This document shows positions 1 to 64,000 of a stretch of 64,000 nucleotides of DNA, piece by piece; within the stretch, counting starts at the first letter, position 1, and every line of letters starts with the position of its first letter. The translations under genes and the position numbers were made by a program. Source of the DNA: Escherichia phage FL38; sequence record PP400784, one strand, 5' to 3'. The notes under the pieces were generated by a model. That model was not told where the DNA came from. It did no database searches and saw nothing but the letters and a program-made list of their open reading frames with translations.

Positions 1-1604
1 AGAATGCACAGCGTTTGAAAGTAGATCCGACTCAGGGGCTTAACCTTACTGGTGATTTGTGGCAAGGTATCATGATCAGCGGTCTGGATGCAACCGAAGA
101 CACAAAAGGTGTCGCTAAAGTTGCTACTACTCAGCTTACTGACGCTGGTCAAGATGATACTACAATCATCACGCCTAAAAAGCTGCAAGGCAAAAAGGCC
201 ACCGAAGGTAAAGAAGGCATTATCCGAGTTGGTACTCAAGCCGAAACCGTGGCTGGTATTATGGACAATGTAGCAATTTCTCCGAAGAACTTCAAATATG
301 TTGTTCAGACAGAGGATACATGGAAAGCAACCGAAGCGCGTCGTGGCTTCTTGAAAGTTGCTACTCAGGAAAACTGTTTTGTTGGTGATAATCTGCAAGG
401 TTCTACTCAAGAACTAGGAAACTACCAGCATGACGGAATTGCTGTTACTCCGAAAGGATTAAACTACGCACTTGCTAATTTCTTACCTAAGATGGCAACC
501 GCTCAGAATAGTTTGAAATTGGGTAACGTAGAGGCCGCTAAATGGGCGCGTAGAGACATTGACCAGACCATAGAGAGCAATTACACGTTTAATAAAAAAG
601 TTAACGTGAAGGGCGATTTAGAGTGCTTAAAATCAGGTTCCTTTGAAACTCTGTCTGTGACTAAGAACTCGACCGATGTTCCGAGTAATGGTCATCTGGT
701 GTTGGGTGAGCGTGGAGTTGACGGTCACACCGGAATTACTCTGCATGGCACAACCGCATCGGAAGGCATGAAAAACTCTTGGTCTATTATCGTTGGTGGT
801 ACTGGAACAGCGCAAGTTGTTGATAGTGATGCTATCGCTTTCGGTAAAATCAATGATGGTGGAGTCGTTGAGCATTACGCCTTTGCTATGAAACACAATG
901 GCGACGCGACAGCATATCGAGACTTTATTGCAGGTCGTAACCTGTATGCGAAACAAGGCGGTTTATACATTGTTGACCAGTCTAATCCGGCAATGACTCG
1001 TTCCCCAGATGGTATGCTGAATATCGGTCACGGTGGAAGTGTTAACATCAAGGCAGGGCATCAAACGTTAACTACAGAGATCGCCGGACAGAAGTATCAG
1101 ATCGTACATGCAGGAAACGCTGACGAAGTTCTTAACCGTCAGTTTGTTAAGAATGCTGGCGATACAATGGTCGGTAAGCTGACTATGGATAATGCGCCTA
1201 TTGTTTCTGTTAAGCATGAAGCTAGCGCGGCAACCGCTCCGGCAATCGGTAACATCGGTTTCTGGAATATGCGAGTTACTACCCAGAACATCAAAGAAAC
1301 TTATCCAGAGAAGAAAAACGGTACTCTGATGCAATGGGGTACTGACGCGGACGGGCTTACCCAGCTTTGGTCCCCTGATGGTACTCATAAACATTATATC
1401 CGTTCCGGTACTGGTGGTCAATGGACCGCATGGGGTGAAATTTACACCAAACAGAACAAGCCTACCGCTCAGGAAATTGGGGCAGTGGTTGCCGAAGGTG
1501 GTTTGATGAACTCTATGACGGTTCGTGATTGGATCAAAGTTGGTAATGTTAAAATCATCGCCAATAATCTGACTCGTACCGTAGACTTTATCTGGGAAGA
1601 CTAA
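1..1604 (+). CDS. 34: long tail fiber proximal subunit (gp34-like), C-terminal part; 5' end lies outside the window
   Basis: Frame open from window start to TAA at 1602-1604; first codon in track is TTG, not a real start. Position immediately upstream of 35-36-37-t. Carries the tail-fibre motif YTKQNKPTAQEIG near its C-terminus. Confidence 0.55.
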   Translation, partial: NAQRLKVDPTQGLNLTGDLWQGIMISGLDATEDTKGVAKVATTQLTDAGQDDTTIITPKKLQGKKATEGKEGIIRVGTQAETVAGIMDNVAISPKNFKYVVQTEDTWKATEARRGFLKVATQENCFVGDNLQGSTQELGNYQHDGIAVTPKGLNYALANFLPKMATAQNSLKLGNVEAAKWARRDIDQTIESNYTFNKKVNVKGDLECLKSGSFETLSVTKNSTDVPSNGHLVLGERGVDGHTGITLHGTTASEGMKNSWSIIVGGTGTAQVVDSDAIAFGKINDGGVVEHYAFAMKHNGDATAYRDFIAGRNLYAKQGGLYIVDQSNPAMTRSPDGMLNIGHGGSVNIKAGHQTLTTEIAGQKYQIVHAGNADEVLNRQFVKNAGDTMVGKLTMDNAPIVSVKHEASAATAPAIGNIGFWNMRVTTQNIKETYPEKKNGTLMQWGTDADGLTQLWSPDGTHKHYIRSGTGGQWTAWGEIYTKQNKPTAQEIGAVVAEGGLMNSMTVRDWIKVGNVKIIANNLTRTVDFIWED

Positions 1605-1609
1605 TTAAA

Positions 1610-1625
1610 GGGGGCGAAAGCCCCC
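1610..1625 (+). other. GC-rich GAAA-tetraloop hairpin (GGGGGC-GAAA-GCCCCC) between genes 34 and 35, no U-run
   Basis: Perfect 6-bp stem read directly; lies between the gene 34 stop and the gene 35 start; likely an RNA structure rather than a terminator. Confidence 0.4.
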
Positions 1626-1637
1626 TATGGGGTTATT

Positions 1638-2777
1638 ATGACACAAGATATAGAATTACGCAATACTGGAATTAGGTTTGCGCATTTCGACGAAGACTCT
1701 GCGACATTTACCAGCATTTCAGAAAATAACTCTGTGATGTATAAGCTGGAAGTGCGCGGATCTAATGCGGATTCTACCAAACCAGCAAGGATTAGATTTA
1801 ATGGAGTGGAGATCGTTGGCACTGGCTATGAAAATGGCCTAAATTTTAAAGTTCTTACTCCAACTGGACAACTACACGAAGAAAAGGTATTCTATGGTCG
1901 CGGTGCTGTTTTGGCAATGCGTGATTATCTTTCTTTGCTGAAAGGTGACTATATCATTGCGATGGCAACGCATGGAGAATTGTTTGCAGATCCGATCAGT
2001 GATGGTGTATTCTCTAAGCTGGGATCTGTATCATTCCCGAATCACATTTTGCTACAGCAAATGCCTCGTGTATCCTATGCAGCAATTTATTCTACTAAAA
2101 TGGGTAAAATTGTGTGCGAAGGGATGCAAGCAACTCACGGGGAAGGACAAGATTCATCTATACAAATTGAGAAAGTCTATGATACTATAGATGATCTTGC
2201 TATAACAGGAACACCACAACGATTTTTAGATTATCCGGTTGAGTATGTTAGCGAAGATTCCGAACATTTCGAGCTAATACAATGGCCTCGTGATGAGACC
2301 AGCGCCCCACTTGAGGATTTTAACATAAAGGCAGGTGACAAACTATCAATATCCTTTGAATTGTTCCGTGATAGTGCCGCAGCCGCAGCCAACGTAACAG
2401 CGCGTTTCTATCACAACTACTTCACCGATGGACAATATCAAACTGGTGTTCGATACAATGCCAGCAAAAAAGACCAATGGGAAAAGTTTGAAGCCGTCTA
2501 TACCGTACCGGAAGGAGTTGATAGTGTAGTAACTGGTTGTATCAGATATCCAACCAACTCCAATGAAGGTATTGTTAAAATTAGAAACATACTAATAACG
2601 CCGATCAGTGGAGTCGTCAAAACTACTGGTCCTACTTCATTTGGTGTTAATGGTGTTAGAACAACTCATATTCAGGATAACGGTGATTTTACTAACCCTG
2701 TAATGAGTCTTCTTAAACTACCCAGAGATAATAAACACATCACATCCAACAACTTTAAAGAGTTCGATGTTGATTAA
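1638..2777 (+). CDS. 35: long tail fiber hinge connector (gp35-like), 379 aa
   Basis: ATG at 1638; size close to T4 gp35 (372 aa); position between 34 and 36; followed by a terminator. Confidence 0.55.
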   Translation: MTQDIELRNTGIRFAHFDEDSATFTSISENNSVMYKLEVRGSNADSTKPARIRFNGVEIVGTGYENGLNFKVLTPTGQLHEEKVFYGRGAVLAMRDYLSLLKGDYIIAMATHGELFADPISDGVFSKLGSVSFPNHILLQQMPRVSYAAIYSTKMGKIVCEGMQATHGEGQDSSIQIEKVYDTIDDLAITGTPQRFLDYPVEYVSEDSEHFELIQWPRDETSAPLEDFNIKAGDKLSISFELFRDSAAAAANVTARFYHNYFTDGQYQTGVRYNASKKDQWEKFEAVYTVPEGVDSVVTGCIRYPTNSNEGIVKIRNILITPISGVVKTTGPTSFGVNGVRTTHIQDNGDFTNPVMSLLKLPRDNKHITSNNFKEFDVD

Positions 2778-2789
2778 CATTTTTTAACA

Positions 2790-2820
2790 AGCCGATCCAT
2801 GTGGTCGGCTTTATTTTTAT
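2790..2820 (+). terminator. rho-independent terminator after gene 35
   Basis: Hairpin AGCCGA-(9 nt)-TCGGCT followed by TTATTTTTAT. Confidence 0.75.
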
Positions 2821-2940
2821 ACAGTTGGTTAAAATGTAACCAAAACGAAGAAAGATCTTTAGAATAATAGAAAATTTGTTTCGGTTAAAAATTAGTCAGT
2901 GCCTACGGCACGTCGCGAAGCGATATTTTTGTTAACATTC

Positions 2941-2948
2941 TATAAATA
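2941..2948 (+). promoter_or_regulatory. T4-type late promoter -10 box TATAAATA upstream of gene 36
   Basis: Exact TATAAATA ending 35 nt upstream of the gene 36 ATG; a GAGG Shine-Dalgarno lies in between. Confidence 0.6.
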
Positions 2949-2982
2949 CTCGGAACTATAACTAATTTTTTGAGGTTACTTT

Positions 2983-4473
2983 ATGGCAGATTTGAAATAT
3001 GGATCTACTGTAGGTGGATCTCCCATTTGGACGCAAGGAAACTTGACGATCCAGCCAGCGGGGGATCAGCTTTTCTACAAAGGTCATAAAATCTATACCG
3101 CTTTTGATAGACCTTCGGCTACCGATTTTGATGCTGTTAGTGCATCCGAAGGTGGCACATTTCAAAAGCAAGTTCATTTCGAGGAAGGTTTAAGCGTAGG
3201 TAGCGCATCGGCTGGAGAAACCAAAAAGAATGGTATCTTTAAAGGTCAGAGCGACGCTGCTAATTTTGACGGCGTAAGCTGGGGTTTGCATTCATGGAAG
3301 TCAATCGGCTTTGTTAATGCCCGTGATGGCGTTATTATGGCGTATATTGACACCACAACGGGCGAATTTAAGTCTAAAGGGACTATCGAAGGGACAACCA
3401 TTAAAGACACAGGTCAACGCGTCTATAGCCCTGTTAATAAACCAACGAATAATGATTTAGATTTGGTGTCTCGTCGCGGTGATACCCTCACAGGAACATA
3501 TAATTTAAACACTGTCACTGTTAAACTATCGGTTGATTCGAAATTAATTGCAAGGGAACGTGATTTAATTAATTTTGATGCGACTAAGATCTATTATGGT
3601 AACGTTCTTGACACGTTGGTCTTCCGAAGTAAAGATGAGCCTACCATTTTTGTTAATGACAGAGAAGGTCGTTTTTATCACACCAACAATAAACCAACTA
3701 AAGCCGATGTTGGACTAGGCAATGTCACCAATGATGCACAGGTTAAACGTGCTGGTGATATTATGGAAGGTAACTTGCAAGCGCCTAGAATGTTGGCGAC
3801 AAACGATCCTGCTGGTCCTAATGAATTGGTTCGTTTGAGCTACTTTGAGAGAAAATCAATGGTAGCAAATCCAACCATCATTGGAAACGTTGATTGGAAC
3901 ACTCTTATTAATCGCGGTATCTATCGTGTGGAAAATGCTGGATCAGGTACTAATAAACCGTCTGATAGCTATTATAACGGCGTTTTGATGGTATATCGCC
4001 CAGAAGATGCTGTTGGTACTCGTCGAATTGTTCAGGTGTATTATCCTGAATCTATTGACCATCCGATGTGCTGGCGTTCGTGTTCTAATGAATCATGGAC
4101 TGCATGGAACTATGTAGATCACCGTAAATTGGCTGATATTCTCTATGTTAACGTCACTGGCGATACCATGACAGGACCGTTAACTGTTCCGGCTGCAAAC
4201 GGTGTTAGAACAGCTAAAACTAACTATAACGGGGATAACTGTTATGCGGCGTTAAGCGGTGCTGATGGTACTGCTATGATTCACCGCATTAGTGATATTA
4301 AAGGGACCGAAAAGCTGGGGATCACCCACGACTCAAAGGTCGTGTTTTTCCGTTCTCGAAACAATACTCAAACCGTGGACCGCTATCAGCTTTATCATGA
4401 AGGTAATAAACCTACTCCGGCTGATGTTGGAGCGGTTCCACTTAATGCGGTGATTGATTTTGGTACTTTCTAA
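2983..4473 (+). CDS. 36: long tail fiber distal connector subunit (gp36-like), 496 aa
   Basis: ATG at 2983 after the late promoter; synteny; contains two copies of the tail-fibre motif (YHTNNKPTKADVG, YHEGNKPTPADVG) shared with genes 34 and 37. Confidence 0.55.
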   Translation: MADLKYGSTVGGSPIWTQGNLTIQPAGDQLFYKGHKIYTAFDRPSATDFDAVSASEGGTFQKQVHFEEGLSVGSASAGETKKNGIFKGQSDAANFDGVSWGLHSWKSIGFVNARDGVIMAYIDTTTGEFKSKGTIEGTTIKDTGQRVYSPVNKPTNNDLDLVSRRGDTLTGTYNLNTVTVKLSVDSKLIARERDLINFDATKIYYGNVLDTLVFRSKDEPTIFVNDREGRFYHTNNKPTKADVGLGNVTNDAQVKRAGDIMEGNLQAPRMLATNDPAGPNELVRLSYFERKSMVANPTIIGNVDWNTLINRGIYRVENAGSGTNKPSDSYYNGVLMVYRPEDAVGTRRIVQVYYPESIDHPMCWRSCSNESWTAWNYVDHRKLADILYVNVTGDTMTGPLTVPAANGVRTAKTNYNGDNCYAALSGADGTAMIHRISDIKGTEKLGITHDSKVVFFRSRNNTQTVDRYQLYHEGNKPTPADVGAVPLNAVIDFGTF

Positions 4474-4478
4474 TTTTA

Positions 4479-4503
4479 GCGGGGATTATCTCCCCGCTTT
4501 TCT
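4479..4503 (+). terminator. rho-independent terminator after gene 36
   Basis: Hairpin GCGGGGA-ttatc-TCCCCGC followed by TTTTCT. Confidence 0.75.
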
Positions 4504-4509
4504 AAATAA
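4502..4509 (+). promoter_or_regulatory. possible late promoter variant (CTAAATAA) upstream of gene 37
   Basis: One mismatch to TATAAATA; ends 35 nt before the gene 37 ATG, the same spacing as the gene 36 promoter. Confidence 0.35.
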
Positions 4510-4543
4510 TATTATTCTAATAACCGTTTAAGGATTTTATAAA

Positions 4544-7333
4544 ATGGCAGATTTAAGCAGAATCCAATTTAAACGCACTAGCACTAAAGGTCGTAAACCT
4601 GATGCTAGTACGATGAATCCGGGGGAATTGGCAATCAACCTTGCGGATCAATATCTTCTTACTAAAAATGATTCCGGTGCTATTATCAATTTAAGTTGTC
4701 CTCCTGTTTATGACCGCGATGTTACAATGGCGGGTAAGGTTAAAGGTAATAATTATATCTTAAGTAAAACCGCTAACTATCTGGAAGATCAGACCGCACG
4801 AGATCTTAATTACTTTGGTGCTTTCCGAACTAATGGACAAGATGGTCTTTTAGATCTAACTCTTAATGTTCCTCATTCTGCTGGCATTAATCATGGTCGA
4901 GGATTTACTTTCCGTTATGCGACTGGCGGATCTCGTGTTGAAACCTATGGGTATAATGCACAGGGACAAAAAGCATTTAGCTATAAAATGTATCACGAAG
5001 GTGATAAACCAACTCCAGGAGAATTGAACGTCTATAGCAAACAAGAAATTGACCGGATGTTTGTTAAGAACGTTAAAATGGTTGTTCCTTCTGGTGGTAC
5101 AAACCGTGGTTATTTTAAAATTGCATCCGCAATGATCCCGCAGAGTGGTCGGATGGCGTTTCTGCGAATCTATGGTGGTAATGGATATAATGTAAACTCA
5201 TATGACCAAGTTGATTTTCTTGAAATTGTTATTCGTAGTGGTAATAATAACCCTAAAGGCGTTAGTATTGCTGCATATCGTCGAAATTCTTTGAACGTCC
5301 ATGAAGTATTTGCAATTAATACTTCCGGTGATAGCTATGACATTTATGTTAACTATGGTCGTTACACTGATAACGTTATTGTAGAGTTTGGAAAAACTGT
5401 TGACGTCGCATTGACTGTTCATGATGTTCCTGAATTTTCGGCGACTAAACCAGAAACCGGAACTAAATTTGATGCTCGTGTTATTACGATGTTCAACACC
5501 GAAAACAAAGCCGGAACATTGATGTTTGATAATAACAATCAGTTAACCTATGATATTGTTAGCCTTAGCAATGGTCCTGATGATGTTAGAAATTATCTGC
5601 GTAAATTCCGAAGTAAAGCGGGTGAAATGATTTGGCATGAAACCGTTCAGGGTGCTGTATATCGTCTTGCTACTGGAACTACTGATTCTACGGAAGTTCT
5701 TAGAGTTGATTCTAACAGTGCTCTCCCGGGTAGCTATAAAGGATATGTAATTACTGGTAAAATGGAATTGCACGGTAGCGGTAGTGCGATGAATTTACAC
5801 CGCCAGACTGGTCAAGCTGCATATATGGCGTGGTGGGATCGTCGTGATGGTAAAAACCAACGTAGTGGTTATATCGGCCATGCGGATGGTACTACTGATG
5901 GTTTTGTGTGGCGTAATGATGTTGGTGCGAACTCATTTGATTTGGAAAGTAGTGGACAAGTAAATTTGACTACAGGAAAAACAAAAATTGTATATACCAA
6001 CGGACAATATTATTCCGCTAACTCTGATGCATTCCGTATGATTTACGGCAATTATGGCGCATTCTGGCGTAATGACGGCACTAAAGTTTATCTTCTTTCT
6101 ACTGCCGAAAATGATCGTTTTGGTGGATGGAACGGCAACCGACCATTCATTTACGATTTGACTTCCGGTAACGTTCAATTAGGCGGTGACGGTAACGAAG
6201 CTGCATTAACGTTAGAACGTGCAAGCAAAGCCGCTCGTTTTACGGGTGATGTTTATGTAGAAAAAGGTTTCCTTCATTTCTCTAGTGGACGATTAGGATC
6301 TCGTGATTTCTTTAAAATCAACCATTGGGGTGATAGCAATAACGGTCGTGATAACATTTTGCAGTTTGAAGACAATAGCGGTGCACACTTCACAACTGAA
6401 CGTAAAATGGCAACCGGTGAAATTACTGCGCGATTTAAAGGATTTGTGCGTGTAGAATCTGGCGAAATTACATTCCATGCTAACCGTGGTTCTTCTTCGC
6501 AATTTAGTCTCAATACATGGGGTAATGAATCACGAAAACAAGTTTTTGAATGTAAGGATGCAACAAGTTATCATTGGTATACCGAACGTACTGCGGGTGG
6601 AACTGGTCCGGTTAAGTTCTCTGTTGCAGGTTCTTTCTATAGCGGAAGCGATGCTAACGTAGGCGGTAGTCTGAATTTTGGTAATGCTATTCAACGCGGC
6701 GCTAGCGTCATTACTATAGATTCTGGTTCTGCGGGTGCTGGTTCTTTTGCATCTCAACATGATGATAACGTCAAAGCACCTATTTTCCAACGTTTAGACC
6801 GTGGTGATGCGTCTACATATGTTCCTTTGATCAAGCAACGTTATGTTCAAGGTGCAGTAACATTCTCGTTGGGTATGCTTCTTAATGAAGGTTCATGGCG
6901 AGTTCATGTTAAAGGTTCTGGTGTTGAATCTAATACTACCTTCTATAAAAACGGCGATTTCCAAGCTGGACGCAATGGTAACTTTAACGACGTTTACATT
7001 CGCTCTGATGCTCGCCTTAAAATCAACAAGGAAGAGTATAAGGAGAATGCCACTGATAAAGTTAATCGCTTGACGGTATACACCTATGACAAGGTTAAAT
7101 CTTTAACCGACCGTACTGTCATTGCTCATGAAGTTGGTATTATTGCTCAGGATCTTGAAAAAGAATTACCGGAAGCAGTAACAACTTCTAACATCGGCGA
7201 TCCCGATAAGCCAGAAGAGATCTTAACAATTTCTAACTCTGCTGTCAACGCTCTTTTAATTAAGGCGTTTCAGGAAATGAGCGAAGAATTGAATGCCGTT
7301 AAAGCTGAACTAGCGGAACTTAAAAAGAATTAA
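4544..7333 (+). CDS. 37: long tail fiber distal subunit (gp37-like) with a C-terminal intramolecular-chaperone-like domain, 929 aa
   Basis: ATG at 4544; synteny 34-35-36-37-t; motif YHEGDKPTPGEL near the N-terminus; the last ~110 aa begin with SDARLK, which matches the autoproteolytic chaperone domain of T5 pb1 and endosialidase tailspikes. Confidence 0.75.
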   Translation: MADLSRIQFKRTSTKGRKPDASTMNPGELAINLADQYLLTKNDSGAIINLSCPPVYDRDVTMAGKVKGNNYILSKTANYLEDQTARDLNYFGAFRTNGQDGLLDLTLNVPHSAGINHGRGFTFRYATGGSRVETYGYNAQGQKAFSYKMYHEGDKPTPGELNVYSKQEIDRMFVKNVKMVVPSGGTNRGYFKIASAMIPQSGRMAFLRIYGGNGYNVNSYDQVDFLEIVIRSGNNNPKGVSIAAYRRNSLNVHEVFAINTSGDSYDIYVNYGRYTDNVIVEFGKTVDVALTVHDVPEFSATKPETGTKFDARVITMFNTENKAGTLMFDNNNQLTYDIVSLSNGPDDVRNYLRKFRSKAGEMIWHETVQGAVYRLATGTTDSTEVLRVDSNSALPGSYKGYVITGKMELHGSGSAMNLHRQTGQAAYMAWWDRRDGKNQRSGYIGHADGTTDGFVWRNDVGANSFDLESSGQVNLTTGKTKIVYTNGQYYSANSDAFRMIYGNYGAFWRNDGTKVYLLSTAENDRFGGWNGNRPFIYDLTSGNVQLGGDGNEAALTLERASKAARFTGDVYVEKGFLHFSSGRLGSRDFFKINHWGDSNNGRDNILQFEDNSGAHFTTERKMATGEITARFKGFVRVESGEITFHANRGSSSQFSLNTWGNESRKQVFECKDATSYHWYTERTAGGTGPVKFSVAGSFYSGSDANVGGSLNFGNAIQRGASVITIDSGSAGAGSFASQHDDNVKAPIFQRLDRGDASTYVPLIKQRYVQGAVTFSLGMLLNEGSWRVHVKGSGVESNTTFYKNGDFQAGRNGNFNDVYIRSDARLKINKEEYKENATDKVNRLTVYTYDKVKSLTDRTVIAHEVGIIAQDLEKELPEAVTTSNIGDPDKPEEILTISNSAVNALLIKAFQEMSEELNAVKAELAELKKN
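7004..7333 (+). other. predicted intramolecular chaperone (peptidase S74-like) domain at the C-terminus of gp37
   Basis: RSDARLKINKEEYKEN...AELAELKKN; the Ser of SDARLK is codon 821 (7004-7006), in frame with the 4544 start. Confidence 0.6.
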
Positions 7334-7373
7334 GGAAACTCCCAGGGAAGGGAACTACTAAGGAGAAACGGCT

Positions 7374-7613
7374 ATGGTCTATAATATCGTCATTGGTGCT
7401 TTGTCTAATTTCGGAATGAAATTATTGTCAAAGTTAATTAGTGAAAAGATGCTCACTAAAATTTTCTTCTATTGCGCTCGTCGTCTTGCGGATTATACCA
7501 ATACGCCAATTGATGATCGTTTTGTGGAAGAACTTTATAAGGAGTTTAATAAAGATCAGTCAGAAGATAGTAACGAGCAAGATAAACCTAGTGATAGTCA
7601 ACTACCTAAATAA
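7374..7613 (+). CDS. hypothetical protein, 79 aa (hydrophobic N-terminus, acidic C-terminus)
   Basis: ATG at 7374 preceded by AAGGAG; sits where T2/T4-type phages have gene 38. Confidence 0.4.
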   Translation: MVYNIVIGALSNFGMKLLSKLISEKMLTKIFFYCARRLADYTNTPIDDRFVEELYKEFNKDQSEDSNEQDKPSDSQLPK

Positions 7614-7646
7614 GAGTACACTGTCATAGTTATCTTAGGGCATTAT

Positions 7647-8303
7647 ATGCAAGTTTCTGAAAAAGGGAAAGACTTTGCTATCTCAAATGTCCTGCGCGCT
7701 ATTTTCACAACTAAAAGCACGGAGTTGCTCGTACTTCGTGTTTTTGCTGCCGTCGTGTTGTCCATATTAGCATTTGTCGTTTATAGTAAAAACGAGTTAT
7801 TTGCGCTTTATAAAGAGACTCGTTATGAGACTTATGCTCACATTCTCCAGGTAGAGAAAGACCGCAATTTTGATAATGCAGCACAGGAGCAGTTACAGAT
7901 AGTTCATGTGTCGGCTGATGCCGATTTTTCTGCTGTTTTTAGTTTTCGTCCGAAAAACCTAAACTATTTTGTTGATTTGGTGGCATATGAAGGAAAGCTA
8001 CCGCATACAATCGATGAAAAAAATTTAGGTGGATTCCCTATCAATAAAACGAGTGAAGAATATCGTAGGCATCTTTTAGGTAAATCCTATTTTACCGATA
8101 AAGATTTCCAGTATATTCCATCAAGAGAAAAGAAATTAGAGAATATCGATATAGGTTTCATGTATTCTTGTCCTATATTCAATCTCGATAATGTCTATTC
8201 TGGTAGTATCGCCATTTCATGGAAGAATAAACCGGATATTGACATTGAGAATTTAGATACTCTTTGCAATCAATCTGCCAGAATCCTCGGAAGGATTAGA
8301 TAA
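7647..8303 (+). CDS. t: holin T, 218 aa
   Basis: Same length as T4 holin t; N-terminal transmembrane segment; long stretches match remembered T4 T (QLQIVH.S..ADFSAV.SFRPKNLNYFVD..AYEGKLP, MYSCP.FNLDN.Y.G, ARILGR). Confidence 0.9.
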   Translation: MQVSEKGKDFAISNVLRAIFTTKSTELLVLRVFAAVVLSILAFVVYSKNELFALYKETRYETYAHILQVEKDRNFDNAAQEQLQIVHVSADADFSAVFSFRPKNLNYFVDLVAYEGKLPHTIDEKNLGGFPINKTSEEYRRHLLGKSYFTDKDFQYIPSREKKLENIDIGFMYSCPIFNLDNVYSGSIAISWKNKPDIDIENLDTLCNQSARILGRIR

Positions 8304-8308
8304 CTTAA

Positions 8309-8340
8309 AGGGGAAGCCTTTCGGCCTCCCCTTCTTTTTA
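8309..8340. terminator. bidirectional terminator hairpin between t (+) and the first minus-strand gene
   Basis: AGGGGAAGCC-tttc-GGCCTCCCCT followed by TCTTTTTA on the + strand; convergent genes end on both sides. Confidence 0.7.
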
Positions 8341-8586
8341 TTGGCGCATAGACGCGCCTGAATCGCATTTTGACGCTGTATGATGAAAACAGGTAGCGTA
8401 CCAGTCATCGGCTTGTTTGTCTTCGTCAGAAAACGCGTAATTGCGTTGTATGCCGTTTTCTACTTTGACCAGTGCAATAGCTGTTTCTGGAAGATCAATC
8501 AATCGGACAAAATCGCCATCTTCCCATTCTACACGAGCAATATCATAACCCATCTCAAAATAAACAATCACTTGCTCTAATCTCAT
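8338..8586 (-). CDS. hypothetical protein, 82 aa
   Basis: ATG at 8586 overlaps the stop of the upstream gene (ATGA coupling). Confidence 0.35.
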   Translation of the reverse strand: MRLEQVIVYFEMGYDIARVEWEDGDFVRLIDLPETAIALVKVENGIQRNYAFSDEDKQADDWYATCFHHTASKCDSGASMRQ

Positions 8587-8930
8587 TCTGGAAACTTCCC
8601 GTAAACATTCTCTGCCAACTTACGTGCATCGCTAATAATATCTTTCATGTGATGGTCGTATTGCTTTGCCATAATAAGAATACAATCAATGAAGAATGAA
8701 TAACGTCTAGAATTTACTAAAAAGTTTTTACCTAGTGAATCAAACGGATCTGGATCATCAAGTTCGATAGATTCTCTAACTTTAGACAATTCTTTCATTA
8801 CAAGGTTTACATCGTTTATAATATCTTTTGATTTATATGCGCCTTTCTTTAACAATATGGCGGTCAATTCTGACGCAGTTTCTTGAAATTCTTTCTGATA
8901 AGCTGAGTTTACATCATCGATATTAAACAT
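8583..8930 (-). CDS. hypothetical protein, 115 aa; paralog of 8940..9272
   Basis: Both proteins start MFN(I/F)D and share helical pattern and a C-terminal ENxYG; tandem duplicates. Confidence 0.45.
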   Translation of the reverse strand: MFNIDDVNSAYQKEFQETASELTAILLKKGAYKSKDIINDVNLVMKELSKVRESIELDDPDPFDSLGKNFLVNSRRYSFFIDCILIMAKQYDHHMKDIISDARKLAENVYGKFPE

Positions 8931-8939
8931 AATCGCCTC

Positions 8940-9272
8940 TCAAATATTGCCGTAAATGTTTTCAGTCATGGTTCTTGCTTCTTCCAGCATTTTGGTCATG
9001 CTCATGGTGTAGTTGTTATCTCGTACAGACTTAATAACGACAAGCAAGGAATCTAGGAAAACTTTATATACTCTCCATTTTACGCTATTGTTGAATAGTT
9101 TTATATCTTCTACTTTATCGATCAGATAACCTAAAACAGATAGCGCCTCGTTCACTTCTTCCGTTACTTTACTGCCACTAAACCAGATGGGGTAAAGCTG
9201 GATTGACAGCGACCGTGCTGCCTCTTTCAGTTCGGTCGCCTTCCATGATTCATATTGATCAAAGTTAAACAT
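8940..9272 (-). CDS. hypothetical protein, 110 aa; paralog of 8583..8930
   Basis: See 8583..8930. Confidence 0.45.
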   Translation of the reverse strand: MFNFDQYESWKATELKEAARSLSIQLYPIWFSGSKVTEEVNEALSVLGYLIDKVEDIKLFNNSVKWRVYKVFLDSLLVVIKSVRDNNYTMSMTKMLEEARTMTENIYGNI

Positions 9273-9284
9273 TATAGAATACCA

Positions 9285-9617
9285 TTACAGATGAAAACCT
9301 GTTACGATCACCGCATCGATCATACCGCTAGGAATAAACGGTTCGCCCTCTTTTATTTCAACTTTGAATTGATGCCATTTCGCTAATACTTCTTCCGGTA
9401 CACCCAGCGATTTGGCGTCTGCTTTAGTTTCATCCATAATCCAACTAGGCTGCATGAGAGCATAGTTTACATAGTCCATTTCTGGGGTCATGTCATCAAT
9501 GTTAATATATTTGCAGTTGACGCGTTTCAGAATTTCAAATTCTTTATTGTCAACCTGTACCATGTATAATTCAGTAGTTTCTGGAATCAGTTCCCACACA
9601 ACCAGTACATTTTTCAT
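9285..9617 (-). CDS. hypothetical protein, 110 aa
   Basis: Track ORF in the minus-strand gene train; start not individually verified. Confidence 0.4.
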   Translation of the reverse strand: MKNVLVVWELIPETTELYMVQVDNKEFEILKRVNCKYINIDDMTPEMDYVNYALMQPSWIMDETKADAKSLGVPEEVLAKWHQFKVEIKEGEPFIPSGMIDAVIVTGFHL

Positions 9618-9625
9618 AGTTCACC

Positions 9626-9994
9626 TCACTTAACAAAGATTTTCTTTAATGCTTTCAGGATCGTTGCTTCCGGTGCTTCTTCCGGTGGAGGAAGCAATTC
9701 TACCACTTCCTCTTCCAACTCGATATAGTCTACCAGATATTCTACATAGAATGCAAGTGCTTCCATGAAATTAGATGCTACATCCGATTCACCACAAGCG
9801 CCTACATGCATTGTATAAACATCACTGCGATCAAGTTTGTGGATGCTTCCCAGATAGTTTCGGTTATACCAGACTTCCCACACTTTCAGCTTTCCGGTTT
9901 TGGTTGCTGTTTTATAATCGGTTTCGTAATGATGCAATTGACGTTGCAGATCATTGATAATAACACATTTTTCGTAATTGTTTTGAATTTCCAT
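9626..9994 (-). CDS. hypothetical protein, 122 aa
   Basis: Track ORF; AGGA upstream of start. Confidence 0.4.
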   Translation of the reverse strand: MEIQNNYEKCVIINDLQRQLHHYETDYKTATKTGKLKVWEVWYNRNYLGSIHKLDRSDVYTMHVGACGESDVASNFMEALAFYVEYLVDYIELEEEVVELLPPPEEAPEATILKALKKIFVK

Positions 9995-10004
9995 GATGTA
10001 ATCC

Positions 10005-10196
10005 TCACTTATCGTTAAGAAGTTCTAAAACTTTCTGTCGTACTTTGTCAATATTAGTTGATTCAAAAACTGTACGGTATCCCCAGCTTTGACCGTATGA
10101 GCGCGAGCAATCCCCATATCCCCATTGTTCAACCTGATAGTATTCAAGGAATGGGTGCTGCCGAACTATGATACCATCGCGATTAAAAATTACCAT
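10005..10196 (-). CDS. hypothetical protein, 63 aa
   Basis: Track ORF in the gene train. Confidence 0.3.
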   Translation of the reverse strand: MVIFNRDGIIVRQHPFLEYYQVEQWGYGDCSRSYGQSWGYRTVFESTNIDKVRQKVLELLNDK

Positions 10197-10219
10197 AATA
10201 TAATCCTCACGTCAAAAAC

Positions 10220-10507
10220 TTATTTTCGGTTGTGGTCACGATATGTTTTAAAATATCCCTCGTACCACGGTAAAATATCTGGATTTTTACCACTATACAG
10301 ACATTTAACCATCATGTCAATAAGGCCATCTGGTGTTTGATAGTTTCCAGCTTTTATAAGCTCTTTGATTAAAATCTCTCTGTATATGTCTTTCGGATCT
10401 TCGTAATCAACTTGTATTGTGGTTGTGGTCTCATTCAATTTGGTTTCTGGAGTATCTCGCATTGCATCCCACCAATCTTTTGTGACCTTCATGTTATTGA
10501 ATTGCAT
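10220..10507 (-). CDS. hypothetical protein, 95 aa
   Basis: Track ORF in the gene train. Confidence 0.35.
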   Translation of the reverse strand: MQFNNMKVTKDWWDAMRDTPETKLNETTTTIQVDYEDPKDIYREILIKELIKAGNYQTPDGLIDMMVKCLYSGKNPDILPWYEGYFKTYRDHNRK

Positions 10508-10518
10508 AATTTAACCTC

Positions 10519-11277
10519 TTACTTGCAAACGTATTGATCTACATCAATTGCGCCACCGAATGTAGGGTGACGTTTTTCAAATCGAATAGTTCCGTCGTTT
10601 GGTTCGAAAACGGAGTATTCATATAGATCTTTCTTGCCAACATTCTTATAAAACCCGCCTTTAGTCATAACGGTTTCTTGTACGTTTGCTTTGTGTACGT
10701 TGTATTCGTCAATGTATACAAAATCAACCATCTTCCCATTTTTAATGGTTACTTTAAGATCTCCTGGCTGGTTTCCATATTTTGCATACAGTGGAGCTTC
10801 TTTAATTTTGGTGGAAATTCCATCTTTAATACTCCACTCATAACGAACGGTGCATTGATAGGTAAAAGTTTCGACCTTCGGTTCTTCCACCATTTTTTCT
10901 TCCTGTTTCGGTTGTTCTTCTTCAACCTTCGCAGAAGTCTCTGAATCGCTTTCTGACGCGGTTTCTTCTTTAGGTAATACATTCATCAAGTTTTGGATTT
11001 GAGCGTTGTATACAGCCTCCAGTGGCTGAATCTGCCCGATATTGATCATTGTATCACGAACAGTTTTATTCCAGTTGAGTTGCTCTTGTTTAAGAGACGG
11101 ATCAATCTTAACAGCCTTAACATATACTTCATGAAGTTTCGAATCCAGTGCGGAGATTGACTCATTAGCACAAATAAACTTCTCTGATTTGGTAGTGGCT
11201 TTAGCGCAATCAAAGGACGCAGCATTAGCACCGAAAGCAGTAGCGGAAAGAACGATAGCAGCGATAATGTTTTTCAT
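10519..11277 (-). CDS. secreted protein with an LprI/DUF1311-like (lysozyme-inhibitor-like) N-terminal domain, 252 aa
   Basis: ATG at 11277 with GAGGA; signal peptide MKNIIAAIVLSATAFGANA; then FDCAKA..SEKFIC....SALDSKL.EVY, which resembles the DUF1311 two-cysteine signature; acidic linker; own early promoter. Confidence 0.55.
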   Translation of the reverse strand: MKNIIAAIVLSATAFGANAASFDCAKATTKSEKFICANESISALDSKLHEVYVKAVKIDPSLKQEQLNWNKTVRDTMINIGQIQPLEAVYNAQIQNLMNVLPKEETASESDSETSAKVEEEQPKQEEKMVEEPKVETFTYQCTVRYEWSIKDGISTKIKEAPLYAKYGNQPGDLKVTIKNGKMVDFVYIDEYNVHKANVQETVMTKGGFYKNVGKKDLYEYSVFEPNDGTIRFEKRHPTFGGAIDVDQYVCK

Positions 11278-11311
11278 AATATATTCCTCAATGTTTTGTC
11301 TTGATGGGAGT

Positions 11312-11340
11312 ATCTTACTACTCCCTTAATCCGGTGTCAA
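11312..11340 (-). promoter_or_regulatory. early sigma70-type promoter (TTGACA-N17-TAAGAT) with inverted repeat GGGAGTA/TACTCCC over the -10
   Basis: Read on the minus strand; drives 10519..11277. Confidence 0.6.
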
Positions 11341-11346
11341 CTATTT

Positions 11347-11502
11347 TTAAATTTCTTCTACAGTAAAGTCTTCAATGTTATTGTGCTCGGAGAACGTTGC
11401 CAGACCAGCATTCCATGCATCATCCTCAGAGAAGAATACACCGTAACGTTCATATCCTTTAGCGCCTTCAAATTTAACCATTAATTTGTGAGTATGTTTC
11501 AT
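11347..11502 (-). CDS. hypothetical protein, 51 aa
   Basis: ATG at 11502 preceded by AAGGAGAATCAAA; track ORF extends further upstream from a non-ATG codon. Confidence 0.4.
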   Translation of the reverse strand: MKHTHKLMVKFEGAKGYERYGVFFSEDDAWNAGLATFSEHNNIEDFTVEEI

Positions 11503-11533
11503 TTTGATTCTCCTTCGTTGTCTTGATGAGTTC

Positions 11534-11562
11534 ATTGTAGGGGATCGGCGATCCCCTGTCAA
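11534..11562 (-). promoter_or_regulatory. early promoter TTGACA-[GGGGATCGCCGATCCCC]-TACAAT; the 17-nt spacer is a palindrome with two GATC sites
   Basis: Palindrome at 11540-11556; drives 11347..11502. Confidence 0.6.
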
Positions 11563-11572
11563 CAACTATTTT

Positions 11573-11785
11573 TTAATTTTTACCCGCTCGTGCATTAATA
11601 CGCATTTTCTGAATAGCCATGATCTGGCTTACTGCTTCTTCTTTACGTTCTTGCGTGATAACGTGACCAGATTCCGCAAACTCTCCCGCAACTTCTTCTA
11701 CGATCTCGCGAACTTGAGAACGTCCAAAGATGCGGTTTCCTTCGTAGCTCATAAACTCGGTTACTACTTGCTCGATAGATTTCAT
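11573..11785 (-). CDS. hypothetical protein, 70 aa
   Basis: ATG at 11785 with AAGGAGAATCAC upstream. Confidence 0.4.
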   Translation of the reverse strand: MKSIEQVVTEFMSYEGNRIFGRSQVREIVEEVAGEFAESGHVITQERKEEAVSQIMAIQKMRINARAGKN

Positions 11786-11815
11786 GTGATTCTCCTTTCG
11801 TTTCGGTGTGGGAGT

Positions 11816-11844
11816 ATGTTAATACTCCCATTTCTTTACGTCAA
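11816..11844 (-). promoter_or_regulatory. early promoter TTGACG-N17-TAACAT with inverted repeat GGGAGTAT/ATACTCCC
   Basis: Drives 11573..11785. Confidence 0.55.
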
Positions 11845-11851
11845 CCAGTTT

Positions 11852-12094
11852 TTAGAAATTTTTCGCTTCTTCTTCGGTCATCATCACCGCGCATTCGTGC
11901 ATAACTTTGAAAACCGGATCAATCATATCGAATGCTTCGCGGGACAGTTTACGAGAAGCGATTTTGATTGCTTCTACGTCTTCTACTACAGGAACAAAAA
12001 CAGTTTTCAGTTCATCGAGAACGGCAGCTTCTTTTTCATTCAGGAAGATACCAGCGTCATACAGTGCAACTTCGATAACATTAACTTTAACCAT
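11852..12094 (-). CDS. hypothetical protein, 80 aa
   Basis: ATG at 12094 with GGAGGAATTAAA upstream. Confidence 0.4.
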   Translation of the reverse strand: MVKVNVIEVALYDAGIFLNEKEAAVLDELKTVFVPVVEDVEAIKIASRKLSREAFDMIDPVFKVMHECAVMMTEEEAKNF

Positions 12095-12127
12095 TTTAAT
12101 TCCTCCAGTTCGTTTAGGTATGGGAGT

Positions 12128-12156
12128 ATAATACTACCGATGACCTTTGGCGTCAA
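12128..12156 (-). promoter_or_regulatory. early promoter TTGACG-N17-TATTAT
   Basis: Drives 11852..12094. Confidence 0.5.
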
Positions 12157-12358
12157 CTGCTTTTTTATTATTTTCGTGAAAATTTTTCGTCGCCTCATGT
12201 GCTTTTCGCTGGGCTTCTTGTTGTGCTTGCTGGCGTGCTGCCTCTTGTGAAGCCATAACGGAAGCATTTGCAGCAGTTACAGCCGCTACCATCGCTGCGG
12301 TATTAGCATTTACAGTACATGCACTAGCCAGCAAAGCAATTGCAATCATTTTCTTCAT
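12134..12358 (-). CDS. small secreted protein or lipoprotein, 74 aa
   Basis: ATG at 12358; N-terminal signal peptide MKKMIAIALLASACTVNA, then a Q/A-rich helical region. Confidence 0.45.
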   Translation of the reverse strand: MKKMIAIALLASACTVNANTAAMVAAVTAANASVMASQEAARQQAQQEAQRKAHEATKNFHENNKKAVDAKGHR

Positions 12359-12525
12359 AGTTTCCCCTTTAGGTTATCTTCGACCTTCACCCATTCCGCG
12401 TATTCTTGCGCGGCTACTTTCGGATTTAGTCCGTCTTCGTACATTGCTTCAAGTAATGCTTCGTCGGTGGGCTTATACCCTAGATAAGCCTCCACCTGAT
12501 TTTTCCAAATTTTATACCAGTTCAT
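12355..12525 (-). CDS. hypothetical protein, about 56 aa
   Basis: Start moved to the in-frame ATG at 12525 (GGTGA upstream), just after the upstream gene's stop. Confidence 0.3.
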   Translation of the reverse strand: MNWYKIWKNQVEAYLGYKPTDEALLEAMYEDGLNPKVAAQEYAEWVKVEDNLKGKL

Positions 12526-12529
12526 ATTA

Positions 12530-12802
12530 TCACCAGTCAAGAGCGCGTGTCTCTGCGTCTTCCCATGCTTGATCCATAACAGCCTTGAAAACATATTCTA
12601 AAGTATCATCTTTAGAGAATCCGAAGACCTTAGACGGAATATCTTCAATTGCTACTCCCGCGACTTCTGCATTACGCGCTTGGCAATAATGCAACTCTAA
12701 GTTATCGAGATAGCGACCGCCTAATTTCTCCATATCATCCCAGCATTTCCAGTAACCTACTTTATTTGCAATCGCTAACACCTTGCTGTTTTCGTTGTTC
12801 AT
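12530..12802 (-). CDS. hypothetical protein, 90 aa
   Basis: ATG at 12802 preceded by AAGGAGAATCAAAG; own promoter. Confidence 0.4.
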   Translation of the reverse strand: MNNENSKVLAIANKVGYWKCWDDMEKLGGRYLDNLELHYCQARNAEVAGVAIEDIPSKVFGFSKDDTLEYVFKAVMDQAWEDAETRALDW

Positions 12803-12833
12803 CTTTGATTCTCCTTTTGTTTGGTATGTGTGT

Positions 12834-12862
12834 ATTATGCAATGATGGATTTGTGAAGTCAA
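12834..12862 (-). promoter_or_regulatory. early promoter TTGACT-N17-CATAAT
   Basis: Drives 12530..12802. Confidence 0.5.
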
Positions 12863-12870
12863 CAACTTTT

Positions 12871-12902
12871 TAAAATAAAAAAGCCGACCACACGGATCGG
12901 CT
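12871..12902 (-). terminator. rho-independent terminator
   Basis: AGCCGA-(9 nt)-TCGGCT followed on the minus strand by a U-run; same stem sequence as the terminators after gene 35 and after nrdD. Confidence 0.75.
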
Positions 12903-12912
12903 TAATAATCAG

Positions 12913-13308
12913 TTACTTACTAAATTTCTTTTTGGCTTCGTCTACCGCATGAGATGCCAGTACCGCAGCCGCATGTGCACTTTTATCTGTGTTGCAGAGA
13001 ACGCCCAGATAAACATCACGCCAAAGTTTAATCATCTCGTAGATCATATCAATATCATTTTCTTGTTTGTTGGCGATGCTATTCGTCGTTATCTGGTAAG
13101 ATAACGGCTTGATCTGTACTGGTTCCGCCATCGGGCTAATCGGTTTCGGATCAGTCATAATAGGTGCTGTTGTGGGTGGTGTTTTCCATACGTCATTATT
13201 CCACGGTTTAATCGTTGTATCGTAAAGTTTATAAGGATTTTTGTCTGGATTAACCATCCAGGCATGATGAGTACCCAAACCATTTGAAGTGATGCGTCGT
13301 TCAGTCAT
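12913..13308 (-). CDS. hypothetical protein, 131 aa (proline-rich centre)
   Basis: Track ORF; start not verified. Confidence 0.4.
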   Translation of the reverse strand: MTERRITSNGLGTHHAWMVNPDKNPYKLYDTTIKPWNNDVWKTPPTTAPIMTDPKPISPMAEPVQIKPLSYQITTNSIANKQENDIDMIYEMIKLWRDVYLGVLCNTDKSAHAAAVLASHAVDEAKKKFSK

Positions 13309-13510
13309 ACTTTCCCTCCAAAAATTCTTTCATCAAATAGTCTATCGTTGCTCTGTGTTCTGGTGTGTTTGTTATCTCTGCTAACTTATTCAGAGATTCA
13401 ATAGTGATCCGGTTGGATTCTTCCAGTGTTTCAACGACAATTGGAACAATCTTTTTATTGTTGTACACAAATGCAATATAACCGCCTTCTGGATATTCTT
13501 TCATAATCAA
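13301..13510 (-). CDS. hypothetical protein, 69 aa
   Basis: Track ORF directly downstream of gp52. Confidence 0.4.
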   Translation of the reverse strand: MIMKEYPEGGYIAFVYNNKKIVPIVVETLEESNRITIESLNKLAEITNTPEHRATIDYLMKEFLEGKYD

Positions 13511-14853
13511 CCCTTCTTAAGTTCTTTAAGATCTTTCTTATATTCCTTCATTGCGGTCGTCTTTGTCCAATACTCATATTCACTATGATGTTTATCGGCA
13601 TCTTTGACCAGTCGATCATACTCTTCTTGAGTAACGCTATACAATGGCATAGAAACTAGCTTATCGGCGTATGGACGCAGTTTTTCATGTCCATTGATGG
13701 ATTGCATTACCTCGGCCTTTTTCTTGCCCTGTAGCTCGATTTCGCCCTTAATTACGCGGTCGATAAATTCAGCTTTAGCCATTGCATAATTGTATGCTTC
13801 CAGTGTTTCCGCTTGCATCAATTCAATGCGTTTATCGACATACCCTAATCGGATTTCGACGAATCGACGGATCAGATCGCTCGCTTTCTCGAATACTTCT
13901 ACTAAACCACGTTCATTAACCACTACGATATTCTGGGCTACTAACTGTGTTAGTTTAAAATCCTTCATGATTTGCTCATGTCGAGCGGATTCATCTTCGC
14001 TTTTGAAATAATCGCGTTTCAGTGTTACTTCAAATCTGAATCCATCCTTAGAGCAACGGTCATTATATGAGACAATCAGATCTTTTTCTTCCAGTGCATC
14101 CAGTACCGCTACATATTCTTCACGGTCGAACTTATAAGGAACTTCTGATATTGTCAGTTTAGTCTTGCCGTTTAGTTCATATGTACCCTCAAGAATCACA
14201 CCATCGCGATCATCTCGCGGGATAACTTTACCCGTGAATTTCGGGAATTGAACATTAGGTTCTTTATCCAGTTTTCCGGCAAGTGCTAGCTCTGTGCATT
14301 CAATGAGGCTTTCCAGTGAATGCGGTAAAATGTCAGTTTTATACCCTGAAGCAATACCACTAATACCATTAGCCAATACCATTGGCACAACTGGCAAGTA
14401 GAACGCTGGCGGGATGTGTTCCAGATCTTCGTGCTTAGGTGCGCAATTCATATCTTTATAGATTTTAAAGAAGTTTTCATGCACACGAGCAAAGATATAA
14501 CGTGCCGCTCCTGCTTTCTGGACTAAACGCGATCCGAAGTTACCTTGACCGTCAAGCAGTGGAGTATTATTGCTCCATGTATTCGCCATGAGTGATCCGG
14601 CTTCTACGGCATTAGTTTCGCCGTGGTGATACCCCAACTCAGCGACACCAGATCCAATATCTGCCATCTTACGGAATTTCTTACGGTCGCCTTTACTCTT
14701 TTGCAAAGCACATTCCATAACAAAGCGTTGCACTGGTTTAAGCCCATCCACTAATTGAGGAATCCCGCGTTCCTCGGCAGAATAGATCGCATATTCCTTA
14801 GCTTCATTATGTACAATGCTTTCAAGGCTGCGGTAAGTAACTGATTTATTCAT
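13507..14853 (-). CDS. 52: DNA topoisomerase II medium subunit (gp52), GyrA-like
   Basis: Strong match to remembered T4 gp52 (GFKPVQRF, LLDGQGNFGSR, YIFARV, HIPPAFYLP, EYWKTT). Start set to ATG 14853 after GAGGTGAAG; the track start 14868 is GTG. Confidence 0.9.
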   Translation of the reverse strand: MNKSVTYRSLESIVHNEAKEYAIYSAEERGIPQLVDGLKPVQRFVMECALQKSKGDRKKFRKMADIGSGVAELGYHHGETNAVEAGSLMANTWSNNTPLLDGQGNFGSRLVQKAGAARYIFARVHENFFKIYKDMNCAPKHEDLEHIPPAFYLPVVPMVLANGISGIASGYKTDILPHSLESLIECTELALAGKLDKEPNVQFPKFTGKVIPRDDRDGVILEGTYELNGKTKLTISEVPYKFDREEYVAVLDALEEKDLIVSYNDRCSKDGFRFEVTLKRDYFKSEDESARHEQIMKDFKLTQLVAQNIVVVNERGLVEVFEKASDLIRRFVEIRLGYVDKRIELMQAETLEAYNYAMAKAEFIDRVIKGEIELQGKKKAEVMQSINGHEKLRPYADKLVSMPLYSVTQEEYDRLVKDADKHHSEYEYWTKTTAMKEYKKDLKELKKG

Positions 14854-14860
14854 CTTCACC

Positions 14861-15223
14861 TCATACACGCTTACAAATCACATTCTTTACTTTATCAGAT
14901 TTATCAGCCCAATCCAATAGCCATTTTAACGGAAGGATTGACACAATAAACGGGGCAGCAATCAAAGCAAACATGATACACCTGATAATCAGGAAAACGC
15001 AAGTGACAAAACTAGCGATAGTGATCCCGACAAAACAAAATACCATAGAAAACAGAGTAATGATATATAAAGGCCAGAATACCCACTCCCGCATCTTAAC
15101 GCCTTTGTATTCTCTGAATTGCTTAAAATCTACAAACAACTCTCGGATAGACGCGTACAGGACCGAAAAATCATCTTTCATTGCTCTGAATGAGCAATCT
15201 TCTATTTTAGAATGACCTAGCAT
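14861..15223 (-). CDS. small membrane protein, 120 aa
   Basis: Two long hydrophobic segments (WVFWPLYIITLFSMVFCFVGITIASFVTCVFLIIRCIMFALIAAPFIVSILPL). Confidence 0.45.
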   Translation of the reverse strand: MLGHSKIEDCSFRAMKDDFSVLYASIRELFVDFKQFREYKGVKMREWVFWPLYIITLFSMVFCFVGITIASFVTCVFLIIRCIMFALIAAPFIVSILPLKWLLDWADKSDKVKNVICKRV

Positions 15224-15225
15224 TA

Positions 15226-15519
15226 TTAACCGCCTTTAACCATTGATACAGGAATTGTTTTCTGATTTGTGTATAAGTGGCCTACTTCAATTTTTTCTTG
15301 AATCACCACGACGTTACAATATCCACTGTCTTTAAGTTTTCTGATAATGACTCGCTTTTGTTCGTCGGTGATAGGATTGACTGTTCTCACCAATTCACCG
15401 CAAATAATAGCACCATCTTTACAATTACCAGTAACTTTCATGCTACGACCGTGAACAACAACCACGTCACCGTAAATCACATTTTCGTCGTCGTATTTGG
15501 TAATAACCGTGACCGTCAT
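15226..15519 (-). CDS. hypothetical protein, 97 aa
   Basis: Track ORF. Confidence 0.4.
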   Translation of the reverse strand: MTVTVITKYDDENVIYGDVVVVHGRSMKVTGNCKDGAIICGELVRTVNPITDEQKRVIIRKLKDSGYCNVVVIQEKIEVGHLYTNQKTIPVSMVKGG

Positions 15520-15564
15520 AATGTATTCCCTCTAAGAAAGGCCGCGCAAAGCGGCCTATGTTGA

Positions 15565-15891
15565 TTATTGTTCTACAGTATAACCGTTGTTTTCAAGCCA
15601 TGCAATAACAATCTTTTCGCCAATTTCATCGAGCATTTCATCAGCGCCATATTCTTTAATGAAAGTCGATGGATCATTATTGCTTACTACGTGCTGGATC
15701 ACAACATGTTCAGGAATTGCGTCTAGTAGTTCGCTATGATCATACTCATTAACGATATCTTCAACACTAACATTATTAACCAAATCAACATCATCCATAG
15801 TCACAGTAACGCGACCGGACGGACGCAATGAATATTGGCTACTTTCAACTTCAACATGTGCACTTTCGCAAGTAACTTTCATATCAACCAT
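15565..15891 (-). CDS. highly acidic protein, 108 aa
   Basis: ATG at 15891; about 23 D/E against 5 K/R. Confidence 0.4.
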   Translation of the reverse strand: MVDMKVTCESAHVEVESSQYSLRPSGRVTVTMDDVDLVNNVSVEDIVNEYDHSELLDAIPEHVVIQHVVSNNDPSTFIKEYGADEMLDEIGEKIVIAWLENNGYTVEQ

Positions 15892-15905
15892 AATTAATTC
15901 CTCTG

Positions 15906-16907
15906 TTAGTAATGGCTAAAACCTTCGGTTACATCTTCAACCACATAGTAACGATGACAGCGCATTTTGGCATTCGCATAATCTTTCGGGATACTTACAA
16001 CGTGACGCGGATCAACTTTACATTTAATGATTCGGCCTCGTCCACCGCCATAGTGCGGAATATAGTGTTTAGCTGCAACGTGGAGGCCATTAGAGCAAGT
16101 GCGATCATCATCTGGGTCCACGTCTTTACGCTTCATTTTAACCGTGCGACCTGGGCTATTATCAAACGTATGCGTAAAGAAATCTTTATAATCAACATCA
16201 ACACGTTTCCATGCATAGAAACAACCATCTTCCACGATCTCAATGTCGTTGTGCTCTAAGAAGTCAAATAGACGATCTACGGCCTTACGGCTAGGGTTTT
16301 TCTTGCACTTCTCAAAGAAGTTCAGATAGTGCGTATATGGCTTATTCTCTTTAATCGACTCCACAACTCGACGAGTCAGATTATTATCAAGAACAATATT
16401 ATGATAATACACAATACCATTTTCGATACGGAAAGCGCCGTGATAATATACTTCAACCGCTTTCTTAATGTCAATCAGCGTAATAGCTTTGATGAAATCA
16501 TTATGTTTAATCGCTTCCAGTGCTTCATTAAAGTTAACATGCGATGGATCAGCAGTATAAACAATGTCACCACATGTAATAGTAATAAACTTAGTTGAGG
16601 CTATTGCTACGATTTTTGAGGAAGTAGTCACGGGCTTTTTTGCGCGTTCACCGCCTTTTCCTTTACTGGTTTTACGGCGTGCTTTACGTTTTTCTAGTGC
16701 CTTGCGACCTTCCGCTACTGCGTCTTTCTGAATCAGTAATACACGGGAGGCAGTACGACGAGATACCCCAAATGCTGACGCAAGTGCTTCGCGGGTAGTA
16801 AACTTACCTTCGCCCCACTGTTTAGCCAGTTTGATTTGTTTCGCAGAATCCAGGCATTGAACGTTACGGTCAGAGCCGGTGATTTTTGCTTTAGTCATAG
16901 TATTCAT
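15906..16907 (-). CDS. rIIB: rIIB protein
   Basis: C-terminal half closely matches remembered T4 rIIB (AVDRLFDFL, YAWK, FDNSPG, HPRHVVSIP.DY.AKMR, YVVEDVTE); HTH-like N-terminus; position next to rIIA. Confidence 0.85.
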   Translation of the reverse strand: MNTMTKAKITGSDRNVQCLDSAKQIKLAKQWGEGKFTTREALASAFGVSRRTASRVLLIQKDAVAEGRKALEKRKARRKTSKGKGGERAKKPVTTSSKIVAIASTKFITITCGDIVYTADPSHVNFNEALEAIKHNDFIKAITLIDIKKAVEVYYHGAFRIENGIVYYHNIVLDNNLTRRVVESIKENKPYTHYLNFFEKCKKNPSRKAVDRLFDFLEHNDIEIVEDGCFYAWKRVDVDYKDFFTHTFDNSPGRTVKMKRKDVDPDDDRTCSNGLHVAAKHYIPHYGGGRGRIIKCKVDPRHVVSIPKDYANAKMRCHRYYVVEDVTEGFSHY

Positions 16908-16948
16908 TCCTCTATTAGTTGGGCGACTCTCGCCGCCCGATTCACATC

Positions 16949-16977
16949 ATTATACCAGAATTATTTTGCTTCTACAA
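16949..16977 (-). promoter_or_regulatory. promoter-like element TTGTAG-N17-TATAAT upstream of rIIB
   Basis: Lies inside the 3' end of the small HTH ORF; followed by hairpin GGGCG..CGCCC and GAGGA before the rIIB ATG. Confidence 0.45.
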
Positions 16978-17092
16978 CCTTGCGGATTGTGCGGTCTGAT
17001 ACATTATAGATTCGTGCCAGTTCGCCTTTAGTCAAGCCGCGAGCGTATTGTTTACGGATTGTTTCTTTCTGGATAGCGGTCAGTTTAGTCAT
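16961..17092 (-). CDS. small helix-turn-helix protein, 43 aa (not in ORF track)
   Basis: ATG 17092 with AAGAGGTGA upstream, directly after the rIIA stop; hand translation MTKLTAIQKETIRKQYARGLTKGELARIYNVSDRTIRKVVEAK. Confidence 0.45.
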   Translation of the reverse strand: MTKLTAIQKETIRKQYARGLTKGELARIYNVSDRTIRKVVEAK

Positions 17093-17103
17093 AATATCAC
17101 CTC

Positions 17104-19212
17104 TTAAAATTTAACATTCTTAACCAGTTTCATAAAGTCTTGTGCGCGTTTGTCATTATGCAGAATACGATACCAGTTATCTACAATATCATACAGTAAC
17201 GGGCTATTCTCTTTAAACTTCGCACAAACTGCTTTAATTCGTTCGTTTGCTACCGTGAATTTTTCATCACAAATCTTTTTAGTTTCTTCGTCCATAATCC
17301 AACGAGTACGAAGGAGTAACTTGGAAACCTCTTTATTATAATGACGACCGTACAGTCTGTCAATAAATTCTGGAACACAGCGTTCTAGTTCATCGTCATG
17401 AAACAACATAGTGATCACACCCAGATATTCGCCATACCCCAGATGATTGGTCTTAACCTTCTTAGCCAGACCAGCCAGCTTACCGCGAACAAATTCTAGC
17501 GCACATTCCAATTGTTCGTCAACGAGATATTTTTGTGTCTCGTTTCGAGTAATAATATACTTTGTTACCCCGAAGTAGTCAAGCGCCGTGTGTAATGTAT
17601 TTTCACTATGGATCGATTTACGACTACGGCTTTCGAATGAATCACCTACGCGGAACATGTGCAAGCCTGATAACTCGCGAATCTCTGCCGCTTTCATGTG
17701 ATGGCTGGTTTTATTCCAACTGTCACCAATCTTTTCCATGATATACACGTTAGGCAGCTTAGGAGTCGCTTCACGTTGTGTACGCTCGGTCTTCTCCGGT
17801 TTAACTGCTTTAGCACGCAGATCATCGGCCTCAGAAACTTTAATCACGGTCATTTCAGAATCATCATAATACTGTTTGATGTACTCGAAAGTTTCCATAT
17901 GTTTTTCGTTGCGCTGACGGAACACCAATACCTTTTTATTGATTCCGTATTCCTGGACCATGCCGTTAAGAGTCAGTGCACGCAGTTTCGGTTTATCGGT
18001 ATCATCAATAAGACACGTAATATCTTCTTTATGCATCCATACAAAATGCGTAATGTTGTATTGACTGCTAACGAAAGCAGGGCGCAATTTACTGATTGTG
18101 TTACGAGTACGATATAGAGTATACACCTGACCTTCTACGTCATTTGGCGAATCTTTACCCGCATTCACAAACTTATTATAGATTGCTACCGGATCATCCC
18201 ACTGCCCGATCTTACCCATCTTGCTAATAATATTGCGTTGAGTCGATGAATACTCGCTCATAAATTGCGCAAGTTTACGCTCTGTTTTAATGTTGGCGAT
18301 CTTCTCTTTAACCTTTTCCAACATCATTTCATTGATTTCTGCAATACGTTTTTCGATGTTCGCTTTAGTCTCAATTGACAAGTGAACTTCTTCACGCGAT
18401 GGCATCAGGTCCAGATCACCCAACTCAAAATTAATGTAAATGGTCTGGTGCTGGCGGTTTACAGCTTCTAACCATGTTCCGCGAACATATTCATACGGGA
18501 TCGGATACTGGATCTTACCCATGATTGCATATACTACATAGGAATCGTTATCACGCCCATTACAAACATAATAATTATCAAAGCTAGGGAAATAATTAAT
18601 TTCGATTGCATTGATATTAGGTTTGTGTTCCCCAAAATGACGCAGTACAAATTGCGCTTCTCGATGCCATGTCTGAATGTCTTTTTCTTTCACTGGAATA
18701 GTGATTTTCAGACCATTGTCTTCATAGGTCGGTTCGTCGAAAATCTGCACCATTTTCGGCATAGAGTTTTGCACAAATGCCGTAAAGCCATAAGCGCGAC
18801 CATTGTAATAGTTTACGATTGTAAAGGTGTCAGTGTAGCTATAAGCAGATTTCGCACCTAAACCAAAAGACCCGATATAGTCATTAGTCTGGTCTTTTGT
18901 TGATTCAAAGTAAACCGTAAACAGTTGTTCTAATTCTTTCTTAGACGGAATACCAGTACCATAATCACGCACAGAAAAATACGGTTCGATTGCAGTCGGT
19001 AAATGAATATCAAACGGACGATCTAAGGTTCCGGCTTCTTTGTGAGTGTCGGTAGCATTGCACGAATACTCACGGACGCAAGCACGCTCACAATATTGAT
19101 AAGTGTTCTTAGAAAGCACCATAAAAGCCTTGCTACTTGCTTTCAGTGAAAAATCAACCGCACCGCTCAGGTCACTGCCAAATACTTCTTCATTATCAAT
19201 ATGCATTTTCAT
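17104..19212 (-). CDS. rIIA: rIIA protein (GHKL-type ATPase fold)
   Basis: 702 aa; ATP-lid motif GSFGLGAKSAYSYTDTFTI matches remembered T4 rIIA (GGFGLGSKSPFSYTDTFSI); RDYGTGI G1 box; adjacent to rIIB. Confidence 0.85.
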   Translation of the reverse strand: MKMHIDNEEVFGSDLSGAVDFSLKASSKAFMVLSKNTYQYCERACVREYSCNATDTHKEAGTLDRPFDIHLPTAIEPYFSVRDYGTGIPSKKELEQLFTVYFESTKDQTNDYIGSFGLGAKSAYSYTDTFTIVNYYNGRAYGFTAFVQNSMPKMVQIFDEPTYEDNGLKITIPVKEKDIQTWHREAQFVLRHFGEHKPNINAIEINYFPSFDNYYVCNGRDNDSYVVYAIMGKIQYPIPYEYVRGTWLEAVNRQHQTIYINFELGDLDLMPSREEVHLSIETKANIEKRIAEINEMMLEKVKEKIANIKTERKLAQFMSEYSSTQRNIISKMGKIGQWDDPVAIYNKFVNAGKDSPNDVEGQVYTLYRTRNTISKLRPAFVSSQYNITHFVWMHKEDITCLIDDTDKPKLRALTLNGMVQEYGINKKVLVFRQRNEKHMETFEYIKQYYDDSEMTVIKVSEADDLRAKAVKPEKTERTQREATPKLPNVYIMEKIGDSWNKTSHHMKAAEIRELSGLHMFRVGDSFESRSRKSIHSENTLHTALDYFGVTKYIITRNETQKYLVDEQLECALEFVRGKLAGLAKKVKTNHLGYGEYLGVITMLFHDDELERCVPEFIDRLYGRHYNKEVSKLLLRTRWIMDEETKKICDEKFTVANERIKAVCAKFKENSPLLYDIVDNWYRILHNDKRAQDFMKLVKNVKF

Positions 19213-19226
19213 AATATAATCCTCAC

Positions 19227-19484
19227 TTAATTAAAATCTTCTTTGTCCATCTCTGCGTAGATTACATCCCACGCCCATAAATCAATAAACGCATTATATG
19301 TCACGGTGCAATCGTTGTCAATCACTTCTTTCGCATATTTCTTGATGTTTTCGTAGGAAACTTGCGGGTCAATTTTGTGTTTACGAAGGTGCGCATATTC
19401 ATATCTCAGACATTTCATAAACAGGTCCATCGATTTCTTTTCTCGATGACACTTGGCGATCATAAAATCAAAACTTCGACTCAT
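19227..19484 (-). CDS. hypothetical protein, 85 aa
   Basis: ATG at 19484 with AAGGAG upstream. Confidence 0.4.
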   Translation of the reverse strand: MSRSFDFMIAKCHREKKSMDLFMKCLRYEYAHLRKHKIDPQVSYENIKKYAKEVIDNDCTVTYNAFIDLWAWDVIYAEMDKEDFN

Positions 19485-19495
19485 TTTTCTACTCC

Positions 19496-19690
19496 TTATA
19501 CATTTTCAATTACCCATTGCAGATGGGCTTCTGCGTCAACCAGTTCAGCGCGGCTTTTCTCTAAGCACTTGCTGTATTCTTTACGTTCCCACTCGGCAAT
19601 TTCGTTTTTCAGGACTTCTTCATAGTAAGCAATTACGCCTTTCAGGTCTGAAACTTTACGGCTTGCCAATTCGATGTAATGGTTACGCAT
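19496..19690 (-). CDS. hypothetical protein, 64 aa
   Basis: ATG at 19690 with GGAGAATCAAA upstream. Confidence 0.35.
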   Translation of the reverse strand: MRNHYIELASRKVSDLKGVIAYYEEVLKNEIAEWERKEYSKCLEKSRAELVDAEAHLQWVIENV

Positions 19691-19877
19691 TTTGATTCTC
19701 CTTTGTTACTAGATAACGAATTTGGTCTTGCATTGCGATCAGTTCCCAGCGTGCTACTTTCATCATGGAAACTGACTCTTTGAACATAATATTAGCTTTT
19801 TCCTTCTCCCCTGTCAAGTAGATTTCTGCAATTTTTTCACAAAATTTTTGAGTTTCTTCATTCTTAAACGGTTTCAT
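19683..19877 (-). CDS. hypothetical protein, about 64 aa
   Basis: Start moved to ATG 19877 (track start is TTG); own promoter. Confidence 0.35.
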   Translation of the reverse strand: MKPFKNEETQKFCEKIAEIYLTGEKEKANIMFKESVSMMKVARWELIAMQDQIRYLVTKENQNA

Positions 19878-19907
19878 ATAAGTCAACCTTTTGTTTTCGA
19901 TGGGGAC

Positions 19908-19936
19908 ATTATGATATATCCCCGATCCAGTGTCAA
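19908..19936 (-). promoter_or_regulatory. early promoter TTGACA-N17-CATAAT with GGGGA..TCCCC inverted repeat over the -10
   Basis: Drives 19683..19877. Confidence 0.55.
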
Positions 19937-19943
19937 CAGATTT

Positions 19944-20243
19944 TTAATCTTTTTTCAATGCATCCATTACTCGCTCTGCGATCAGTTCTCGTAAGCACTG
20001 ATAACCATGATATTTGATGGCAATGTCACGCAGATCATTAACCAGTTCCCGTACTTCATGGTCTTTCAGATCGTCTCTGTATTTCGATTTAACCGTGTCT
20101 TTAGGTGGATTGTGGATAACCTGAAAACCTTGTTCTGCAATCACTGCGGCTTCTCGCTGGCGTTCATGTTGTACTGTATTTTTGATCAGGTCTACTTCCA
20201 TGAACTTTGTCATGCTCATCATCATGTTATTCTTTTTGCTCAT
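19944..20243 (-). CDS. hypothetical protein, about 99 aa
   Basis: Start set to ATG 20243 (GAGGA upstream), downstream of the promoter; the track ORF runs further upstream through the promoter. Confidence 0.35.
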   Translation of the reverse strand: MSKKNNMMMSMTKFMEVDLIKNTVQHERQREAAVIAEQGFQVIHNPPKDTVKSKYRDDLKDHEVRELVNDLRDIAIKYHGYQCLRELIAERVMDALKKD

Positions 20244-20277
20244 TATTAAATCCTCATAAACGAAAAGGGAGACTCCC

Positions 20278-20305
20278 ATTATAGAGAATCTCCCTTGTAT
20301 GTCAA
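20278..20305 (-). promoter_or_regulatory. early promoter TTGACA-N16-TATAAT followed by palindrome GGGAGTCTCCC
   Basis: Immediately downstream of the gp39 stop; drives 19944..20243. Confidence 0.55.
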
Positions 20306-20308
20306 GTG

Positions 20309-22132
20309 TTATGATTGCATCCAAATTTTGCGGCGGTCTGAATCTTCGCTATAGAGCAAATCGAATAGCTCTTTATAGTTTTCCGGTAACGTGATGATTT
20401 CCATTACAGGATCGTTGATCACGCGATGATAATCTGATTCTGTAAGAGATGCTAACCCTTTGATATATCGAATGCTATAACCTTTGATATTATCTCGGTC
20501 GTTCTCGAAATCTTCTAGGTCATAATACCATCGAACATCATCACCTTTCTTTGGTTCCGCAATGATAATAGGTGTTTTGATAAACCGGATTCGTCCATCT
20601 TCGAACAATTCAGGCCAACGTGCAAAGAAAGAGATCAGACTAGGTTTAATAGACCCGATCCCGTCAGTATCAGCGTCTGTCATAATCGCAATATTTTTGT
20701 ATTGCATAACTTCCAATGCATCAACACCAAATTGCAAACCAGTGATCGCCATGATGTTAAAAATTTCGGCGTTCTTAACGATCTTTGCCTCCGGTTGTTC
20801 CCACGTTGTAAGAGTTTTGCCTCGCAACGGGAAACCTCCATGTAAATCTGGATCACGTACAGAGACCAGATAGTTGATCGCGGAATCACCTTCCGTCAAA
20901 AACAGGGTAGTTTCTGCGTCAGTTCCAATAAGGTTAGCTTTAACGTGTTTTGCTACCTTAGCCCGTTTCGCTGCTTTGGCTGCCTTAGTCGCTGCCGCTT
21001 TATCTGCTGCCTCTTTGCGTGCCAGGACTACAGCAATAATAGGCATGATAATGTTTTCTTTCTTCGCAATGACTTTAGCCAGCTTTTTAAAATCAAGATC
21101 AATATGACGCTTGATATCACCAGTTGGATTAGTCAATCGTTCTTTTGTCTGTGAATCAAAACGAAGGTTAGGCAATTCACGAACAATAAGAATACAGGTC
21201 AATCCAGACTTAACCGCAGCTTTAGTAACATCAACCTTATGTTCTTTCTTGATTCGTTTTACAATCTCTTCACAAAGATCATCTGTCACGTAGTCTACGT
21301 GTGTTCCCCCGTTTTTGGTAAACAGACCATTAGCAAAGGATACTGATTTAAAACCTTCTCCCTCGACCGCAGGAACTAGGGCAAGTGAAAAGTTTTTATC
21401 TTCAATGACAAACGGATCATCATTGTATAGTTTAGCATAATCCTTGAACTTACTAACAATACGTTTACCATTAAACTTAAACGTGATCTTAGGAAAGATT
21501 ACGCTCAATGATTGCAGACGATCATGAACAATATCTAAAACAGAGTTGTCCATCATATAACCTTCGAAGTGGTCGAAGTCTGGACAAAATGTAACCTTCG
21601 TTCCCTTCAATTTTGATGGTTTTGATGACCATGTGATATTTTCAGCCCCGTTTGTGCATTGAACGGTCATTTCTGTTTCACCATCACAGGTCACACCAGT
21701 AAACCAATCGCTAAAGAAATTTGACAACGACGACCCCACACCGTTCATCCCTTGCGTTAATCGATTGGTATCATCAAAGTTAGACCCTGCTTTTGTTCGT
21801 GTCCATGCGGCTACAGGTTGCGGAATCTGCGTACCCTCTGGGGTAGTAACCATATGTTGAGGAATACCGCGACCATTGTCTGTTACCGTAACAATATTGT
21901 TTTGGATATCGACGCTAATCACATTGGCAAATTCAAAGTTAGTGCGGATCGCCTCGTCTACAGAGTTGTCGATGATCTCATCAATGATTTTAACCAGTCC
22001 AGGAACATATGAAATTTTTGTCCACTTACCGAACAGGAAACGTTGATGTTCTTCGTAAGTTGTTGATCCTATATACATTCCTGCACGCTTAAGGACATGT
22101 TCACGATCAGATAAAATGCGAAACTCACTCAT
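20309..22132 (-). CDS. 39: DNA topoisomerase II large subunit, GyrB-like ATPase; genes 39 and 60 as one uninterrupted ORF (607 aa)
   Basis: Long colinear match to remembered T4 gp39 (KRAGMYIGS, VPGLVK.IDEIIDNSVDE, DNGRGIP, GGNF, GMNGVGSSL, DSQTKERLT, LFLTEGDSA); extends through the region that is gene 60 in T4. Confidence 0.95.
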   Translation of the reverse strand: MSEFRILSDREHVLKRAGMYIGSTTYEEHQRFLFGKWTKISYVPGLVKIIDEIIDNSVDEAIRTNFEFANVISVDIQNNIVTVTDNGRGIPQHMVTTPEGTQIPQPVAAWTRTKAGSNFDDTNRLTQGMNGVGSSLSNFFSDWFTGVTCDGETEMTVQCTNGAENITWSSKPSKLKGTKVTFCPDFDHFEGYMMDNSVLDIVHDRLQSLSVIFPKITFKFNGKRIVSKFKDYAKLYNDDPFVIEDKNFSLALVPAVEGEGFKSVSFANGLFTKNGGTHVDYVTDDLCEEIVKRIKKEHKVDVTKAAVKSGLTCILIVRELPNLRFDSQTKERLTNPTGDIKRHIDLDFKKLAKVIAKKENIIMPIIAVVLARKEAADKAAATKAAKAAKRAKVAKHVKANLIGTDAETTLFLTEGDSAINYLVSVRDPDLHGGFPLRGKTLTTWEQPEAKIVKNAEIFNIMAITGLQFGVDALEVMQYKNIAIMTDADTDGIGSIKPSLISFFARWPELFEDGRIRFIKTPIIIAEPKKGDDVRWYYDLEDFENDRDNIKGYSIRYIKGLASLTESDYHRVINDPVMEIITLPENYKELFDLLYSEDSDRRKIWMQS

Positions 22133-22231
22133 TATTAAACCTCTTCATAACATAACCATAACTTACTGCAACCGCCACAAAGACGGCTGCAACAATCATA
22201 TTAAAAATTGAGTGATTGTCAAGTATATGAC

Positions 22232-22405
22232 TCATGACACGCGCACATTTTTATCATAGTACCCGCCATTAATCCCGCGCGGGGCAGTTAATCCCTGTTT
22301 GCATTCTTTACCACATTCAGGGCATTCTGCCTTTTCACGTTCGGAAATTTTGCGGATTTTCTGAAATTGACCGTGTTCTTCACAAGAATAATCATATAAT
22401 GGCAT
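22232..22405 (-). CDS. FmdB-like zinc-ribbon protein, 57 aa
   Basis: Start moved to ATG 22405 (AAGGGG upstream), directly after the dexA stop; MPLYDYSCEEHG...CPECGKEC resembles the FmdB zinc-ribbon family. Confidence 0.4.
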   Translation of the reverse strand: MPLYDYSCEEHGQFQKIRKISEREKAECPECGKECKQGLTAPRGINGGYYDKNVRVS

Positions 22406-22406
22406 A

Positions 22407-23075
22407 TTATCCCCTTTGTTTCTTAACTGAATTTGGATCTGGATTTTCTGGTAGGTCTTCCAGACCCATAGCATAACGTTGTGCATAGATTAGCATAAGA
22501 ATATCGCGAGCGCAATCATGAATTGCATCATGTGCGATAAAACCATCTAGCGTACCCATTGGTAACGGACACTCACACATCCCGCGATGCATCAATGTAC
22601 GCTCAATGGCGGTGCGAACATCTCGGATATTCCAGAATCGCACAGGTTCAAGGCTGAACGTCTCTCGTGTATTGTGTGCACGTCGAATCATATCAACTAG
22701 TAATGGAATATCAAACGCATTACCGCGTGACCACATTACGGATTTAACCGGATCTACCCCTACGGATTCACAGAATGCGTTAAAACGCGCTAAACCTTCT
22801 TTAGTTGATACTTCCGTACCATTTGTGATTAATTGCTTTCTCATGCCTTCTGAGGCGGTATTCTTCCACCATTCAACCACACCATGATCAAACACCCTTA
22901 CACCTTTCTGGGAAGGAATATCAAATTTTACCAGAAAGGAATTGTCAACCAGTTCTTTAAATGTAGGTGGATTGTGCGGATCTTCTTTAAATCCGATTGC
23001 CGCCATATTGATAACCGCCCCATCAGGCGGATAACCTAAACTTTCAAAGTCAATCATTAAATCCACTGGAAGCAT
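22407..23075 (-). CDS. dexA: exonuclease A (DexA), DEDDh-type 3'-5' exonuclease
   Basis: Start set to ATG 23075 (GGAGGA upstream); N-terminal IDFESLG exonuclease motif; size about 222 aa, close to T4 DexA; position between gp39 and dda. Confidence 0.75.
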   Translation of the reverse strand: MLPVDLMIDFESLGYPPDGAVINMAAIGFKEDPHNPPTFKELVDNSFLVKFDIPSQKGVRVFDHGVVEWWKNTASEGMRKQLITNGTEVSTKEGLARFNAFCESVGVDPVKSVMWSRGNAFDIPLLVDMIRRAHNTRETFSLEPVRFWNIRDVRTAIERTLMHRGMCECPLPMGTLDGFIAHDAIHDCARDILMLIYAQRYAMGLEDLPENPDPNSVKKQRG

Positions 23076-23076
23076 G

Positions 23077-23319
23077 TTAAATATCCTCCGCGATGTGCCG
23101 GAACAACTCCAGATCGTTTTTATCCAGAATGAAACCGCTACAATCAATAATCCCGTTACCGTAATTATCGGTTAACAGTCGTTCCGTTGCCATGTATGCG
23201 CGTACTTTGTTGTTAAAATTCATTACATGTTGTGCATAGTCACAATGAATCTTTTGACGGTTCCACGCGACAATTGATTGTAGATGTATTACATTAGCCA
23301 CATTATTAATAACAACCAT
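23077..23319 (-). CDS. hypothetical protein, 80 aa
   Basis: Start moved to ATG 23319; the upstream part of the track ORF belongs to the neighbouring small gene in another frame. Confidence 0.35.
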   Translation of the reverse strand: MVVINNVANVIHLQSIVAWNRQKIHCDYAQHVMNFNNKVRAYMATERLLTDNYGNGIIDCSGFILDKNDLELFRHIAEDI

Positions 23320-23320
23320 A

Positions 23321-23497
23321 TCAAAACCCTCGCTTAGTGGAATGTTCTGGCATTTTATTGATACATTCAGCTTGGTAGTCACGAGATTTTTTTGACGAAT
23401 TAAGAGCTACAGCCAAAAAATCCTGTAACTGTTCGTTTGTCATTTTTGGCTTACACCGCGTATCTAAACCCTTCGTTCTTCTAGCTTCATTAGCCAT
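23321..23497 (-). CDS. hypothetical small protein, 58 aa (not in track); paralog of 23499..23666
   Basis: ATG 23497 with GAGG upstream; ends AECINKMPEHSTKRGF; shares a roughly 52-bp near-identical module with the next gene. Confidence 0.3.
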   Translation of the reverse strand: MANEARRTKGLDTRCKPKMTNEQLQDFLAVALNSSKKSRDYQAECINKMPEHSTKRGF

Positions 23498-23498
23498 A

Positions 23499-23666
23499 TC
23501 AAAAACCTCGCTTAGTGAAATGCTCGATCATTTTATTGATACATGCAGCTTCACTATCGCCGGACACGTTCCAGCCGTATAGACCCCATCTAAAGCACAT
23601 GGTAACAGTTCCATTGTGACGGCTTACCGTCACATCATTAAATTCTGGGATACTTCGCATAATCAT
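23499..23666 (-). CDS. hypothetical small protein, 55 aa (not in track)
   Basis: ATG 23666 preceded by GAGGAAA overlapping the dda stop; ends AACINKMIEHFTKRGF. Confidence 0.3.
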   Translation of the reverse strand: MIMRSIPEFNDVTVSRHNGTVTMCFRWGLYGWNVSGDSEAACINKMIEHFTKRGF

Positions 23667-23676
23667 AATAATTTCC

Positions 23677-25068
23677 TCAAATATAGTCTACTCGATACCT
23701 CGCACGGGTAACACCCACATATAATAACTGCATTGCCAATTCAAAGTCAACATTGTCTGTACACATGCAAGGAGTATACAGGAACACGCGGTCTACGCTG
23801 ATCCCTTGTGACTTATGAATGGTGCAAGCTGGTAATGCTTTTACATTCAAGAACATACGCTTCATCGTCCAGAAGGAATCCCAATCTGGTTTAAATTTTG
23901 GATTCTCTTTCTTCATTTCGCGATATTGTCCGGCGACCGTATTCAGATAGATAGAGAAAATGTTCTTCTGACGTTGTTCTGTCAGAATGTTGATTTCTAC
24001 TAAATCTGGTTTATCTGTAGTGATTCCGACTGCATCTAAACCGACTTTCTGATTTAGGATTTCTTTGTCTTCGTCATCATCGACGCTTTCCACTTTCAGA
24101 GTATATCCTAAAACTGGTTGCGGATCTACCCCCGTGCAACGTAATGTAAATTCACGCGGGATGACCTCTTTAACTCGGATCATCTCACCATTGTTAAAAA
24201 TAACATTGGGAATCTTCTTCCCGCGTTCATCTCGCAGATATTCGATCAATGGTTCCTGAGTAACCAGAATTTCATCTACAATCACTGGTTCATCGGTGTT
24301 ATAAACGCGCTTACGTACAATTTCATTGAGTTTTTCGACGCTCTTGTTAGTGTAGGCCAGAATACGGTTTTCTAGAAGGTCTTCCGGCGTTTTAACGGTT
24401 TCGAAATAATGCTTCATAAACTCCGGCAGAGTTGAGCTATGGAATACACCCTCGTTACCGCACTGCTTTTCGAATACCCATTTACCATTACGGACAGCGG
24501 TCGCCACATCAATTATTGGAGCATTAGATCGTTTAATCTCTGTAAGTTCTACATTCTGAAACCTTTCATCGGTGAAGAAAGGAGAGATCGACGTTGCACC
24601 GCTCGGATCAACTGGTCGTAACTGGTTCAGATCACCCACGGCAATAATAACAATTCGACCGTTGATACTCTTCATGAGAATATCAAATAGTTTCTTATCG
24701 ACCATACTCGCTTCATCAACAATGATGATCTGAACATCATCTAGCTTAGGAGTATCTTTTTGCTCAAATACTTGAGTATCTTCATAGTTGGTCGGGTTTA
24801 GTCGCAGTAGTGCATGTAAAGTAAATGCTTGACGACCTACCGCTTTACTCAAAACTTTTTTAGCCTGGTGGGTAGGCGTTGCCAAAACCACACCAGTTAC
24901 CCCACGACGGACCATTTCCTGAACAATGAATTTCATCATTGCGGTTTTACCAGTACCCGCCGCACCACGGACAGTTGTATGCTTCTTTTGTTCAATACGT
25001 TTCATTAGAACATCAAAAGCATGTTTTTGCCCGTCTGTTAACATATCGAAAGTTAATACTCTGCTCAT
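23677..25068 (-). CDS. dda: Dda DNA helicase (SF1)
   Basis: Colinear match to remembered T4 Dda (GAAGTGKT, ATPTH.AKK.LSK, IIVDE.SM, LTE.KRSNAPIIDVAT.VRNGKW, ALPA.T.HK.QG.SVDR, LLYVGVTR.RY.V). Confidence 0.9.
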   Translation of the reverse strand: MSRVLTFDMLTDGQKHAFDVLMKRIEQKKHTTVRGAAGTGKTAMMKFIVQEMVRRGVTGVVLATPTHQAKKVLSKAVGRQAFTLHALLRLNPTNYEDTQVFEQKDTPKLDDVQIIIVDEASMVDKKLFDILMKSINGRIVIIAVGDLNQLRPVDPSGATSISPFFTDERFQNVELTEIKRSNAPIIDVATAVRNGKWVFEKQCGNEGVFHSSTLPEFMKHYFETVKTPEDLLENRILAYTNKSVEKLNEIVRKRVYNTDEPVIVDEILVTQEPLIEYLRDERGKKIPNVIFNNGEMIRVKEVIPREFTLRCTGVDPQPVLGYTLKVESVDDDEDKEILNQKVGLDAVGITTDKPDLVEINILTEQRQKNIFSIYLNTVAGQYREMKKENPKFKPDWDSFWTMKRMFLNVKALPACTIHKSQGISVDRVFLYTPCMCTDNVDFELAMQLLYVGVTRARYRVDYI

Positions 25069-25382
25069 TATCCTAAAATCCTCACCTTGCGAACACAGAT
25101 AGTATTGAGTTCTCGCCGTACCCGTTCTTTTTCATATTCAGGAATTTTATATTCGATACCATCCCGAACAATTTCAGAAGACCGGATTATGCCAAATTTT
25201 CGTTTAGGTACAACCTTGTATTTCGGTTCACCCGCCAATAGACTCTCACAATAATCTATCTGATCACACATTGACGCTAACGCAGCATCATGTGTTTCGC
25301 AAGTTAGGACGCGACCCTTCGCGTCCACTGAGTATTGAAAGAATCCGTCTTTATCACGATAACATACAGCAAATACATGCAT
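25068..25382 (-). CDS. hypothetical protein, 104 aa (dda.1 position)
   Basis: ATG at 25382; stop overlaps the dda start (TAATG). Confidence 0.4.
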   Translation of the reverse strand: MHVFAVCYRDKDGFFQYSVDAKGRVLTCETHDAALASMCDQIDYCESLLAGEPKYKVVPKRKFGIIRSSEIVRDGIEYKIPEYEKERVRRELNTICVRKVRILG

Positions 25383-26137
25383 TATAAACCTACCTTCGCT
25401 TTCATCAATTCAATCCACGACGCATCAATCGGAAGCCCGTATTTCACGCGTTCTTTTTGTGCTGGCGTTAAGTTCTCATACTTAGAAAGAGATTCAATCA
25501 AAACGCTGGTATATTTTAGCACGATTTCGGTATTGTTTGCAATAGCCTTAAGTTTTTCTTCTTTCTTGTTGATTTCGCTAAGTGCTTGCTTGAGATCTGC
25601 AATTTTCTGATAACGTTCTTCCATACGGAAGAGAGTATTTTTAATCGCTCGCTCGGCTGCCTCTGCTTTCTCCGGTTCGTTGTGCTTTTTATGGCGCTCG
25701 ATTGCTAATTTCTTTTCTTCGATTGCCATTTCCTGATTTTTGATGCGATTCTCGTTAAGTTCGATCCACTCGATGTACTTCGCACGTAGGGCAATTTCAT
25801 CATCAGAAAGTTTACCGTTAGTTCCTAGTTCCTGGATCTCTTTAAGAGATTCGATAGTGTGATTGCCACGGAAAGAATTGTATTTCAGTTTAACCGGAAT
25901 TACATTGCCATCAACATATCCCAGATTGCAATCAATGCGCTCTAAGGAGAGTCCGTCATCACCTTCACCGAAAGCCTCACCTGAATAGGCACAATGAGTC
26001 TGACGGTAAATGTTACGAACAGTGACTAAGCTCATAGAGAAGTCTTTGTTGCGACGTGAAGCACCAGCCATGATAGAGTTCAGCCGGAAAACAACCAGCG
26101 CCAATTCTTCGTTAGATTTAAAAGCAAACAGTTTCAT
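25382..26137 (-). CDS. hypothetical protein with a degenerate HNH-like motif and coiled-coil C-terminus, 251 aa
   Basis: ATG 26137 after AAGGAGAATCAATT; CAYSGEAF...LERID...GNVIPV...NSFRGN resembles an HNH core that has lost its zinc and histidine ligands; syntenic with the srd region of T4. Confidence 0.35.
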   Translation of the reverse strand: MKLFAFKSNEELALVVFRLNSIMAGASRRNKDFSMSLVTVRNIYRQTHCAYSGEAFGEGDDGLSLERIDCNLGYVDGNVIPVKLKYNSFRGNHTIESLKEIQELGTNGKLSDDEIALRAKYIEWIELNENRIKNQEMAIEEKKLAIERHKKHNEPEKAEAAERAIKNTLFRMEERYQKIADLKQALSEINKKEEKLKAIANNTEIVLKYTSVLIESLSKYENLTPAQKERVKYGLPIDASWIELMKAKVGL

Positions 26138-26165
26138 AATTGATTCTCCTTAGTTGGTATGTGTG

Positions 26166-26195
26166 TATTATTGTCTATCTGGTTTGTGCTGTCAA
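26166..26195 (-). promoter_or_regulatory. early promoter TTGACA-N17/18-(A)ATAAT
   Basis: Drives 25382..26137. Confidence 0.5.
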
Positions 26196-26198
26196 CAC

Positions 26199-26702
26199 TT
26201 AAATTAAAGAAAATTTGTAAATCTCTATCCGATCGCCATTACACGCGTAAACTTCCTCGATCTCATCAAGGATCATGGTCGTCCCTGTCTTGTATATGCA
26301 CTCGCGCTCATCTGCCAACATAGCATACAAAGACAGTCGAGTAGTCGGATTGTCATACTCTTTAGACACCACTCGGTCAATAGCATGTTCGTAATAATTC
26401 ATGCAAGGCTTGGTAGGTTTTATTGCAATAATCTTTCCTGTTGCATAAACATCGGTCGCAAAGTCCTCTGCTGTTGATTGCAGTGGCGTAAAGCTCATAG
26501 GACGCTCTACAACGAAAGAATCGCCTACAATTAAGGTATCCAGCTTACGACCTTCTCTTTTGCTCACACCGCGATACAAGGCTTCATGATGCACTAACCG
26601 CTCAGTCTTTTCGATCAATCCATTAAGGATCGACATATCGATATTTTCTTTAGAGTTCATCACTTCATCAATGATGTTAAGTTCTTCTGGTGTAAATTGC
26701 AT
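26199..26702 (-). CDS. mono-ADP-ribosyltransferase, ModA/ModB-like (R-S-E class), 167 aa
   Basis: ART triad in the right order and spacing: R in ALYRGVS, S-x-T in PMSFTP, E-x-E in ADERECIY; T4 modA/modB position between dda and gene 56. Confidence 0.55.
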   Translation of the reverse strand: MQFTPEELNIIDEVMNSKENIDMSILNGLIEKTERLVHHEALYRGVSKREGRKLDTLIVGDSFVVERPMSFTPLQSTAEDFATDVYATGKIIAIKPTKPCMNYYEHAIDRVVSKEYDNPTTRLSLYAMLADERECIYKTGTTMILDEIEEVYACNGDRIEIYKFSLI

Positions 26703-26735
26703 AATAAAAAAGCCTCCAATCTTTCGACGGGAGGC
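26703..26735 (-). terminator. hairpin GCCTCC-(12 nt)-GGAGGC plus U-run immediately upstream of the ART start codon
   Basis: GGAGGC TTTTTTATT ATG: the only Shine-Dalgarno for this gene is the 3' arm of the stem. Confidence 0.55.
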
Positions 26736-26771
26736 ATAATAAAACCATTATAGAGTAGTGTCAACTAATTT

Positions 26772-27296
26772 TTAGTAGCCGCGTTCTTGACGGGCGAAGT
26801 TTTCAGCATTTTTCAGATAGTACAGAATAAAGAGTTCTTGAGCGTCAATACCCAGCGGGATCATCTTTGACAGAATGAAGTGGATCGCGTCCACAAATTC
26901 AAATTTCACTTCAAGCTGATCTTCCGGTGACAGTTCAGAGAATTTACGCGCTCGCGCTTCTCCGTGGTTCTTTTTCCACATTTTCCAGATTGCACTTGCA
27001 TCTTTACCATTGGACATTCCACCCAGCGATGTGTAAAGCTCTCGTGTTTCGTCTGCGATAGCGTCATCCATCCGTTGCATCCAATCCAGCATTTCACCGC
27101 AAGTCTCTAGCTTAGTTGGATTTGGGACCCAATCAAATTTTTCGGATAATGCAACCTGCAAACCAGTTTGCATTTCGAGCATCACCTGAAACGGATCTTT
27201 ACCTTCTGCAATAGCGTGATGATATGCGGCGATAGCCGCGTTAATATCTTTTTCGTTAACCAGACCAGCACAAGAATTAAATTCTGACATATTCAC
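26772..27296 (-). CDS. 56: dCTP pyrophosphatase (gp56, MazG-like)
   Basis: 174 aa; long C-terminal match to remembered T4 gp56 (KDP.QVML.MQ, KLET.G, SPEDQLE.KFE..D..HF.L, LYYLKN.ENFARQ.RGY); adjacent to gene 61. Confidence 0.75.
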   Translation of the reverse strand: MNMSEFNSCAGLVNEKDINAAIAAYHHAIAEGKDPFQVMLEMQTGLQVALSEKFDWVPNPTKLETCGEMLDWMQRMDDAIADETRELYTSLGGMSNGKDASAIWKMWKKNHGEARARKFSELSPEDQLEVKFEFVDAIHFILSKMIPLGIDAQELFILYYLKNAENFARQERGY

Positions 27297-27304
27297 CTCA
27301 TTAA

Positions 27305-28333
27305 TTAAAATTTACAATATTTCATAAACCGCATTTTAGCCATCAGACCTTGTACGGTGTTCTCTTTGATGTATTCCATGATCTGGTCGCGTGTAGCGCC
27401 CTCGTCCTGAATCATGGCGTTAACGTCTTTAGAATGCCACGGGCAACGATCCCACAATACAATCTTTTCCCCTGCATTGATAAACTTTTCCAGTCGGTGC
27501 ATTGTATCGGCAGACCGTGGTTCCGCATCAAGTACAAACACTCGCTGGTCTGGGAAAGGGATTTCATCTAATCCCAAAGTACCGCCAGTAATTGCACACC
27601 CGTTATCAATAAACAATGAATCGATCGGACCTTCTAAGAAATACACTGGTTTACTCGGATCGGCGCGTTCAAGACCATAGACCTTACTCGCTAACTCGTG
27701 AGTTTTAATCGTCATATATTTGGTCTTTCCGTAATCCTTTCTCAATGCTCGCCCCTGAATGGATTCTATCTTGTTCTCGCGGTTAAAGATAGGAATCACT
27801 AAACGCGGTTCAGGTTGTGGATTCTTGAAAGTATCAGCCTTAATGTGATTTGCTACCTTTTGCCATTCTCTCGTGAAATACAGAAGATCCCATTTATCGT
27901 GAGGAATACAGCGATCACTGACATACTTTATTATAGGATGATTAGCCGGAAGAGTATCTAATCTCTCGCAGAAAGGCAATGTTTGCACTTTCTTAATCTC
28001 CGGCTTTTCTACCTTTTTCAGTGGCTTGAACGTGGTGTTCTTGTGGTCGCCTTGTTCCTTCCGTCGTTCCATAAGCCATTCCCTGAATAGGTCCGGCTTA
28101 TACTGTTTGAGAAATTCACCTAACGGCTGATTGTAGTTACAGTTGAAACAGCCGCAACGCAAACTATCCTTATAGGTATAGATACGGAATCGCGCTTGAG
28201 TATGATTTTTCTTTGAGTCACCGCAGATCGGACAACTACAGACCAGCGTAAATGAGCTAGTATGCAACCGTTTAAAATTTCGTTCGCCGTATATGGCTTT
28301 TTCCGCTATTTCATAATCTGCGTAGTAAATCAT
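27305..28333 (-). CDS. 61: DNA primase (gp61)
   Basis: 342 aa, same as T4 gp61; N-terminal Cys4 zinc-binding motif (CSCPICGDS...CGCFNC); between gene 56 and gene 41. Confidence 0.85.
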   Translation of the reverse strand: MIYYADYEIAEKAIYGERNFKRLHTSSFTLVCSCPICGDSKKNHTQARFRIYTYKDSLRCGCFNCNYNQPLGEFLKQYKPDLFREWLMERRKEQGDHKNTTFKPLKKVEKPEIKKVQTLPFCERLDTLPANHPIIKYVSDRCIPHDKWDLLYFTREWQKVANHIKADTFKNPQPEPRLVIPIFNRENKIESIQGRALRKDYGKTKYMTIKTHELASKVYGLERADPSKPVYFLEGPIDSLFIDNGCAITGGTLGLDEIPFPDQRVFVLDAEPRSADTMHRLEKFINAGEKIVLWDRCPWHSKDVNAMIQDEGATRDQIMEYIKENTVQGLMAKMRFMKYCKF

Positions 28334-28342
28334 ATTAACCTC

Positions 28343-28546
28343 TTATAGCTCAAATTTCATGAAAGTTCCTACACTTTCATTTTCATTCTCTCCGTTCTCA
28401 TCTAAGCCAAATTTGTAGACACTACCATCTGGCGATGTGTAAGAGAATACACGAAAACGGCCTACCGGATCAAGTTCTGTAAATTCATATTCTTTTCCGG
28501 CTTCAAAAAGTGCATATGTGCTTTTAAGACATTTCATCGTAATCAT
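28343..28546 (-). CDS. hypothetical protein, 67 aa
   Basis: ATG 28546 overlaps the stop of the small upstream ORF (ATGA). Confidence 0.4.
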   Translation of the reverse strand: MITMKCLKSTYALFEAGKEYEFTELDPVGRFRVFSYTSPDGSVYKFGLDENGENENESVGTFMKFEL

Positions 28547-28686
28547 TTAAGCGCCACCGACAACAGAATGAGAACTACACCAACATACATTGTGATCTCG
28601 GATAACTTTTCTGTTTTTGTTTTGTGTCCAGATAATCCGAAAACAACAACACCGATAATAGCGGACAGCAAGCCAACGATAAACAT
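28543..28686 (-). CDS. small membrane protein, 47 aa (not in track)
   Basis: Hand translation MFIVGLLSAIIGVVVFGLSGHKTKTEKLSEITMYVGVVLILLSVALK: two hydrophobic segments; weak RBS. Confidence 0.3.
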   Translation of the reverse strand: MFIVGLLSAIIGVVVFGLSGHKTKTEKLSEITMYVGVVLILLSVALK

Positions 28687-28693
28687 GATGATA

Positions 28694-28870
28694 CTAAGCA
28701 CCGTCTTTCTCCTTTTTGCGTTTTTCTTTACCCGCTACACTAGGTCCACGATTGGTAATAGATCCGCTCGTTTCACCTGCTGCGATCTTCTCAGGATTGC
28801 CGCCAGCATCGCCAGCGGTCATATCTTCTTTGAGTTTATTTTCTTCAACAAACTGTTTAAAGCCAATCAT
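28694..28870 (-). CDS. hypothetical small protein, 58 aa (not in track)
   Basis: ATG 28870 overlaps the stop of 28867..29244; glycine-rich, lysine-rich C-terminus. Confidence 0.25.
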   Translation of the reverse strand: MIGFKQFVEENKLKEDMTAGDAGGNPEKIAAGETSGSITNRGPSVAGKEKRKKEKDGA

Positions 28871-29244
28871 AGAATAATCTCTTTCAGTAAGTCAACAATC
28901 TGGTCTTTTGTCAGTTTATCCTGATTCTCTACAATCTTGATAACACAAGCGTTAACATCTTTTCTAGTCACGCGGGAGATCGTTTTAATCCGGTTAAATG
29001 GTTCGTAGAAATACACTGCTTCATTATAGAGAGCGGATACTTTACGACGCATTTGATCTTTATCTGACAAGAAAACAAGTGCTGTTTTATGACCTTCTAC
29101 ACCCGCCACGTTATATAGTTCAGCAACACCCCAGCGACCTTCCGGTTCAATCATTCCGGCGTGTTTACCGTCGATAAAAATAAGAATATCTCCGTTGAAT
29201 GCGGTTTTGAATGCTACATCTTCCGGTGCAATCATATTTTTCAT
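28867..29244 (-). CDS. hypothetical protein, 125 aa
   Basis: Track ORF between gene 41 and gene 61. Confidence 0.4.
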   Translation of the reverse strand: MKNMIAPEDVAFKTAFNGDILIFIDGKHAGMIEPEGRWGVAELYNVAGVEGHKTALVFLSDKDQMRRKVSALYNEAVYFYEPFNRIKTISRVTRKDVNACVIKIVENQDKLTKDQIVDLLKEIIL

Positions 29245-29274
29245 AATATAGTCTCCTTAGAGTTTCATTATAGA

Positions 29275-29910
29275 TCAATCGAATGTAGAAAGCAACTGTT
29301 TTGTTTCTTTCAGTTGTCGTTCAAGATTTTTGCGTTTCTCTTTAAGTTGCATTTTAGCATTATTTCGCTCTCTTGTAACCTCTTTATCAATGCTCTTATT
29401 CCAGTTATCAATATCAGAATAAGTTGGCATACCCAATTCTAGACCTAATGCGGTTGGATGCAGGGTAACAGTCCATAAACCGCTAATCTTCTTAAATAGG
29501 TCGGGGTGTAGTGTACTATCTACATCTTCCGGTGTCAACTCTTTTTCTTCTTTCAGTGGTGGGATCTCGTCATATGGTTCCAGTGCATTTACTTTAATAT
29601 CAGATACCTCATCAAAGAATCCGCGTACATCCGCAGGAAATACACAAGCAATTTCCCAACCGTGATCACGCAGAGAAGTAATATTTTTCACTCCCCCACC
29701 ATGTGTGATGATTGATGTGACATTGCCATCAAGGTCCACCGAATTTACGAGAAATGGCTTATCGTCTGTCAGATCATTATAAAACTGTGCTTCGGCTGTA
29801 GTCATCTCCAGAAACAGATCTCGGATCGGACGACCATCAGGTGCGTTACCTTCCTTGAGAGTATAAAAGCGACTTACGATCCATTTTGGCGGTAAAGCAT
29901 TAGCGATCAT
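29275..29910 (-). CDS. hypothetical protein, 211 aa
   Basis: Track ORF; preceded by GC-rich hairpin GCGCCC..GGGCGC and GGAG. Confidence 0.4.
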   Translation of the reverse strand: MIANALPPKWIVSRFYTLKEGNAPDGRPIRDLFLEMTTAEAQFYNDLTDDKPFLVNSVDLDGNVTSIITHGGGVKNITSLRDHGWEIACVFPADVRGFFDEVSDIKVNALEPYDEIPPLKEEKELTPEDVDSTLHPDLFKKISGLWTVTLHPTALGLELGMPTYSDIDNWNKSIDKEVTRERNNAKMQLKEKRKNLERQLKETKQLLSTFD

Positions 29911-29960
29911 GTTATATCTCCTATCAAATCATTCATCAGCGCCCCGCAGGGCGCATTTTA

Positions 29961-31373
29961 TTAGAAAGTCATGTTATTTGCTAGCTCGTCGAGTTTTTCT
30001 CGTTTCTCGGCTTGCTGTGCGCTTTGCGGTTTAACTTGTGCATTCTCCTGATCTGCGATCTGGTTTGGTACTTCATACCAACGCTGATTGCCTTTTTTCA
30101 CACCAACGTTAAACCGTGAATAATAGTTCTTGTCACCGTAACGAGACTTGATCTGCTTCATGAGTTGGACGCCCATTTTAGCCAGGTCTTCGGTTTCGAT
30201 AACACCCAACATAAAGTCGGCAGTAGCCGGAAGACCTGCTGATTCAGCGGTATCACTCATGTTAAGGTCGGAAGCATCCCAACCCGCGCGGGTAGTCTGT
30301 GCCGCAGTCCAACCAACAACATCCCACTTAACAAAAAATCCTCGCAGTTCTTCCGCAATCGCCTTAACTAGTGTGTAACTATTTTCAGAGTATACACGCA
30401 AGCGAGACGATGCGCAAATCCCCAGATAGTCAACAATCACAACATCAGGTTTAAACTGTTTCTTGAGTCGCAATTCATTCATTAACGCCTCAAAGTGATT
30501 GGAGTTCGCGCCACCAGTCGGATACTGCTTGATCATCAATTTTCCAACCGGACGATCTCCGATCTTCTTATTCTTAACACGCTTCATGCGTGCGGAATAT
30601 TCCGCAAAAGAAACATTACCATTATCCAATTCATCTAATGTAATGTCAAGCAAGTTTGCGTCGATACGTTTTGCTACTACATGCTCCGCCATCTCCATTG
30701 AGATATACAATACATCATAACCACATTCCATATAATCCGCAGCAAGAGAACACAATCCAAGCGATTTACCAACATTTACACCAGCAAGCAACACATTTAG
30801 CGTTTTTCTTTCCGCACCTCCTTTCGTGATTTTATTCAACATCGGCAGCTTAAACGGGATCTTATTCGCCTTAGTCTGATATAGCAAGAATCGTTTTTCA
30901 AAGTCATTAAACCAGTCATGACCTACATCAGAATCAAACGTAATGGATAGTGCTTCCTGCATGATCTCAGGAATAGCACCCTCACTCGGCAATTTCTTAT
31001 TCTGTTTCTCTTTTGGTAGTTGTGCGTTCGCCTGAATCTCTAGCGCCCGTGACATTGCATTGTACATAGCACGGTCACGAATAAATTTTTCGGTTTCCTT
31101 CATTAACCAATCAAGGTCTTCCGGTGTATTCTCCAGCGAATCGAGAAGAGTTTTAGCCCCTTCATATGTTGTCTGATTGCCTCTCTCCTTGTCTAAAGCA
31201 ATCTGTAATGCAGTTGGCGTAGGAATATTGGAATATTCGTCTACGTGCTTTTTAATCAGCTTATAAATCAGTTTTTCTTCGTCTTCGGTGAAGTAGTCCG
31301 CTTTAAGGTGAGGCCATACATTCGTAAAGAATGCGCCATTGTAAATCAACTGTGAAAAGATAGTTTTAATCAT
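29961..31373 (-). CDS. 41: replicative DNA helicase (gp41), DnaB family
   Basis: 470 aa; Walker A GVNVGKS; RecA-like DnaB C-terminal domain; between gene 61 and uvsX. Confidence 0.9.
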   Translation of the reverse strand: MIKTIFSQLIYNGAFFTNVWPHLKADYFTEDEEKLIYKLIKKHVDEYSNIPTPTALQIALDKERGNQTTYEGAKTLLDSLENTPEDLDWLMKETEKFIRDRAMYNAMSRALEIQANAQLPKEKQNKKLPSEGAIPEIMQEALSITFDSDVGHDWFNDFEKRFLLYQTKANKIPFKLPMLNKITKGGAERKTLNVLLAGVNVGKSLGLCSLAADYMECGYDVLYISMEMAEHVVAKRIDANLLDITLDELDNGNVSFAEYSARMKRVKNKKIGDRPVGKLMIKQYPTGGANSNHFEALMNELRLKKQFKPDVVIVDYLGICASSRLRVYSENSYTLVKAIAEELRGFFVKWDVVGWTAAQTTRAGWDASDLNMSDTAESAGLPATADFMLGVIETEDLAKMGVQLMKQIKSRYGDKNYYSRFNVGVKKGNQRWYEVPNQIADQENAQVKPQSAQQAEKREKLDELANNMTF

Positions 31374-31687
31374 ACATAGCCCCCAACTACACGCATAACA
31401 AAGGTCTTGAGTTTATACCAGAAAGTTTCTTTTTTCAACTTTTCTTCTGCTTCTTTGATCTGCGCGGTTAACGCCTTAATGACGTGTGGATATACCACAT
31501 CACGATCTGACGGCGTGGAGTAGTCGACCACAATACCTTTAGTGTCTGGATCGTATTCAACATTATGAATATAGACAATATGATGTTCTCCCTCTTCATC
31601 AACAATTATCAGTTCCTGGATAACTGTCTTCATTGCTTCTTGAATCAAGCTGTGTGCTTCTTCTAAACTTGTTGGTTTCTTATCCAT
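31370..31687 (-). CDS. hypothetical protein, 105 aa (gene 40 position)
   Basis: ATG 31687 after GAGAGGATTATATT; assignment by position between 41 and uvsX only. Confidence 0.35.
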   Translation of the reverse strand: MDKKPTSLEEAHSLIQEAMKTVIQELIIVDEEGEHHIVYIHNVEYDPDTKGIVVDYSTPSDRDVVYPHVIKALTAQIKEAEEKLKKETFWYKLKTFVMRVVGGYV

Positions 31688-31704
31688 AATATAATCCTCT
31701 CTAG

Positions 31705-31732
31705 ATATGAAAAAGGGGCACGTAGCCCCTTT
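31705..31732 (-). terminator. rho-independent terminator after uvsX
   Basis: AAAGGGGC-(5 nt)-GCCCCTTT followed by a U-rich stretch. Confidence 0.75.
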
Positions 31733-31742
31733 ACTACCATTG

Positions 31743-32813
31743 TTATGCTAACATATCTTCGATTTCTTTGTCAACTGCTTCGTCGCTGATCACTTGCCCC
31801 AGCTTATAATGATCGTTGATTGCTTCGTTAAACTTATCGTTTGTCAGAAGTGGTTTCCAGAACTCAATGCTATTGGTTTCTTTAGCACGGAACTTGCGTT
31901 CTTCGGTTTCCATCTCTCCGGTCTCGGTATTTAGGATTGAACGGGAATACCAGCCGTTTGACGGTTTCACTACCCAGCCTAACTCTACAGCCAATTCCAG
32001 CAAGCCGGAATAAGGATCGATGCCACCGCTAAATGTTACGCTAATCGGGAACTTCGATTTTTCTTTAACGGTTCGTGATTTTTCCGCATTCAGGATAAAA
32101 TCATAACCAGTAATTTCGGTTCCTTCTTTCTGCTGACGACGACCAATAATGAAAACTTCATTGGCTGAATACATCGCGCCCGTACCGCCGGACATAACGG
32201 TCTTACTAAACATTTCTTGCGTTTCGTAAGTGTGGTTAATAGCGATGCACGGGATATCATTCATAGTCAGATACGGCGTAACCATACGGAACAAGCCTTT
32301 AAGTGCTTTCGCTCGCGTCATATCCTGTGCGGATTTCTCATTAATCGCGTCTTCAACTTCTTTTTTACTTGCTAAGTTACCGATTGAGTCAATAAAGATG
32401 ATCACTTTATCTTCACGGGTAATTTGCTCAAGCTGGTTCATGATTTCAAATTTAAGTTCTTCGATGTTCTTGATTGGAACATGCACCACGCGATCAGGAT
32501 CTACACCCATAGATTCAAGATAAGCGGGTGTAATACCGAACTCAGAATCAAAGAACAAACACGCCGCATCAGGATTCTGTTTCATGTATGCACTAACACA
32601 AGTTAATCCCATGTTTGATTTAAAGTGCTTAGACGGACCAGCAAAGAAAATCAGACCAGATTGAAAGCCTTTTTTAAGATCACCTGAAAACGCAATATTC
32701 AGCATCGGGATCTTAGTGCGAGTATTTGTTTTTTCGTTAAAGAAGCTGGATTTAGACAGTACCGCAGTAGTTTTCAGGGTAGAGTTCTTTTTCAGTTTTT
32801 CCAGTACAGACAT
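31743..32813 (-). CDS. uvsX: UvsX recombinase (RecA/Rad51 family)
   Basis: Long colinear match to remembered T4 UvsX (AGPSK.FKSN.GLT.VS.YM.Q.PDA.CLF.DSEFGITPAYL.SMGVDP.RV.H.P, KSRTVKEKSKF). Confidence 0.9.
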   Translation of the reverse strand: MSVLEKLKKNSTLKTTAVLSKSSFFNEKTNTRTKIPMLNIAFSGDLKKGFQSGLIFFAGPSKHFKSNMGLTCVSAYMKQNPDAACLFFDSEFGITPAYLESMGVDPDRVVHVPIKNIEELKFEIMNQLEQITREDKVIIFIDSIGNLASKKEVEDAINEKSAQDMTRAKALKGLFRMVTPYLTMNDIPCIAINHTYETQEMFSKTVMSGGTGAMYSANEVFIIGRRQQKEGTEITGYDFILNAEKSRTVKEKSKFPISVTFSGGIDPYSGLLELAVELGWVVKPSNGWYSRSILNTETGEMETEERKFRAKETNSIEFWKPLLTNDKFNEAINDHYKLGQVISDEAVDKEIEDMLA

Positions 32814-32824
32814 TATTAATACCT

Positions 32825-33052
32825 CTATTCAGTTAATCCGTAATACTTTAATTGCTTCATTGTTATTCGATCTTTGTAGTGCTCTTGAATTAACTTTTTC
32901 ATCGCATCAACATCGATCGTCACAAATACTTCGTTGCTGTGATTTCCGTGAACTTTCTTGAAATGCTCTATGCCTTCCTCACGTTCACGTTTAATCTTTT
33001 CAATTTCTCTCATAGTATATTTCTCACGTTGGCGGGTATCGTCACCCAACAC
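32825..33052 (-). CDS. hypothetical protein, 75 aa
   Basis: The only ORF between uvsX and gene 43, where T4 carries beta-gt, gene 42 and imm. Confidence 0.35.
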   Translation of the reverse strand: MLGDDTRQREKYTMREIEKIKREREEGIEHFKKVHGNHSNEVFVTIDVDAMKKLIQEHYKDRITMKQLKYYGLTE

Positions 33053-33074
33053 CCGCCATTATACACACTTTATC

Positions 33075-35753
33075 TTAAATGTCAAACAGGTCTGTAAGAG
33101 ATGCCACTTTTTCATATTGCAGCTTTGCAGCCGTGGTAATGTTCTCCAGTGGTTTGACGAAAGTCTTATTAAACAACAAAGGCCAGTCTAACCACTTTAA
33201 CACCTCTGATTCAATTTCTGGAGGAATACGAGTACCGGACAACCAACCAAAACAGATTTCTCCAAACGGATTTCGATCTTTCAGCGGTACAATCATAACC
33301 TTCTCGCCTTCACGAATCGGATCTAGTCCGAATTTTCGAGCATTACGATTATAACACAATACACTCTTAACCGCATACGGACAACCCTTAATCGGATACC
33401 CGTTTGAATCGCTGTATTTCTGTAGGTTGTTTGCAGATGATACCGCAGCAACATCAAGATAGTCAAGTTTTCTAAATTCTTGCTCAAAAATACCGTAGTA
33501 TTCCTGCAATGACTCTTCACCTTCCTGCAACATACGGCGAATACATTCTTTCAGTGATTTCTGACATGCTTTAGGGGTGGAGCTACGTTGCGTTTCCAAG
33601 CCCATGATTTTTAGCTTAGGTTCAGCAAAGCGCGTTCCTTCCATATCCCAAACATTAAGAGCATAACGCTTTTTACCAGTCCAGAATCCACCGATACCCG
33701 CAGATTTCAATGGAGGACCAGCAATTGCCTCACGGTCCATAAACATCAAGTGCTCATAGTTGTTCATGTACTCGCATAACTCGCGATATCCCTTGTCGAT
33801 AATAGGTTCCATTCGATGTTTACCGAAATTATCAAGGAAGTCAACAAGTTTTTCGGTATCGTCGAAACGGTCTTCCCCGCCAACCTTATCAACAACATTG
33901 TTAACCAGCACATAAACGGAGTCAGTATCACAATAACGAACATATGCAAAATCGGTTGTTCCACAAAGCTCGTTTAAGTATTCGTTAATCTTACGCTCAA
34001 TCCACTGAATTGCAAGCTGACCAAACAAGGTGATCGCACTAGCGTTACGGAGATCATAAAAACGGAATTTAGGATTCCCCAACGCACCATAAAGGGAGTT
34101 GATCAAAACTTTACGAGAAAGCTGGTTTGTATTGCACAAGATCGACTCGTCTTTACATTCTTCCAGCAATTTCTCTAAGGCATCTTTACTTAATTCAGAA
34201 AGCATCGATTTAAACGCTTCATCAAAGTCGTGACGCACTTCAACGCTATAGTTAATGGTTCCTCCATAAACATGATTTTCATCGTGTAGAATCGCTTTAC
34301 AGAGTTCAGCATTGCGATCACATGCCAACATCATGTTTTTGTACTGCTTACGCTGATCGAATACCTTTTTAATCTCAATCGGTACGATACCGTGAATATC
34401 TTTTCTATACATCCATCCGTTAGGCGAGCAAGAATACTCATCACTCGGACGTGGTGCAGTTTTATTGATATACTCGTGCATCGGTGCAGCATCAAAAGAT
34501 CCAGCGATTGTTTCAGGCGAAATATTAACCTGTCGAATAATAGATGGGTACAGACTTGTTAAGTCAAAGCTCATCATCCAACGGTAAGCATTCGGCACAG
34601 GTTCTTTTACGAATGCGCCTGGATACGTCTGCTTAGGCTGTATCTTATTTTCCGGTACTACTTTACCCTCAGCTTTCAGAGATCCGAAGATAATAGCATC
34701 CCACACTTTCATCGGGTTATAAACATGGTTAAATTTAATCTTTGCATAGAAACATAGACTATACACCAGATCGATAAATCCACGCTTTTTATCAATCGCC
34801 AGAACACGATCAACGTCGCCGATGTTATAATCGATGTAAAGTTGATGGTTGTCATCACGCAATTTCTTTAACGGACCATCATAATCAACCTTACCGATTC
34901 CTGTCTCATATTCAGCAACATAATCTAATGCATATGTTGGTTGAGTCGTAAAGCTAAATTTCTTGTACAGGTCAATATAATCAAGGCTTTCGATCCCCAT
35001 GATCGTAAATGCTTCACGCTCGTTGCCAAAATCATCCTGTGAGATTCGGGATTTAATCTTACCGCACGGGCTTAGACGGTTAGCGGTTCTACTTCCGAAC
35101 TTATTACTGATACGTTTAATGATATATGGAATATCGAATGTTTCTGTGTTCCAGCCAGTGAAACCAACGGGTCGGTTTTCCTCAAAGAATCGGATGTATT
35201 CTAACAGCAATTCATCTTCTGTGTCATAGACGTTATAAACAACGCGCTCTACAATATCAGGTCGAAGAATAGACTTGCTAGATTCCCAGATTTCACCGTT
35301 TTTTCCTTTCAAATCAAATACAAAGAAACGATCATGTACGGAATCATAATGCGTAATTGCATCGATAGGATATTTCGCTTCTTCTGGTTTAGGAAATTCT
35401 GGGGCAGTGACCTCGATATCAACCCATGCTACACGGATTTTATTTCGGTCATATCGAATCTCTCCTTTATACGTATCAGACAGATAGGAGATGATAAAAT
35501 CATCCATCCCTAGCGCCTCTTGCCCCATTTCTCCCATCTTTTTACGCCATTTGTTGGCCTCGTTCATAGAGGGGAATTTTTTAGCAATGCAAGGCTTGCC
35601 ATAGATATCTTTATAATTCGTAACCATACCAGGCGCGGCATGATGAAATAAAGTTGGCGTATATTCAACGTAACGCTCTTGTTCTTGTCCAGCATCATCA
35701 ATATAACGCTCGTAGATCTTATCACCTACTCGCTCACATGACAGAAAATACAT
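33075..35753 (-). CDS. 43: DNA polymerase (gp43), family B with 3'-5' exonuclease
   Basis: Colinear match to remembered T4/RB69 gp43 (DIE, SFDLTSLYPSIIRQVNISPET, LINSLYGALGN, YCDTDS, KKRYALNV); start set to ATG 35753 after AAGGAG. Confidence 0.95.
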   Translation of the reverse strand: MYFLSCERVGDKIYERYIDDAGQEQERYVEYTPTLFHHAAPGMVTNYKDIYGKPCIAKKFPSMNEANKWRKKMGEMGQEALGMDDFIISYLSDTYKGEIRYDRNKIRVAWVDIEVTAPEFPKPEEAKYPIDAITHYDSVHDRFFVFDLKGKNGEIWESSKSILRPDIVERVVYNVYDTEDELLLEYIRFFEENRPVGFTGWNTETFDIPYIIKRISNKFGSRTANRLSPCGKIKSRISQDDFGNEREAFTIMGIESLDYIDLYKKFSFTTQPTYALDYVAEYETGIGKVDYDGPLKKLRDDNHQLYIDYNIGDVDRVLAIDKKRGFIDLVYSLCFYAKIKFNHVYNPMKVWDAIIFGSLKAEGKVVPENKIQPKQTYPGAFVKEPVPNAYRWMMSFDLTSLYPSIIRQVNISPETIAGSFDAAPMHEYINKTAPRPSDEYSCSPNGWMYRKDIHGIVPIEIKKVFDQRKQYKNMMLACDRNAELCKAILHDENHVYGGTINYSVEVRHDFDEAFKSMLSELSKDALEKLLEECKDESILCNTNQLSRKVLINSLYGALGNPKFRFYDLRNASAITLFGQLAIQWIERKINEYLNELCGTTDFAYVRYCDTDSVYVLVNNVVDKVGGEDRFDDTEKLVDFLDNFGKHRMEPIIDKGYRELCEYMNNYEHLMFMDREAIAGPPLKSAGIGGFWTGKKRYALNVWDMEGTRFAEPKLKIMGLETQRSSTPKACQKSLKECIRRMLQEGEESLQEYYGIFEQEFRKLDYLDVAAVSSANNLQKYSDSNGYPIKGCPYAVKSVLCYNRNARKFGLDPIREGEKVMIVPLKDRNPFGEICFGWLSGTRIPPEIESEVLKWLDWPLLFNKTFVKPLENITTAAKLQYEKVASLTDLFDI

Positions 35754-35785
35754 AATATAAACTCCTTCACTTACGAAAGACACTC

Positions 35786-35814
35786 ATTATAGGGGAATCG
35801 ACTTAGTTTGTCAA
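35786..35814 (-). promoter_or_regulatory. sigma70-type promoter TTGACA-N17-TATAAT upstream of gene 43, flanked by inverted repeat ATAGGGG/CCCCTAT
   Basis: Perfect consensus hexamers read on the minus strand. Confidence 0.65.
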
Positions 35815-35835
35815 TACCCCTATCCCATCAGTATC

Positions 35836-36198
35836 TTATCGCCCGATCTGATATTTCTCGATCAGCGTCCACTCTTCTTTCTGTTTGAAAGACAATACAC
35901 GGAAATTATTAACTTCGGTAGTTTCAAAATCACTATCAATCAGGGTACACAGATTCCACTGCGCCAGAAGTTTTGCAATGTTATTACGGCGTAATTCATC
36001 TTCCCACGTCATTTTAACACTACGACCATCTAATTTCAACAACTCCTTGAAATGAACGATGTAATAGCGCCCTTTCTTCTGGAGAATATGACAAGACTGA
36101 TACAGTGTCTTGTCTCGATTGTTGGCAATGCCGCAGCGGGTTAAAGTTTCCTTAATTTTAAGGAAGTTTTCAGGACTAATCAAATTAATTTCAATCAT
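35836..36198 (-). CDS. regA: translational repressor RegA
   Basis: 120 aa; strong match to remembered T4 RegA (LTR.GIANN.DK.LYQSCHILQKKG.YYIVHFKE, NNFRV.SFKQK.EW). Confidence 0.9.
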   Translation of the reverse strand: MIEINLISPENFLKIKETLTRCGIANNRDKTLYQSCHILQKKGRYYIVHFKELLKLDGRSVKMTWEDELRRNNIAKLLAQWNLCTLIDSDFETTEVNNFRVLSFKQKEEWTLIEKYQIGR

Positions 36199-36199
36199 T

Positions 36200-36778
36200 T
36201 TACCACCTTTCTATAATCTTTTTAAGTCGTTTCCTTTCTGTCTGATTCTTAGTAACACCCGCCAAAAGTTCATCGGTCGCATACGGTTTAATGTGCTTCA
36301 ATAACTTGTCCATATATCCCTTTTCATTAGCCAAATCGAGATAAAACCGGGCGTCATCCATATTTACACAATATGCTTTCGCCACTGCCATTAAAACCAA
36401 TTTTTGGTCCAATTCTTCTGTTAGTTTAGCCCATTTACCGTATCGTTTCCCCTTAGAAATACTCTGTAAGAGATAATCAAAATGCATTTGATCTGGGAGG
36501 CCATGACCGATTAAATTCATCACATACGCGCTATATAGGCAATCTGCGTGCTGGGAAAGAGCGGTGTTAATCCATCTCTGGTTATATGCAGAATTGTTTC
36601 CCACATTAACGCGCTGTTTATCTAAGGTGATATGATCCATCAGAGCAAATAATGCATTGTCGGTTTTCTCGGTGAATGTATCCGCTAATTCAGACACCTT
36701 TTCCCAATCACGAGAGCGCCATGCAATTTCATGCTCGTTTAATTGTGTATCATCTTCACCGAAAAATTGACCTAACAT
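36200..36778 (-). CDS. 62: clamp-loader small subunit (gp62)
   Basis: 192 aa; match to remembered T4 gp62 (QLNEH..AW.S.DW, KRYGKWAKL); between regA and gene 44. Confidence 0.8.
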   Translation of the reverse strand: MLGQFFGEDDTQLNEHEIAWRSRDWEKVSELADTFTEKTDNALFALMDHITLDKQRVNVGNNSAYNQRWINTALSQHADCLYSAYVMNLIGHGLPDQMHFDYLLQSISKGKRYGKWAKLTEELDQKLVLMAVAKAYCVNMDDARFYLDLANEKGYMDKLLKHIKPYATDELLAGVTKNQTERKRLKKIIERW

Positions 36779-37752
36779 TATACGAACTCCAATTCAACCA
36801 TTAATTGCATTAACAAAAAGACAATGTGAATCTCTTTATCAGCCGCGTGCGCAAACATCTGATTATTTTCACCGATAATCTCAGTGAGACGAATAATAGA
36901 AGCTGGCTTAACTTGAGTATACAACTCATTATAAAGTTTCTTGACAAATTGAGCGTATGTATTGGTATATCGCGGCGCAAGTTTACGCACATTAGCAAAC
37001 TGTTTAGTTTTAAGTGCTTCCACCACATCGGTTACTTCGGTATTGCTACTTTCGATAACCATGCTCAATACGCCAGCATCAATTTTACCATGTTTAGCGT
37101 AGCGGTCCAAAAGTTTCATTACGCGTCGGAAGTCTGGGAAGTTCTGTTTAACCAGTTCCGCTAATACGCGCATTTCTTCTACTGGCACACCTTCTTTATC
37201 AAGAATTGCTTTACACCGGACGATCATTTCTTTCATCATGCGAAGCTGATCATCTTTAGTCGGAGATCCAAACGTTATGGGGTCAAATCGAGATCGTAAC
37301 GCTGGGATAATACCTTCTAGATCGTTTGCTGTGATAATGAATGTCACATTGTTTGAGTATGCCTCAGAGAAACTACGCAAGTGTCTTTGAGCGTCAGCCA
37401 ACCCCGCTCGGTCATACTCATCGATAATAACAACTTTGCCTTTTTCTCTTTTTTCTTCATCGAGTGATACACTCTGCGCAAAGCGTGTAATCTCATCGCG
37501 GATAAAATCAATCTTACAATCTGCGCCGTTAACAAACAGATAATCAACACCCACATCTTCGCAAAGCGCCTTAGCAACGGTTGTTTTACCAGTACCCGGC
37601 GATGGGCTATGCAGGATCATAGAAGGGATTCGGCCTTGCTTAACAATCTGCGCGAAGATCTTTTTATCTGCTTCCGGCAGAATACATTCAGAAATTGATT
37701 TCGGACGGTATTTCTGTTCCCACTGAAACTCATTTTCATTAACACTCAGCAT
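36778..37752 (-). CDS. 44: clamp-loader large subunit (gp44), AAA+ ATPase
   Basis: Strong match to remembered T4 gp44 (EQKYRP, ILHSPSPGTGKTTVAKALC, VNG.DCKIDF, Q.SR, NFPDFR); start set to ATG 37752 after GAGAGGTGA. Confidence 0.9.
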   Translation of the reverse strand: MLSVNENEFQWEQKYRPKSISECILPEADKKIFAQIVKQGRIPSMILHSPSPGTGKTTVAKALCEDVGVDYLFVNGADCKIDFIRDEITRFAQSVSLDEEKREKGKVVIIDEYDRAGLADAQRHLRSFSEAYSNNVTFIITANDLEGIIPALRSRFDPITFGSPTKDDQLRMMKEMIVRCKAILDKEGVPVEEMRVLAELVKQNFPDFRRVMKLLDRYAKHGKIDAGVLSMVIESSNTEVTDVVEALKTKQFANVRKLAPRYTNTYAQFVKKLYNELYTQVKPASIIRLTEIIGENNQMFAHAADKEIHIVFLLMQLMVELEFV

Positions 37753-37818
37753 ATAATCACCTCTCACAAATTACATCATTAAAACGGGGAGTATTTTATA
37801 CTCCCCACAAACATTATA

Positions 37819-38508
37819 TTAGTCGGTGTAGCTGGAGTCAAGGTCACACGCGATCATATAAGATACGGTTTCACTTGCCAGCCATACAGCCTTACGGCGA
37901 GTGAAGCTCAGTTTGTAATCGCCGAAGTCAGTAGCAACCAGTTTCATGTTATCTTTACGAATAAAGAAATGGAAGTCTGCGGTTCCGGTATATTCGCCCA
38001 TATCAAGACAAAACATCTCATTAGGATTATTTTTGTCAATCTCTTCCCAACCTTTGATCATCAGACGACCATCAATCGGAAGAAATTCAAGGCGATCCAC
38101 TTTAAGCTGATTGCTCATTTTCATAAGCTGTTTCAGATCGTCATTGCTCAGTTCGTAATCTACATCGCTTGCAGGTGGAGTAACTCGGCCTTTCGGTGAT
38201 ACGATAGCAGCAGCACTAGCACCAGGGTAATTAATTTTCAGACGATCATTAGACACACGAATGTTACCAGTGCGGTCATCAACCGTAATATCTGCTTCAT
38301 CGCCTACCAGATTCAGAATACCCAAGAAAGAGTTAAGATCATAGATCCCAATTTCGTGTTCCAGTTCTTGATTCAGAGTCGCTTCACCATATACAACGTT
38401 TGTCATGTTTTTGGTGATCAGGACGTTTCCTTTTTTCAGGATGATACCTGGGTTAATAGCGGAAAAGTTTTTCAGGGTAGCAATGGTTTCTTTAGTCAGT
38501 TTCATCAA
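37819..38508 (-). CDS. 45: sliding clamp (gp45)
   Basis: 229 aa (T4 gp45 is 228); N-terminus LTKETIATLKNF..INPGI resembles T4 gp45; between 44 and rpbA. Confidence 0.85.
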   Translation of the reverse strand: MMKLTKETIATLKNFSAINPGIILKKGNVLITKNMTNVVYGEATLNQELEHEIGIYDLNSFLGILNLVGDEADITVDDRTGNIRVSNDRLKINYPGASAAAIVSPKGRVTPPASDVDYELSNDDLKQLMKMSNQLKVDRLEFLPIDGRLMIKGWEEIDKNNPNEMFCLDMGEYTGTADFHFFIRKDNMKLVATDFGDYKLSFTRRKAVWLASETVSYMIACDLDSSYTD

Positions 38509-38535
38509 ATCACCTTTATCATGTTAATCAATTAA

Positions 38536-38934
38536 TTACGGGTTTACTGCGTGTTCGTTACGAATCTTGAGCATTTTGTTTTGGAAGTTTTCCGCAGCTT
38601 GCTCATCAATAGCATGAGTATACTTAAATCCAATGTATGCTGTCAAGTATTGTTGCAGAGCATAGACAGTAACAGGATTCTTTGCGGTCTTCTTGCCTTC
38701 GAGATATATCAGATCACCACGAACATCAAACGCAAGTTTACGACGAATCACATTATCAACAAACTCATCAACAACAAAATGCCAAATGTTGCTATCGGTT
38801 CCAATATCAAAATTAATCACACAGCCTTGTTTGACATAATCAAACGGTATCGGGAATAGTTTATAGTCAAGTTCGATAAACATTAATTGTTCTTTTAAGC
38901 TCATACGTTTCATTCTATCACTTCCCATCAGCAA
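38536..38934 (-). CDS. hypothetical protein, 132 aa (rpbA position)
   Basis: Position between gene 45 and gene 46 and similar size to T4 RpbA; no sequence confirmation. Confidence 0.35.
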   Translation of the reverse strand: MLMGSDRMKRMSLKEQLMFIELDYKLFPIPFDYVKQGCVINFDIGTDSNIWHFVVDEFVDNVIRRKLAFDVRGDLIYLEGKKTAKNPVTVYALQQYLTAYIGFKYTHAIDEQAAENFQNKMLKIRNEHAVNP

Positions 38935-39310
38935 TTGCGATTAGACGAGTTACTACTACGCTAGCGGCTTCAATCAGCAGTTCATCAGTATCAATCTGAT
39001 AACCCTTTTCGAGAATATCTTTACCTCGAATAGTTTTAGCGCCTTTAGCAATTGAATCATCGTAATACTTGCGCATTGCCGCGATCCATTCTTTTTGCAC
39101 CATATCATCAATATGCGCGTACAGTTCAAAGCGTGCTTGCTGCGGGATAACCTTCATTTTAGCTTTCTCGCTTTCCGGCATTTGTAGTACCCACGCTTTA
39201 CGGATCTTGTTCATTGCTCGGTCAAATTCGAGACTGGTTTTCTTGTTCTGAATGTCTGCTACAGTAATTTTAGCCAGGTTTGCGGAAGTAGTCATAATAT
39301 TAATCTCCAA
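38918..39310 (-). CDS. hypothetical protein, 130 aa
   Basis: Track ORF. Confidence 0.35.
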   Translation of the reverse strand: MEINIMTTSANLAKITVADIQNKKTSLEFDRAMNKIRKAWVLQMPESEKAKMKVIPQQARFELYAHIDDMVQKEWIAAMRKYYDDSIAKGAKTIRGKDILEKGYQIDTDELLIEAASVVVTRLIAIADGK

Positions 39311-39325
39311 AATAAAATCAGTATA

Positions 39326-39556
39326 TCACGTTCTAAAGTTTGTTGCAACCCCAGCATCAGGGTAATCAAGTTTATCAAAGTTTGGGACCAGCATAAACTC
39401 ATGATGACGACAAGACAACATTTTTGTTATGTCTTCATCGCTGTATATGCTGTTTTTCATATCCCCCATACTAACTACATATTCTTCACCGGAATATAGA
39501 TTGATTAAGGTATACAATTCTAACTCCGGCTGCGTTACTCTGTCAAATGTTAACAT
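39326..39556 (-). CDS. hypothetical protein, 76 aa
   Basis: Track ORF; overlaps the gene 46 stop. Confidence 0.3.
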   Translation of the reverse strand: MLTFDRVTQPELELYTLINLYSGEEYVVSMGDMKNSIYSDEDITKMLSCRHHEFMLVPNFDKLDYPDAGVATNFRT

Positions 39557-41225
39557 TCATTTCAGTGAATCGCCCACGTTTAACCATCTTGAGATGACGG
39601 CTAAAATCATCAGGGTTATGGTCACGATGGCTGATAATATACACGTTATCATCTAACTTGTCAATGATGGAATCAAGTGCTTTTACGCCTTGAACGTCCG
39701 TAGCCCCATCATAAATTTCGTCGAGTACCAACAAAGAAATGTTAGTACCAGATACTTTACCAGCAACATCACGCCATGTAAAGAGCATCGCAAGGTCAAT
39801 ACGTGCTTTTTCGCCTTGACTGAACGATGTATACGAAAACGATTCACGCCCCCGTGATTTGATTGTTTCGTTAAACTCTTCATCTAGCGTAAAGATATAA
39901 TCCGCTTCCATGATATCAAGATAATACGCAATCCGATCATTGAAATATGGAATATATTTCTTGACGATAGACGCCTTAACACCGGAATCCTTCAACATTT
40001 CTGTTACAAATCCACGGTGATATTTTTCAAGAACTAGCTTTGATTTTTCATTAGTAATCTCTACCAGTTCGTGTTCCAGTTTAGCAAGTTCTTCGGAATT
40101 GTCAACCCTTTCTTTTTGTAATTCCTGAATTGCTTTCTGGATCTGTTTAGCCCGACCTACAGATGCCGTTAAATTCGCTCTCTGTGACTCTATAGCGCGT
40201 TTAATTTCCAAGACCTTAGTTTGTGCTGTCTGGAAAGAATTGGCTTTCTCTGCGTATTCTACGCGTTTCTCGTCAATAAGAGACAGTTTATGTTCGGCTT
40301 GTGCTTTTTGTTCGCGTACAGCCTGATCATTACCCTGAATGATCGGTTGTGTGCACGTAGGACAGATCCCGCCTTTCTCGTGCATATGGATAACACGGTC
40401 AAAGTTCTGGATCTGCGCACCAATCTGTGCGATAGCAGTATTAATTTTAGCCAATGCTGCGCTAGGATCTTCCGGCATAACAACAGACAATAGCTCATCG
40501 GTCAAGCGCGTTTCTTCGGCTTTAAACGCTTTAGCTGATTCTACTTCTTTCTCGTACATATTCTGCAAACGCTGTAGATTCTCGGCACTCGCCTTGCTAG
40601 CGTCTTCTATGTACTTTTTATGAGTGTTGATTTGTTGCTGAACGTGATTAGCTTTCATTTCCTGCATTTGGATATTCTGGGTTATCTCGCGCACATACGC
40701 TTTATTCAGTTTATCCATTTCACCTAGCGTAGCAATATCTAACAGGTCTTCTACCAGTTTACGGCGACCCGCTGCCGGAAGACTCATAAACGGAACATAA
40801 CCAGCAGTGCCTAAAACAACGATCTGTTTGAAGCTGGCTAGGTTCATTCCTATGATACCTTCAAAATATTCCTGAAAGTCTTTGGTGCTTGCGCTCTCGT
40901 CGATCTTTTGACCGTCGCGATGCACTTCGAATACTTCCGGTTTTTGACCACGTTTGATATAAAACTCTTTCCCGTCCAGTTCAAACCAGACTTCGACTAA
41001 CAGTTTCTTTTTGTTGACGCTGTTAATCAATTGGCCTTTCTTGATACTACGAAACGGTTTACCGAACAACACAAAGCAAAGCGCCTCGATCATTGTTGAT
41101 TTACCAGCACCGTTAACACCAGTGATTAGTGTCTTTTTGAATCCGTCTAGCTGAATCTCTACAGGTTCAGCACCCACGCTCATTATATTTTGATAGCGCA
41201 AGGTTTTAAAATTTAACTTTGCCAT
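39543..41225 (-). CDS. 46: recombination endonuclease subunit gp46 (SbcC/Rad50-like ATPase)
   Basis: Colinear match to remembered T4 gp46 (YQNIMSVG, KTLITG.NG.GKSTM.EA, IKRGQKP, QIVVLGTAGY.PFM, EKYHRG, MEADY.FTLDEEFNETIKSRGRE.FSY.SFSQGEKARID); start set to ATG 41225. Confidence 0.9.
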   Translation of the reverse strand: MAKLNFKTLRYQNIMSVGAEPVEIQLDGFKKTLITGVNGAGKSTMIEALCFVLFGKPFRSIKKGQLINSVNKKKLLVEVWFELDGKEFYIKRGQKPEVFEVHRDGQKIDESASTKDFQEYFEGIIGMNLASFKQIVVLGTAGYVPFMSLPAAGRRKLVEDLLDIATLGEMDKLNKAYVREITQNIQMQEMKANHVQQQINTHKKYIEDASKASAENLQRLQNMYEKEVESAKAFKAEETRLTDELLSVVMPEDPSAALAKINTAIAQIGAQIQNFDRVIHMHEKGGICPTCTQPIIQGNDQAVREQKAQAEHKLSLIDEKRVEYAEKANSFQTAQTKVLEIKRAIESQRANLTASVGRAKQIQKAIQELQKERVDNSEELAKLEHELVEITNEKSKLVLEKYHRGFVTEMLKDSGVKASIVKKYIPYFNDRIAYYLDIMEADYIFTLDEEFNETIKSRGRESFSYTSFSQGEKARIDLAMLFTWRDVAGKVSGTNISLLVLDEIYDGATDVQGVKALDSIIDKLDDNVYIISHRDHNPDDFSRHLKMVKRGRFTEMNVNI

Positions 41226-41469
41226 TAATCCACTCCGCAATCACACATTCCATAATATTAAATGCTAACACATCTTCATCAATGTTGTAAACACTTGCCG
41301 CCTTCACTTTAACTAATGTGTCTCTGCGATCTGGCAACATGATCACATAATCCAGTGTCGCAGGATCATATGTCATAAAGGGATCAACATAAATCCCTTT
41401 ATTCAATGCCAGATATTCGCGAAGACCTTCTATAACCCTGTGTCTAAGGTAGGTCATCGATAGAATCAT
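41206..41469 (-). CDS. hypothetical protein, 87 aa
   Basis: Track ORF. Confidence 0.35.
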   Translation of the reverse strand: MILSMTYLRHRVIEGLREYLALNKGIYVDPFMTYDPATLDYVIMLPDRRDTLVKVKAASVYNIDEDVLAFNIMECVIAEWINGKVKF

Positions 41470-42062
41470 TTTAGTTTATGTTCCTCTAAAAATTCTTCAA
41501 TTTCACCTTGCAGGTCTTCCGCTTGCTGTTCCAGAATATCGCGAAATTCACCTACAGTCAAGCGGTAATCACATTTCACCAGTCGATGCGGGAGAATATA
41601 CCCTTTATACATTGTCTCTGACGCTTCCAGGAATACCCCACTATGCATGACAGAGATCCAACCTGTTAACGTCAATGGAGTATTCGGAAAATAATACTTG
41701 CTGGATTGTTTCCACTGTACGAAAGCACCATATACAATCGGATTATATTCACCAACCACACTCTTAATAATGGATTCTACTTTGTCTTTTACAAAGTCGC
41801 CAATGTCCATAGTTACCATCAAATCCTGTGGATGAATCACTTTAAGGTAACGACGATAACCGTCATCATACCACATCTTAACCACTGGCGGACCCCACAT
41901 TTTAGCAATACTCGCTTTCAGATAGCCATAGATCGGATTCTTGCAATGTGATTGTTTTAGTGTGTATGTGTGCACCAATTTAATAAAATGTTCCATTACC
42001 AACAAATCAGAATCAGCCGCGACCATAGTCGTATTCATAATATGTTCCTCGTTCAATCTCAT
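41466..42062 (-). CDS. hypothetical protein, 198 aa
   Basis: Track ORF. Confidence 0.35.
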   Translation of the reverse strand: MRLNEEHIMNTTMVAADSDLLVMEHFIKLVHTYTLKQSHCKNPIYGYLKASIAKMWGPPVVKMWYDDGYRRYLKVIHPQDLMVTMDIGDFVKDKVESIIKSVVGEYNPIVYGAFVQWKQSSKYYFPNTPLTLTGWISVMHSGVFLEASETMYKGYILPHRLVKCDYRLTVGEFRDILEQQAEDLQGEIEEFLEEHKLK

Positions 42063-42330
42063 ATTGTTTCAGGTCTTCTAAAAGTTCATCCACTGCTTGT
42101 TTCAGTACATGACGCAGCGTAAAGTAATAGCTTTCATCAAATTCTATTTCCGCGCGAGGAATAGAGCGAAACTTACACTTAACGGTAGTATCAGTGAGTC
42201 GCTTTTCGACCATCATCCGAACTTCTTCATGCTCTTTGGAATACCATACATCAACGGAGATCCCCTTACGTCGAGCAAACATAGGCAATGCCTCATTAAA
42301 TTCCATTACCTTTTGTGCAAGTGTTTTCAT
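42013..42330 (-). CDS. hypothetical protein, 105 aa
   Basis: Track ORF; overlaps 41466..42062 by about 50 nt, so the true start may be internal. Confidence 0.3.
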   Translation of the reverse strand: MKTLAQKVMEFNEALPMFARRKGISVDVWYSKEHEEVRMMVEKRLTDTTVKCKFRSIPRAEIEFDESYYFTLRHVLKQAVDELLEDLKQYEIERGTYYEYDYGRG

Positions 42331-42578
42331 CGTACAGACCCCATAGATCCACGCGCAATAACATTCTGGGTAATATCAGCAACCTTACGGGATACGATGT
42401 TTGTTAGCCCCTCTTTGGTGATATTTTCACGATCAAATGGGATTTCGTCATGAGTCCACAAACCATAGTTAGATCGAAATGATAGCATATACTGACCATC
42501 TCGCACAACCTCAAATACATGGATCTTAGTGAATTTCGATAAACCTTCGTTGATTTCTTTCAATGCATTAGTAATCAT
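42327..42578 (-). CDS. hypothetical protein, about 83 aa
   Basis: Start moved to ATG 42578 (GGAGG upstream); own promoter. Confidence 0.3.
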   Translation of the reverse strand: MITNALKEINEGLSKFTKIHVFEVVRDGQYMLSFRSNYGLWTHDEIPFDRENITKEGLTNIVSRKVADITQNVIARGSMGSVR

Positions 42579-42603
42579 AACAACCTCCAATCAATTTTTA
42601 GAG

Positions 42604-42632
42604 AGTATAACGGGGATTTCTCCCCGCGTCAA
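42604..42632 (-). promoter_or_regulatory. early promoter TTGACG-[CGGGGA-gaaa-TCCCCG]-TATACT, palindromic spacer
   Basis: Starts directly after the gp47 stop; drives 42327..42578. Confidence 0.55.
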
Positions 42633-43658
42633 CTAACTTTTTGCGCTATTTACCTCGGCTAAAAGTTCATCAGAAATACGCTTGACCGCCGCAAGTTCTT
42701 CCGGTTCTAGGTTTTGTTCTTCCAGATATTCATATACCATCTGAATAGTGCTTTTAACTTCAATAACACCTGTTTCCTGTGATGCGCTACTCTCCAGTTT
42801 ATGGACCACTTTTAGCTTGTGTACAACGGCCTCTAACGCGCTTTCTAACTTAGTTAACCCATTATCAGCAACCGTTGCAATAAGACGCACACTAAGCCCC
42901 TTAAAGCGTTCTACATCGATTTTATCATCTGACGGGTAAGTGATACGCACATGATAAGTTTTGTCATTCTGGATAAACTCTTTTTTGTGTGTATCGGTAT
43001 CGAATACCCAAAACCCACGCGGATCGTTTTCGTCACCCGCCGTTAGTGTGTATGGTGTACCGATATACGTTACATTACCGCCATCGCTGATAGTATGAAA
43101 ATGACCGGAAAACACTTCACGGTATTTCTTGAGGAAGTCCGCGCTATAACCTTCGGATTTTAGCCCTTTATAGAAATAGTAACCGGACAATTCCCAATGG
43201 CCTACACAATATTCGCTGAATGAGTTTTGAATAAACTCTAAAATCTCTGATTTATTGTCATCACAAAACCACGGGAACAGATCAAATGATACACCATCAA
43301 AGGTAACTGTTTCCGGTTTATCGATAACCTTAATGCAATCATACTGGCTTAACACTTCACGCGGTGCGTTAGGCTGGATCTTGTTTCGTTTAAACATATC
43401 ATGGTTCCCGACCGTGATATAACAAGTAATTCCAGCCTCTTCCAGTAATGGGATGACCTTAGTACGGTTAAATTTCATGGTTTCATGGGTAATTGCTTTT
43501 CGGCAATCAAACCAATCCCCTGTTTGAATCCATGTCTTAATATTATGCTCTTTGGAGTATTCAACCGCCTTCTTGATGGTATCAAGAATATACTCATGCA
43601 CCCACGGATCATCGCCACCGATACCAGTATGCAGATCACCTAAAAGCAAAATTTTCAT
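42633..43658 (-). CDS. 47: recombination endonuclease subunit gp47 (SbcD/Mre11-like phosphoesterase)
   Basis: 341 aa; MKILLLGDLH metallophosphoesterase N-terminus, GNHD motif; adjacent to gene 46. Confidence 0.85.
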   Translation of the reverse strand: MKILLLGDLHTGIGGDDPWVHEYILDTIKKAVEYSKEHNIKTWIQTGDWFDCRKAITHETMKFNRTKVIPLLEEAGITCYITVGNHDMFKRNKIQPNAPREVLSQYDCIKVIDKPETVTFDGVSFDLFPWFCDDNKSEILEFIQNSFSEYCVGHWELSGYYFYKGLKSEGYSADFLKKYREVFSGHFHTISDGGNVTYIGTPYTLTAGDENDPRGFWVFDTDTHKKEFIQNDKTYHVRITYPSDDKIDVERFKGLSVRLIATVADNGLTKLESALEAVVHKLKVVHKLESSASQETGVIEVKSTIQMVYEYLEEQNLEPEELAAVKRISDELLAEVNSAKS

Positions 43659-43748
43659 AGTCTCTTCCTCTCTTCGTTTTCGATGCTCTCACTATATCAC
43701 AGAAAAATAAAAAGGGAAACCCCTTTCAGAGTCTCCCTTATAAAGCCA

Positions 43749-44036
43749 TTACAGCATACTTAATACCGTTTGCCGTGTACTAATCCACATAGCAGAAAGC
43801 AGTTCTGGCGTGTGTGGCTGTTTGTAGATATCACGTAACTTTCCGATAGCGTAGATATACGCATCACGGTTATCATCGATGATAGCTTGTTCAGCCCACC
43901 GCTTAAGGCGTGCAATCTCTCGCGAGTTCTTACGCAAGATCTTTTCCGCTTTCTTAGCGGCTTTAGCCTCTAGTTCTGCTTGTACTTTGTCTACTTCATT
44001 CACTGCAATCTGGTCATGCTGTTCATTGCAAGTCAT
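43749..44036 (-). CDS. hypothetical protein, 95 aa
   Basis: Track ORF in the region where T4 has alpha-gt. Confidence 0.3.
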   Translation of the reverse strand: MTCNEQHDQIAVNEVDKVQAELEAKAAKKAEKILRKNSREIARLKRWAEQAIIDDNRDAYIYAIGKLRDIYKQPHTPELLSAMWISTRQTVLSML

Positions 44037-44037
44037 A

Positions 44038-44271
44038 TTATTTTACCTCTGGGATATAATCAATTATTAAAGAAAATTCATCTTCTGATACATTATAGCT
44101 ATGTGAGATTGTACCCGTAAAGACCTCAAGATCCGGTGATTTGATATTGCACGGATCGATAATCACCGGAACGCCGCAATCTCTCAAAAATAATTTGGCG
44201 AAATACGGCACAAGGTCAGTTTCAAACTCTGCTTCTTCCAGCAAACGGGAAATGTTAATTTTCAATCTCAT
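44038..44271 (-). CDS. hypothetical protein, 77 aa
   Basis: Track ORF. Confidence 0.3.
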
Positions 44272-44788
44272 AAAATTGGTCCAAGCTAGGCAATTCCTCG
44301 GTCAATACATCTTCAACCTTTGGCGCTTTCGGTTTATTGACCGATTCCTCGTAGTTGTTGATTTTATCGTAAATGTCCTGTATGAATGCCTCATCAGCAA
44401 TCTGGCACATATCAGCGTCGCGTTCGTCATATACATGATGCACAAAATATTTGTATTTTGCGGCTGTCGCTGTTCTCTCTTTTTTAATGCGCTGTACAAA
44501 AGCATTAAAGCACGCTTGCGTGATGTAAGCATGAGGATTTTTATACTTTGTCTCGTCAAAATTAATCAAACCCTTGACCGCCGCTTCGATTCCGTCGTCG
44601 ATCATTTCTTCGCGCCACGTTTGACTATAACCAGAAAAGTTAAAACGACGTGATAGATTTTTAGAGATTTGCATAATTGCTAGGCCGATTTGATCGCTCA
44701 TTGGAACTTGCCGACCTTCTGCTGCAATTTGTTGTTTCCAACGGCAAATTTCTTCGTAAAGCTCTTTATTGTTTACATAATCAGACAC
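44255..44788 (-). CDS. 55: late-transcription sigma factor gp55
   Basis: 177 aa; match to remembered T4 gp55 (YVNNKEL...I..W near the N-terminus); position after gene 47. Confidence 0.85.
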
Positions 44789-44828
44789 TTCGCACCCTCG
44801 CTATTATTTAGGAAATAACCCTTTCGGG

Positions 44829-46298
44829 CTATTCCCCATTACCATTATACTTTCTTTGCTTAGTTATCCACACTCTAACCATCTCTACAGATTCGCCGTC
44901 AGACGGATCAAGAGTTTTTCCTTTTTTCTTCATGCGGTACTTAAATCCGTTAAATCTTGCATTCTCTTGCTCGTTAAAGTCGAACATCTTTTTAAATGAT
45001 TTTCGCCCTTTACGTTCACCACATTCTAGCGGAATCATTCGATCTGTTATTACATTGGCATTAGGCAGAAACGTTTTTAGATAATCCACCAACGCCCAAT
45101 CAGGAACATATAGATTAACATTCTCCTTGCTCTCGTTGTCTCTCAGGTTACAACGCAAACATAATTGAAATGCTGGTTCCAGATAATCAGACACATGACG
45201 CGCTTTCAAAAACTCGTTTGTCGGGAGATCACAACTATTAGCAAGACCTTTTAAAATATCAATCTCCCATCGTTGAGGGTTAAAGCTGAACATCACAGCA
45301 ACATTTTTATGATGAATGTAAGAGTTAAGACCATAAGACCCGTAAGGTATCCGCTCACCAATACCATTTGTACACGCTTCACGGTCCCGATTCACGGTAT
45401 AAATGAAGTCATCGCCACATTCATTTTTAACCATATCAACAAGACGTTCAAAGGTATTGTTTGTTTCTGACTGGTGACGCGACCATCGTTCAGAGTCCGT
45501 CATAAGGATGATATTAACTCTATCTGTATTTTTATACTCTTTGAAATATAGTCTGGATTCTAGCGCACTCGGAACAAAATCGCAATTTGCATAGTATCGT
45601 AGATACTTCCCACTATATGTATCAAAGAGATTTGCACATGCTATCGTAACCTTTTTAAAGTCTCCCCACGTACCGTGTTTGTTATCGTTCAAGAAAACAA
45701 TTTTCGACCCATTCTTCCGGTGTCCTTCGTTATGTTTTACCATAACGTTGATTTTCTTCTCTAATAACGCCTCATAAAGCCCTCTAAGAGAAGAATCGAT
45801 CATATCAGTACCATCCTTCGCACTTTCTATCTTTTCTTTGATAGCGGCCTTCTCAGAGTCTTTTAGAACTAAGTTCTGTAGGCATTCCGATTCGTCGGCG
45901 ATTGGTTCGCAATGCTTCGTGATAAGTTCAAGATTAGACTTAAACGGATACTCATTAAATTCAACCAGTTGAGGAACTTCATCAATGTAAAGAGCATAAT
46001 CACCAAACATTTTTGAACGTTCCATATTAGATAACGCTGTATGTGTAATGAATATCACATCAGCACCATCTTTAACTGATTGCATTATCGACGCTTGCAC
46101 TGTCTTAAGGCTTCTTAGTCTTGTGCTATCAATCAAGACAGCACGACCGCCCATTCTTTTAAACTTATTGTAAGATTGTTCACTTAAAACACGAGATGGC
46201 GAAGCAATAACCGCTTTTTCTTTTGTCTCTAGGACGTGGGAAAGTATAGCATCAGTTTTCCCCGCCGCTGGCAATGCGATTAATGTTTCAATCTTCAT
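44829..46298 (-). CDS. P-loop NTPase of unknown function, 489 aa
   Basis: ATG 46298 with AAGGG upstream; Walker A LPAAGKTD at residues 9-16, motif-Ia-like SPSRVL, Walker B/DExx YIDEVP about 95 aa later; no canonical helicase motifs beyond that. Confidence 0.5.
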   Translation of the reverse strand: MKIETLIALPAAGKTDAILSHVLETKEKAVIASPSRVLSEQSYNKFKRMGGRAVLIDSTRLRSLKTVQASIMQSVKDGADVIFITHTALSNMERSKMFGDYALYIDEVPQLVEFNEYPFKSNLELITKHCEPIADESECLQNLVLKDSEKAAIKEKIESAKDGTDMIDSSLRGLYEALLEKKINVMVKHNEGHRKNGSKIVFLNDNKHGTWGDFKKVTIACANLFDTYSGKYLRYYANCDFVPSALESRLYFKEYKNTDRVNIILMTDSERWSRHQSETNNTFERLVDMVKNECGDDFIYTVNRDREACTNGIGERIPYGSYGLNSYIHHKNVAVMFSFNPQRWEIDILKGLANSCDLPTNEFLKARHVSDYLEPAFQLCLRCNLRDNESKENVNLYVPDWALVDYLKTFLPNANVITDRMIPLECGERKGRKSFKKMFDFNEQENARFNGFKYRMKKKGKTLDPSDGESVEMVRVWITKQRKYNGNGE

Positions 46299-46585
46299 TA
46301 GAAACCCTTACGTCGTGCTTTCTGGCATTTCTTGATCATTTTATCAGAAATTTCGCGCTTAGGTGCAATCTCTTTCACACCGAAAGCACTAATGCCAAAT
46401 TCAGAGAGAATATATTCAACCAACAATTCACGCACACGCGCTTTACCGATATTCACGCCGTTATTTTTCAGATATGTCTGGCCTTCGACTTGCATCAGAT
46501 CTAAATCTGCGTCGGTAATATTGATTTCTTCCATGCGCCCAAATCGAGAATAAACCATGTGTGCGATTGCATTGTGTACTAACAT
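46298..46585 (-). CDS. hypothetical protein, about 95 aa
   Basis: Start moved to ATG 46585 (GAGGA upstream); track start is TTG. Confidence 0.35.
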   Translation of the reverse strand: MLVHNAIAHMVYSRFGRMEEINITDADLDLMQVEGQTYLKNNGVNIGKARVRELLVEYILSEFGISAFGVKEIAPKREISDKMIKKCQKARRKGF

Positions 46586-46606
46586 AATATATTCCTCACT
46601 CAAGAA

Positions 46607-46765
46607 TTACTTAATGATACTTACTTTACCAGATCCATGACAATGAGCGCAACACCCATCACCACGCAATCCTGTTCCGTTACAGTGTTTACACTTCTTC
46701 AACGGTAAAGCCATTATAGCAAATAAAGCAATAATGAATACCGAAACTAAATTCTCAATAATCAT
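46607..46765 (-). CDS. small membrane-anchored zinc-finger protein, 52 aa (not in track)
   Basis: ATG 46765 with GAGGG upstream; hydrophobic N-terminus then CKHCNGTG...CCAHCHGSG, two CxxCxGxG repeats as in DnaJ zinc fingers. Confidence 0.3.
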   Translation of the reverse strand: MIIENLVSVFIIALFAIMALPLKKCKHCNGTGLRGDGCCAHCHGSGKVSIIK

Positions 46766-47024
46766 AAATCGCCCTCAGTTCTTTATAGCCTCCAATGTGC
46801 TCGTTGTCAATGAATATCTGGGGGTATACAAATCGGAGGCTCTTTGAGTTCATCCTCCCCGCCAGTTCTTCAATCATATCACGGTCGGGAATAATGTCAA
46901 CCCCGACCTGCTTGAATACTGGTTTAAGTGTATACGGAATACCCAGATCATCCAGTAGCTTCATTGCACTAATACAACCATAACAATGATAAGCCTCTTT
47001 CGGTATACCGTATATCTCGATCAT
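46755..47024 (-). CDS. glutaredoxin-like protein (NrdH-like), 89 aa
   Basis: CYGC redox motif near the N-terminus; upstream of the nrdG/nrdD cluster. Confidence 0.55.
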   Translation of the reverse strand: MIEIYGIPKEAYHCYGCISAMKLLDDLGIPYTLKPVFKQVGVDIIPDRDMIEELAGRMNSKSLRFVYPQIFIDNEHIGGYKELRAIYDY

Positions 47025-47497
47025 TTCTCAGCCTTTAATCTTTCTAGTTCTTCTTCCAGTTCCTTGATCCGTTGGTCACGTTCAAAGTCACGCTGCAACT
47101 TAGTGGCGAATACTCGTTTAAACTGATTGTAATCATCGATTTTAAACACTTCTTCTTCGCCATAGCGACGCACAGAAACTTCGTAGTTATTGAAGAATTG
47201 TTGCATCATTGCTTCGGATGATAGCTCTGCTGATACCACTTTAAAATATTGATCTTCTGTAGGCGAAAACCAATTACAAGCATAAAGATAAACCTTTTCA
47301 TTGTCTGGACACTGGTAAGCCTTACCATCGATTTCAATCACAGAAACATATTCAGGTATACTAGATGAATCAATAGCTAAGACTTTAAACGCACGGTCCC
47401 CGATAAACTCGGAGATCACACGATTCGCATCACTGGTTGCAAATGCTTTACGCGCTTGTTCGTTTTTCCACTGATAGGTCATGCCAACAACAAACAT
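47021..47497 (-). CDS. member of the nrdGD-flanking paralog family (N-terminal beta domain plus C-terminal coiled coil)
   Basis: Start set to ATG 47497 (GAGG upstream); motifs GMTYQWK, IEIDG and a C-terminal charged heptad region. Confidence 0.45.
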   Translation of the reverse strand: MFVVGMTYQWKNEQARKAFATSDANRVISEFIGDRAFKVLAIDSSSIPEYVSVIEIDGKAYQCPDNEKVYLYACNWFSPTEDQYFKVVSAELSSEAMMQQFFNNYEVSVRRYGEEEVFKIDDYNQFKRVFATKLQRDFERDQRIKELEEELERLKAEK

Positions 47498-47498
47498 A

Positions 47499-48323
47499 TT
47501 ACCAACCTCGCTCTTTACCAATCAAAAATTCAACTTCACGACGTTTAATGTCTTCTTGAAGGTCTTTAATCTTCTGGCGATCTTGCATGATTTCATCCAT
47601 CTTGTCAAGTGCCGCAATGAAATCATCGAAACGTTCAAAGGTTTTACCTTCATTTGCTTCGCCAAATTTAACCATTGTCAGGCCGTAACGACTACTAAAC
47701 AGACGTTTCAACTGTCCAACGATCTTAGAATCAGTGGTTATAACTTCCAATTCTTCTACTTCACGAAAGAATTTTCTATCAGAATCAATAAACCAGCTAG
47801 TTCCTTTATGGTCTCTATCTTCGGTTGCGCTCATTAGAGTATGGTCTTTACCATCAATTTCAATTACATCAATTTGCCCACATGGACGAACATTTTTAAC
47901 AGTAAAAGGTCTATAATTTATTGCTCGTGCAATAACATAATTAAGATTAGATACGTTTTCAGCATAATGACAGAAGTCGGTCATAGCATTCGCATCTTTC
48001 CAAGTATAAGTTTTACCAACTTCCCATTTCTGGGGAACTTCTTCAACTTCACGAAAGAATTTTCGATCGAATGGACTAAAGAAATATGTTGCAGTCCAAA
48101 TGTCTTTTCCTGTAGCAGTTTTCGCCGTATGATAAACACCGTCTAGCTCTATTGCATCAATCCAACCGTTACCATCGATCTCGATGATGGTAAATGGCTT
48201 GTCACCAATAGCTGCACTAATATCGCTGTTAAGTGGAGAAAGAACACCTTCTCCGTTAGTAATAAACTCAGTTTTAGCGTTTTCATCTTTCCAGGTGTAG
48301 GTTTTACCAATTTCCCATTTCAT
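47499..48323 (-). CDS. paralog family member with duplicated N-terminal domain, 274 aa
   Basis: KWE(I/V)GKTYTWKD...IEIDG...RKFFREVEE occurs twice, followed by a coiled-coil tail. Confidence 0.5.
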   Translation of the reverse strand: MKWEIGKTYTWKDENAKTEFITNGEGVLSPLNSDISAAIGDKPFTIIEIDGNGWIDAIELDGVYHTAKTATGKDIWTATYFFSPFDRKFFREVEEVPQKWEVGKTYTWKDANAMTDFCHYAENVSNLNYVIARAINYRPFTVKNVRPCGQIDVIEIDGKDHTLMSATEDRDHKGTSWFIDSDRKFFREVEELEVITTDSKIVGQLKRLFSSRYGLTMVKFGEANEGKTFERFDDFIAALDKMDEIMQDRQKIKDLQEDIKRREVEFLIGKERGW

Positions 48324-48335
48324 AATATATTCCCC

Positions 48336-48821
48336 TTAACCGATTTTATCAAGTTCGTTTAATGCTTTCTCTGCTTCCTGTATAGCTTGCACCCTTTCCG
48401 GCATTTTGTCAAGAAAATCTTTCAACTCTTCAAAACTGGAGATATGACGCAATGCGTTAGCACCGATAGCCGCATGTGATTTGCATTCAAAGCGGATTTT
48501 ATAATTATCCATCGCCAATTTGAGAAGGTCTATTAGATCATATTCATGACCAGGCAATAAAACTTCTTTGAAGCACGCTCGGTCGCCATCGGAAAACCAT
48601 ATATTATCACCAACATCGATAGAACTAATATAATCCCCTTCGTGATTATAGATTGAACGTACATTACCCCAACGGTCTACCGTAGCGACAGTAAATGGTT
48701 TATCTAGATATGTAAACACACCATCAATATTAGGTTTTTGTTCGTAACGCCAACAATCACGCAAAATGCGCTTTTCGTCCTCACCAACCAACTTATATGT
48801 CTTCCCTTCTTCCCATTTCAT
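48336..48821 (-). CDS. paralog family member, about 161 aa
   Basis: Starts MKWEEGKTYKL at ATG 48821; coiled-coil C-terminus. Confidence 0.45.
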   Translation of the reverse strand: MKWEEGKTYKLVGEDEKRILRDCWRYEQKPNIDGVFTYLDKPFTVATVDRWGNVRSIYNHEGDYISSIDVGDNIWFSDGDRACFKEVLLPGHEYDLIDLLKLAMDNYKIRFECKSHAAIGANALRHISSFEELKDFLDKMPERVQAIQEAEKALNELDKIG

Positions 48822-48825
48822 AATA

Positions 48826-49353
48826 TCATCTCTCATTTTTGATACGTGATTCTAATTGGATCATACGGTCGCGCGTTTGTTTGTATTCTCGGATAGCACC
48901 GATCCGGCTAGGCATACCATCCAGTACGCTCTTAATACCTTCTAGGGTAGTGATTTTAGCAATGCTATTATGCAACCCCATCTTATCGATCAACTGAATG
49001 TCGTAGGCTTCCATAAGCAGACCCAGACGTTCTAAAGTTAGGTCTTCTTCTTTTTCTTCAGAATCTGGAATCTTAGGTTCAATAATAACTTCGGTAAAGA
49101 AACGACGCTCACCCGACCAAAACCACACACCGGAACAGCCAATAGGGGATTCTTTTAACGTCATAGAGTCGAAATCACTACCGATAATAGTAATTTCTCT
49201 AACATCACCATCATCGTCAATGTCTTCTACCCTAAACGGGCGACCAGCCAACAAGTCAACAATACATCTGTTAATAGACGACGAAAATTTAGTCAGTTCG
49301 GCTTTCGACGCTTCGCATTCAATCTTGTAAGTTTTACCAACTTCCCATTCCAT
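48826..49353 (-). CDS. paralog family member, about 175 aa
   Basis: Starts MEWEVGKTYKI at ATG 49353 (GAGGTGA upstream); coiled-coil C-terminus. Confidence 0.45.
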   Translation of the reverse strand: MEWEVGKTYKIECEASKAELTKFSSSINRCIVDLLAGRPFRVEDIDDDGDVREITIIGSDFDSMTLKESPIGCSGVWFWSGERRFFTEVIIEPKIPDSEEKEEDLTLERLGLLMEAYDIQLIDKMGLHNSIAKITTLEGIKSVLDGMPSRIGAIREYKQTRDRMIQLESRIKNER

Positions 49354-49363
49354 AATAATCACC

Positions 49364-49873
49364 TCAAATAATTTTCACTGGAATACTATTAACAATCTTG
49401 TATTGTACTTGATTGTCAGATCCCCGCCACGGCTTCTTCGTTGGCATATCTTTAATATAACGCCCATCGATGAACATGTCAACTGATTCTACAATTTTTC
49501 TTTGCTCATCATTCAATTGGTCAAGGGTATAACCGGACCATAGCCAAATATCTTTATTTGGCATCCATGATTTTACTTCATCGATGATCCGCTGTACACC
49601 CTTTAAATTGCGTTTATACAGTGGATCGCCACCTAAGAATGTTAGCCCCTGAATAAAATCAGGTCTAAGCAGATCCAGAATCAATCCCATTGTATCATCG
49701 GTGAATGGTTCCCCGTTCTTAGGATTGAGTAGGCTAGCATTAAAGCAACCATCACATGCATGTGAACATCCGGTAACGTAAAGGGAGACTCTCACTCCCT
49801 CACCGTTAACCATATCACAATCTTTAATATCGGCATAGCGTAGTTTGCCGTATGTATCAGAACTCATATTCAA
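49364..49873 (-). CDS. nrdG: anaerobic ribonucleotide reductase activating protein NrdG (radical SAM)
   Basis: CxxxCxxC cluster (GCSHACDGC); 169 aa; close to nrdD. Confidence 0.85.
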   Translation of the reverse strand: MNMSSDTYGKLRYADIKDCDMVNGEGVRVSLYVTGCSHACDGCFNASLLNPKNGEPFTDDTMGLILDLLRPDFIQGLTFLGGDPLYKRNLKGVQRIIDEVKSWMPNKDIWLWSGYTLDQLNDEQRKIVESVDMFIDGRYIKDMPTKKPWRGSDNQVQYKIVNSIPVKII

Positions 49874-50009
49874 TTACCCCGAACTCGTTTACAATCTGCG
49901 CTTTATAGTAACCACCGCGAGATGCTAATAGATAAGCTGGGCTTAGGTATTCGTATTCACGGATTTCTACTTGTGCGTTTTCAGTTTCCCAAATCAGTAA
50001 AGTCCACAT
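49857..50009 (-). CDS. hypothetical small protein, about 50 aa
   Basis: Start moved to ATG 50009 after AGGAGAATCAAAT; overlaps the nrdG start by 17 nt. Confidence 0.3.
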   Translation of the reverse strand: MWTLLIWETENAQVEIREYEYLSPAYLLASRGGYYKAQIVNEFGVIEYEF

Positions 50010-50051
50010 ATTTGATTCTCCTGTAAAGTTGTATCTCGTCTTGATGAATAT

Positions 50052-50080
50052 AGTATAGGGGATCTCGCGATCCCCGTCAA
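50052..50080 (-). promoter_or_regulatory. early promoter TTGAC-[GGGGATC-TCGC-GATCCCC]-TATACT, palindromic spacer with two GATC sites
   Basis: Palindrome at 50058-50075; drives 49857..50009 and nrdG. Confidence 0.55.
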
Positions 50081-50084
50081 GCAT

Positions 50085-50612
50085 TTATTTTAAATTTTTT
50101 CGAATGTAGTCAGACCATTCCTTCCCTGTCAGTTCGGTCCCATTCTGGAAACTGAAATATTCATACGGCATCGAGTCAAGATAAAACAGGATCATACATC
50201 GCGCCATATAATACCAATCACGATTAAAGTAAACTACGTTATCACCAGTACCATCAACCCCTTTATCATAACCATCGCGGGTACGGGCGACCCATTGAAT
50301 AGTATCATTTTTCTCGCGGATCGTAACAGGTTCCCAATATCCAGCACATCCAGCATGACCACACGAACAAGTCAGGAAATATTGACCTTTTGCTTTGTTG
50401 TCATCCCATTCACGATGGATTGGTTCGATCTCGTGAAACAGTGCTAAGCAATCATGATTATGCAACACTGGCTTACCATCAATCAATGCATGGAATGTAT
50501 ACAAACGACCAGTAGACAAATAGCTATCCTCACGCTCAACCAGTTCAATAGCAATCTTTTTAGCTCGTTCTTTGTGTCGTTGTGCTTTACGCTTACGGTT
50601 TAATGATTTCAT
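50085..50612 (-). CDS. hypothetical protein, about 175 aa (Cys/His-rich centre)
   Basis: Start moved to ATG 50612 (GAGGTGA upstream). Confidence 0.4.
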   Translation of the reverse strand: MKSLNRKRKAQRHKERAKKIAIELVEREDSYLSTGRLYTFHALIDGKPVLHNHDCLALFHEIEPIHREWDDNKAKGQYFLTCSCGHAGCAGYWEPVTIREKNDTIQWVARTRDGYDKGVDGTGDNVVYFNRDWYYMARCMILFYLDSMPYEYFSFQNGTELTGKEWSDYIRKNLK

Positions 50613-50629
50613 ATTCACCTCACACATTA

Positions 50630-51169
50630 TCAAAGGTCGCGATATAGTACATTATGAAAATGAGAACTTGCATTACCAATATTGTAGATAATAAATTCTT
50701 CATCCGGCGCTTGCGCTACAAATTGAGTATGAGCAACCGCCACAACCTTAAAAATACGATCCGTGATCTTGTGTTTAATTTCTGCCCCTACTTCCATAGG
50801 AACATATTCATTTGTTTCTGTTTCAGTCGCAAAACAGCCATCTTCTTCATAAGCACGAACAAATCGATCGCAATCAGTACGCTTAACAAATTCAAGAGTA
50901 TACAATTCTCGTGAATTGTCGGTATAGACCAATACAGAATTATTATGATAGCGAATCACATACAGGTTATTATCATCGTCAATTACGCAAAAGCTACGGA
51001 TTCCTTCGCCTTGACTCCAGCAGATATTAACCACCGTTCCTCTAATAAAAAAACTTTCCTTTAAATTAAAACTAGTCAATGTGCTAGCGTGCATTTTAAC
51101 AACAACACCATCGCCAATTTCCAGTTTACGAAGTTTAACTTCTTTGTTCAGTACACAAAACATCATCAT
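50630..51169 (-). CDS. hypothetical protein, 179 aa
   Basis: Triple ATG at 51161-51169 preceded by GAGAGGA. Confidence 0.4.
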   Translation of the reverse strand: MMMFCVLNKEVKLRKLEIGDGVVVKMHASTLTSFNLKESFFIRGTVVNICWSQGEGIRSFCVIDDDNNLYVIRYHNNSVLVYTDNSRELYTLEFVKRTDCDRFVRAYEEDGCFATETETNEYVPMEVGAEIKHKITDRIFKVVAVAHTQFVAQAPDEEFIIYNIGNASSHFHNVLYRDL

Positions 51170-51198
51170 GTTGTCCTCTCGTTGTTTTCGATGTGAGC

Positions 51199-51226
51199 AT
51201 TATACATTAGCTAATCATGTTGTCAA
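51199..51226 (-). promoter_or_regulatory. early promoter TTGACA-N16-TATAAT
   Basis: Drives 50630..51169. Confidence 0.6.
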
Positions 51227-51232
51227 CACCCC

Positions 51233-51264
51233 AAAACGAAAAAGCCGACCCTTTCGGATCGGCT
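51233..51264 (-). terminator. rho-independent terminator after nrdD
   Basis: AGCCGA-(10 nt)-TCGGCT followed by a U-run. Confidence 0.75.
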
Positions 51265-51269
51265 GAAAA

Positions 51270-53132
51270 TTACATGTGCTTAACGCGGTTTACCATCTCG
51301 GAGTGTTTCCCGTGGTTAAATGGACGCAGATCAACAGATCCAAGATATCCACTAACGCGACGGATAACATTCATCTTTTCCAGATTGTCATTGCCGCAAT
51401 CAGGGCAAACAAAACCAGACTCGGTCGCTCTCATTTCCTTATTAGATCCGCATACATGACATACATCAGAAGGAGTATTAACACCGAAGTAGTGCAATTT
51501 ATCCATTGCATAGTCTACTACAGTTTCAAGACCTTTCAGGTTGTTTTTCATGTCTGGGAACTCAACATAAGAGATCATGCCACCGGACGCCAGCCAGTGA
51601 TAATCTTTCTCAAAGTCGATTTTCTCAAATGGTGTGACTTTCCGGTCTACGTCAAGGTGGAATGAGTTGGTGTACCAGTCTTTATCGGTAGCACCCTTAA
51701 CAATACCAAATTTCTCTCTGTCCAGTCGATTAAATCGATAGCAAAGACTCTCGGCTGGCGTACCGTAAAGACTAAACCCAAGTCCGGTTTCGTCCTTCCA
51801 TTTTTCAGTATAATGACGCAAGATCTTAAGAATATGTTTACCGTATCGCTGCGCATCTTCCGAATCAAACGGATGAACACCAAACAGGACGCTCAATACC
51901 TCATGTAAACCAATATATCCAAGAGAGATACTAGCGCGACCATCTTTCAGCACTTCCAAAATTTCATCGTTTTGATGAATACGGAAAAATGCACCTTCGG
52001 TATACAGTACAGGAGCAACATTGGCTTTAGCCCCTTTTAAAGCGTCTACGCGACTCATAAGCGCATCAAAACAAATAGGCAGACGATTCGCTAGCTCTTG
52101 TTCGAATAGCTCAATTCTGCGCATTACAGACGCTTTACCAGCACGACGCGCGGCAATAAGGGCAATACGCGGAAGATTCAGAGTCACAACACCTAAGTTA
52201 TTACGTCCGTCTAATACTTCTTCGCCTTTCTCATTATGCCACACACCCAGGAAGCTACGACAACCCATCGGGCTAACCGGAACACTAGATCCAGTGATGC
52301 TACGGTTATTCTTCGCAGAGATATAATCAGGGTAAAGACGCTTACTCGAACATTCCAATGCAAGTTGCTTAATGTCGTAGTTCGGATCTTCCGGTTTAAG
52401 GTTTAATCCTTCTTCTAAGAACATCACCAGCTTAGGAAACACCGGAGTTATACCGTCTTTACCTAAACCTTTAGTTCGAACTTTCAGGATCGCTTTCTGA
52501 ATCAGTTTTTCTTCCCAGCTAGTACCCATACCAAAGGTTAAAGTCACAAAAGGCGTTTGACCGTTGGTGGAGAACAAAGTGTTGATTTCATATTCCAACG
52601 CTTGATACCCGTCTAAAGTTTCTTTTTCTGTCTTCTCTTGTGCATAGAGAGTATCAGCTTTGATTCCGTAGGTTTCGGCATCAGCAAGGTGTTTATGATA
52701 TGTTTTCTCAACGTATGGCGCTAAAACCTGATCGATGTTTGCAATTGTGGTCCCGCCATATTGATGACTTGCCACCTGTGCGATAATTTGAGCGGTTACA
52801 GCACAAGCAACGCCGATTGATTTCGGACTTTCGATTTGTGCGCTACCCAATTTAAAACCATTCTCTAACATGTCTTTGAGATTAACAAGACAGCAGTTAG
52901 TAAACGGCATAGCTGGTGCATAATCCATATCATGATAATGAATATCACCGTCTACATGCGCTTTATAGATGTGCTCAGGTAACACGGTTTTAGCAATCTG
53001 TTTAGACACAGCGCCAGCAATCAGATCTCGACGTGTCGGGAATGTTCGCGCGTCTTTGTTCGCGTTCTCTTTGCTTACTTCGTTTTCTTTACCCGTTGCG
53101 ATCTCTGTAATGTCTTTGATTAGTTTTTCCAT
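51270..53132 (-). CDS. nrdD: anaerobic ribonucleoside-triphosphate reductase NrdD (glycyl radical enzyme)
   Basis: 620 aa; C-terminal glycyl-radical motif RVSGYLGS; four-Cys zinc motif before it; uninterrupted ORF. Confidence 0.95.
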   Translation of the reverse strand: MEKLIKDITEIATGKENEVSKENANKDARTFPTRRDLIAGAVSKQIAKTVLPEHIYKAHVDGDIHYHDMDYAPAMPFTNCCLVNLKDMLENGFKLGSAQIESPKSIGVACAVTAQIIAQVASHQYGGTTIANIDQVLAPYVEKTYHKHLADAETYGIKADTLYAQEKTEKETLDGYQALEYEINTLFSTNGQTPFVTLTFGMGTSWEEKLIQKAILKVRTKGLGKDGITPVFPKLVMFLEEGLNLKPEDPNYDIKQLALECSSKRLYPDYISAKNNRSITGSSVPVSPMGCRSFLGVWHNEKGEEVLDGRNNLGVVTLNLPRIALIAARRAGKASVMRRIELFEQELANRLPICFDALMSRVDALKGAKANVAPVLYTEGAFFRIHQNDEILEVLKDGRASISLGYIGLHEVLSVLFGVHPFDSEDAQRYGKHILKILRHYTEKWKDETGLGFSLYGTPAESLCYRFNRLDREKFGIVKGATDKDWYTNSFHLDVDRKVTPFEKIDFEKDYHWLASGGMISYVEFPDMKNNLKGLETVVDYAMDKLHYFGVNTPSDVCHVCGSNKEMRATESGFVCPDCGNDNLEKMNVIRRVSGYLGSVDLRPFNHGKHSEMVNRVKHM

Positions 53133-53142
53133 TGTATCACCT

Positions 53143-53166
53143 ATGAAAAAGCGGGATTTCTCCCGC
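53143..53166 (-). terminator. terminator-like hairpin just upstream of the nrdD ribosome-binding site
   Basis: GCGGGA-gaaa-TCCCGC then UUUUUC, then AGGTGA and the ATG. Confidence 0.6.
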
Positions 53167-53176
53167 TCGTTGATAG

Positions 53177-53671
53177 TTATTTTACCAGTTCTGCTAATTC
53201 TTTTTCTTTAGCTTCTAGTTCAGCTTTAAGCTGTTTAATCTCTTGTCGCTTCTTATTAGCGGCTTCTTGCTTACTATTTCGGATAACCTGATCTAGATAC
53301 AACTCCCAATCCTGAATATTTTTGATAATGTAACCGTCAACATTAATTGGTCGGAGATTCAGTACAGCTTCCAGTTTAGTCGCAAAAACTTTAATTGCTG
53401 GTGTGAAGTATTCATATTCGTTATCTTCAAACCAATAACCTAGACTTGCATTATCAATACGAAGACGAAGTTCAAGATCAAGGTCTTTATCTTCGGTGTA
53501 AAGATCTTTCACCTGACCCAGCGAACTAACAACAACTTTAAAACGAATTTTATCTACACCACCAAACACATCAGTAAGGATACCAGCAATTGAGCTATTA
53601 GCGCAAGATTGGTCGCTGAATGCGTCAAGGTTTTCTTTAGTTACAGTATACCAAACATCTTGTACCCACAT
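53177..53671 (-). CDS. paralog family member (coiled-coil C-terminus), 164 aa
   Basis: ATG 53671 after GAGAGGATTATATT; C-terminal QEIKQLKAELEAKEKELAEL. Confidence 0.45.
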   Translation of the reverse strand: MWVQDVWYTVTKENLDAFSDQSCANSSIAGILTDVFGGVDKIRFKVVVSSLGQVKDLYTEDKDLDLELRLRIDNASLGYWFEDNEYEYFTPAIKVFATKLEAVLNLRPINVDGYIIKNIQDWELYLDQVIRNSKQEAANKKRQEIKQLKAELEAKEKELAELVK

Positions 53672-53701
53672 AATATAATCCTCTCGTTGTTAAGTGGGAG
53701 T

Positions 53702-53729
53702 ATTATAGCATACTCCCTTCGCATGTCAA
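53702..53729 (-). promoter_or_regulatory. early promoter TTGACA-N16-TATAAT with inverted repeat GGGAGTA/TACTCCC around the -10
   Basis: The -35 overlaps the stop of the upstream gene; drives 53177..53671. Confidence 0.6.
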
Positions 53730-54904
53730 GCACTAACTTTTTTCTTTACTGCTTTCACCTTCTGGCGAATTGCTCGAATCTCTTCGATCTCTTTTTCAGT
53801 CTCTTTAACAATTTCTTTGCGATTCTGAATATCTGTATCTAGATTATCATCAAGTTTAGGCAGCATGTCAATCAAGAACTTTTTAAAGTCTTTCAGGTTT
53901 CGGATAACAGCACCTTCACCCATTACCGCCACGCCTACACCATCCGGCAGATCACCAAACAGCTTAACCAGTTCAGACAGATGATCATGATCTTCTAGTG
54001 CTTCTTCCGGTTCAGATGGCAGTTCAACAAAGTTATAACGTTCATCATTGCTGATCAGGTGATACCAGCAAAGCCCAAAAGATTTAGGAGTATATTCTAC
54101 ACCACCAACTTCAACTGCGTCAACACTTCCGAAAGAATCTACTTTAGTTACCTTAAATCCATGTTCCAGCGTTTTAATAATTTCAATAACATGACTGGAT
54201 ACGGTTTCAGTATTAAACCAATGAGGCAAATTATGTGGATTTGGCTTGTATCGTTCGCCTACTTTAAATCTCTGACCACGCTCTTGCATACGGACATATT
54301 CAACTCGCGTGATTTCCGCGAAGTATTCAAATTCGCTACCGTCAAACAAGCAATTCCATTGATCACAAAAACGGTCCGCCTTGACGGTTTCACCTTTCGC
54401 GGTGATCATGGTAGCTGATCCGTGCAATTCTTCTTCAACTAAAAAGCCATATTCGACAAAATCAACAAGTTTCATGGCTTCTTTGTGCTCTGGGTCATGC
54501 TCTCCCCAGAATCGCTTAAATTCTTGCAAACCTTCTGGGGTAAACGAATAACATTTACCTTTTTCAAAGTAAGTCGGCATTGCATCCTCTTTCTTGTTCA
54601 TCGCTTCGTATGCCTCTTTTGAGATACGTTTAAAGTATTTGCGCTCATTGTGCATAATCATAGTAGACCAATAATAAACGATATCCTCAGCGGAATAAAC
54701 TACATCTCCAGCTTCAATAGTAATAACATGACCGTGGTCATCTTTTTCTAATACTTTAAAGCCCTTTTCTACGATTTCAGCAACCCGAATATGACCACGG
54801 CGCGAAGCATCGGTCAGAATAATTGAATAGCGAGAAAAGTCTAGAAACTCATCTTTACCGCCTTCACGGAATGCATAGTAATGACCTTCAAAGAATTTAG
54901 CCAT
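53726..54904 (-). CDS. paralog family member with repeated N-terminal domains, 392 aa
   Basis: Several internal repeats of the beta-domain motif (ERKYFKRI, HGFKV..V) and a coiled-coil tail. Confidence 0.5.
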   Translation of the reverse strand: MAKFFEGHYYAFREGGKDEFLDFSRYSIILTDASRRGHIRVAEIVEKGFKVLEKDDHGHVITIEAGDVVYSAEDIVYYWSTMIMHNERKYFKRISKEAYEAMNKKEDAMPTYFEKGKCYSFTPEGLQEFKRFWGEHDPEHKEAMKLVDFVEYGFLVEEELHGSATMITAKGETVKADRFCDQWNCLFDGSEFEYFAEITRVEYVRMQERGQRFKVGERYKPNPHNLPHWFNTETVSSHVIEIIKTLEHGFKVTKVDSFGSVDAVEVGGVEYTPKSFGLCWYHLISNDERYNFVELPSEPEEALEDHDHLSELVKLFGDLPDGVGVAVMGEGAVIRNLKDFKKFLIDMLPKLDDNLDTDIQNRKEIVKETEKEIEEIRAIRQKVKAVKKKVSA

Positions 54905-54935
54905 AATATAATCCTCTCGTTGTTTAGATGGGAGT

Positions 54936-54964
54936 ATCTTACTACTCCCGTTTCATCATGTCAA
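54936..54964 (-). promoter_or_regulatory. early promoter TTGACA-N17-TAAGAT with inverted repeat GGGAGTA/TACTCCC
   Basis: Nearly identical cassette to those at 11306-11340 and 55840-55874. Confidence 0.6.
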
Positions 54965-55527
54965 GCGTTAAATGACTTTTGGATCTCTTTCAGTTCAGCT
55001 ACTTTATCTGCGCTGAATTTAGCGTAGGTATCATGTCGAATAATTTCACTTTCAAGAAAGGTTTCCAGTCGAGATCTATTTTCAATAAGGAACTCTTTCA
55101 GGTCTTCCGCGTTCTTGACAAAGATTTTATTGTCGGTAATGTCATCTTCAATCGCAAAGGAGATAGAGCGAACTTTACCAAACAAGTTAATCAGATCTTC
55201 CAGAGATTCTTCTTTCTTAACTGGTTTCATTTCTTCAAACTGCTTTTTAGTGATGCGTTTAAAGTATTTGCGCTCGCTTGCATCAATCATGATTGACGCA
55301 CCCTCATAATCATGAGTTTCTACCAAATACACTTTACCCATAACATTAACCGTAAGAACTTTAAAGCCCCTGTGAAGCACACCATACAGGAACTTGTTAT
55401 GTTGTGGGTAGCGTTTAACAAATTCCTCTGCGGACTCAGCATTACGGAAAGTGTAATAACGACCTCGTTCAAAAACAGCATCATTTGAAGACTTAGCCGG
55501 ATACAATTTATACGTTTTCTGTACCAT
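54961..55527 (-). CDS. paralog family member, about 188 aa
   Basis: Start set to ATG 55527 (GAGGATTATATT upstream); motifs RGFKVL, ERKYFKRI. Confidence 0.45.
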   Translation of the reverse strand: MVQKTYKLYPAKSSNDAVFERGRYYTFRNAESAEEFVKRYPQHNKFLYGVLHRGFKVLTVNVMGKVYLVETHDYEGASIMIDASERKYFKRITKKQFEEMKPVKKEESLEDLINLFGKVRSISFAIEDDITDNKIFVKNAEDLKEFLIENRSRLETFLESEIIRHDTYAKFSADKVAELKEIQKSFNA

Positions 55528-55541
55528 AATATAATCCTCTA

Positions 55542-55814
55542 TCATTTCACTAATTGAACAGCACGGAACAGAATGCGCTCACACGGAAGCAGCATAAATT
55601 CCCAACGCGGATCAAAGTCTTTAGCGGTGTATGTTTTCCCATCAACCGAGATTTCACTTACATAACCAACAGGTGACACTTTAAGAACAGTAAACCCATT
55701 CTTGATGACTTCGTAGGTATATTTCACCCCTTCGTATTCATCATCTAAGAAGTCTTTATGTGCTTGCTCAGATTTAAAAACATAGGCAACACCGGATTTA
55801 AACATCTTACGCAT
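55542..55814 (-). CDS. paralog family member (N-terminal domain only), 90 aa
   Basis: Start set to ATG 55814 after AAGGAGAATCAACA; NGFTVLKV...DGKTYTAKDF. Confidence 0.45.
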   Translation of the reverse strand: MRKMFKSGVAYVFKSEQAHKDFLDDEYEGVKYTYEVIKNGFTVLKVSPVGYVSEISVDGKTYTAKDFDPRWEFMLLPCERILFRAVQLVK

Positions 55815-55845
55815 TGTTGATTCTCCTTCTTGATTAGATGGGAGT

Positions 55846-55874
55846 ATTTTACTACTCCCATTTCTTATTGTCAA
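55846..55874 (-). promoter_or_regulatory. early promoter TTGACA-N17-TAAAAT with inverted repeat GGGAGTA/TACTCCC
   Basis: Immediately downstream of the gp49 stop. Confidence 0.6.
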
Positions 55875-55877
55875 CTA

Positions 55878-56351
55878 CTATCTTAATCTTTGTATGAATT
55901 GTTTCTTATACTTCTTCGTGATTTCTTCTCGTGTATCAGCGTCGCAGTAATCGAAACCTTCTGCGTCCATAATATCAACCATCTCCGCGCGTGTCAAGCG
56001 TGAAAATCGTTTTACTTTATCAACAGCATATTGAGGATGTAAATGATTGTTGGTGTAGTCTCCTTTGATGTAATTAACATAGTTTGTAGCCCAAACAACG
56101 AAATCAGCACCTAAAGCACCAACACCAAACCGTTTAAAGTCTCCGGTCAACGATCCTTCTAGGCGGTTGCAACACGAATGAAGCAATCCCCTTACGCGGC
56201 CTTGCCCTTTCCCATCTAGATCGTGGTCGTGGTCAAGATGGTTTTTGCTCATATCCTCAAAAAGTGGCAATTGACAAAGGGGGCAAATGCCCCCCTGTTT
56301 TTCGAATAGTTCTTGTTTGTACTCTTTAGCACTCTTAGCAGTCAGTAACAT
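55878..56351 (-). CDS. 49: endonuclease VII (gp49), Holliday-junction resolvase
   Basis: Match to remembered T4 endo VII (C.LCQ, NHLDHDH.L.G...G.VRGLL, Y...N..HP, TR.EM); start set to ATG 56351 after GGAGGGTGA. Confidence 0.85.
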   Translation of the reverse strand: MLLTAKSAKEYKQELFEKQGGICPLCQLPLFEDMSKNHLDHDHDLDGKGQGRVRGLLHSCCNRLEGSLTGDFKRFGVGALGADFVVWATNYVNYIKGDYTNNHLHPQYAVDKVKRFSRLTRAEMVDIMDAEGFDYCDADTREEITKKYKKQFIQRLR

Positions 56352-56375
56352 AAATTCACCCTCCAAAGAAGGTAT

Positions 56376-56657
56376 TTAACCATTAATCTTGTTTTTGACT
56401 ACAAAGGATCGGAACTCATCAAAGCCACCGATATAATCACCATCATAGAAAATCTGCGGCATGGTGGCAATAACTTCTACCCCTGCGCGATCCTGAATAT
56501 CGGCAATGATAGAATCAATCTTTACCGGACGACCGTTTTCGTCCACACCATCATTAACCGGAATGTAGATGTAAGGGATCTTACGCGATTCACAAAGGCG
56601 CTTTGCATTCTGGCAATACTTACAGTTGTAACCTTCAAAACCAAAAATTTCTACCAT
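56376..56657 (-). CDS. nrdC: thioredoxin/glutaredoxin NrdC
   Basis: CKYC redox motif near the N-terminus (T4 NrdC has CVYC); about 93 aa; start set to ATG 56657 after GAGGT. Confidence 0.65.
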   Translation of the reverse strand: MVEIFGFEGYNCKYCQNAKRLCESRKIPYIYIPVNDGVDENGRPVKIDSIIADIQDRAGVEVIATMPQIFYDGDYIGGFDEFRSFVVKNKING

Positions 56658-56665
56658 GTTATACC

Positions 56666-57478
56666 TCAATCTACGTTAGTTACATAAACTTCTTGTGTAT
56701 CAGAAGACTTGCCACCTGAACGATCTAGGCAATAGGTCTTATTCAACAGGACGCAGTTTAAATCATTCCGCTTGATAAAGTCAAGAAGATGATCATTTAC
56801 CTTTCCCTTATGATGTGTGACATTACTGATACCAAACTGAAAACCACGCGCCATAATAGATTCTACCCACTGATAGAATTTAATCTCTTCCTCGTCACTC
56901 CAGAACTTATTATATTCCGCAGAAGTGATAAGGTACGGCGGGTCCAAATAAACGAAATCACCCGGCAAGATCTCGATCTCGTCATAACGACCAGACGTAA
57001 AACTGATTCGACCGTCTTTGTTTTCTTCCTTAAAATTCAGGACACGCTCTACCGCGTTTTCGTTAAAAGTCCGGCGACCAAAATTAGCATTAAATTCGCC
57101 CTTCCGGTTATGACGGTTAATGTTGCTAAAACTATGCTGAATCAACACAAACAGCGATAGCGGATCTGGATTCTCGTTATACTTCTTGCGGAATGCCATA
57201 TAAGAATCTTTATCATCACGAGACAAACCATTTTCGGCAATAATCCTCTTGATCATAAAAACCGGATCAGGACACTCATCAATGGCCTTGTAAGCGTCAA
57301 TTAAGCGGTGATCATAGTCATTAGCCAGCACATCCCCTTCGACGTACAGAGACACGCTCAAGCCACCACAAAAGGCATCGACAAAGCGGTTATAGTGCTT
57401 AGGGAAATACTTACTAACACCAGGCAATAACTTTTCCTTATTGCCCGTATAGGGAATTAAACCTAATGCTTTCTTCAT
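56666..57478 (-). CDS. dam: DNA adenine methyltransferase (Dam, GATC-specific N6-adenine MTase)
   Basis: 270 aa; SAM motif DAFCGGLS and catalytic DPPY (YLDPPYL) in Dam order; T4 Dam is of similar size. Confidence 0.8.
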   Translation of the reverse strand: MKKALGLIPYTGNKEKLLPGVSKYFPKHYNRFVDAFCGGLSVSLYVEGDVLANDYDHRLIDAYKAIDECPDPVFMIKRIIAENGLSRDDKDSYMAFRKKYNENPDPLSLFVLIQHSFSNINRHNRKGEFNANFGRRTFNENAVERVLNFKEENKDGRISFTSGRYDEIEILPGDFVYLDPPYLITSAEYNKFWSDEEEIKFYQWVESIMARGFQFGISNVTHHKGKVNDHLLDFIKRNDLNCVLLNKTYCLDRSGGKSSDTQEVYVTNVD

Positions 57479-57912
57479 TATCCCTTCCTCAAATAAGTTC
57501 TTTCAATTTCTACCAGTTCGAAAAATTCTTCCCAATCACACGGAAAATTGCAGTTTCCAAAATGGTCTTCATTGTAAAGTTCTTTACCGGATGGCAACTT
57601 AATATCTGTTACAGTATACCAACCGCAACAATCGCAATCACCCTCAGCAACAGAAACTTTCGTAGGAATTTGCATCATTGCAAGATACAAAGGCACGTCG
57701 GACTGTTCAAAGATCATGTAACCTTCATGGTCAAACGAAACAAAATTATCATCACCCAAAAAAGGGATATAGTGGTCATAGTCAGTAACAGGTTGACCGT
57801 GTAATTCCCATTCTACAATATTAATCTTACCGCTAAAAGTGATACCCATCATATCAACCATAAAATGGGTATCATCGATGTAAATCTTACTAGGAGTTGG
57901 ATAAACCATCAT
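57478..57912 (-). CDS. cysteine-rich hypothetical protein, 144 aa
   Basis: CDCCGW...CNFPCDW cluster suggests metal binding. Confidence 0.35.
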   Translation of the reverse strand: MMVYPTPSKIYIDDTHFMVDMMGITFSGKINIVEWELHGQPVTDYDHYIPFLGDDNFVSFDHEGYMIFEQSDVPLYLAMMQIPTKVSVAEGDCDCCGWYTVTDIKLPSGKELYNEDHFGNCNFPCDWEEFFELVEIERTYLRKG

Positions 57913-57919
57913 ATAATCC

Positions 57920-58216
57920 TCATATCTCAGAGAATAGAATCTCTGTTAATCGTACTGACTGCTCTCTGAATGTTAGCGTATACTCGAAAGGAAAGTCAAC
58001 ACCTAATTTCATAAGAGAATAGCCTACCGCCTCTTTATGCTTGTCTGTTAGGGCAATCCTAACCAATTCCCGTTGAATCTCTTTAGGCGGTGAATGGATA
58101 GTAACACGGGTATCGTGCAATGTCCAGTCACCATTACGAATCAAGATTAACGGTTTATCGTCATTGAAGATCACCGACCCCTTTCCGGTCGGTGAGTGTT
58201 TTATACTAATCATCAA
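57920..58216 (-). CDS. hypothetical protein, 98 aa
   Basis: Track ORF. Confidence 0.35.
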   Translation of the reverse strand: MMISIKHSPTGKGSVIFNDDKPLILIRNGDWTLHDTRVTIHSPPKEIQRELVRIALTDKHKEAVGYSLMKLGVDFPFEYTLTFREQSVRLTEILFSEI

Positions 58217-58427
58217 ACTCTAAGAAATATTCTGGAACGATATACCCGTTAAAGTCATTGCACTTATAAAAGTGTGGTGCATTTAATGCTGGATGAGCAT
58301 TAGTAAAGAGTTTACCCTCTAGAAACAGAATGTAATTAATAGGTCTAATACCTACAGAATCAGGGTCTAAACCTTTTTCTTTCAGTTCAGCCAGCGTTAA
58401 AACTCGTCCAGATCGTAACTTAGCCAT
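58206..58427 (-). CDS. hypothetical protein, 73 aa
   Basis: Track ORF. Confidence 0.3.
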   Translation of the reverse strand: MAKLRSGRVLTLAELKEKGLDPDSVGIRPINYILFLEGKLFTNAHPALNAPHFYKCNDFNGYIVPEYFLEFDD

Positions 58428-58713
58428 GATTTACCCCTAATTCATCAAGATTATGTCTCAGCATTTCAGAGTATTTTTCTACTTCCTTGATCTTAGTGTG
58501 GATCTCCACGATCTCATCTTCACTATCAGATAGTTTAATGGCAATAGCGAGCGTGCTTTTACCAGCTTTCATAGTCTCTTTCCGTTCAACCAATAGATCC
58601 GCGTGTTTCAATAGCAATTCTTCACGTCGAACATAAGCGACGGTCAAAGCCTCATCAGCGATTTCTAAAGCATTTTCAGCGACACCAACAACCATTTTAC
58701 GAGTAGACAGCAT
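58420..58713 (-). CDS. hypothetical protein, 97 aa
   Basis: Track ORF. Confidence 0.35.
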   Translation of the reverse strand: MLSTRKMVVGVAENALEIADEALTVAYVRREELLLKHADLLVERKETMKAGKSTLAIAIKLSDSEDEIVEIHTKIKEVEKYSEMLRHNLDELGVNHG

Positions 58714-58727
58714 AAATTCACCTCACA

Positions 58728-59036
58728 TTATTTCACGTTAACGCCGTTATCAATCCAGCCGACGCTATTTGGTTTAACAGTTTTACCATAGGATGCATAC
58801 TTAATCAAGCATGGTTTAACATCATTATCAAATCTTCCTAAACGTACTCCCAAATCAGGAATATCCATGTATGCGGCTTTATATCCCCATGTACCGTATT
58901 CAGAATCAATCTCAACCGGACGGCCTTTAAAAGCATACACTACACCGTGACGGTCAACGATAACATAGCGATAGCCAGCCGGAAGATACACAGTTTCGCC
59001 GTAAACTTTAACTGGAGTAGCAGAAGAGATAAACAT
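58728..59036 (-). CDS. hypothetical protein, 102 aa
   Basis: ATG 59036 after GAGGATTATATT; own promoter. Confidence 0.4.
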   Translation of the reverse strand: MFISSATPVKVYGETVYLPAGYRYVIVDRHGVVYAFKGRPVEIDSEYGTWGYKAAYMDIPDLGVRLGRFDNDVKPCLIKYASYGKTVKPNSVGWIDNGVNVK

Positions 59037-59070
59037 AATATAATCCTCACATCGTTCATTTGATGCGGTT

Positions 59071-59099
59071 ATTATATGATAACCGCATTTTCATGTCAA
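59071..59099 (-). promoter_or_regulatory. early promoter TTGACA-N17-TATAAT with inverted repeat GCGGTTAT/ATAACCGC around the -10
   Basis: Drives 58728..59036. Confidence 0.6.
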
Positions 59100-59105
59100 C
59101 AGTTT

Positions 59106-59480
59106 TTAAAAATCTTCTTCCGGTTTATATCGACCGTCGTCTTCTTGTTTTGGAGTAAATCCTTTATGCGTGCGCGGCTTCGCTTCCGGTTTACCCGCGA
59201 TCGATAGTCCAAGCCATTTAAGAAGTTTGTATGAGTAAGCGATGATCACAACTACCCACGTTAAAGGCCATACAATAGAACAAATGGCATATGCTCCAGT
59301 ATCGACCGCTTTGGTGTCCTTGTCGAATCTGGCGTATAAGCAAATTATAAGATAGGTGATCATTGCACCAGTAGGCCAGATATAAAGCACATTAACAATA
59401 TCTTGTGTTGTCAAATTGTCCTCCTTACATGTCTTGCAGTGCATAAAAGCATTTTTCTTCGTAGTCATAGAAAATGTCAA
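59106..59480 (-). CDS. small membrane protein, up to 124 aa
   Basis: Long hydrophobic segments; true start probably internal because the 5' part overlaps the upstream gene. Confidence 0.35.
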   Translation of the reverse strand: MTFSMTTKKNAFMHCKTCKEDNLTTQDIVNVLYIWPTGAMITYLIICLYARFDKDTKAVDTGAYAICSIVWPLTWVVVIIAYSYKLLKWLGLSIAGKPEAKPRTHKGFTPKQEDDGRYKPEEDF

Positions 59481-59703
59481 AGTATGCTTTTTCTACATAC
59501 TCGCCATTGATCCAAGCGGCAGTAACAATCAGAGTGGTCCAGGTAGATCCGCTCTCAACGGTAAAGGTTTTAATACCCAGCTTCGCTGCCAAGTCGAACG
59601 CAAACCGGACGCAACCACGACAGGAAGTGATGTTGGAAGTTTTGATTTTAAAGCCACCGCGAGTTTTAGAAATTTCTACTTTAGCGAAAGACAGGTTGCT
59701 CAT
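59425..59703 (-). CDS. hypothetical protein, 92 aa
   Basis: Start set to ATG 59703 after AAGGAGAATCAAA; the track ORF begins at GTG inside the promoter. Confidence 0.4.
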   Translation of the reverse strand: MSNLSFAKVEISKTRGGFKIKTSNITSCRGCVRFAFDLAAKLGIKTFTVESGSTWTTLIVTAAWINGEYVEKAYFDIFYDYEEKCFYALQDM

Positions 59704-59745
59704 TTTGATTCTCCTTAAGAAAGTGTGTTTCGTTTTGATGTGTGT

Positions 59746-59774
59746 AGTATAGGGGATCACCGATCCCCTGTCAA
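59746..59774 (-). promoter_or_regulatory. early promoter TTGACA-[GGGGATC-ACC-GATCCCC]-TATACT, palindromic spacer with two GATC sites
   Basis: Palindrome at 59752-59768; near-identical to the cassette at 11534-11562. Confidence 0.6.
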
Positions 59775-59790
59775 CAACTTTTTTATGATT

Positions 59791-60045
59791 TTAGTGAATT
59801 AACTCTACACCAAAATGAGGCACAGAGAACGCCTTACAAAACACATATTCATCATGTTTAGGAATCGCCCCTAACCGCTCTATTTCGCTCGCTAACACTA
59901 TAAACTGTTTATCTGGTGCATATGCCTTGCGTGCTTCAACAACGCACGGAAAACGCGTTTTAGAGAGTTCTGGATAGTTTTCCGAATCCAGCAGGACAAT
60001 GAATACCCTGTTACATTGATTGTAGAATCCTGTTTTTGATTTCAT
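59791..60045 (-). CDS. hypothetical protein, about 84 aa
   Basis: Start moved to ATG 60045 (GAGAGGAAA upstream). Confidence 0.35.
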   Translation of the reverse strand: MKSKTGFYNQCNRVFIVLLDSENYPELSKTRFPCVVEARKAYAPDKQFIVLASEIERLGAIPKHDEYVFCKAFSVPHFGVELIH

Positions 60046-60349
60046 CAAGTTTTCCTCTCAGTACAATTCGTGAAATCTTCCCTTCATGATTTCGTTGGTT
60101 CTTGTCTTCACAGTTTACCCATTCAACAAGGTCTTTACCTAACTCGAAAGCCCATTCTCGGTCCTGCTTTACGTTTTGTAGGTATGGACTTTCTGACACT
60201 CTACGAAGTGATGTTGTCGTAACAAGAATGATCCCAGGAATGGTCGGATGTTCCTTGCCATATACAATAGGACGCGAGTCACTATCAATACCTTGTAAGA
60301 AGGTGTATCCTGAATCACTTAGAATCATATACTTTTTCATTTCACACAT
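60011..60349 (-). CDS. hypothetical protein, about 112 aa
   Basis: Start moved to ATG 60349 (GAGGAAA upstream), overlapping the upstream stop. Confidence 0.35.
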   Translation of the reverse strand: MCEMKKYMILSDSGYTFLQGIDSDSRPIVYGKEHPTIPGIILVTTTSLRRVSESPYLQNVKQDREWAFELGKDLVEWVNCEDKNQRNHEGKISRIVLRGKLDEIKNRILQSM

Positions 60350-60606
60350 CACAGTTTCCTCAACCAGTTATTCAAGCGAGTAAACCATGATGCTTTTCGT
60401 GCTTCTTTTACTTTATGTGCACGTAAACCACTGAAACACCATTCATAATCATCACTGAAACATGATTCAACAGGAACACCCGCATTTCGTAGTTCTCTGG
60501 TCTTTATCATGAATCCTTGACATAAGGGGCGACCTTCAACAATGATAGGAAGTTTAACTTTTTCCATGAAAGTATACCCAGCACGGTCAATAATTTCAAT
60601 TTTCAT
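60349..60606 (-). CDS. hypothetical protein, 85 aa
   Basis: Track ORF. Confidence 0.35.
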   Translation of the reverse strand: MKIEIIDRAGYTFMEKVKLPIIVEGRPLCQGFMIKTRELRNAGVPVESCFSDDYEWCFSGLRAHKVKEARKASWFTRLNNWLRKL

Positions 60607-60850
60607 TTACATTATCTCCATAGATCTTTCCAGCAATATCAATTTCACCAGCGCGAACATCTAGGATAAGATGCGGTAGGTGTATGCAGTTTTCCCACCC
60701 CACTCGCTTCATTTCTTCTACGGTAATATAAGCCCACCCGTTCGCTGTAATAAAGTCTACTTCAACCTTGAGAGGAAAGCAAGACTTTTCTATGTCTTCG
60801 AATCCGATAATGTGTTTTGTCGTTGAATATGGAATATATCCGGTGATCAT
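60596..60850 (-). CDS. hypothetical protein, 84 aa
   Basis: Track ORF. Confidence 0.35.
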   Translation of the reverse strand: MITGYIPYSTTKHIIGFEDIEKSCFPLKVEVDFITANGWAYITVEEMKRVGWENCIHLPHLILDVRAGEIDIAGKIYGDNVNEN

Positions 60851-61308
60851 TTTGTGATCTCCTTATACTCAACACACCATAAGCGGGTAGCCCATGATAA
60901 ACGCTCATAACGCTGGCAGAAATCGGACCATAGATATTGTGCACCGTTCGGCATAGTTGAAATATGCGTTTTCTCTCCAACTTTCACGAAAGAAGTATTC
61001 GATTTTGTGATCTCGACCGGAGTATATCCGAAAGCGGGTTCCAAGCCAACATCTGAACTAAATGCCAATTTAACAGAATTTGTTTTTCTGACCGCTGTCC
61101 GGTTTCCTTCTGGGTATAGCACAGCAGGTTTAGCGCCTAAGCGGATAAACTCAGTGTTTTTAATAAACAGAATATCATGATAACCGTCATATTCCGACAC
61201 TTCCATAGTAACAGGAAAATCGACATGTGCTAAACCTGGTAGATCTCGCATATCATGAAAGGTCGCCATCAACTTTTTCATTCTATATTCCTCACTCTTC
61301 TGTTTCAT
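60847..61308 (-). CDS. hypothetical protein, 153 aa
   Basis: Track ORF. Confidence 0.35.
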   Translation of the reverse strand: MKQKSEEYRMKKLMATFHDMRDLPGLAHVDFPVTMEVSEYDGYHDILFIKNTEFIRLGAKPAVLYPEGNRTAVRKTNSVKLAFSSDVGLEPAFGYTPVEITKSNTSFVKVGEKTHISTMPNGAQYLWSDFCQRYERLSWATRLWCVEYKEITK

Positions 61309-61528
61309 TTCTTTTATATGGTACTATAACCGGATTAATACAGCAAGCACCAATTACGTTATGAGCACCACAATTTAAGCATTTATAATCATGGAACTTA
61401 TTAAGGAATCGCCCGAACTCATAACCGACTAGCGCCGCATGTACTTGAGTCTCGATCTCATCCATATCAGCCAATGTTTTAACCTTCATAATATAATCCT
61501 CAAATTGTAGTTTTGCGAAGATGGTCAT
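61292..61528 (-). CDS. hypothetical Cys-containing protein, up to 78 aa
   Basis: CLNCGAHNVIGACC; start may be an internal ATG. Confidence 0.3.
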   Translation of the reverse strand: MTIFAKLQFEDYIMKVKTLADMDEIETQVHAALVGYEFGRFLNKFHDYKCLNCGAHNVIGACCINPVIVPYKRNETEE

Positions 61529-61790
61529 TACATGCTTTTAATGCATCGGTCGCGGTGTCATAGCGAGTATTATCATAGCACCAATAACCATCTGTCAACT
61601 GATAAATTAATCCATCCTTTTTAGCTTCGATGAAAGATAACTCTTTGAAAGTTTCTACTTTCTTTGCTGATAATCCACGGTCACGGCGCTTATAGAGTTT
61701 AGCCAAAATGCGTTCAGCTTGTTCCTCTTTATCACCAGACAGATCCCAGATGATGTTTCGGATATGCTTGATTAATTGTTCAGTGGTCAT
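61500..61790 (-). CDS. hypothetical protein, 96 aa
   Basis: ATG 61790 after AAGGAGAATCAAAG; own promoter. Confidence 0.4.
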   Translation of the reverse strand: MTTEQLIKHIRNIIWDLSGDKEEQAERILAKLYKRRDRGLSAKKVETFKELSFIEAKKDGLIYQLTDGYWCYDNTRYDTATDALKACNDHLRKTTI

Positions 61791-61819
61791 CTTTGATTCT
61801 CCTTAGTTGGTATGCGTGC

Positions 61820-61847
61820 ATTATAGCATTGTGATTATCTTTGTCAA
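61820..61847 (-). promoter_or_regulatory. early promoter TTGACA-N16-TATAAT
   Basis: Drives 61500..61790. Confidence 0.6.
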
Positions 61848-61852
61848 CACCC

Positions 61853-61884
61853 AAAAACAAAAAAGGCTACCCCGAAGGATAGCC
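61853..61884 (-). terminator. strong rho-independent terminator after the gp38-like gene
   Basis: 8-bp stem GGCUAUCC/GGGUAGCC with UUCG tetraloop followed by UUUUUUGUUUUU. Confidence 0.85.
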
Positions 61885-61891
61885 CATAAAA

Positions 61892-62677
61892 TTACACGCG
61901 AGCACCGTAGATCGTGCCTACTTTATCCCAGCGAGGGGCATTACCAGTAACAGCTTTACCCGCAGCACCACCCGAGTGAACAGTTCCACCAGTACCACCT
62001 TTAATATATGAAGATTTGCCAGCAGCTCCCAAATCTCCACCATCTCCTCCATAATGAACCCCAGAAACAGTGCCTTTACCTGGGGCAGAAATTGTACCAG
62101 CAGATGCTGCCGCTGCGCCGCCTCCTGCCGCACCCGCAGCACCAAATGGACGGCCTCCACCGCCGCCAAATTTCATATCCATTTGAGGGAAAGGATTGTA
62201 TCTAGCACCAGCACCGCCACCACCGCCACCACCAATAATACCATTATTGTTTATTCTTAAACGAGTTCCAATTCCGTTATTTATTGCATTTCCTCCTGCT
62301 CCACCAGCAGAGTTACTTCCGCCATTTCCTCCACGACCTAATACATGAACACCAGAGTTAATAATGAGTGTTACATATTCGTTTGTCAGTGAGTTAGGGA
62401 AATCAAGACAAGGAACGCCAGTAGATTGGGAAACAATATTACCCGTGATAGTAATTACTACCGGAGTAGATCCTTGTGCTTTCATCCAGTTAATAAGAGT
62501 GTCTTTATTGTAAGAGTTACTAGCACCAATGCTATAATGAATCTCTTTAGAGCGTCCGACCATTGCCGACATATACGCCGGACGACCTAAGCGAACAGCT
62601 TGCATTGCGGCGCTCATCCACCGTTGACCAGTCTCGGACACAGCAGATGATCCTACCCATCCAGAAGATATTGCCAT
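61892..62677 (-). CDS. gp38-type glycine-rich adhesin-like protein (T2/S16-type receptor-recognising protein architecture), 261 aa
   Basis: ATG 62677 with GAGG upstream; N-terminus MAISSGWVGSSAVSETGQRWMS closely matches the remembered gp38 adhesin N-terminal domain (GWIGSSAVNETGQRWMS); C-terminal half is a series of poly-Gly motifs (GRGGNGGSNS, GGGGGGGAGA, GGGGGRPFG, GGDGGDLGAAG) between short variable segments. Confidence 0.65.
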   Translation of the reverse strand: MAISSGWVGSSAVSETGQRWMSAAMQAVRLGRPAYMSAMVGRSKEIHYSIGASNSYNKDTLINWMKAQGSTPVVITITGNIVSQSTGVPCLDFPNSLTNEYVTLIINSGVHVLGRGGNGGSNSAGGAGGNAINNGIGTRLRINNNGIIGGGGGGGAGARYNPFPQMDMKFGGGGGRPFGAAGAAGGGAAAASAGTISAPGKGTVSGVHYGGDGGDLGAAGKSSYIKGGTGGTVHSGGAAGKAVTGNAPRWDKVGTIYGARV

Positions 62678-62690
62678 AAAATTTCCTCAC

Positions 62691-62713
62691 AAGAAAAGCC
62701 CCAATTAAGGGGC
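62691..62713 (-). terminator. terminator-like hairpin upstream of the gp38-like gene
   Basis: GCCCC-uuaauu-GGGGC followed by UUUUCUU, 14 nt before the RBS. Confidence 0.6.
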
Positions 62714-62731
62714 ATTGATTGATAATATTAC

Positions 62732-62953
62732 TTAGATGACCTCTGCTTCACCATTCAGGAAGAAAGACCATGTTTTGTTAGGATAGCGAAGCGCCCATGA
62801 TTCAGCGGTTTTAACACCAGCTTCGAACAATTGACGGCTGGTTACTTTAGCCATACCATCTTCGATGGCAACGTTTTCAATAATCATCGGGTACTTAGCG
62901 CCACGCATGAAACCGAAGCCAGCGGAAGATTTGATAATTTTAACCGTTGCCAT
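62732..62953 (-). CDS. hypothetical protein, 73 aa
   Basis: ATG 62953 after AGGAGAATCAAAA; own promoter. Confidence 0.4.
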   Translation of the reverse strand: MATVKIIKSSAGFGFMRGAKYPMIIENVAIEDGMAKVTSRQLFEAGVKTAESWALRYPNKTWSFFLNGEAEVI

Positions 62954-62994
62954 TTTTGATTCTCCTAGAAAGTGTATCTCGTTTCGATGTGTGT

Positions 62995-63023
62995 ATTATG
63001 CAATAACACAGGATCGCTGTCAA
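62995..63023 (-). promoter_or_regulatory. early promoter TTGACA-N17-CATAAT
   Basis: Drives 62732..62953 and, by read-through, the gp38-like gene. Confidence 0.55.
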
Positions 63024-63041
63024 CACTTTCTAAGAAAAATT

Positions 63042-63326
63042 TTAAATTAATCGAATATAGCCCAGAATTTCAGCACTTTTAGCCAGATCTAAAACTTCCC
63101 AGTCAAGGTCGCCGTAGTCATAATTTGCAACCATCAACTGACCATTTTTCATGCAGCAATCATGGGAGAAAATTTGCCCCGCATAAACTACGATAGTGAT
63201 AAACTTTCCTGATTCTGGCGGTGTGGAAGACAAAGCGACCATATGACCATTCAGCTTAGTCACCAGTGATGGAACAATAAAATTCGGGCTTACCTTAATA
63301 CCGTTAACTTCGTTTGTGTCTTTCAT
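63042..63326 (-). CDS. hypothetical protein, 94 aa
   Basis: Track ORF. Confidence 0.35.
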   Translation of the reverse strand: MKDTNEVNGIKVSPNFIVPSLVTKLNGHMVALSSTPPESGKFITIVVYAGQIFSHDCCMKNGQLMVANYDYGDLDWEVLDLAKSAEILGYIRLI

Positions 63327-63673
63327 GCCAGACCTCGCAAAACACTAATAGCATAATCATGCTGGTTATTCATAATATCGATTGCATTGTGATAGCGAGC
63401 TAAACCATCAAGGATAAATTCTTGTTTATCCTGTTTCAGTTTGGTATCACGCGCAGCCATAAGAGCATCAAGAACAGGTCCAAAGTGATTATCTAATTCA
63501 TCTTCGGTTGCAATGTTTCCTATCGCCTCGTCGATCCGTGATTCTAATGCTTGCTTTTCGTTGATCACTTGCTGGGTATATTCCAACACATCAAGAATAT
63601 CGCGGGTAACGTCGCCATGATAAGGTATTCCCGCATGAAGGTGATCAATTAGTCGTTGAATGTCAATGTTCAT
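63323..63673 (-). CDS. hypothetical protein, 116 aa
   Basis: Track ORF. Confidence 0.35.
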   Translation of the reverse strand: MNIDIQRLIDHLHAGIPYHGDVTRDILDVLEYTQQVINEKQALESRIDEAIGNIATEDELDNHFGPVLDALMAARDTKLKQDKQEFILDGLARYHNAIDIMNNQHDYAISVLRGLA

Positions 63674-64000
63674 TTGTAACCCTCCTCTGAAAGCACATCC
63701 CAGATCGTTGAGTCAAGGTGCATTAAATTCCACATAATAGAGTCATAACTACCGAAGCCAGAAGTAAAAATTACATCACACTGGCGATAGGTCTTATGAA
63801 AATCGGTGGCTGTCTCTGCATCAATAGGCATATCGTCACCGGAAAGCACCAGACATTTAAGAATCATAACTCTGTTAGCCGTTGGCGCTTGCTTAGTCTT
63901 TTCAGCATATTTTTCGATGATCCGTTTTGCCTTTTCTTCTTTGATACGTCCAGACCAAATCCGGTTTCGGTATTGATTCATAATAATTTCAATCACATCA
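63670..64000 (-). CDS. hypothetical protein; 5' end may lie beyond the window edge
   Basis: The track start is a GTG 4 nt from the window end and the frame is still open there; an in-frame ATG lies at about 63981. Confidence 0.3.
   Translation of the reverse strand, partial: DVIEIIMNQYRNRIWSGRIKEEKAKRIIEKYAEKTKQAPTANRVMILKCLVLSGDDMPIDAETATDFHKTYRQCDVIFTSGFGSYDSIMWNLMHLDSTIWDVLSEEGYK

Follow-up and report, generated by a model that had tools for sequence, protein, structure and literature searches.

The closest described counterpart of the tail fibre locus analysed here is that of phage RB49. There, gp37 carries at its C-terminus a chaperone domain that cleaves itself off, and a gp38 monomer binds once this domain has been removed (Efimov 2022; PMC9569957). 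Already before, gene 38 (g38) of RB49 had been found to be displaced, with a small ORF in its place (Trojet 2011; PMC3157838). In phage S16, the last 113 residues of gp37 self-cleave at DLNVS^SDRRIKK (^ marks the scissile bond), which exposes the docking surface for gp38, and T4-like Yersinia (fPS) phages carry DVYIR^SDGRLKI (PMC7917993). For T2 and T6, PMC3157838, Drexler, Riede and Henning (1986) and Riede (1987) describe a gp37 whose C-terminus is removed proteolytically and a gp38 adhesin of ~260 aa that caps the fibre.

Related chaperone domains are known from T5 pb1, K1F endosialidase and GA-1 gp12 (4UW8, 3GW6, 3GUD), where they are also located at the C-terminus of a trimeric fibre. In T5 pb1, the dyad is Ser1264/Lys1269, the exchange S1264A blocks cleavage, and the core of the domain is a trimeric coiled coil (PMC4690869). 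Two upstream residues of T5, Arg1250 and Asp1239, form a "folding sensor" from the neighbouring subunit. Self-cleavage and release have been demonstrated in the S16, T2, T5 and K1F homologues (PMC7917993, PMC3157838, PMC4690869). In T4, where gp38 and gp57A act as chaperones for gp37, the fibre shaft is homologous and the genes are named alike, but gp37 lacks an S74 domain and ends in a receptor-binding needle tip of its own, and gp38 assists folding and is not related to the adhesin (PMC6851490).

The window analysed here is a stretch of 64,000 nucleotides from Escherichia phage FL38 (PP400784). Its gene 37 (g37) and the sequence following it contain these features:

4544..7333, plus strand: gene 37, long tail fibre distal subunit precursor, 929 aa (ORF, phrog_1699, megablast)
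4544..7003, plus strand: predicted mature gp37, aa 1-820, 90.4 kDa (from the R820^S821 cleavage site)
6986..7021, plus strand: junction N815-D-V-Y-I-R820 / S821-D-A-R-L-K826 with the predicted scissile bond and the Ser/Lys dyad (22-homologue alignment)
7004..7330, plus strand: intramolecular chaperone domain, aa 821-929, 12.2 kDa, pI 4.84 (Pfam, 6F45_A, AF2, Foldseek)
7235..7327, plus strand: long C-terminal helix of the chaperone domain, aa 898-928 (DSSP, positions 138-168 of the 169-aa model)
7374..7613, plus strand: Dc5-like 79-aa ORF between g37 and t (phrog_402, function unknown, E 1e-19)
7647..8303, plus strand: holin t, 218 aa; the fibre module ends here (Pfam Phage_holin_T, E 4.5e-61)

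The phage is an RB49-like Krischvirus. Megablast gave 95% identity to phage kaaroe and 91% to RB49 gene 37, and among the PHROG families gp37 falls into phrog_1699 ("long tail fiber protein distal subunit"; E 7e-153). The gene order g34-g35-g36-g37-Dc5-t and a g38 at the same distal locus are shared with RB49, and the published description agrees point for point (Desplats 2002; PMC3157838; PMC9569957), whereas gp37 is shorter, 929 aa compared to 979 aa. A Gp34_trimer domain lies at aa 426-537 (Pfam). The PDB sequence search with whole gp37 was dominated by this internal gp34-like trimerisation domain and was rerun with the C-terminal 179 aa.

A preliminary description of the locus had assigned the last ~110 aa of gp37, beginning with SDARLK, to the chaperones of the T5 pb1 and endosialidase type. 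The coordinates are exact, with codon 821 beginning at nt 7004 and ...NDVYIR-SDARLKINKEE... running to the stop codon at 7331-7333, and the assignment is borne out. The domain sits at the extreme C-terminus of the distal subunit, where Pfam Peptidase_S74 (PF13884, "chaperone of endosialidase") matches aa 821-880 over profile positions 1-58 of 58 with E 1.4e-11 and 45 bits, above the gathering cutoff of 22 bits; the C-terminal fragment alone gave E 1.2e-12 and 48.3 bits. The nearest relative with a solved structure, the S16 gp37 construct (6F45_A; Dunne 2018), aligns to aa 802-927, that is, to the junction and the entire chaperone domain. In the AlphaFold (AF2) monomer model of the C-terminal fragment, block-mean pLDDT is 80-95 across the domain and drops below 50 shortly before S821 (fragment residues 1-36 and 51-58). 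The eleven best PDB matches of this model in Foldseek (ranks 1-11) were all intramolecular-chaperone/ICA domains, among them the MyRF ICA domain (7DC3; E 2.7e-5, probability 1.0, TM 0.55-0.67) and the chaperones of K1F endosialidase (3GW6) and GA-1 (3GUD). Because profile, Ser-x4-Lys dyad and fold agree, gp37 aa 821-929 is an S74-type intramolecular chaperone of the T5 pb1/endosialidase kind; it is shorter than in T5 (109 compared to 133 aa). Its identity, dyad and fold are direct results of this analysis. The domain had also been called helical and acidic, which is roughly right: it is acidic (pI 4.84; 21 D+E vs 15 K+R in the last 109 aa) and ends in a helix of 31 residues, but the model as a whole is mixed alpha/beta. 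For the mature part of gp37, a pI of 8.84 was computed. In the trimer, the end helix (aa 898-928) is predicted to make up the coiled-coil core.

The residues around the junction are strongly conserved. The homologue search with the fragment returned mostly partial proteins, which sufficed for the alignment but not for a census; the latter was therefore done by tblastn against phage genomes. V817, R820, S821, D822 and K826 are invariant in all 22 aligned homologues, and conservation is 90% or more at N815, D816, Y818, I819, R824 and L825. The cleavage site R820^S821 was placed by alignment to the S16 and fPS junctions (PMC7917993), and NDVYIR^SDARLK (aa 815-826) contains the same docking-end motif DVYIR^SD as the fPS phages. 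The S-x4-K spacing equals that of Ser1264/Lys1269 in T5 pb1 (PMC4690869). R809 and D804 lie at roughly the distances of the T5 sensor residues; R809 is not invariant, and the monomer model is unreliable there. Compared to RB49, the chaperone domain is 96% identical, whereas aa 700-790, just before the junction, show 8-20% identity and vary strongly between relatives. A domain conserved to this degree beside a diverged tip argues for selection on the domain. S16 gp37 shares the S-D-x-R-x-K motif, but its junction reads DLNVS^S and its tip upstream of the junction is only weakly similar in sequence.

Very probably, the locus encodes an ordinary Krischvirus long-tail-fibre tip built to the T2/T6/S16 plan. 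According to this reading, gp37 would be synthesised as a 929-aa precursor, and the chaperone S821-N929 would trimerise via its C-terminal helix and act as a template on which the triple-stranded fibre tip before it folds. In the correct trimer, Ser821, activated by Lys826, would cut the R820-S821 bond, and the 12-kDa acidic domain is predicted to depart after trimerisation. On the new end ...NDVYIR820, one gp38 molecule would dock by its N-terminal three-helix attachment domain, with gp38 as the actual receptor-binding adhesin and Dc5 as an unrelated small gene preceding the holin. Cleavage, release and docking in this phage are proposed from the homologues and the literature. Compared to T5, K1F and GA-1, with which gp37 shares Pfam family, fold and dyad spacing, the mature tip would then not itself bind or cleave the receptor, and release is predicted to admit a separate adhesin.

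The gene for this adhesin is found elsewhere in the window, where it is flanked by the following features:

61820..61885, minus strand: terminator-like hairpin just past g38 (61885-61864), then a sigma-70-type promoter (61847-61820)
61892..62677, minus strand: gene 38, T2/S16-type monomeric adhesin, 261 aa (Pfam GP38, Gp38_N, 6F45_D, phrog_2056)
62698..62713, minus strand: terminator-like hairpin directly upstream of g38, GCCCCTTAATTGGGGC then TTTTCTTGTG

The gene is intact, and its product matches Pfam GP38 (E 4.4e-70), the attachment domain Gp38_N (E 3.9e-18) and phrog_2056 ("tail fiber protein; host specificity"; E 6e-99). The S16 gp38 chain 6F45_D matches over the full length (aa 1-259, E 1e-48), and an N-terminal attachment domain, beta-helix and polyglycine sandwich are shared with S16. 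The RB49 orthologue RB49p079 is annotated g38; read by eye and not scored, the first ~110 residues seem nearly the same as in RB49 gp38, whereas the C-terminal receptor-binding part is unlike RB49 and 99.6% identical to kaaroe, MIZ, W115 and FL37. Two tryptophan prongs, W7 and W20, are kept, and the third is Y35 both here and in RB49 (RPAYMS vs RPFWIS in S16 gp38).

The identity of gp38 and the gene layout are thus observed directly, and they settle a further point of the preliminary description, which had found the distant gp38-like gene puzzling next to a self-cleaving gp37. This puzzle arose from a confusion of T4 gp38, a chaperone, with the T2/S16-type gp38, an adhesin that carries Gp38_N. 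In fibres of the T2/T6/S16 type, the surface on which gp38 docks becomes accessible when the gp37 chaperone cleaves itself off (PMC7917993, PMC3157838); chaperone domain and gp38 therefore belong together and do not conflict. gp38 is predicted to cap mature gp37, and the absence of g38 directly downstream of g37 is a matter of layout, not of mechanism. In S16, g38 adjoins g37, and in T2 and T6 the order is g37-g38-t.

This last order is also seen in some krischviruses. In FL15, g37 is followed directly by g38, Dc5 and t, the distal site is empty, and g37 likewise ends in NDVYIRSDGRLK and the chaperone domain. Every genome examined thus combines a single gp37 that bears the chaperone with a single gp38. 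An alignment of the window with the g38-free FL15 site shows cassette boundaries. The adhesin gene might be a small mobile cassette within Krischvirus, adjoining g37 as in FL15 or lying ~54 kb away in the early-gene hyperplastic region as in this window and RB49, but this is a tentative and rather doubtful proposal.

It is very improbable that, as in T5, the gp37 tip itself binds the receptor after release and that the distant gp38-like gene is unrelated, be it a surplus adhesin, a component of a different structure or a remnant. Such a reading could draw on the setting of g38, which is found at a distance of ~54 kb from g37 and on the other strand, amid early-type small ORFs and bracketed by hairpins. 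A T4-type late promoter (TATAAATA) was sought upstream of g38 and none was found nearby: within the 64 kb, an exact match occurs solely at 2941-2948, in front of g36, and the closest site with one mismatch on the g38 strand lies ~700 nt upstream. The promoter at 61847-61820 is perfect (12/12 positions) and serves the ORF after g38. The variation of gp37 aa 700-790 is also as expected of a receptor-binding part. However, gp38 retains its attachment domain, an intact gene and an RB49-like N-terminal part, and the gp37 junction has the conserved docking end DVYIR (PMC7917993). Host-range mutants of RB49 map to gp38 (E230K, Y231S; PMC9569957), and Krischvirus gp38 variants predict the use of OmpA, Tsx or OmpF (PMC12032242). 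Furthermore, 8 records contain this gp38 variant (identity of at least 99%), but the gp37 tip is matched at an identity of at least 95% in only 4, which fits docking solely on the conserved gp37 end. For the capped T2/T6/S16-type fibre, co-expression of g38 with g37 is assumed; a distal g38 with hairpins and without a late promoter could mean an expression schedule different from that of gp37.

No gp38-like gene was found between g37 and t. The next gene had been described as a 79-aa ORF other than gene 38, which is correct: Dc5 is not gene 38 and probably stands outside the fibre. There is only a slim chance that it functionally replaces gene 38 as a small chaperone or assembly factor for gp37. 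Dc5 takes the place right behind g37, has 96-99% identity to its counterparts in RB49, kaaroe and FL15, and appears to be co-transcribed with g37, as no terminator-like site lies between the two; a tail-fibre gene likewise precedes the homologue of phage Moogle. On the other hand, FL15 keeps Dc5 between g38 and t, and with both genes present Dc5 is no substitute for g38. The Moogle fibre is devoid of an S74 domain, and in that phage the Dc5 homologue overlaps with the beginning of a putative holin gene. In Vibrio phage 1.016.O, the gene directly before the homologue encodes a GH108 endolysin, and no fibre gene adjoins it; the closest genes with a structural-type annotation lie ~0.8 kb downstream on the other strand. 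Dc5 had no match in the Pfam search, nor to tail-fibre-assembly families in Pfam and PHROG.

Dc5 homologues adjoin lysis genes in other phages. The family may represent an uncharacterised small lysis-associated protein common to T4-like, FelixO1-like and Vibrio phages. The best 19-residue hydropathy window of Dc5 (1.19, Kyte-Doolittle) is under the usual threshold of 1.6, and therefore no transmembrane claim is made. The idea that Dc5 travels with S74-bearing fibres was rejected on account of the Moogle fibre.

Least probable of all is that the S74-like domain is a non-cleaving remnant kept on the mature fibre as a structural cap: a literature search found no direct proteolysis, virion mass-spectrometry or proteomics data for any Krischvirus, but the dyad and its flanking residues are invariant, the domain is conserved beside a diverged tip, if retained, it would cover the surface on which gp38 docks in S16 (PMC7917993), and T2 gp37 is proteolytically processed according to Drexler (1986) as cited in PMC3157838.

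The preliminary description had also concluded that the fibre folds independently of other chaperones. This was overstated and does not follow, because the relative RB49 encodes a gp57A homologue, the "tail fiber chaperone" RB49p127. A gene of this type lies outside the window, and gp34, gp36 and gp12 have no S74 domain. A T4-type tip, with a gp38 chaperone gene beside an uncleavable gp37, was considered as well and rejected: gp37 has the S74 domain, the next ORF is Dc5, and the sole gp38 of the window is of the adhesin type.

A self-cleaving gp37 domain together with a separate gp38 adhesin is real but ordinary and has already been published. The combination of an S74-bearing gp37 with a distant gp38 should not be flagged as anomalous, and the result matters mainly as a correction. 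The mature fibre is to be modelled as a trimer of gp37(1-820) with one gp38, and prediction or engineering of host range should target gp38 at 61892-62677 and not the gp37 C-terminus. If the cassette proposal were true, adhesin and fibre could be exchanged independently. The polymorphic position of g38 and the neighbours of Dc5 are small leads for modular exchange and lysis cassettes, respectively.

In a megablast search of phage genomes, Escherichia phage kaaroe matched positions 4544-8303 of the window at 95% identity and RB49 at about 91%; both belong to Krischvirus RB49 (Straboviridae). At its left end the window has its genes in the order annotated for these two phages, in which the 79-aa ORF is named Dc5:

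15-1604, g34, C-terminal part
1638-2777, g35
2983-4473, g36
4544-7333 (plus strand), g37, encoding the distal long tail fibre protein of 929 aa
7374-7613, 79-aa ORF (Dc5)
7647-8303, holin t (Pfam Phage_holin_T, E 4.5e-61)

Gp36 (496 aa) scored 21.4 bits against Pfam Phage_T4_gp36, which is below the threshold of 26, and its first 40-80 residues match the N-terminal ends of several PHROG families of gp37 type. The gap of about 200 nt between g35 and g36 holds a 9-bp terminator-like hairpin (2789-2811) and an exact TATAAATA that has no second copy in the 64 kb (2941-2948, 35 nt 5' of g36; chance expectation 5.4). PF21446 (Gp34_trimer, E 3.4e-38) matches aa 426-537 of gp37 (window 5819-6154), and this domain aligns with the solved T4 gp34 C-terminal structures 5NXF and 4UXE; a proximal-fibre module is thus reused in the distal subunit.

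A preliminary description had proposed that gp37 ends in a helical, acidic, self-cleaving chaperone domain. Codon 821 starts at nucleotide 7004, and the protein reads NGNFNDVYIR-SDARLKINKEEYKEN across this point and on up to the stop codon. The suggested comparison with the chaperone-of-endosialidase profile, Pfam Peptidase_S74, gave a match of aa 821-880 over all 58 profile positions (E 1.4e-11, 45 bits at a gathering score of 22; E 1.2e-12 for the isolated C-terminal fragment). The 109-aa segment has a pI of 4.84 with 21 D+E versus 15 K+R, whereas the preceding 820 aa have a pI of 8.84. The original observation and its position thus hold, with a profile match far beyond chance. By tblastn, the domain was present in 1,520 of 50,697 phage records, mostly in T-even-like gp37 genes, T5-like L-shaped fibres and streptococcal PblB, and it is a very common module.

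When the C-terminal 169 aa were aligned to 21 homologous database sequences (33-79% identity), R820, S821, D822 and K826 were invariant and N815, D816, Y818, I819, R824 and L825 were at least 90% conserved. The Ser-x4-Lys spacing of S821/K826 is that of Ser1264/Lys1269 in T5 pb1, of which the Thr1263-Ser1264 bond is cut, with S1264A blocking cleavage and a mechanism as in K1F endosialidase (PMC4690869). An AlphaFold2 monomer model built from the alignment, unreliable just upstream of S821, reached block-mean pLDDT values of 80-95 over fragment residues 61-169, the chaperone domain. It predicts a unit of mixed alpha/beta structure whose last element is a helix of 31 residues, so that the label "helical, acidic" is about right. 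In a Foldseek search of the PDB, ranks 1-11 were all intramolecular-chaperone-type domains, led by the MyRF ICA domain 7DC3 (E 2.7e-5, probability 1.0, TM 0.55-0.67) and including the chaperones of K1F endosialidase (3GW6) and GA-1 (3GUD), followed from rank 12 on by E values of at least 0.6 throughout. The nearest solved sequence relative is a phage S16 gp37 construct (PDB 6F45), which aligns over aa 802-927 and places its sSDRRIKk opposite rSDARLKi. The domain assignment is confirmed.

S16 gp37 is cut at DLNVS^SDRRIKK, and in T4-like Yersinia phages the junction is DVYIR^SDGRLKI (PMC7917993), with the same DVYIR^S as here. Because the dyad is invariant, the junction motif identical and experimental precedents exist in S16, T2, T5 and K1F, it is highly probable that gp37 of this phage would be cleaved between R820 and S821, release a 12.2-kDa domain and allow gp38 to dock. 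Literature searches found no measurement of cleavage, domain release or gp38 docking in any Krischvirus. The role of the domain is spelled out in the fibre literature, which already covers each part of the finding; the feature is known in this phage lineage as well as more generally.

Of the earlier interpretation, a folding chaperone at the C-terminus, predicted to be released, could be retained. With the S74 domain, a helper of the T4 gp38 type is plausibly dispensable. Full chaperone independence does not follow, as RB49 encodes at the gp57A position, between 57B and gene 1, an 86-aa protein annotated as "tail fiber chaperone" (RB49p127). The corresponding locus lies outside the window, and relatives of 91-95% identity suggest that this phage probably carries the gene as well.

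Dc5 is indeed not gene 38. No Pfam family matches it, and among the PHROGs it falls into phrog_402, a family of unknown function (E 1e-19). As a stand-in for g38 it was ruled out, since the Krischvirus phage FL15 carries g37-g38-Dc5-t, with g38 at 3655-4437 of its locus L008 and a Dc5 98.7% identical. Homologues occur in 388 phage records. Dc5 is the 5' neighbour of holin t in the window; in Citrobacter phage Moogle (L006 3492-3686) it lies between a tail-fibre gene without S74 domain and a putative holin, the start of which it overlaps, and in Vibrio phage 1.016.O (L007 3504-3713) directly 3' of a GH108 endolysin. As a lysis gene recurs beside it in these three unrelated phage groups, a function in the lysis cassette is likelier than one in the fibre, judged from three gene contexts only. 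Hydropathy did not support a classical transmembrane helix.

The gp38 gene itself is found at a distal site of the window (61791-62731, minus strand):

61892-62677 (minus strand), displaced g38, 261 aa (Pfam GP38, E 4.4e-70; Gp38_N attachment domain, E 3.9e-18)
62573-62575 (minus strand), gp38 Y35 codon
62713-62698 (minus strand), terminator-like hairpin at one flank
61885-61864 (minus strand), terminator-like hairpin at the other flank
61847-61820 (minus strand), perfect sigma-70-type promoter beyond the latter hairpin

No TATAAATA late promoter lies near displaced g38, the nearest one-mismatch site being about 700 nt upstream. The location is polymorphic within Krischvirus, beside g37 in FL15 and at the distal site only in the window and RB49. 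The FL15 distal site is empty (L009 2919-2979); there, a TTGACA / stem-loop / TATAAT element comes straight after the upstream ORF's stop codon and leads into the next ORF. Each genome examined has one gp38 and no more.

The distant gene had been called puzzling. S16 gp38 (6F45_D) aligns with its product end to end (E 1e-48), and the RB49 orthologue RB49p079 is annotated as "g38; similar to T2 and RB69 gp38 adhesin". The T4 gp38 chaperone shares the gene number with the adhesin and is otherwise unrelated (PMC6851490). The gp38 of the window is of the S16/T2 adhesin type, not a T4-type chaperone; with the two told apart, the puzzle disappears, and domain release and the adhesin would each make up half of a single mechanism. 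Of the three tryptophan prongs in the S16 gp38 attachment domain, W7 and W20 are retained, and the third (RPFWIS) is replaced by tyrosine Y35 (RPAYMS) both here and in RB49.

Between the window and RB49, gp37 shares 96% identity in the chaperone domain but only 8-20% in aa 700-790 just upstream (window 6641-6913). This tip was matched at 95% identity or more in only 4 of 50,697 phage records and is a mosaic, rare variant. The gp38 variant is more widespread, with 8 records at 99% identity or more. Tequatrovirus gp38 proteins (RB18, Shfl2, UFV13 and others) are about 90% identical to it over aa 5-260, whereas RB49 gp38 differs in its C-terminal receptor-binding part, which points to exchange of adhesins across genera. 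Docking of gp38 restricted to the conserved DVYIR end, with adhesins swapped across genera, would fit this distribution.

Follow-up and report, generated by a model that had tools for sequence, protein, structure and literature searches.

A putative exported protein of Krischvirus phages and E. coli prophages: a conserved DUF1311/LprI half joined to exchangeable C-terminal domains

Introduction

To our knowledge, only few phage-encoded periplasmic exclusion proteins, such as Spackle and Llp, are understood mechanistically. Spackle (gp61.3) of phage T4 is a single helical-bundle protein of 97 aa, which acts through an allosteric mechanism (PMC7677548). Also among the systems closest to the protein described here are PliC/MliC, ACP of Neisseria and PhiA of Brucella, which are periplasmic β-barrel inhibitors of peptidoglycan hydrolases, and the secreted proteins of the DUF1311/LprI family (PF07007).

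The DUF1311/LprI family is large, and its name, 'lysozyme inhibitor', outruns its biochemistry, of which there is almost none. In the case of LprI (Rv1541c) of M. tuberculosis, the inhibition of lysozyme is attributed to the C-terminal MliC domain of the protein and not to DUF1311, and a role of PF07007 as an inhibitor is without experimental support (PMC7933661). No protection against lysozyme is conferred by the periplasmic DUF1311 protein ScwA; this protein raises the level of the lytic transglycosylase MltD, and its overproduction lyses the cells (PMC7933661). In E. coli O157:H7, the DUF1311 protein Etsi4 rescues cells from Etse4, a T6SS effector that acts in the periplasm and is described by its authors as cell-wall-targeting (PMC12981562). 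Genes for LprI-domain proteins adjoin those for lysozyme-like or LysM/transglycosylase T6SS effectors in Pantoea (PMC9796082), and such a gene adjoins an effector of this kind in S. Dublin (PMC8867033). The common thread of these DUF1311 proteins is an interaction with periplasmic peptidoglycan glycosidases.

The phages RB49 and phi1 contain intergenic 'promoter-early stem-loop' (PeSL) cassettes, which consist of an AT tract, a σ70 consensus promoter and a stable stem-loop (PMC2839356). In reporter assays, representative PeSLs of these phages proved to be strong promoters and terminators (PMC2839356). A gene located behind a sequence of this type is described below. It encodes a protein in which a DUF1311 domain is combined with a second domain that has been replaced by unrelated alleles in related phages.

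The locus and its expression signals

The stretch analyzed (the window) comprises 64,000 nucleotides of Escherichia phage FL38 (record PP400784). Around the gene, its DNA is 93-98% identical to that of RB49-like T4-type coliphages of the genus Krischvirus. The coding sequence (10519..11277, minus strand) has an ATG start and encodes 252 aa followed by a stop codon. It is the orthologue of RB49p262 and phi1p262 (UniProt Q7Y3G7), both annotated as 'hypothetical protein', and its product is 98% identical to RB49p262. The protein matches PHROG 14799 (E=2.5e-154), to which no function has been assigned. No match was obtained with the protein in NCBIfam, no match with the full protein in a PDB sequence search, and no meaningful match with PADLOC. 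The gene lies on the early-gene strand, with gene 52 (topoisomerase) on one side and the oppositely oriented holin gene t, at a distance of 2.2 kb, on the other. The surrounding region, bounded by rIIB and t, is one of the hyperplastic regions described in RB49 and phi1 (PMC2839356).

Directly upstream, on the same strand, a PeSL-type early promoter cassette (11306..11349, minus strand) was recognized by its hairpin motif and in a promoter scan, with 10 of 12 positions matching. On the minus strand, it begins with an AT-rich upstream tract (11341-11349), which is followed by a -35 element TTGACA (11335-11340) and, after a spacer of 17 nt, a -10 element TAAGAT (11312-11317). The latter sits in the loop and the 3' arm of a stem-loop, GGGAGTA-GTAAGA-TACTCCC (11306-11325, minus strand). 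The GGGAGTA/TACTCCC hairpin motif is present in 6 copies in the window, against 0 expected by chance. A Shine-Dalgarno sequence, GAGGAA (11284..11289, minus strand), can be read 8 nt 5' of the ATG. The AT tract, TTGACA-17-TAAGAT and the GGGAGTA/TACTCCC stem correspond to the elements by which a PeSL is defined and, by this anatomy, the upstream sequence is a probable early promoter. An earlier note on this DNA had called the gene early-expressed. Early expression is a well-founded expectation, since the upstream anatomy matches that of the PeSL cassettes of RB49 and phi1; from this anatomy and the early strand we infer that the gene is probably made early in infection.

The conserved N-terminal half

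The N-terminal 19 residues (11221..11277, minus strand) form a predicted Sec signal peptide, to be cleaved by SPase I between ANA and AS, as judged by composition and the -3/-1 rule. It has a lysine at position 2, a 13-residue hydrophobic core, IIAAIVLSATAFG, with a mean Kyte-Doolittle value of 2.28, and the residues A-N-A followed by A around the cleavage site. Neither a lipobox nor any further hydrophobic stretch was found when the 252-aa protein was scanned for them. The junction, AASFDC, is unchanged in divergent phage homologues.

The next segment, aa 20-103 (10969..11220, minus strand), is assigned to the DUF1311/LprI family on the basis of PF07007, a profile search and an AF2 model, in which it is a three-helix bundle. 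Pfam PF07007 matches aa 24-76 with E=1.4e-4 and 22.6 bits, against a gathering cut-off of 22. This single-protein score is borderline, and the alignment spans only positions 1-71 of the 106 in the profile. The match is more convincing in the context of the family: five homologues, i.e., those of a phi1-type phage, an E. coli prophage, a Klebsiella Marfavirus, an Aeromonas Ceceduovirus and the Salmonella phage SSU5, score 23.1-30 bits, and the match is confined to positions 1-71/72 of 106 in every phage homologue. Reciprocally, a profile built from four divergent phage N-domains retrieved 235 proteins at E≤1e-3, and among the 120 of these that were listed, most carry PF07007 or bear the name LprI family and are single-domain proteins. 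A PDB profile search with the N-domain gave no match. In the AF2 model, the helices comprise residues 30-58, 62-80 and 84-98 (pLDDT 55-73). As only positions 1-71 of 106 are matched, the phage N-domain looks like a shortened, three-helix form of DUF1311. Its only cysteines are C24 and C36, both of which are invariant in the homologues.

The domain is followed by an acidic linker, aa 104-134 (10876..10968, minus strand), which is predicted to be disordered (pLDDT <50) and is conserved together with the N-domain. With 12 D/E against 4 K/R, it has a pI of 4.15. The earlier note had described a cleavable signal peptide, a two-cysteine segment resembling LprI/DUF1311, an acidic linker and a second domain, and had named the profile search against PF07007 as a check. 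That search passes the gathering cut-off and the reciprocal one agrees with it, and the charged start, hydrophobic core and cleavage site, the linker and the all-β C-terminal domain, described below, bear out the remainder of this description.

The resemblance to DUF1311 as such is not new. A table published in 2006 lists RB49ORF260c with a weak DUF1311 match (PMC1524935). We equate this ORF with the present gene, although its number is slightly different, because RB49 has one DUF1311 match only. Besides, the RB49 protein is called 'Lysozyme inhibitor LprI-like N-terminal domain-containing protein' in UniProt (Q7Y3G7). The phage protein shares with secreted DUF1311/LprI proteins such as Etsi4 the signal peptide followed immediately by a helical domain with the pattern FDC-x11-C ... 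LD..L...Y ... QR.W, as well as the periplasmic location, which is predicted in the case of the phage protein. It differs from them in that its N-domain matches only positions 1-71 of 106 and has no cysteine beyond C24 and C36, and in that this domain is fused via the acidic linker to an extra domain and has no effector encoded next to it.

The C-terminal domain

The allelic C-terminal domain, aa 135-252 (10522..10875, minus strand), is predicted to be a soluble antiparallel β-barrel. Its AlphaFold model (pLDDT ~90) contains 9 strands and one short helix, arranged as a long first strand, the helix and then 7-8 strands. The invariant cysteines C142 and C251 are located on the first and the last strand of the modelled barrel, respectively, and we propose that they form a disulfide. 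The same order of secondary-structure elements is predicted, with lower confidence, for the allele of the prophage/JSE type. We considered an outer-membrane barrel but rejected it, since alternate faces of the strands bear charges, an aromatic C-terminal β-signal is absent, and the cysteine pair suggests a disulfide. Conservation is similar in strands and loops of the barrel (0.59 vs. 0.54), so that clear hypervariable loops are not discerned; this comparison is uninformative.

By sequence, this domain is an orphan. When 1.84 billion representative proteins were scanned exhaustively by HMMER, a profile of 10 C-domain sequences recovered nothing outside its own family other than the PKD-repeat protein P0021; this match is due to a short 'YEWxxKDGT' repeat and was rejected as spurious. 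The domain has no match in Pfam or NCBIfam, and a PDB profile search with the C-domain profile gave none either, MliC included. At the level of structure, Foldseek against the PDB yielded weak matches to barrels, none of them below E=1e-3, and the matches in BFVD were uncharacterized phage barrels or lipoproteins and the RB49 orthologue itself. In a fold comparison with 48,164 PDB chains, small barrels came closest, and three periplasmic inhibitors of peptidoglycan hydrolases ranked within the top 13. This likeness to peptidoglycan-hydrolase-inhibitor barrels is suggestive and exists at the level of the modelled fold only.

A DUF1311 domain followed by a small barrel, in that case MliC, is also the layout of LprI of M. 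tuberculosis. PF09864 (MliC/PliC) was not among the Pfam matches of the protein at E≤10, and when the profile of the C-domain was compared with E. coli MliC (sequence verified against PDB 2f09) by hhalign, the probability was 1%. Hence, homology to MliC was rejected, in spite of a shared 'YQC' and a C-terminal cysteine. The lysozyme-contact motifs of MliC/PliC are SxSGAxY and YxxxTKG. Both are visible in the E. coli MliC sequence used, whereas the C-domain has neither of them; its TKG at aa 205-207 stands alone and has no equivalent in the other alleles. The fold of MliC/PliC is an eight-stranded antiparallel barrel; the model of the C-domain has 9 strands. The phage protein is not a lipoprotein like LprI, its barrel is without detectable MliC homology or lysozyme-binding motifs, and this barrel can be replaced by unrelated domains. 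An orphan barrel that appears PliC-like in its modelled fold is a new point.

Exchange of the C-terminal half

In the alignment of homologues, residues 1 to ~125, comprising the signal peptide, DUF1311 and the linker, are nearly identical throughout, whereas the remainder of the protein falls into discrete classes, which are mutually very divergent or cannot be aligned. What these classes have in common is limited to the cysteines C142 and C251 and a small number of core residues. The same division is seen in the DNA. On both sides of the gene and in its 5' half, the window is ~95% identical to the genomes of phi1 and JSE, but the identity vanishes at ~10870-10876 and resumes at the stop codon. 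A copy in an E. coli chromosome is 95% identical only from 6 nt 5' of the ATG to window position 10907. These comparisons place the upstream recombination breakpoint at the 3' end of the linker, at about 10870-10907. Within the 5' half of the gene, pS amounts to 0.08-0.15 and pN to 0.004-0.018 (pN/pS 0.03-0.14), indicative of strong purifying selection; with such a pN/pS ratio, the conservation of this half is functional and not merely recent. The C-domain of the RB49 type, in turn, is 95-99% identical at the nucleotide level in 44 phage records. Variation among the C-domains is therefore allelic or cassette-like, rather than a continuous hypervariability. A nearly invariant N-terminal half with a C-domain that has been cleanly replaced by unrelated alleles is, as far as the alignments go, a new observation.

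A comparison with the PeSL-flanked ORFan cassettes of RB49 and phi1 (Arbiol et al., 2010) is instructive. The present gene is similarly located in a hyperplastic region and behind a PeSL. In contrast to the PeSL-bounded ORFans, the unit of exchange is not the whole ORF but only its 3' half, one breakpoint being located in the linker part of the coding sequence and the other at the stop codon. A polymorphic toxin/immunity pair formed with the downstream p261 was considered and rejected, as p261 has, by eye, no hydrophobic N-terminus and is not consistently replaced together with the gene: JSE, which has another type of C-domain, realigns at 88% from the stop codon on.

Distribution among phages and prophages

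Relatives of the protein are encoded in 113 phage records, accounted for by Krischvirus, Klebsiella and Aeromonas phages and a few others; the full-length gene is kept in 56 Krischvirus records. The conserved half is also present in 26 of the 5,426 complete E. coli genomes, and E. coli prophages of ~35 kb carry the same alleles as the Krischviruses. The gene is thus shared between virulent Krischviruses and E. coli prophages, with a DNA identity of ~95% in the N-terminal half, which is new as well. Its position in the prophage is at the end, next to the gene for the small terminase subunit, and it points outward. Klebsiella, Aeromonas and SSU5 phages encode proteins of the same layout, i.e., a signal peptide, an AASFDC... 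domain, a charged linker and a two-cysteine C-domain of ~110 aa, but the sequence of this C-domain is a third, unrelated one. A single-domain relative is found in the PL early operon of a P22-like prophage. The neighbours of the homologues are small phage ORFs without an assigned function, the small terminase subunit gene or early-operon genes, and no effector gene was found among them in the phage and prophage contexts examined.

Possible functions

We tentatively prefer the explanation that this is an early, exported two-module protein, which neutralizes an incoming peptidoglycan hydrolase, the first candidate being the gp5-type tail lysozyme of a superinfecting phage. The gene would be transcribed early in infection from its own PeSL σ70 promoter directly 5', and the product would be exported by the Sec system, with cleavage after A19 and formation of disulfides between C24 and C36 and between C142 and C251 in the periplasm. 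The three-helix DUF1311 domain and the acidic linker would then constitute the constant module and the disulfide-clamped β-barrel the exchangeable specificity or inhibitor module, whose discrete alleles have been exchanged among virulent Krischviruses and prophages of E. coli. By binding and neutralizing a peptidoglycan-cleaving enzyme that enters the periplasm from outside, the protein could bring about exclusion or resistance to lysis from without, analogous, though not homologous, to T4 Spackle. In this scheme, we infer export, disulfides, early timing, target and the identity of the inhibitory module, whereas the ORF, its domains, the family assignment to DUF1311, the division into a constant and a variable module, the occurrence in phages, the anatomy of the promoter and the lack of Spackle in a Krischvirus genome are observed.

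This explanation draws on the recurrent link between DUF1311 proteins and the antagonism of peptidoglycan hydrolases, on the small barrels nearest to the C-domain fold and on the layout in common with LprI. Discrete alleles of the C-domain on a constant half that is kept by purifying selection are the pattern expected from an antagonistic, target-tracking interaction. Furthermore, the protein is found in virulent and temperate phages alike, at places where exclusion genes typically reside, namely the early hyperplastic region of Krischvirus, the end of a prophage and, in the case of a single-domain relative, the PL operon of a P22-like prophage. On the other hand, the near-uniformity of the RB49-type C-domain in the 44 records mentioned above, as seen by sequence comparison, counts against this explanation, since this domain is not continuously hypervariable. 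So do the marginal Pfam match, which spans two thirds of the model, the failure of ScwA to protect against lysozyme, and the absence of MliC/PliC homology and motifs from the barrel. Moreover, as the relatives in Klebsiella, Aeromonas and SSU5 phages have a third, unrelated C-domain, the barrel cannot be essential to a mechanism common to all of them.

Rather unlikely, in our view, is that the protein is an orphan immunity protein against weapons of neighbouring bacteria that hydrolyze peptidoglycan in the periplasm, such as T6SS effectors and muramidase bacteriocins, and thereby shields a lysogen, or an infected cell up to its burst. The idea draws on Etsi4, since immunity to a T6SS effector, Etse4, is the sole experimentally supported role of a stand-alone DUF1311 protein (PMC12981562), with the cases in Pantoea and Salmonella being context-based. 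It also fits with the moron position at the end of the E. coli prophage and with the discrete alleles, which resemble arrays of orphan immunity genes. However, an effector gene does not adjoin the gene in the phage contexts examined, and the DUF1311 proteins in T6SS immunity are single-domain proteins (e.g., 146 aa), whereas the present one has an extra domain. The infection cycle of a virulent phage is short, and the gain that such a phage would derive from immunity is doubtful, yet the gene is kept at full length in the Krischvirus records.

We also consider it improbable that the protein acts like ScwA as a modulator of wall enzymes of the host or the phage, e.g., by binding or stabilizing a lytic transglycosylase of the host, such as MltD, or by buffering murein hydrolysis, and thereby tunes envelope remodelling or lysis timing, the latter of which had been proposed in the earlier note as an alternative to exclusion. 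The effects of ScwA on MltD levels and, when overproduced, on cell integrity (PMC7933661) are a precedent for such a function, and the location between rIIB and t, 2.2 kb from the holin gene, could be taken to suggest it. In a hyperplastic region, however, the short distance to t is probably fortuitous, and rI and t already serve lysis inhibition in RB49. Host enzymes are conserved, and as partners they do not explain why whole C-domains have been replaced by unrelated alleles.

Binders with changeable specificity are likewise built as a constant handle that carries an exchangeable head, and the head might bind something other than a peptidoglycan-active enzyme. In that case, the barrel would exclude other phages by binding either a receptor of the outer membrane or a tail or ejection protein of the incoming phage, with DUF1311 as a handle for dimerization or anchoring. 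Llp and Cor, for example, bind FhuA, and the fold neighbours of the C-domain include binding barrels of the cell surface and the periplasm, i.e., NHBA, fHbp, TbpB and ACP. We nevertheless hold this to be as improbable as a ScwA-like role. The protein has no lipobox for anchoring in a membrane, and the alleles of the C-domain do not follow the type of receptor-binding tip found in gp37: the tip encoded in the window is common to kaaroe, which has the RB49-type C-domain, and MIZ2/3, which have a different allele, whilst other phages with the RB49-type C-domain carry gp37 tips unlike that of the window. Because tips and alleles assort independently, masking of a receptor in step with the phage's own adhesin is less likely. 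Finally, a periplasmic small-molecule binder with a calycin-like ligand pocket and no role in conflict is highly improbable, since the fold matches that suggest it (fatty-acid-binding proteins, lipocalins and the nucleotide-binding barrel of Cap15) are weak (Foldseek E>0.007 and TM-score <0.3 when normalized to the full 252-aa query), a ligand-binding motif was not identified, and the allelic swap for unrelated domains fits better with a conflict between proteins.

Relation to Spackle

The neutralization of an incoming tail lysozyme, our preferred explanation, raises the question of how the protein relates to Spackle. Both would be early phage proteins that are exported to the periplasm, as predicted for the present one, but they have no relationship in sequence or fold: instead of a single helical bundle of ~97 aa, the present protein has 252 aa and two domains, a helical N-domain and a β-barrel. 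With T4 Sp as the query (a sequence 100% identical to T4 orf 61.3), tblastn was negative for a complete Krischvirus genome, for the window and for the 61-41 interval of RB49, which is syntenic. The only match (E=0.04-0.05) is due to chance and lies within the annotated coordinates of gene 41 of RB49, and the small ORFs at the positions syntenic to Spackle gave no Pfam match. The apparent absence of Spackle from the one complete Krischvirus genome examined is a new point.

In the same genome, there is exactly one sequence of the T4-lysozyme type, which is the middle domain (roughly residues 190-360) of the 599-aa gp5. Because this lysozyme is present, and neither a second enzyme of the T4L type nor Spackle is, the niche of Spackle seems to be open in Krischvirus. 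In addition, as gp5 is the only enzyme of its type in the genome, an inhibitor of the T4L class would spare the phage's own endolysin. No T-even genomes were noted among the records with relatives, as judged from the genus counts of the 113 records. Together with the Spackle-free Krischvirus genome, these counts suggest that Spackle and the present protein are complementary in the coliphage Straboviridae, which is circumstantial support for a shared role.

The earlier note had likened the protein to Spackle, as a periplasmic lysozyme-inhibitor-like protein that could block the tail lysozyme of superinfecting phages. This proposal stands in part. The analogy with Etsi4, a gp5 lysozyme without Spackle and the distribution of the two proteins are circumstantial points in its favour, but there is no link in homology or fold between the proteins, and the inhibition by LprI, on which the family name builds, lies in MliC. 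By analogy, a Spackle-like role in exclusion is plausible.

In a wider and quite unlikely version of this idea, a polymorphic periplasmic exclusion system would exist in virulent and temperate enterobacterial phages, with DUF1311 as the handle and interchangeable heads, each of which blocks the tail lysozyme or entry component of different competitors. The barrel would then be the first PliC-like inhibitor of muramidases with the T4-lysozyme fold and would take the role of Spackle in Spackle-free T4-type phages. If exclusion is indeed the function, it would explain why lytic T4-type phages and prophages of E. coli have half a gene in circulation among them that is ~95% identical in its DNA, and it would be relevant to the design of phage cocktails with Krischviruses. 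If it is not, the gene is one more ORFan of a hyperplastic region under a misleading domain name. Irrespective of the outcome, the natural head alleles on a conserved DUF1311 domain offer a tractable domain-swap system, in which the target of DUF1311 and the specificity of the heads can be addressed.

The name Spackle has also been given to a protein of a Klebsiella phage that carries a relative of the present protein. The sequence annotated as 'spackle' in this phage resembles T4 Sp over the first 38 residues only.

Spread of the DUF1311 gene among phages

The gene for the secreted DUF1311 protein (10519..11277, minus strand) has relatives in E. coli prophages. One of these is the chromosomal copy L002, in which nucleotides 9995-10371 match window positions 11283-10907 with ~95% identity; the match begins 6 nt upstream of the ATG and is limited to the 5' half of the gene. 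The L002 copy sits in a lambdoid prophage remnant adjoining hicAB, and the window belongs to a virulent T4-type phage. The shared block clearly exemplifies sub-genic exchange across phages of different lifestyles. Another relative, a single-domain DUF1311 protein of 116 aa, is encoded by the final gene called on E. coli contig SQOY01000028.1 (6001-6351). In this P22-like prophage, it is preceded on the same strand by a series of genes for cIII, Kil, a Rad52-family protein, SSB, and an anti-RecBCD protein. Thus, phages of unrelated types repeatedly carry a secreted DUF1311 protein as an early accessory gene.

Codon 67 (window 11077-11079), which falls in the QR.W motif conserved in the DUF1311 domain, specifies Leu, whereas all other aligned homologues, those of Klebsiella, Aeromonas, and SSU5 among them, have Arg at this position. 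Because of this replacement, the Pfam score of the window protein is down at the threshold. Either a functional variant or an error in sequencing could account for Leu67.

Directly downstream, at 10220-10507 on the minus strand, lies the orthologue of RB49p261 (PHROG 15915; 95 aa, unknown function). Its DNA identity with the phi1 counterpart is only ~70%, and that of the flanks ~92%, but the DNA of JSE realigns with the window at ~88% starting at the stop codon of the DUF1311 gene. Therefore, the divergence beside the swapped C-terminal domain is inconsistent among these phages.

Lysozymes of RB49

The complete Krischvirus RB49 genome (OZ035808.1) contains one T4-lysozyme-type sequence, located within the 599-aa tail protein gp5 (142777-144582), and neither an endolysin of the gene-e type nor a homologue of Spackle, the T4 inhibitor of the gp5 lysozyme. 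The RB49 endolysin must belong to another class. A D-Ala-D-Ala carboxypeptidase-like ORF is listed for RB49 (PMC1524935).

PeSL hairpins and mosaic regions

The palindromic hairpin GGGAGTA-N5-8-TACTCCC is present in six copies in the window (11306-11325, 11810-11829, 37787-37805, 53696-53717, 54930-54949, and 55840-55859), where none would be expected by chance. Two of the copies were inspected, and in each the -10 box of a promoter of the form TTGAC[AG]-17-TAxxAT falls within the hairpin. These hairpins are the counterparts of the published promoter-early stem-loop (PeSL) cassettes of RB49 and phi1.

A PeSL hairpin is found at the boundary of a ~500-bp stretch (11866-12367) that is missing in RB49, phi1, and JSE, the alignments of all three skipping from 12368 to 11865. 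Two small minus-strand ORFs lie here, one of 80 aa (11852..12094) and one of 74 aa (12134..12358). The latter has a hydrophobic, signal-like or lipoprotein-like N-terminus (MKKMIAIALLASAC) and found no match in a PHROG search. The stretch looks like a PeSL-mediated insertion carrying another exported ORFan.

The long-tail-fibre gene 37 (4544..7333, plus strand) is highly mosaic in its distal part. Among 76 matched phage records, segment 6300-6950 is matched in full only in kaaroe (99.6%) and MIZ2/3/6 (~94%); the final ~350 nt of the gene are widely shared, and T-even gene 37 is among the matches (75%).

Follow-up and report, generated by a model that had tools for sequence, protein, structure and literature searches.

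Repeated early promoter, stem-loop and ribosome-binding-site cassettes in Escherichia phage FL38, probable PeSLs of an RB49-type phage

Arrangement of the cassettes

The stretch of 64,000 nucleotides analyzed here from Escherichia phage FL38 (PP400784; the window) shows 97-98% identity to RB49 and 56-58 Krischvirus records and, judged from its sequence, the phage is a Krischvirus, an RB49-like T4-type coliphage. A module of 60-100 bp recurs along its minus strand. The initial annotation had counted about 20 copies, in good agreement with our analysis: around 20 of the 31 near-consensus promoters described below are complete cassettes in intergenic gaps, and a profile made from 20 seeds gave 21 hits at E<0.01, every one of them on the minus strand. 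The cassettes that follow are on that strand, with the -35 hexamer and its position given first and the length of the downstream ORF last.

In the cassettes at 61788..61885 and 51167..51264, a terminator hairpin with a T-run (61864-61885 and 51243-51264) lies upstream of the -35. The former continues with TTGACA at 61847, TATAAT, the leader ATACCAACTA and AGGAGAATCAAAG-ATG (96 aa), the latter with TTGACA at 51226, TATAAT, the leader CATCGAAAACAACGAG and GAGGACAAC-ATG (179 aa). A T-run terminator hairpin (12881-12903) is also part of the cassette at 12800..12903 (TTGACT 12862, CATAAT, AGGAGAATCAAAG-ATG, 90 aa). The hairpin is found in the spacer at 59701..59794 (TTGACA 59774, hairpin GGGGATCggtGATCCCC, TATACT, long leader, AGGAGAATCAAA-ATG, 92 aa), 50007..50100 (TTGACG 50080, GGGGATCgcgaGATCCCC, TATACT, long leader, AGGAGAATCAAAT-ATG, 50 aa), 42576..42652 (TTGACG 42632, CGGGGAgaaaTCCCCG, TATACT, GGAGGTTGTT-ATG, 83 aa) and 11500..11582 (TTGACA 11562, GGGGATCgccGATCCCC, TACAAT, AGGAGAATCAAA-ATG, 51 aa).

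Elsewhere the hairpin covers the -10. GGGAGTA/TACTCCC does so at 55812..55894 (TTGACA 55874, TAAAAT, AGGAGAATCAACA-ATG, 90 aa), 54902..54984 (TTGACA 54964, TAAGAT, GAGGATTATATT-ATG, a frd.2/goF homologue of 392 aa) and 11275..11360 (TTGACA 11340, TAAGAT, GAGGAATATATT-ATG, 252 aa). The arms GGGAGTAT and ATACTCCC do so at 11783..11864 (TTGACG 11844, TAACAT, AGGAGAATCAC-ATG, 70 aa) and, as GGGAGTAT-gctata-ATACTCCC, at 53669..53749 (TTGACA 53729, TATAAT, GAGGATTATATT-ATG, 164 aa), and GGGGATAT/ATGTCCCC at 19875..19956 (TTGACA 19936, CATAAT, leader CATCGAAAACAAA, ATG 19877, an ORF004c homologue). TATAAT falls within the loop of the GCGGTTAT/ATAACCGC hairpin at 59034..59119 (TTGACA 59099, GAGGATTATATT-ATG, 102 aa) and of a 13-bp hairpin followed by a T-run at 20241..20325 (TTGACA 20305, GAGGATTTAATA-ATG, 99 aa); at the place of the latter, the GEC-3S record annotates an overlapping terminator and promoter. 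At 12092..12176 (TTGACG 12156, TATTAT, GGAGGAATTAAA-ATG, 80 aa), the hairpin is reduced to its 3' arm TACTCCC. Several cassettes have no hairpin, such as the one before srd at 26135..26215 (TTGACA 26195, AATAAT, leader ATACCAACTA, AGGAGAATCAATT-ATG), and a strong hairpin is absent at 62951..63043 (TTGACA 63023, 17-nt spacer, CATAAT, long leader, AGGAGAATCAAAA-ATG, 73 aa).

Cassettes also precede gene 43, encoding DNA polymerase (35751..35834; TTGACA 35814, TATAAT, hybrid ribosome site AGGAGTTTATATT-ATG), and modB (26700..26784; TTGACA 26764, TATTAT, leader hairpin with T-run, GGAGGC...ATG). Variants occur downstream of gene 43 (33011..33105; TTGACA 33085, TATAAT, and a -21 kcal/mol hairpin from the last -10 base), before gene 44 (37750..37861; TTGACT 37841, TATAAT, then a terminator-like hairpin GTGGGGAGTAT..ATACTCCCCGT with T-run), at gene 40 (31685..31794; weak promoter match 31774, terminator hairpin AAAGGGGC..GCCCCTTT with T-run, GAGGATTATATT-ATG) and at 15517..15616 (weak promoter match 15596, AGGCCGC..GCGGCCT hairpin with T-run, GAGGGAATACATT-ATG, 97 aa). 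An isolated ribosome site, AGGAGAATCAAA-ATG, is present at 19688..19702 with no promoter directly upstream.

Promoters, leaders and ribosome-binding sites

The promoter layout initially proposed (TTGACA-like, 16-17 nt spacer, TATAAT-like) held up. With at least 11 of the 12 positions matching, TTGACA-N16-18-TATAAT was found 31 times on the minus strand of the window and never on the plus strand, when 100 dinucleotide shuffles gave a mean of 1.47 matches per strand and a largest value of 5; perfect 12/12 matches numbered nine (0.04 expected). A loose 9/12 scan was mildly enriched at 44-64 kb (81 found vs 54 expected) and not enriched at 8-28 kb (59 vs 57), hence the promoter signal resides in the near-consensus sites. 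Of the 38 computed gaps that measure 50 nt or more, 23 contain a cassette. Several other large gaps, without a cassette, are start-calling artefacts.

The copies resemble each other beyond the generic sigma70 hexamers. A+T makes up 74% of the 20 nt preceding the -35 (59% of the whole window), a CAT is found 6-8 nt past the -10, and the leaders are A-rich and G-poor (46% A, 10% G). The conserved leader of the initial annotation survives as such a loose motif and not as a fixed sequence: the 16-mer CATCGAAAACAACGAG is present exactly only once and four times with up to three mismatches (0.88 expected; 1 of 100 shuffles reached 4). It is thus not significantly repeated, and the leader is a loose, gapped motif with sub-families. 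The two forms of ribosome-binding site that had been described are both present, exclusively on the minus strand, with 10 copies of AGGAGAATCA (0.12 expected) and, for GAGGATTATATTATG, 8 exact copies and 14 at up to two mismatches (0.29 expected).

An unbiased direct-repeat search returned the cassettes as the top repeat families, their pieces making up families D1-D7, D9, D11, D12, D14, D15 and D19. The copies could have come to look alike because each was selected on its own for promoter strength and ribosome-site efficiency; they would then be ordinary early promoters that play no part in recombination. Selection for strong expression would account for the hexamers, the A-rich stretch before the promoter, the C-rich positions -3 to -1 and the unstructured A-rich leaders, the form-2 site GAGGATTATATT also precedes the promoterless genes at 10194, 19210, 55525 and 61487, and the lack of significant repetition of the leader 16-mer points the same way. 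However, sub-families share long stretches that have no obvious function, for example the long leader (45 nt) common to cassettes 63023, 59774 and 50080, as well as the same arbitrary stem sequences. Indel junctions fall within cassettes, one cassette of a relative is an exact hybrid of two others (see below), and the products of PeSL x PeSL recombination have been sequenced experimentally (PMC2839356). We therefore regard independent selection as a very unlikely explanation.

Stem-loops around the promoters

The hairpins listed in the initial annotation were all recovered. GGGAGTA-N6-TACTCCC is exact at 11306, 11810, 54930 and 55840 (0.07 expected), and a hairpin scan with RNA folding retrieved both the GGGAGTA-type variant at 53696-53717, whose loop is 8 nt long, and the GCGGTTAT...ATAACCGC hairpin at 59065-59086. 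Hairpins of -8 kcal/mol or below were found in 77% of 26 cassettes vs 13% of 500 random positions, with cassette fold z-scores of -1.8 to -4.2. They fall into four position classes (upstream of the -35, in the spacer, over the -10 and downstream of the -10) that fit the five PeSL subclasses published (PMC2839356).

It had been suggested that the hairpins over the -10 could be operator sites, a phage or host protein bound to the duplex palindrome in the spacer or over the -10 repressing a subset of the early promoters. Two stems do recur nearly unchanged, GGGAGTA/TACTCCC (five intact and one relic) and GGGGATC/GATCCCC (three copies), a protein bound at these positions would stand right in the way of RNA polymerase, and a GGGG...CCCC stem has been speculated to be a possible target for a DNA-binding protein (PMC2839356). 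Yet unrelated stems occupy the same position in other copies (GCGGTTAT, GGGGATAT, GGGAGATTCTC, CGGGGA), the complementarity being kept when the sequence is not, which fits a structure rather than the binding site of a single protein. The loops differ in sequence and in length (3 to 8 nt), and changes between orthologues mostly affect loop positions or are A-to-G changes that keep a G-U pair on the sense strand only, which is relevant to a single-strand fold and not to a duplex. As several cassettes are also entirely devoid of a hairpin and no candidate repressor was identified, a function as operators is highly improbable.

Most of the hairpins in the spacer or over the -10 lack a T-run behind them and so are not canonical intrinsic terminators by sequence rules; one reporter test of another PeSL is the source for a terminator role of such hairpins (PMC2839356). 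Lying upstream of the start of their own promoter, these GC-rich hairpins would be transcribed only by read-through from the upstream unit. In the read-through RNA, the hairpin may serve as a terminator, an attenuator or a 3'-end stabiliser and would insulate adjacent early units; we infer that termination or attenuation extends to the hairpins without a T-run.

Gene shuffling and relation to known elements

A role of the cassettes in gene shuffling, raised in the initial annotation, is supported by rearrangements seen on comparison with RB49, Phi1, JSE and GEC-3S. In GEC-3S, the region corresponding to 11354-11563 is missing and the sole cassette there is an exact hybrid, in which cassettes 11562 and 11340 have crossed over within AAAAATTAAAAA-TAGTTGACA. 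Phi1 carries an inserted gene of 272 bp within the A/T-rich part of cassette 11562 (11576-11583), and in JSE, 588 bp are inserted at the -35 hexamer of cassette 20305. JSE also lacks ORF004c, with a junction in the leader that fuses the isolated site 19688..19702 to promoter 19936. The two-gene unit 11866-12367, which adjoins cassette 11844 and has cassette 12156 inside it, is shared by 31 of the 58 Krischvirus records retrieved and missing from RB49 (AY343333), Phi1 and JSE. In an IMG/VR contig, the gp38 region is swapped with a breakpoint in cassette 61847. Of the seven indels of whole ORFan genes, five have an end in a gap that holds a cassette, vs 25% expected (p=0.013), a small sample in which the events are not all independent, the comparison genomes being closely related to each other. 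About half of the structural differences from relatives are unrelated to cassettes and correspond to homing-endonuclease insertions or tandem-paralogue recombination.

These junctions also bear on whether the stem-loops act mainly as DNA, extruded during replication as hairpins or cruciforms that the phage nucleases for palindromes or junctions (gp46/47, endonuclease VII) would cut, creating recombination hot spots, with termination being secondary. Both gp46/47 and gp49 are encoded in the window, the T-run is missing at most of these hairpins and a targeted recombination pathway was raised as a possibility in PMC2839356. However, stems of only 7-10 bp are short for extrusion, the crossovers are seen in the A/T-rich -35 region or the leader and not at the hairpin, hairpin-less cassettes take part in rearrangements too, and the sense-strand G-U pairs argue for a single-strand fold of that strand. 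We consider this model unlikely.

The reading that we favor starts, 5' to 3' on the minus strand, at the stop codon of the upstream gene, followed by a UP-like A/T-rich stretch, at times after a canonical hairpin and T-run terminator. A near-consensus sigma-70 promoter (TTGACA, 16-17 nt, TAnnnT) would then be used by the unmodified host RNA polymerase right after infection, with transcription probably starting at the A of CAT, 7 nt past the -10. A predicted unstructured, A-rich and G-poor leader of 10-24 nt would lead to a ribosome-binding site of either stereotyped form and to the ATG of the gene, which in most cases is small and has no known function. All the copies in the window are presumably active. 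As direct repeats with long identical stretches, cassettes would allow the phage homologous recombination machinery to cross over between them, deleting, inserting or swapping the intervening genes, each with its own expression signals. Such exchange is probably general homologous rather than site-specific.

The modules are, with high probability, the PeSLs (promoter-early stem-loops) of RB49-type T4-like phages, and are orthologues of those first defined in RB49 and phi1 (Arbiol, Comeau, Kutateladze, Adamia, Krisch 2010, PMC2839356). That study reported 51-52 PeSLs per genome, noted PeSLs on either side of gene 43, probed their promoter and terminator function by lacZ assays, reported mini-circles and tested the role in gene shuffling experimentally. 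All the published features are found in the cassettes of the window, as the initial annotation had proposed: the A/T-rich region, sigma-70 consensus promoter, variably placed stem-loop, Shine-Dalgarno and ATG. As in RB49 and phi1, the cassettes favor ORFans of hyperplastic regions, occur around gene 43 and are associated with indels; the phage genus is the same and the nucleotide identity is 97%. There is no essential difference, FL38 having its own presence/absence pattern of cassette-bounded genes (e.g., unit 11866-12367). Since PeSLs were published in 2010 and the window comes from a near-identical relative of RB49, this is a correct rediscovery and nothing new.

Other repeats that combine an early promoter with a stem-loop, border variable genes and act as exchange points are the PeSL-like composite motifs of T4/PST and KVP40/nt-1, which join promoter and terminator (Comeau, Arbiol, Krisch 2014, PMC4122927), and the repeats at the T-even internal-protein loci (cited in PMC2839356). 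Their early promoters have T4-type sequences, their stems are weaker and richer in A/T, and they are analogues, not homologues, according to the authors. A blastn search with one cassette found copies in Krischvirus records only. In lambdoid morons and integron cassettes, single accessory genes likewise move with their own expression signals (a comparison made in PMC2839356), but morons have no conserved flanking repeat mediating movement, and integrons rely on attC sites and a dedicated integrase, whereas the FL38 cassettes have no associated recombinase.

Finally, the form-1 ribosome site GGAGAAUCAAA matches the RegB/S1 endoribonuclease consensus of T4-type phages, GGAGRAYARAA (Durand et al. 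2006, PMC1702504), at 10 of 11 positions. Like T4 RegB sites, it lies in the Shine-Dalgarno region of early transcripts; it differs in having C at position 8, where T4 strongly prefers A. The match could merely reflect an A-rich spacer after a GGAG Shine-Dalgarno. Krischvirus encodes a RegB homologue, and the ribosome site of its own gene is GGAUAAUAAAA. The two ribosome-site forms are not distinguished and RegB is not mentioned in PMC2839356; GGAGAAUCAAA as a candidate RegB/S1 site is possibly a new detail.

Anatomy and distribution of the cassettes

Sigma-70 promoters close to the consensus (11 or 12 of the 12 hexamer positions, spacer of 16-18) were found 31 times on the minus strand and never on the plus strand, against 1.47 per strand expected from dinucleotide shuffles. 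A loose sigma-70 scan (9/12) gave no excess over shuffles in the 8-28 kb region, so the excess is specific to consensus-grade sites. When 20 copies of the surrounding cassette, a promoter/stem-loop/ribosome-site module, were used to build a profile, it recovered 21 sites at E<0.01, none of them on the plus strand. The largest direct-repeat families of the window, obtained by a repeat search blind to promoters, were pieces of the same cassette. The recurrent module reported in the initial annotation is therefore confirmed. When one 86-nt cassette was searched by blastn, every one of its 338 matches fell within 58 Krischvirus records, which makes the sequence family genus-specific.

By megablast of two long window pieces, RB49, Phi1, JSE, GEC-3S and around 55 further Krischvirus genomes matched at 97-98% identity over the full length, with no identical record among these matches. 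Following the RB49 annotation, the early region is a minus-strand block from ~8.3 kb to 64 kb (rIIB, rIIA, topoisomerase, dda, modB, g41, uvsX, g43, g45, g46, g47 ... g55, nrdD, g49, dam ... g38), with many small hypothetical ORFs scattered between the named genes. The first 8 kb hold plus-strand late tail-fibre genes and no cassettes. Among the gaps of 50 nt or more computed from heuristic gene calls, 23 contain a cassette, and the genes behind the cassettes are mostly annotated as "hypothetical protein" in RB49, Phi1 and GEC-3S, the exceptions being g43, modB, srd and frd.2.

Alignment of the copies on their hexamers revealed an ordered structure that begins with the stop codon of the upstream gene. 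The 20 nt located 5' of the -35 are 74% A+T (43% A), compared with 59.5% +/- 10.5 in random 20-mers, and in three cassettes (61847, 51226 and 12862, named by -35 position) a GC-rich hairpin with a T-run lies beyond this A/T-rich stretch. A G is favoured immediately 5' of TTGACA; in the 20 core cassettes, the -35 is TTGACA, TTGACG or TTGACT, followed after a spacer of 16-17 nt by a TAnnnT -10, then by six bases, mostly C/A, and CAT. The leader consists of the next 10-24 nt (46% A, 10% G), frequently ends in ACGA and falls into clear sub-families. All 20 core cassettes finish with a Shine-Dalgarno and ATG, 54-71 nt from the start of the -35. The copies hence share more than sigma-70 hexamers, namely the A/T-rich upstream stretch, the CAT, the leader sub-families and the ribosome-binding sites. 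The conserved leader of the initial annotation holds as a loose motif; as a fixed ungapped 16-mer, CATCGAAAACAACGAG, it does not, being found exactly once and not significantly repeated.

Transcripts of RB49 were reportedly mapped by Desplats in 2002. The early promoters of RB49 prefer C at -3 to -1 (Nolan et al., PMC1524935), pointing to the A of CAT as the likely transcription start in this phage, by inference from starts mapped in RB49 only.

About 13 of the 31 near-consensus promoters are located within coding sequence (rIIA, rIIB, g41, g46, nrdG, nrdH, frd.2, g49 and others), with -35 positions on the minus strand at 17363, 19321, 16474, 10320, 30649, 38646, 39546, 39664, 46900, 49482, 53871, 55997 and 61598. 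They carry neither the cassette leader nor the cassette ribosome site, and would yield sense-strand transcripts beginning within genes; a small number of sites of this kind bear the label "hypothetical early promoter" in the annotation of RB49.

The cassette hairpins

The inverted repeat GGGAGTA-N6-TACTCCC is exact (0.07 expected) at four of the five positions first proposed (11306-11325, 11810-11829, 54930-54949 and 55840-55859). Hairpin scanning and RNA folding showed that the fifth copy (53696-53717) has an 8-nt loop and also recovered the GCGGTTAT/ATAACCGC hairpin at 59065-59086, so all the hairpins originally listed are present. More generally, a hairpin with a perfect stem and a folding energy of at most -8 kcal/mol, no further than 45 nt from the promoter, accompanies 20 of 26 cassettes (77%) compared with 13% of 500 random positions, and about 5 cassettes have none. 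The six examples folded gave z-scores of -1.8 to -4.2. Four placements were observed (5' of the -35, within the spacer, across the -10 and immediately 3' of it), which is compatible with the five subclasses defined in 2010 for the promoter-early stem-loop (PeSL) elements of RB49 and phi1 (PMC2839356).

A T-run directly follows the hairpins of the class upstream of the -35 (61864-61885, 51243-51264 and 12881-12903), the majority of the hairpins located 3' of the -10, and the hairpin of cassette 20305. It is missing after the spacer class and most hairpins over the -10, which by sequence rules are therefore not canonical terminators. As the spacer hairpins and those over the -10 stop 5' of the predicted start, they would be transcribed solely by read-through from upstream, and a hairpin made in this way could act as an insulator, a terminator or a 3'-end stabiliser of the preceding unit.

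Stem sequence varies among cassettes at the same position and complementarity is kept. Between orthologous hairpins of five relatives, changes are mostly in loops, and two A-to-G changes leave the sense strand, but not its complement, able to pair (as G-U). Both features favour a fold of the single strand over a protein site in duplex DNA. The proposal that the hairpins are repressor operators is very unlikely, as a repressor would need one shared recognition sequence and this position is taken by stems of six or more unrelated sequences; only the two stems that recur could still have such a role, and no cognate DNA-binding protein was identified.

No Rfam family matched anywhere in the window at the gathering threshold. 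A scan of IMG/VR with GGGAGTA-N6-TACTCCC returned at least 120 stretches, this 14-base palindrome being too unspecific, and only two of the contigs used (L050 and L061) were Krischvirus-like; these were taken as extra relatives. The GGGGATC/GATCCCC hairpins carry two GATC each and the phage encodes Dam. A role of Dam was considered and rejected since GATC is not enriched (8 observed vs 4.4 expected in promoter cores; 362 vs 354 in the whole window). Given the lack of enrichment in promoters overall, the GATC sites in the spacer hairpins at 11543-11553, 50061-50072 and 59755-59765 may be incidental. Read on the plus strand, the GGGAGTA hairpins at 11808-11831 and 55836-55863 have a T-rich tail and scored as terminator-like, and might also halt antisense transcription coming from downstream.

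Gene exchange at cassettes and the published PeSLs

The window was compared with RB49, Phi1, JSE, GEC-3S, JK32 and the two IMG/VR contigs. A clean junction was found in GEC-3S, which lacks 11354-11563, the unit of a 51-aa gene, and retains one cassette that is an exact cassette-by-cassette hybrid, with the upstream flank of 11562 and the body of 11340 joined within AAAAATTAAAAA-TAGTTGACA. In Phi1, the A/T-rich region of cassette 11562 holds an additional 272-bp gene, inserted at 11576-11583. JSE lacks ORF004c (19702-19895), with the junction within the leader, and its cassette 20305 is interrupted precisely at the -35 by 588 bp of inserted sequence. The gp38 adhesin region is replaced in one IMG/VR contig, with a breakpoint in cassette 61847. 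A two-gene unit (11866-12367), which holds cassette 12156 and adjoins cassette 11844, is missing in RB49, Phi1 and JSE; of the 58 Krischvirus records found, 31 have it.

Cassette-bounded gain, loss or replacement of genes is thus seen in Phi1, JSE, GEC-3S and one IMG/VR contig, in agreement with the shuffling of small early genes initially suggested. Among whole-gene ORFan indels, 5/7 end in a cassette-bearing gap compared with ~25% expected (p=0.013, in a small sample from a few mutually related genomes), consistent with the 10/14 published for PeSLs (PMC2839356). It is very unlikely that the copies are alike only through independent convergence on strong promoters, as this would leave the arbitrary sequences that they share and the hybrid junctions unexplained. 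Modules also combine freely across cassettes: the GGGAGTA hairpin is paired with the first of the two stereotyped ribosome-site forms (form 1) at 55874 and 11844 and with the second (form 2) at 54964, 53729 and 11340, and the GGGGATC spacer hairpin with a long leader at 59774 and 50080 and a short one at 11562, the same long leader also being found behind the hairpin-less promoter 63023. This is the expected outcome of repeated exchange within cassettes. A role at the DNA level, through cleavage of the stems by gp46/47 or endonuclease VII, is improbable since the crossovers observed here are located away from the stems.

PeSLs were named by Arbiol et al. in 2010, with 52 copies in phi1 and 51 in RB49 (PMC2839356). 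They were defined by the same component parts as our cassettes; promoter, A/T-rich region, stem-loop, Shine-Dalgarno with ATG, intergenic location and breakpoints are all found here, supporting the PeSL interpretation. PeSLs showed strong promoter activity as well as terminator activity in lacZ reporters, and recombination products called "mini-circles" were sequenced, their junctions falling either within the A/T-rich region or in the stretch from the -10 to the Shine-Dalgarno; activity and mini-circles were shown for a few RB49/phi1 PeSLs outside the region covered by the window (PMC2839356). The PeSLs flanking gene 43 in that study have their counterparts at 35814 and 33085, and the GEC-3S record annotates overlapping "terminator" and "promoter" features at orthologous sites. 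The cassettes are therefore orthologues of the published PeSLs, matched as a class rather than copy by copy. The feature is already known, and the published picture holds unchanged in one more genome, to which the window adds clean junctions such as the GEC-3S hybrid. Comeau et al. (2014, PMC4122927) have since applied the concept to analogues in T4/PST and KVP40/nt-1. Few other concrete mechanisms have been proposed by which small accessory genes could be gained, lost or swapped in large lytic phages with the neighbours left intact.

Other events were independent of cassettes. At 22079, 34551, 43655, 52262 and 56671, in or beside the topoisomerase gene, g43, g47, nrdD and dam, some relatives (JK32, JSE, RB49 and GEC-3S) have inserted homing-endonuclease genes or intervening sequences, none of which is in this window. 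Recombination between tandem paralogues occurred at 23373/23494 and 60434/60606. At each of the two sites, relatives vary by a single copy of the gene, so such recombination is a second route to gene gain and loss, one that does not depend on cassettes. The tandem paralogous small genes are those of 23316-23373 and 23494-23551, where 58-bp repeats (88% identity) flank this first pair, and of 60349-60850. In addition, three to four adjacent minus-strand genes at 47499-49362 (~160-270 aa) share a ~31-nt sequence spanning the start codon (a direct-repeat family, D8) and resemble a tandem paralogous family in the RB49 ORF049-051 region.

The gap upstream of gene 47 (43658-43749, minus strand) contains a strong hairpin and T-run terminator. 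Next come TGATATAGT, an extended -10 for which no -35 could be recognised, and CATCGAAAACGAAGAGAGGAAGAGACT-ATG. The arrangement resembles a cassette leader behind a promoter needing no -35, and an HNH endonuclease gene is inserted exactly there in RB49 and JK32. The first gene of the two-gene unit (12134-12358, minus strand) has a weak ribosome site of its own and no promoter of its own. Its 74-aa product has the N-terminus MKKMIAIALLASACTVNANT, which resembles a signal peptide, possibly of a lipoprotein, and the match in one relative is annotated as "putative membrane protein."

Ribosome-binding sites and a candidate RegB link

Both ribosome-site forms described initially were recovered. Form 1 has the sequence (A)AGGAGAATCA(A)(A)-ATG; its core AGGAGAATCA occurs 10 times, always on the minus strand (0.12 expected). 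Nine of the ten copies are directly behind a cassette promoter, and the tenth (19693-19702) is joined to promoter 19936 in JSE. Form 1 GGAGAAUCAAA is the invariant 3' module of about half of the cassettes. Form 2, GAGGA(T/A)TATATT-ATG, is found behind promoters and also before promoter-less internal genes, its core GAGGATTATATTATG having 8 exact copies and 14 with at most two mismatches, all on the minus strand (0.29 expected).

In T4-type phages, RegB with S1 cleaves early mRNAs at the single-stranded 11-nt GGAGRAYARAA, usually in the Shine-Dalgarno region (PMC1702504). We considered as RegB/S1 sites single-stranded GGAG(or U)RAYARAA motifs in intergenic parts of early transcripts of a RegB-encoding phage. 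Form 1 GGAGAAUCAAA agrees with the consensus of T4-type phages at 10/11 positions, the mismatch being at position 8 only, and form 2 GGAUUAUAUUA is a poor match. By sequence match, there are seven candidate sites at 10/11 and three at 9/11. GGAG-type sites of at least 9/11 are linked to cassette promoters (odds ratio 9.7, p=0.0004), an association that could reflect mere common descent of the cassettes.

A regB homologue is found in Krischvirus, at 51917-52339 of GEC-3S (NC_025425; 395-817 of locus L127), ~4 kb past window position 64000. Its product is 42% identical to T4 RegB, and its ribosome site, GGAUAAUAAAA / AAAGGAUAAUAAAAUG, follows the T4 RegB/S1 consensus, position 4 being U. PeSL-type promoters flank this gene. 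The RegB of RB49 was reportedly studied by Piesiniene in 2004. The regB of RB49 is divergent yet active, with GGAU as its own Shine-Dalgarno (review, PMC3014915). RegB is not mentioned in the PeSL paper (PMC2839356). From these motif matches, we tentatively propose that form 1 GGAGAAUCAAA might also be a RegB/S1 site, a doubtful but possible reading in which form 1 mRNAs would undergo fast shut-off by RegB and form 2 GGAUUAUAUUA mRNAs would be RegB-resistant. If true, a gene moving with its cassette would inherit a promoter, an insulator and a programmed mRNA lifetime. This possible link to early-mRNA shut-off via GGAGAAUCAAA is modest and testable, and is the sole thread of some value to come out of the analysis.

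A translational operator in the gene 43 leader is reported to mediate gp43 autoregulation in T4, RB69 and RB49 (PMC3014915). In the window, this leader (35753-35790, minus strand) contains a weak hairpin, TCTTTC-gtaagt-GAAGGA, overlapping the Shine-Dalgarno, and the ribosome site of the gene, AGGAGTTTATATT, is a hybrid of form 1 and form 2.
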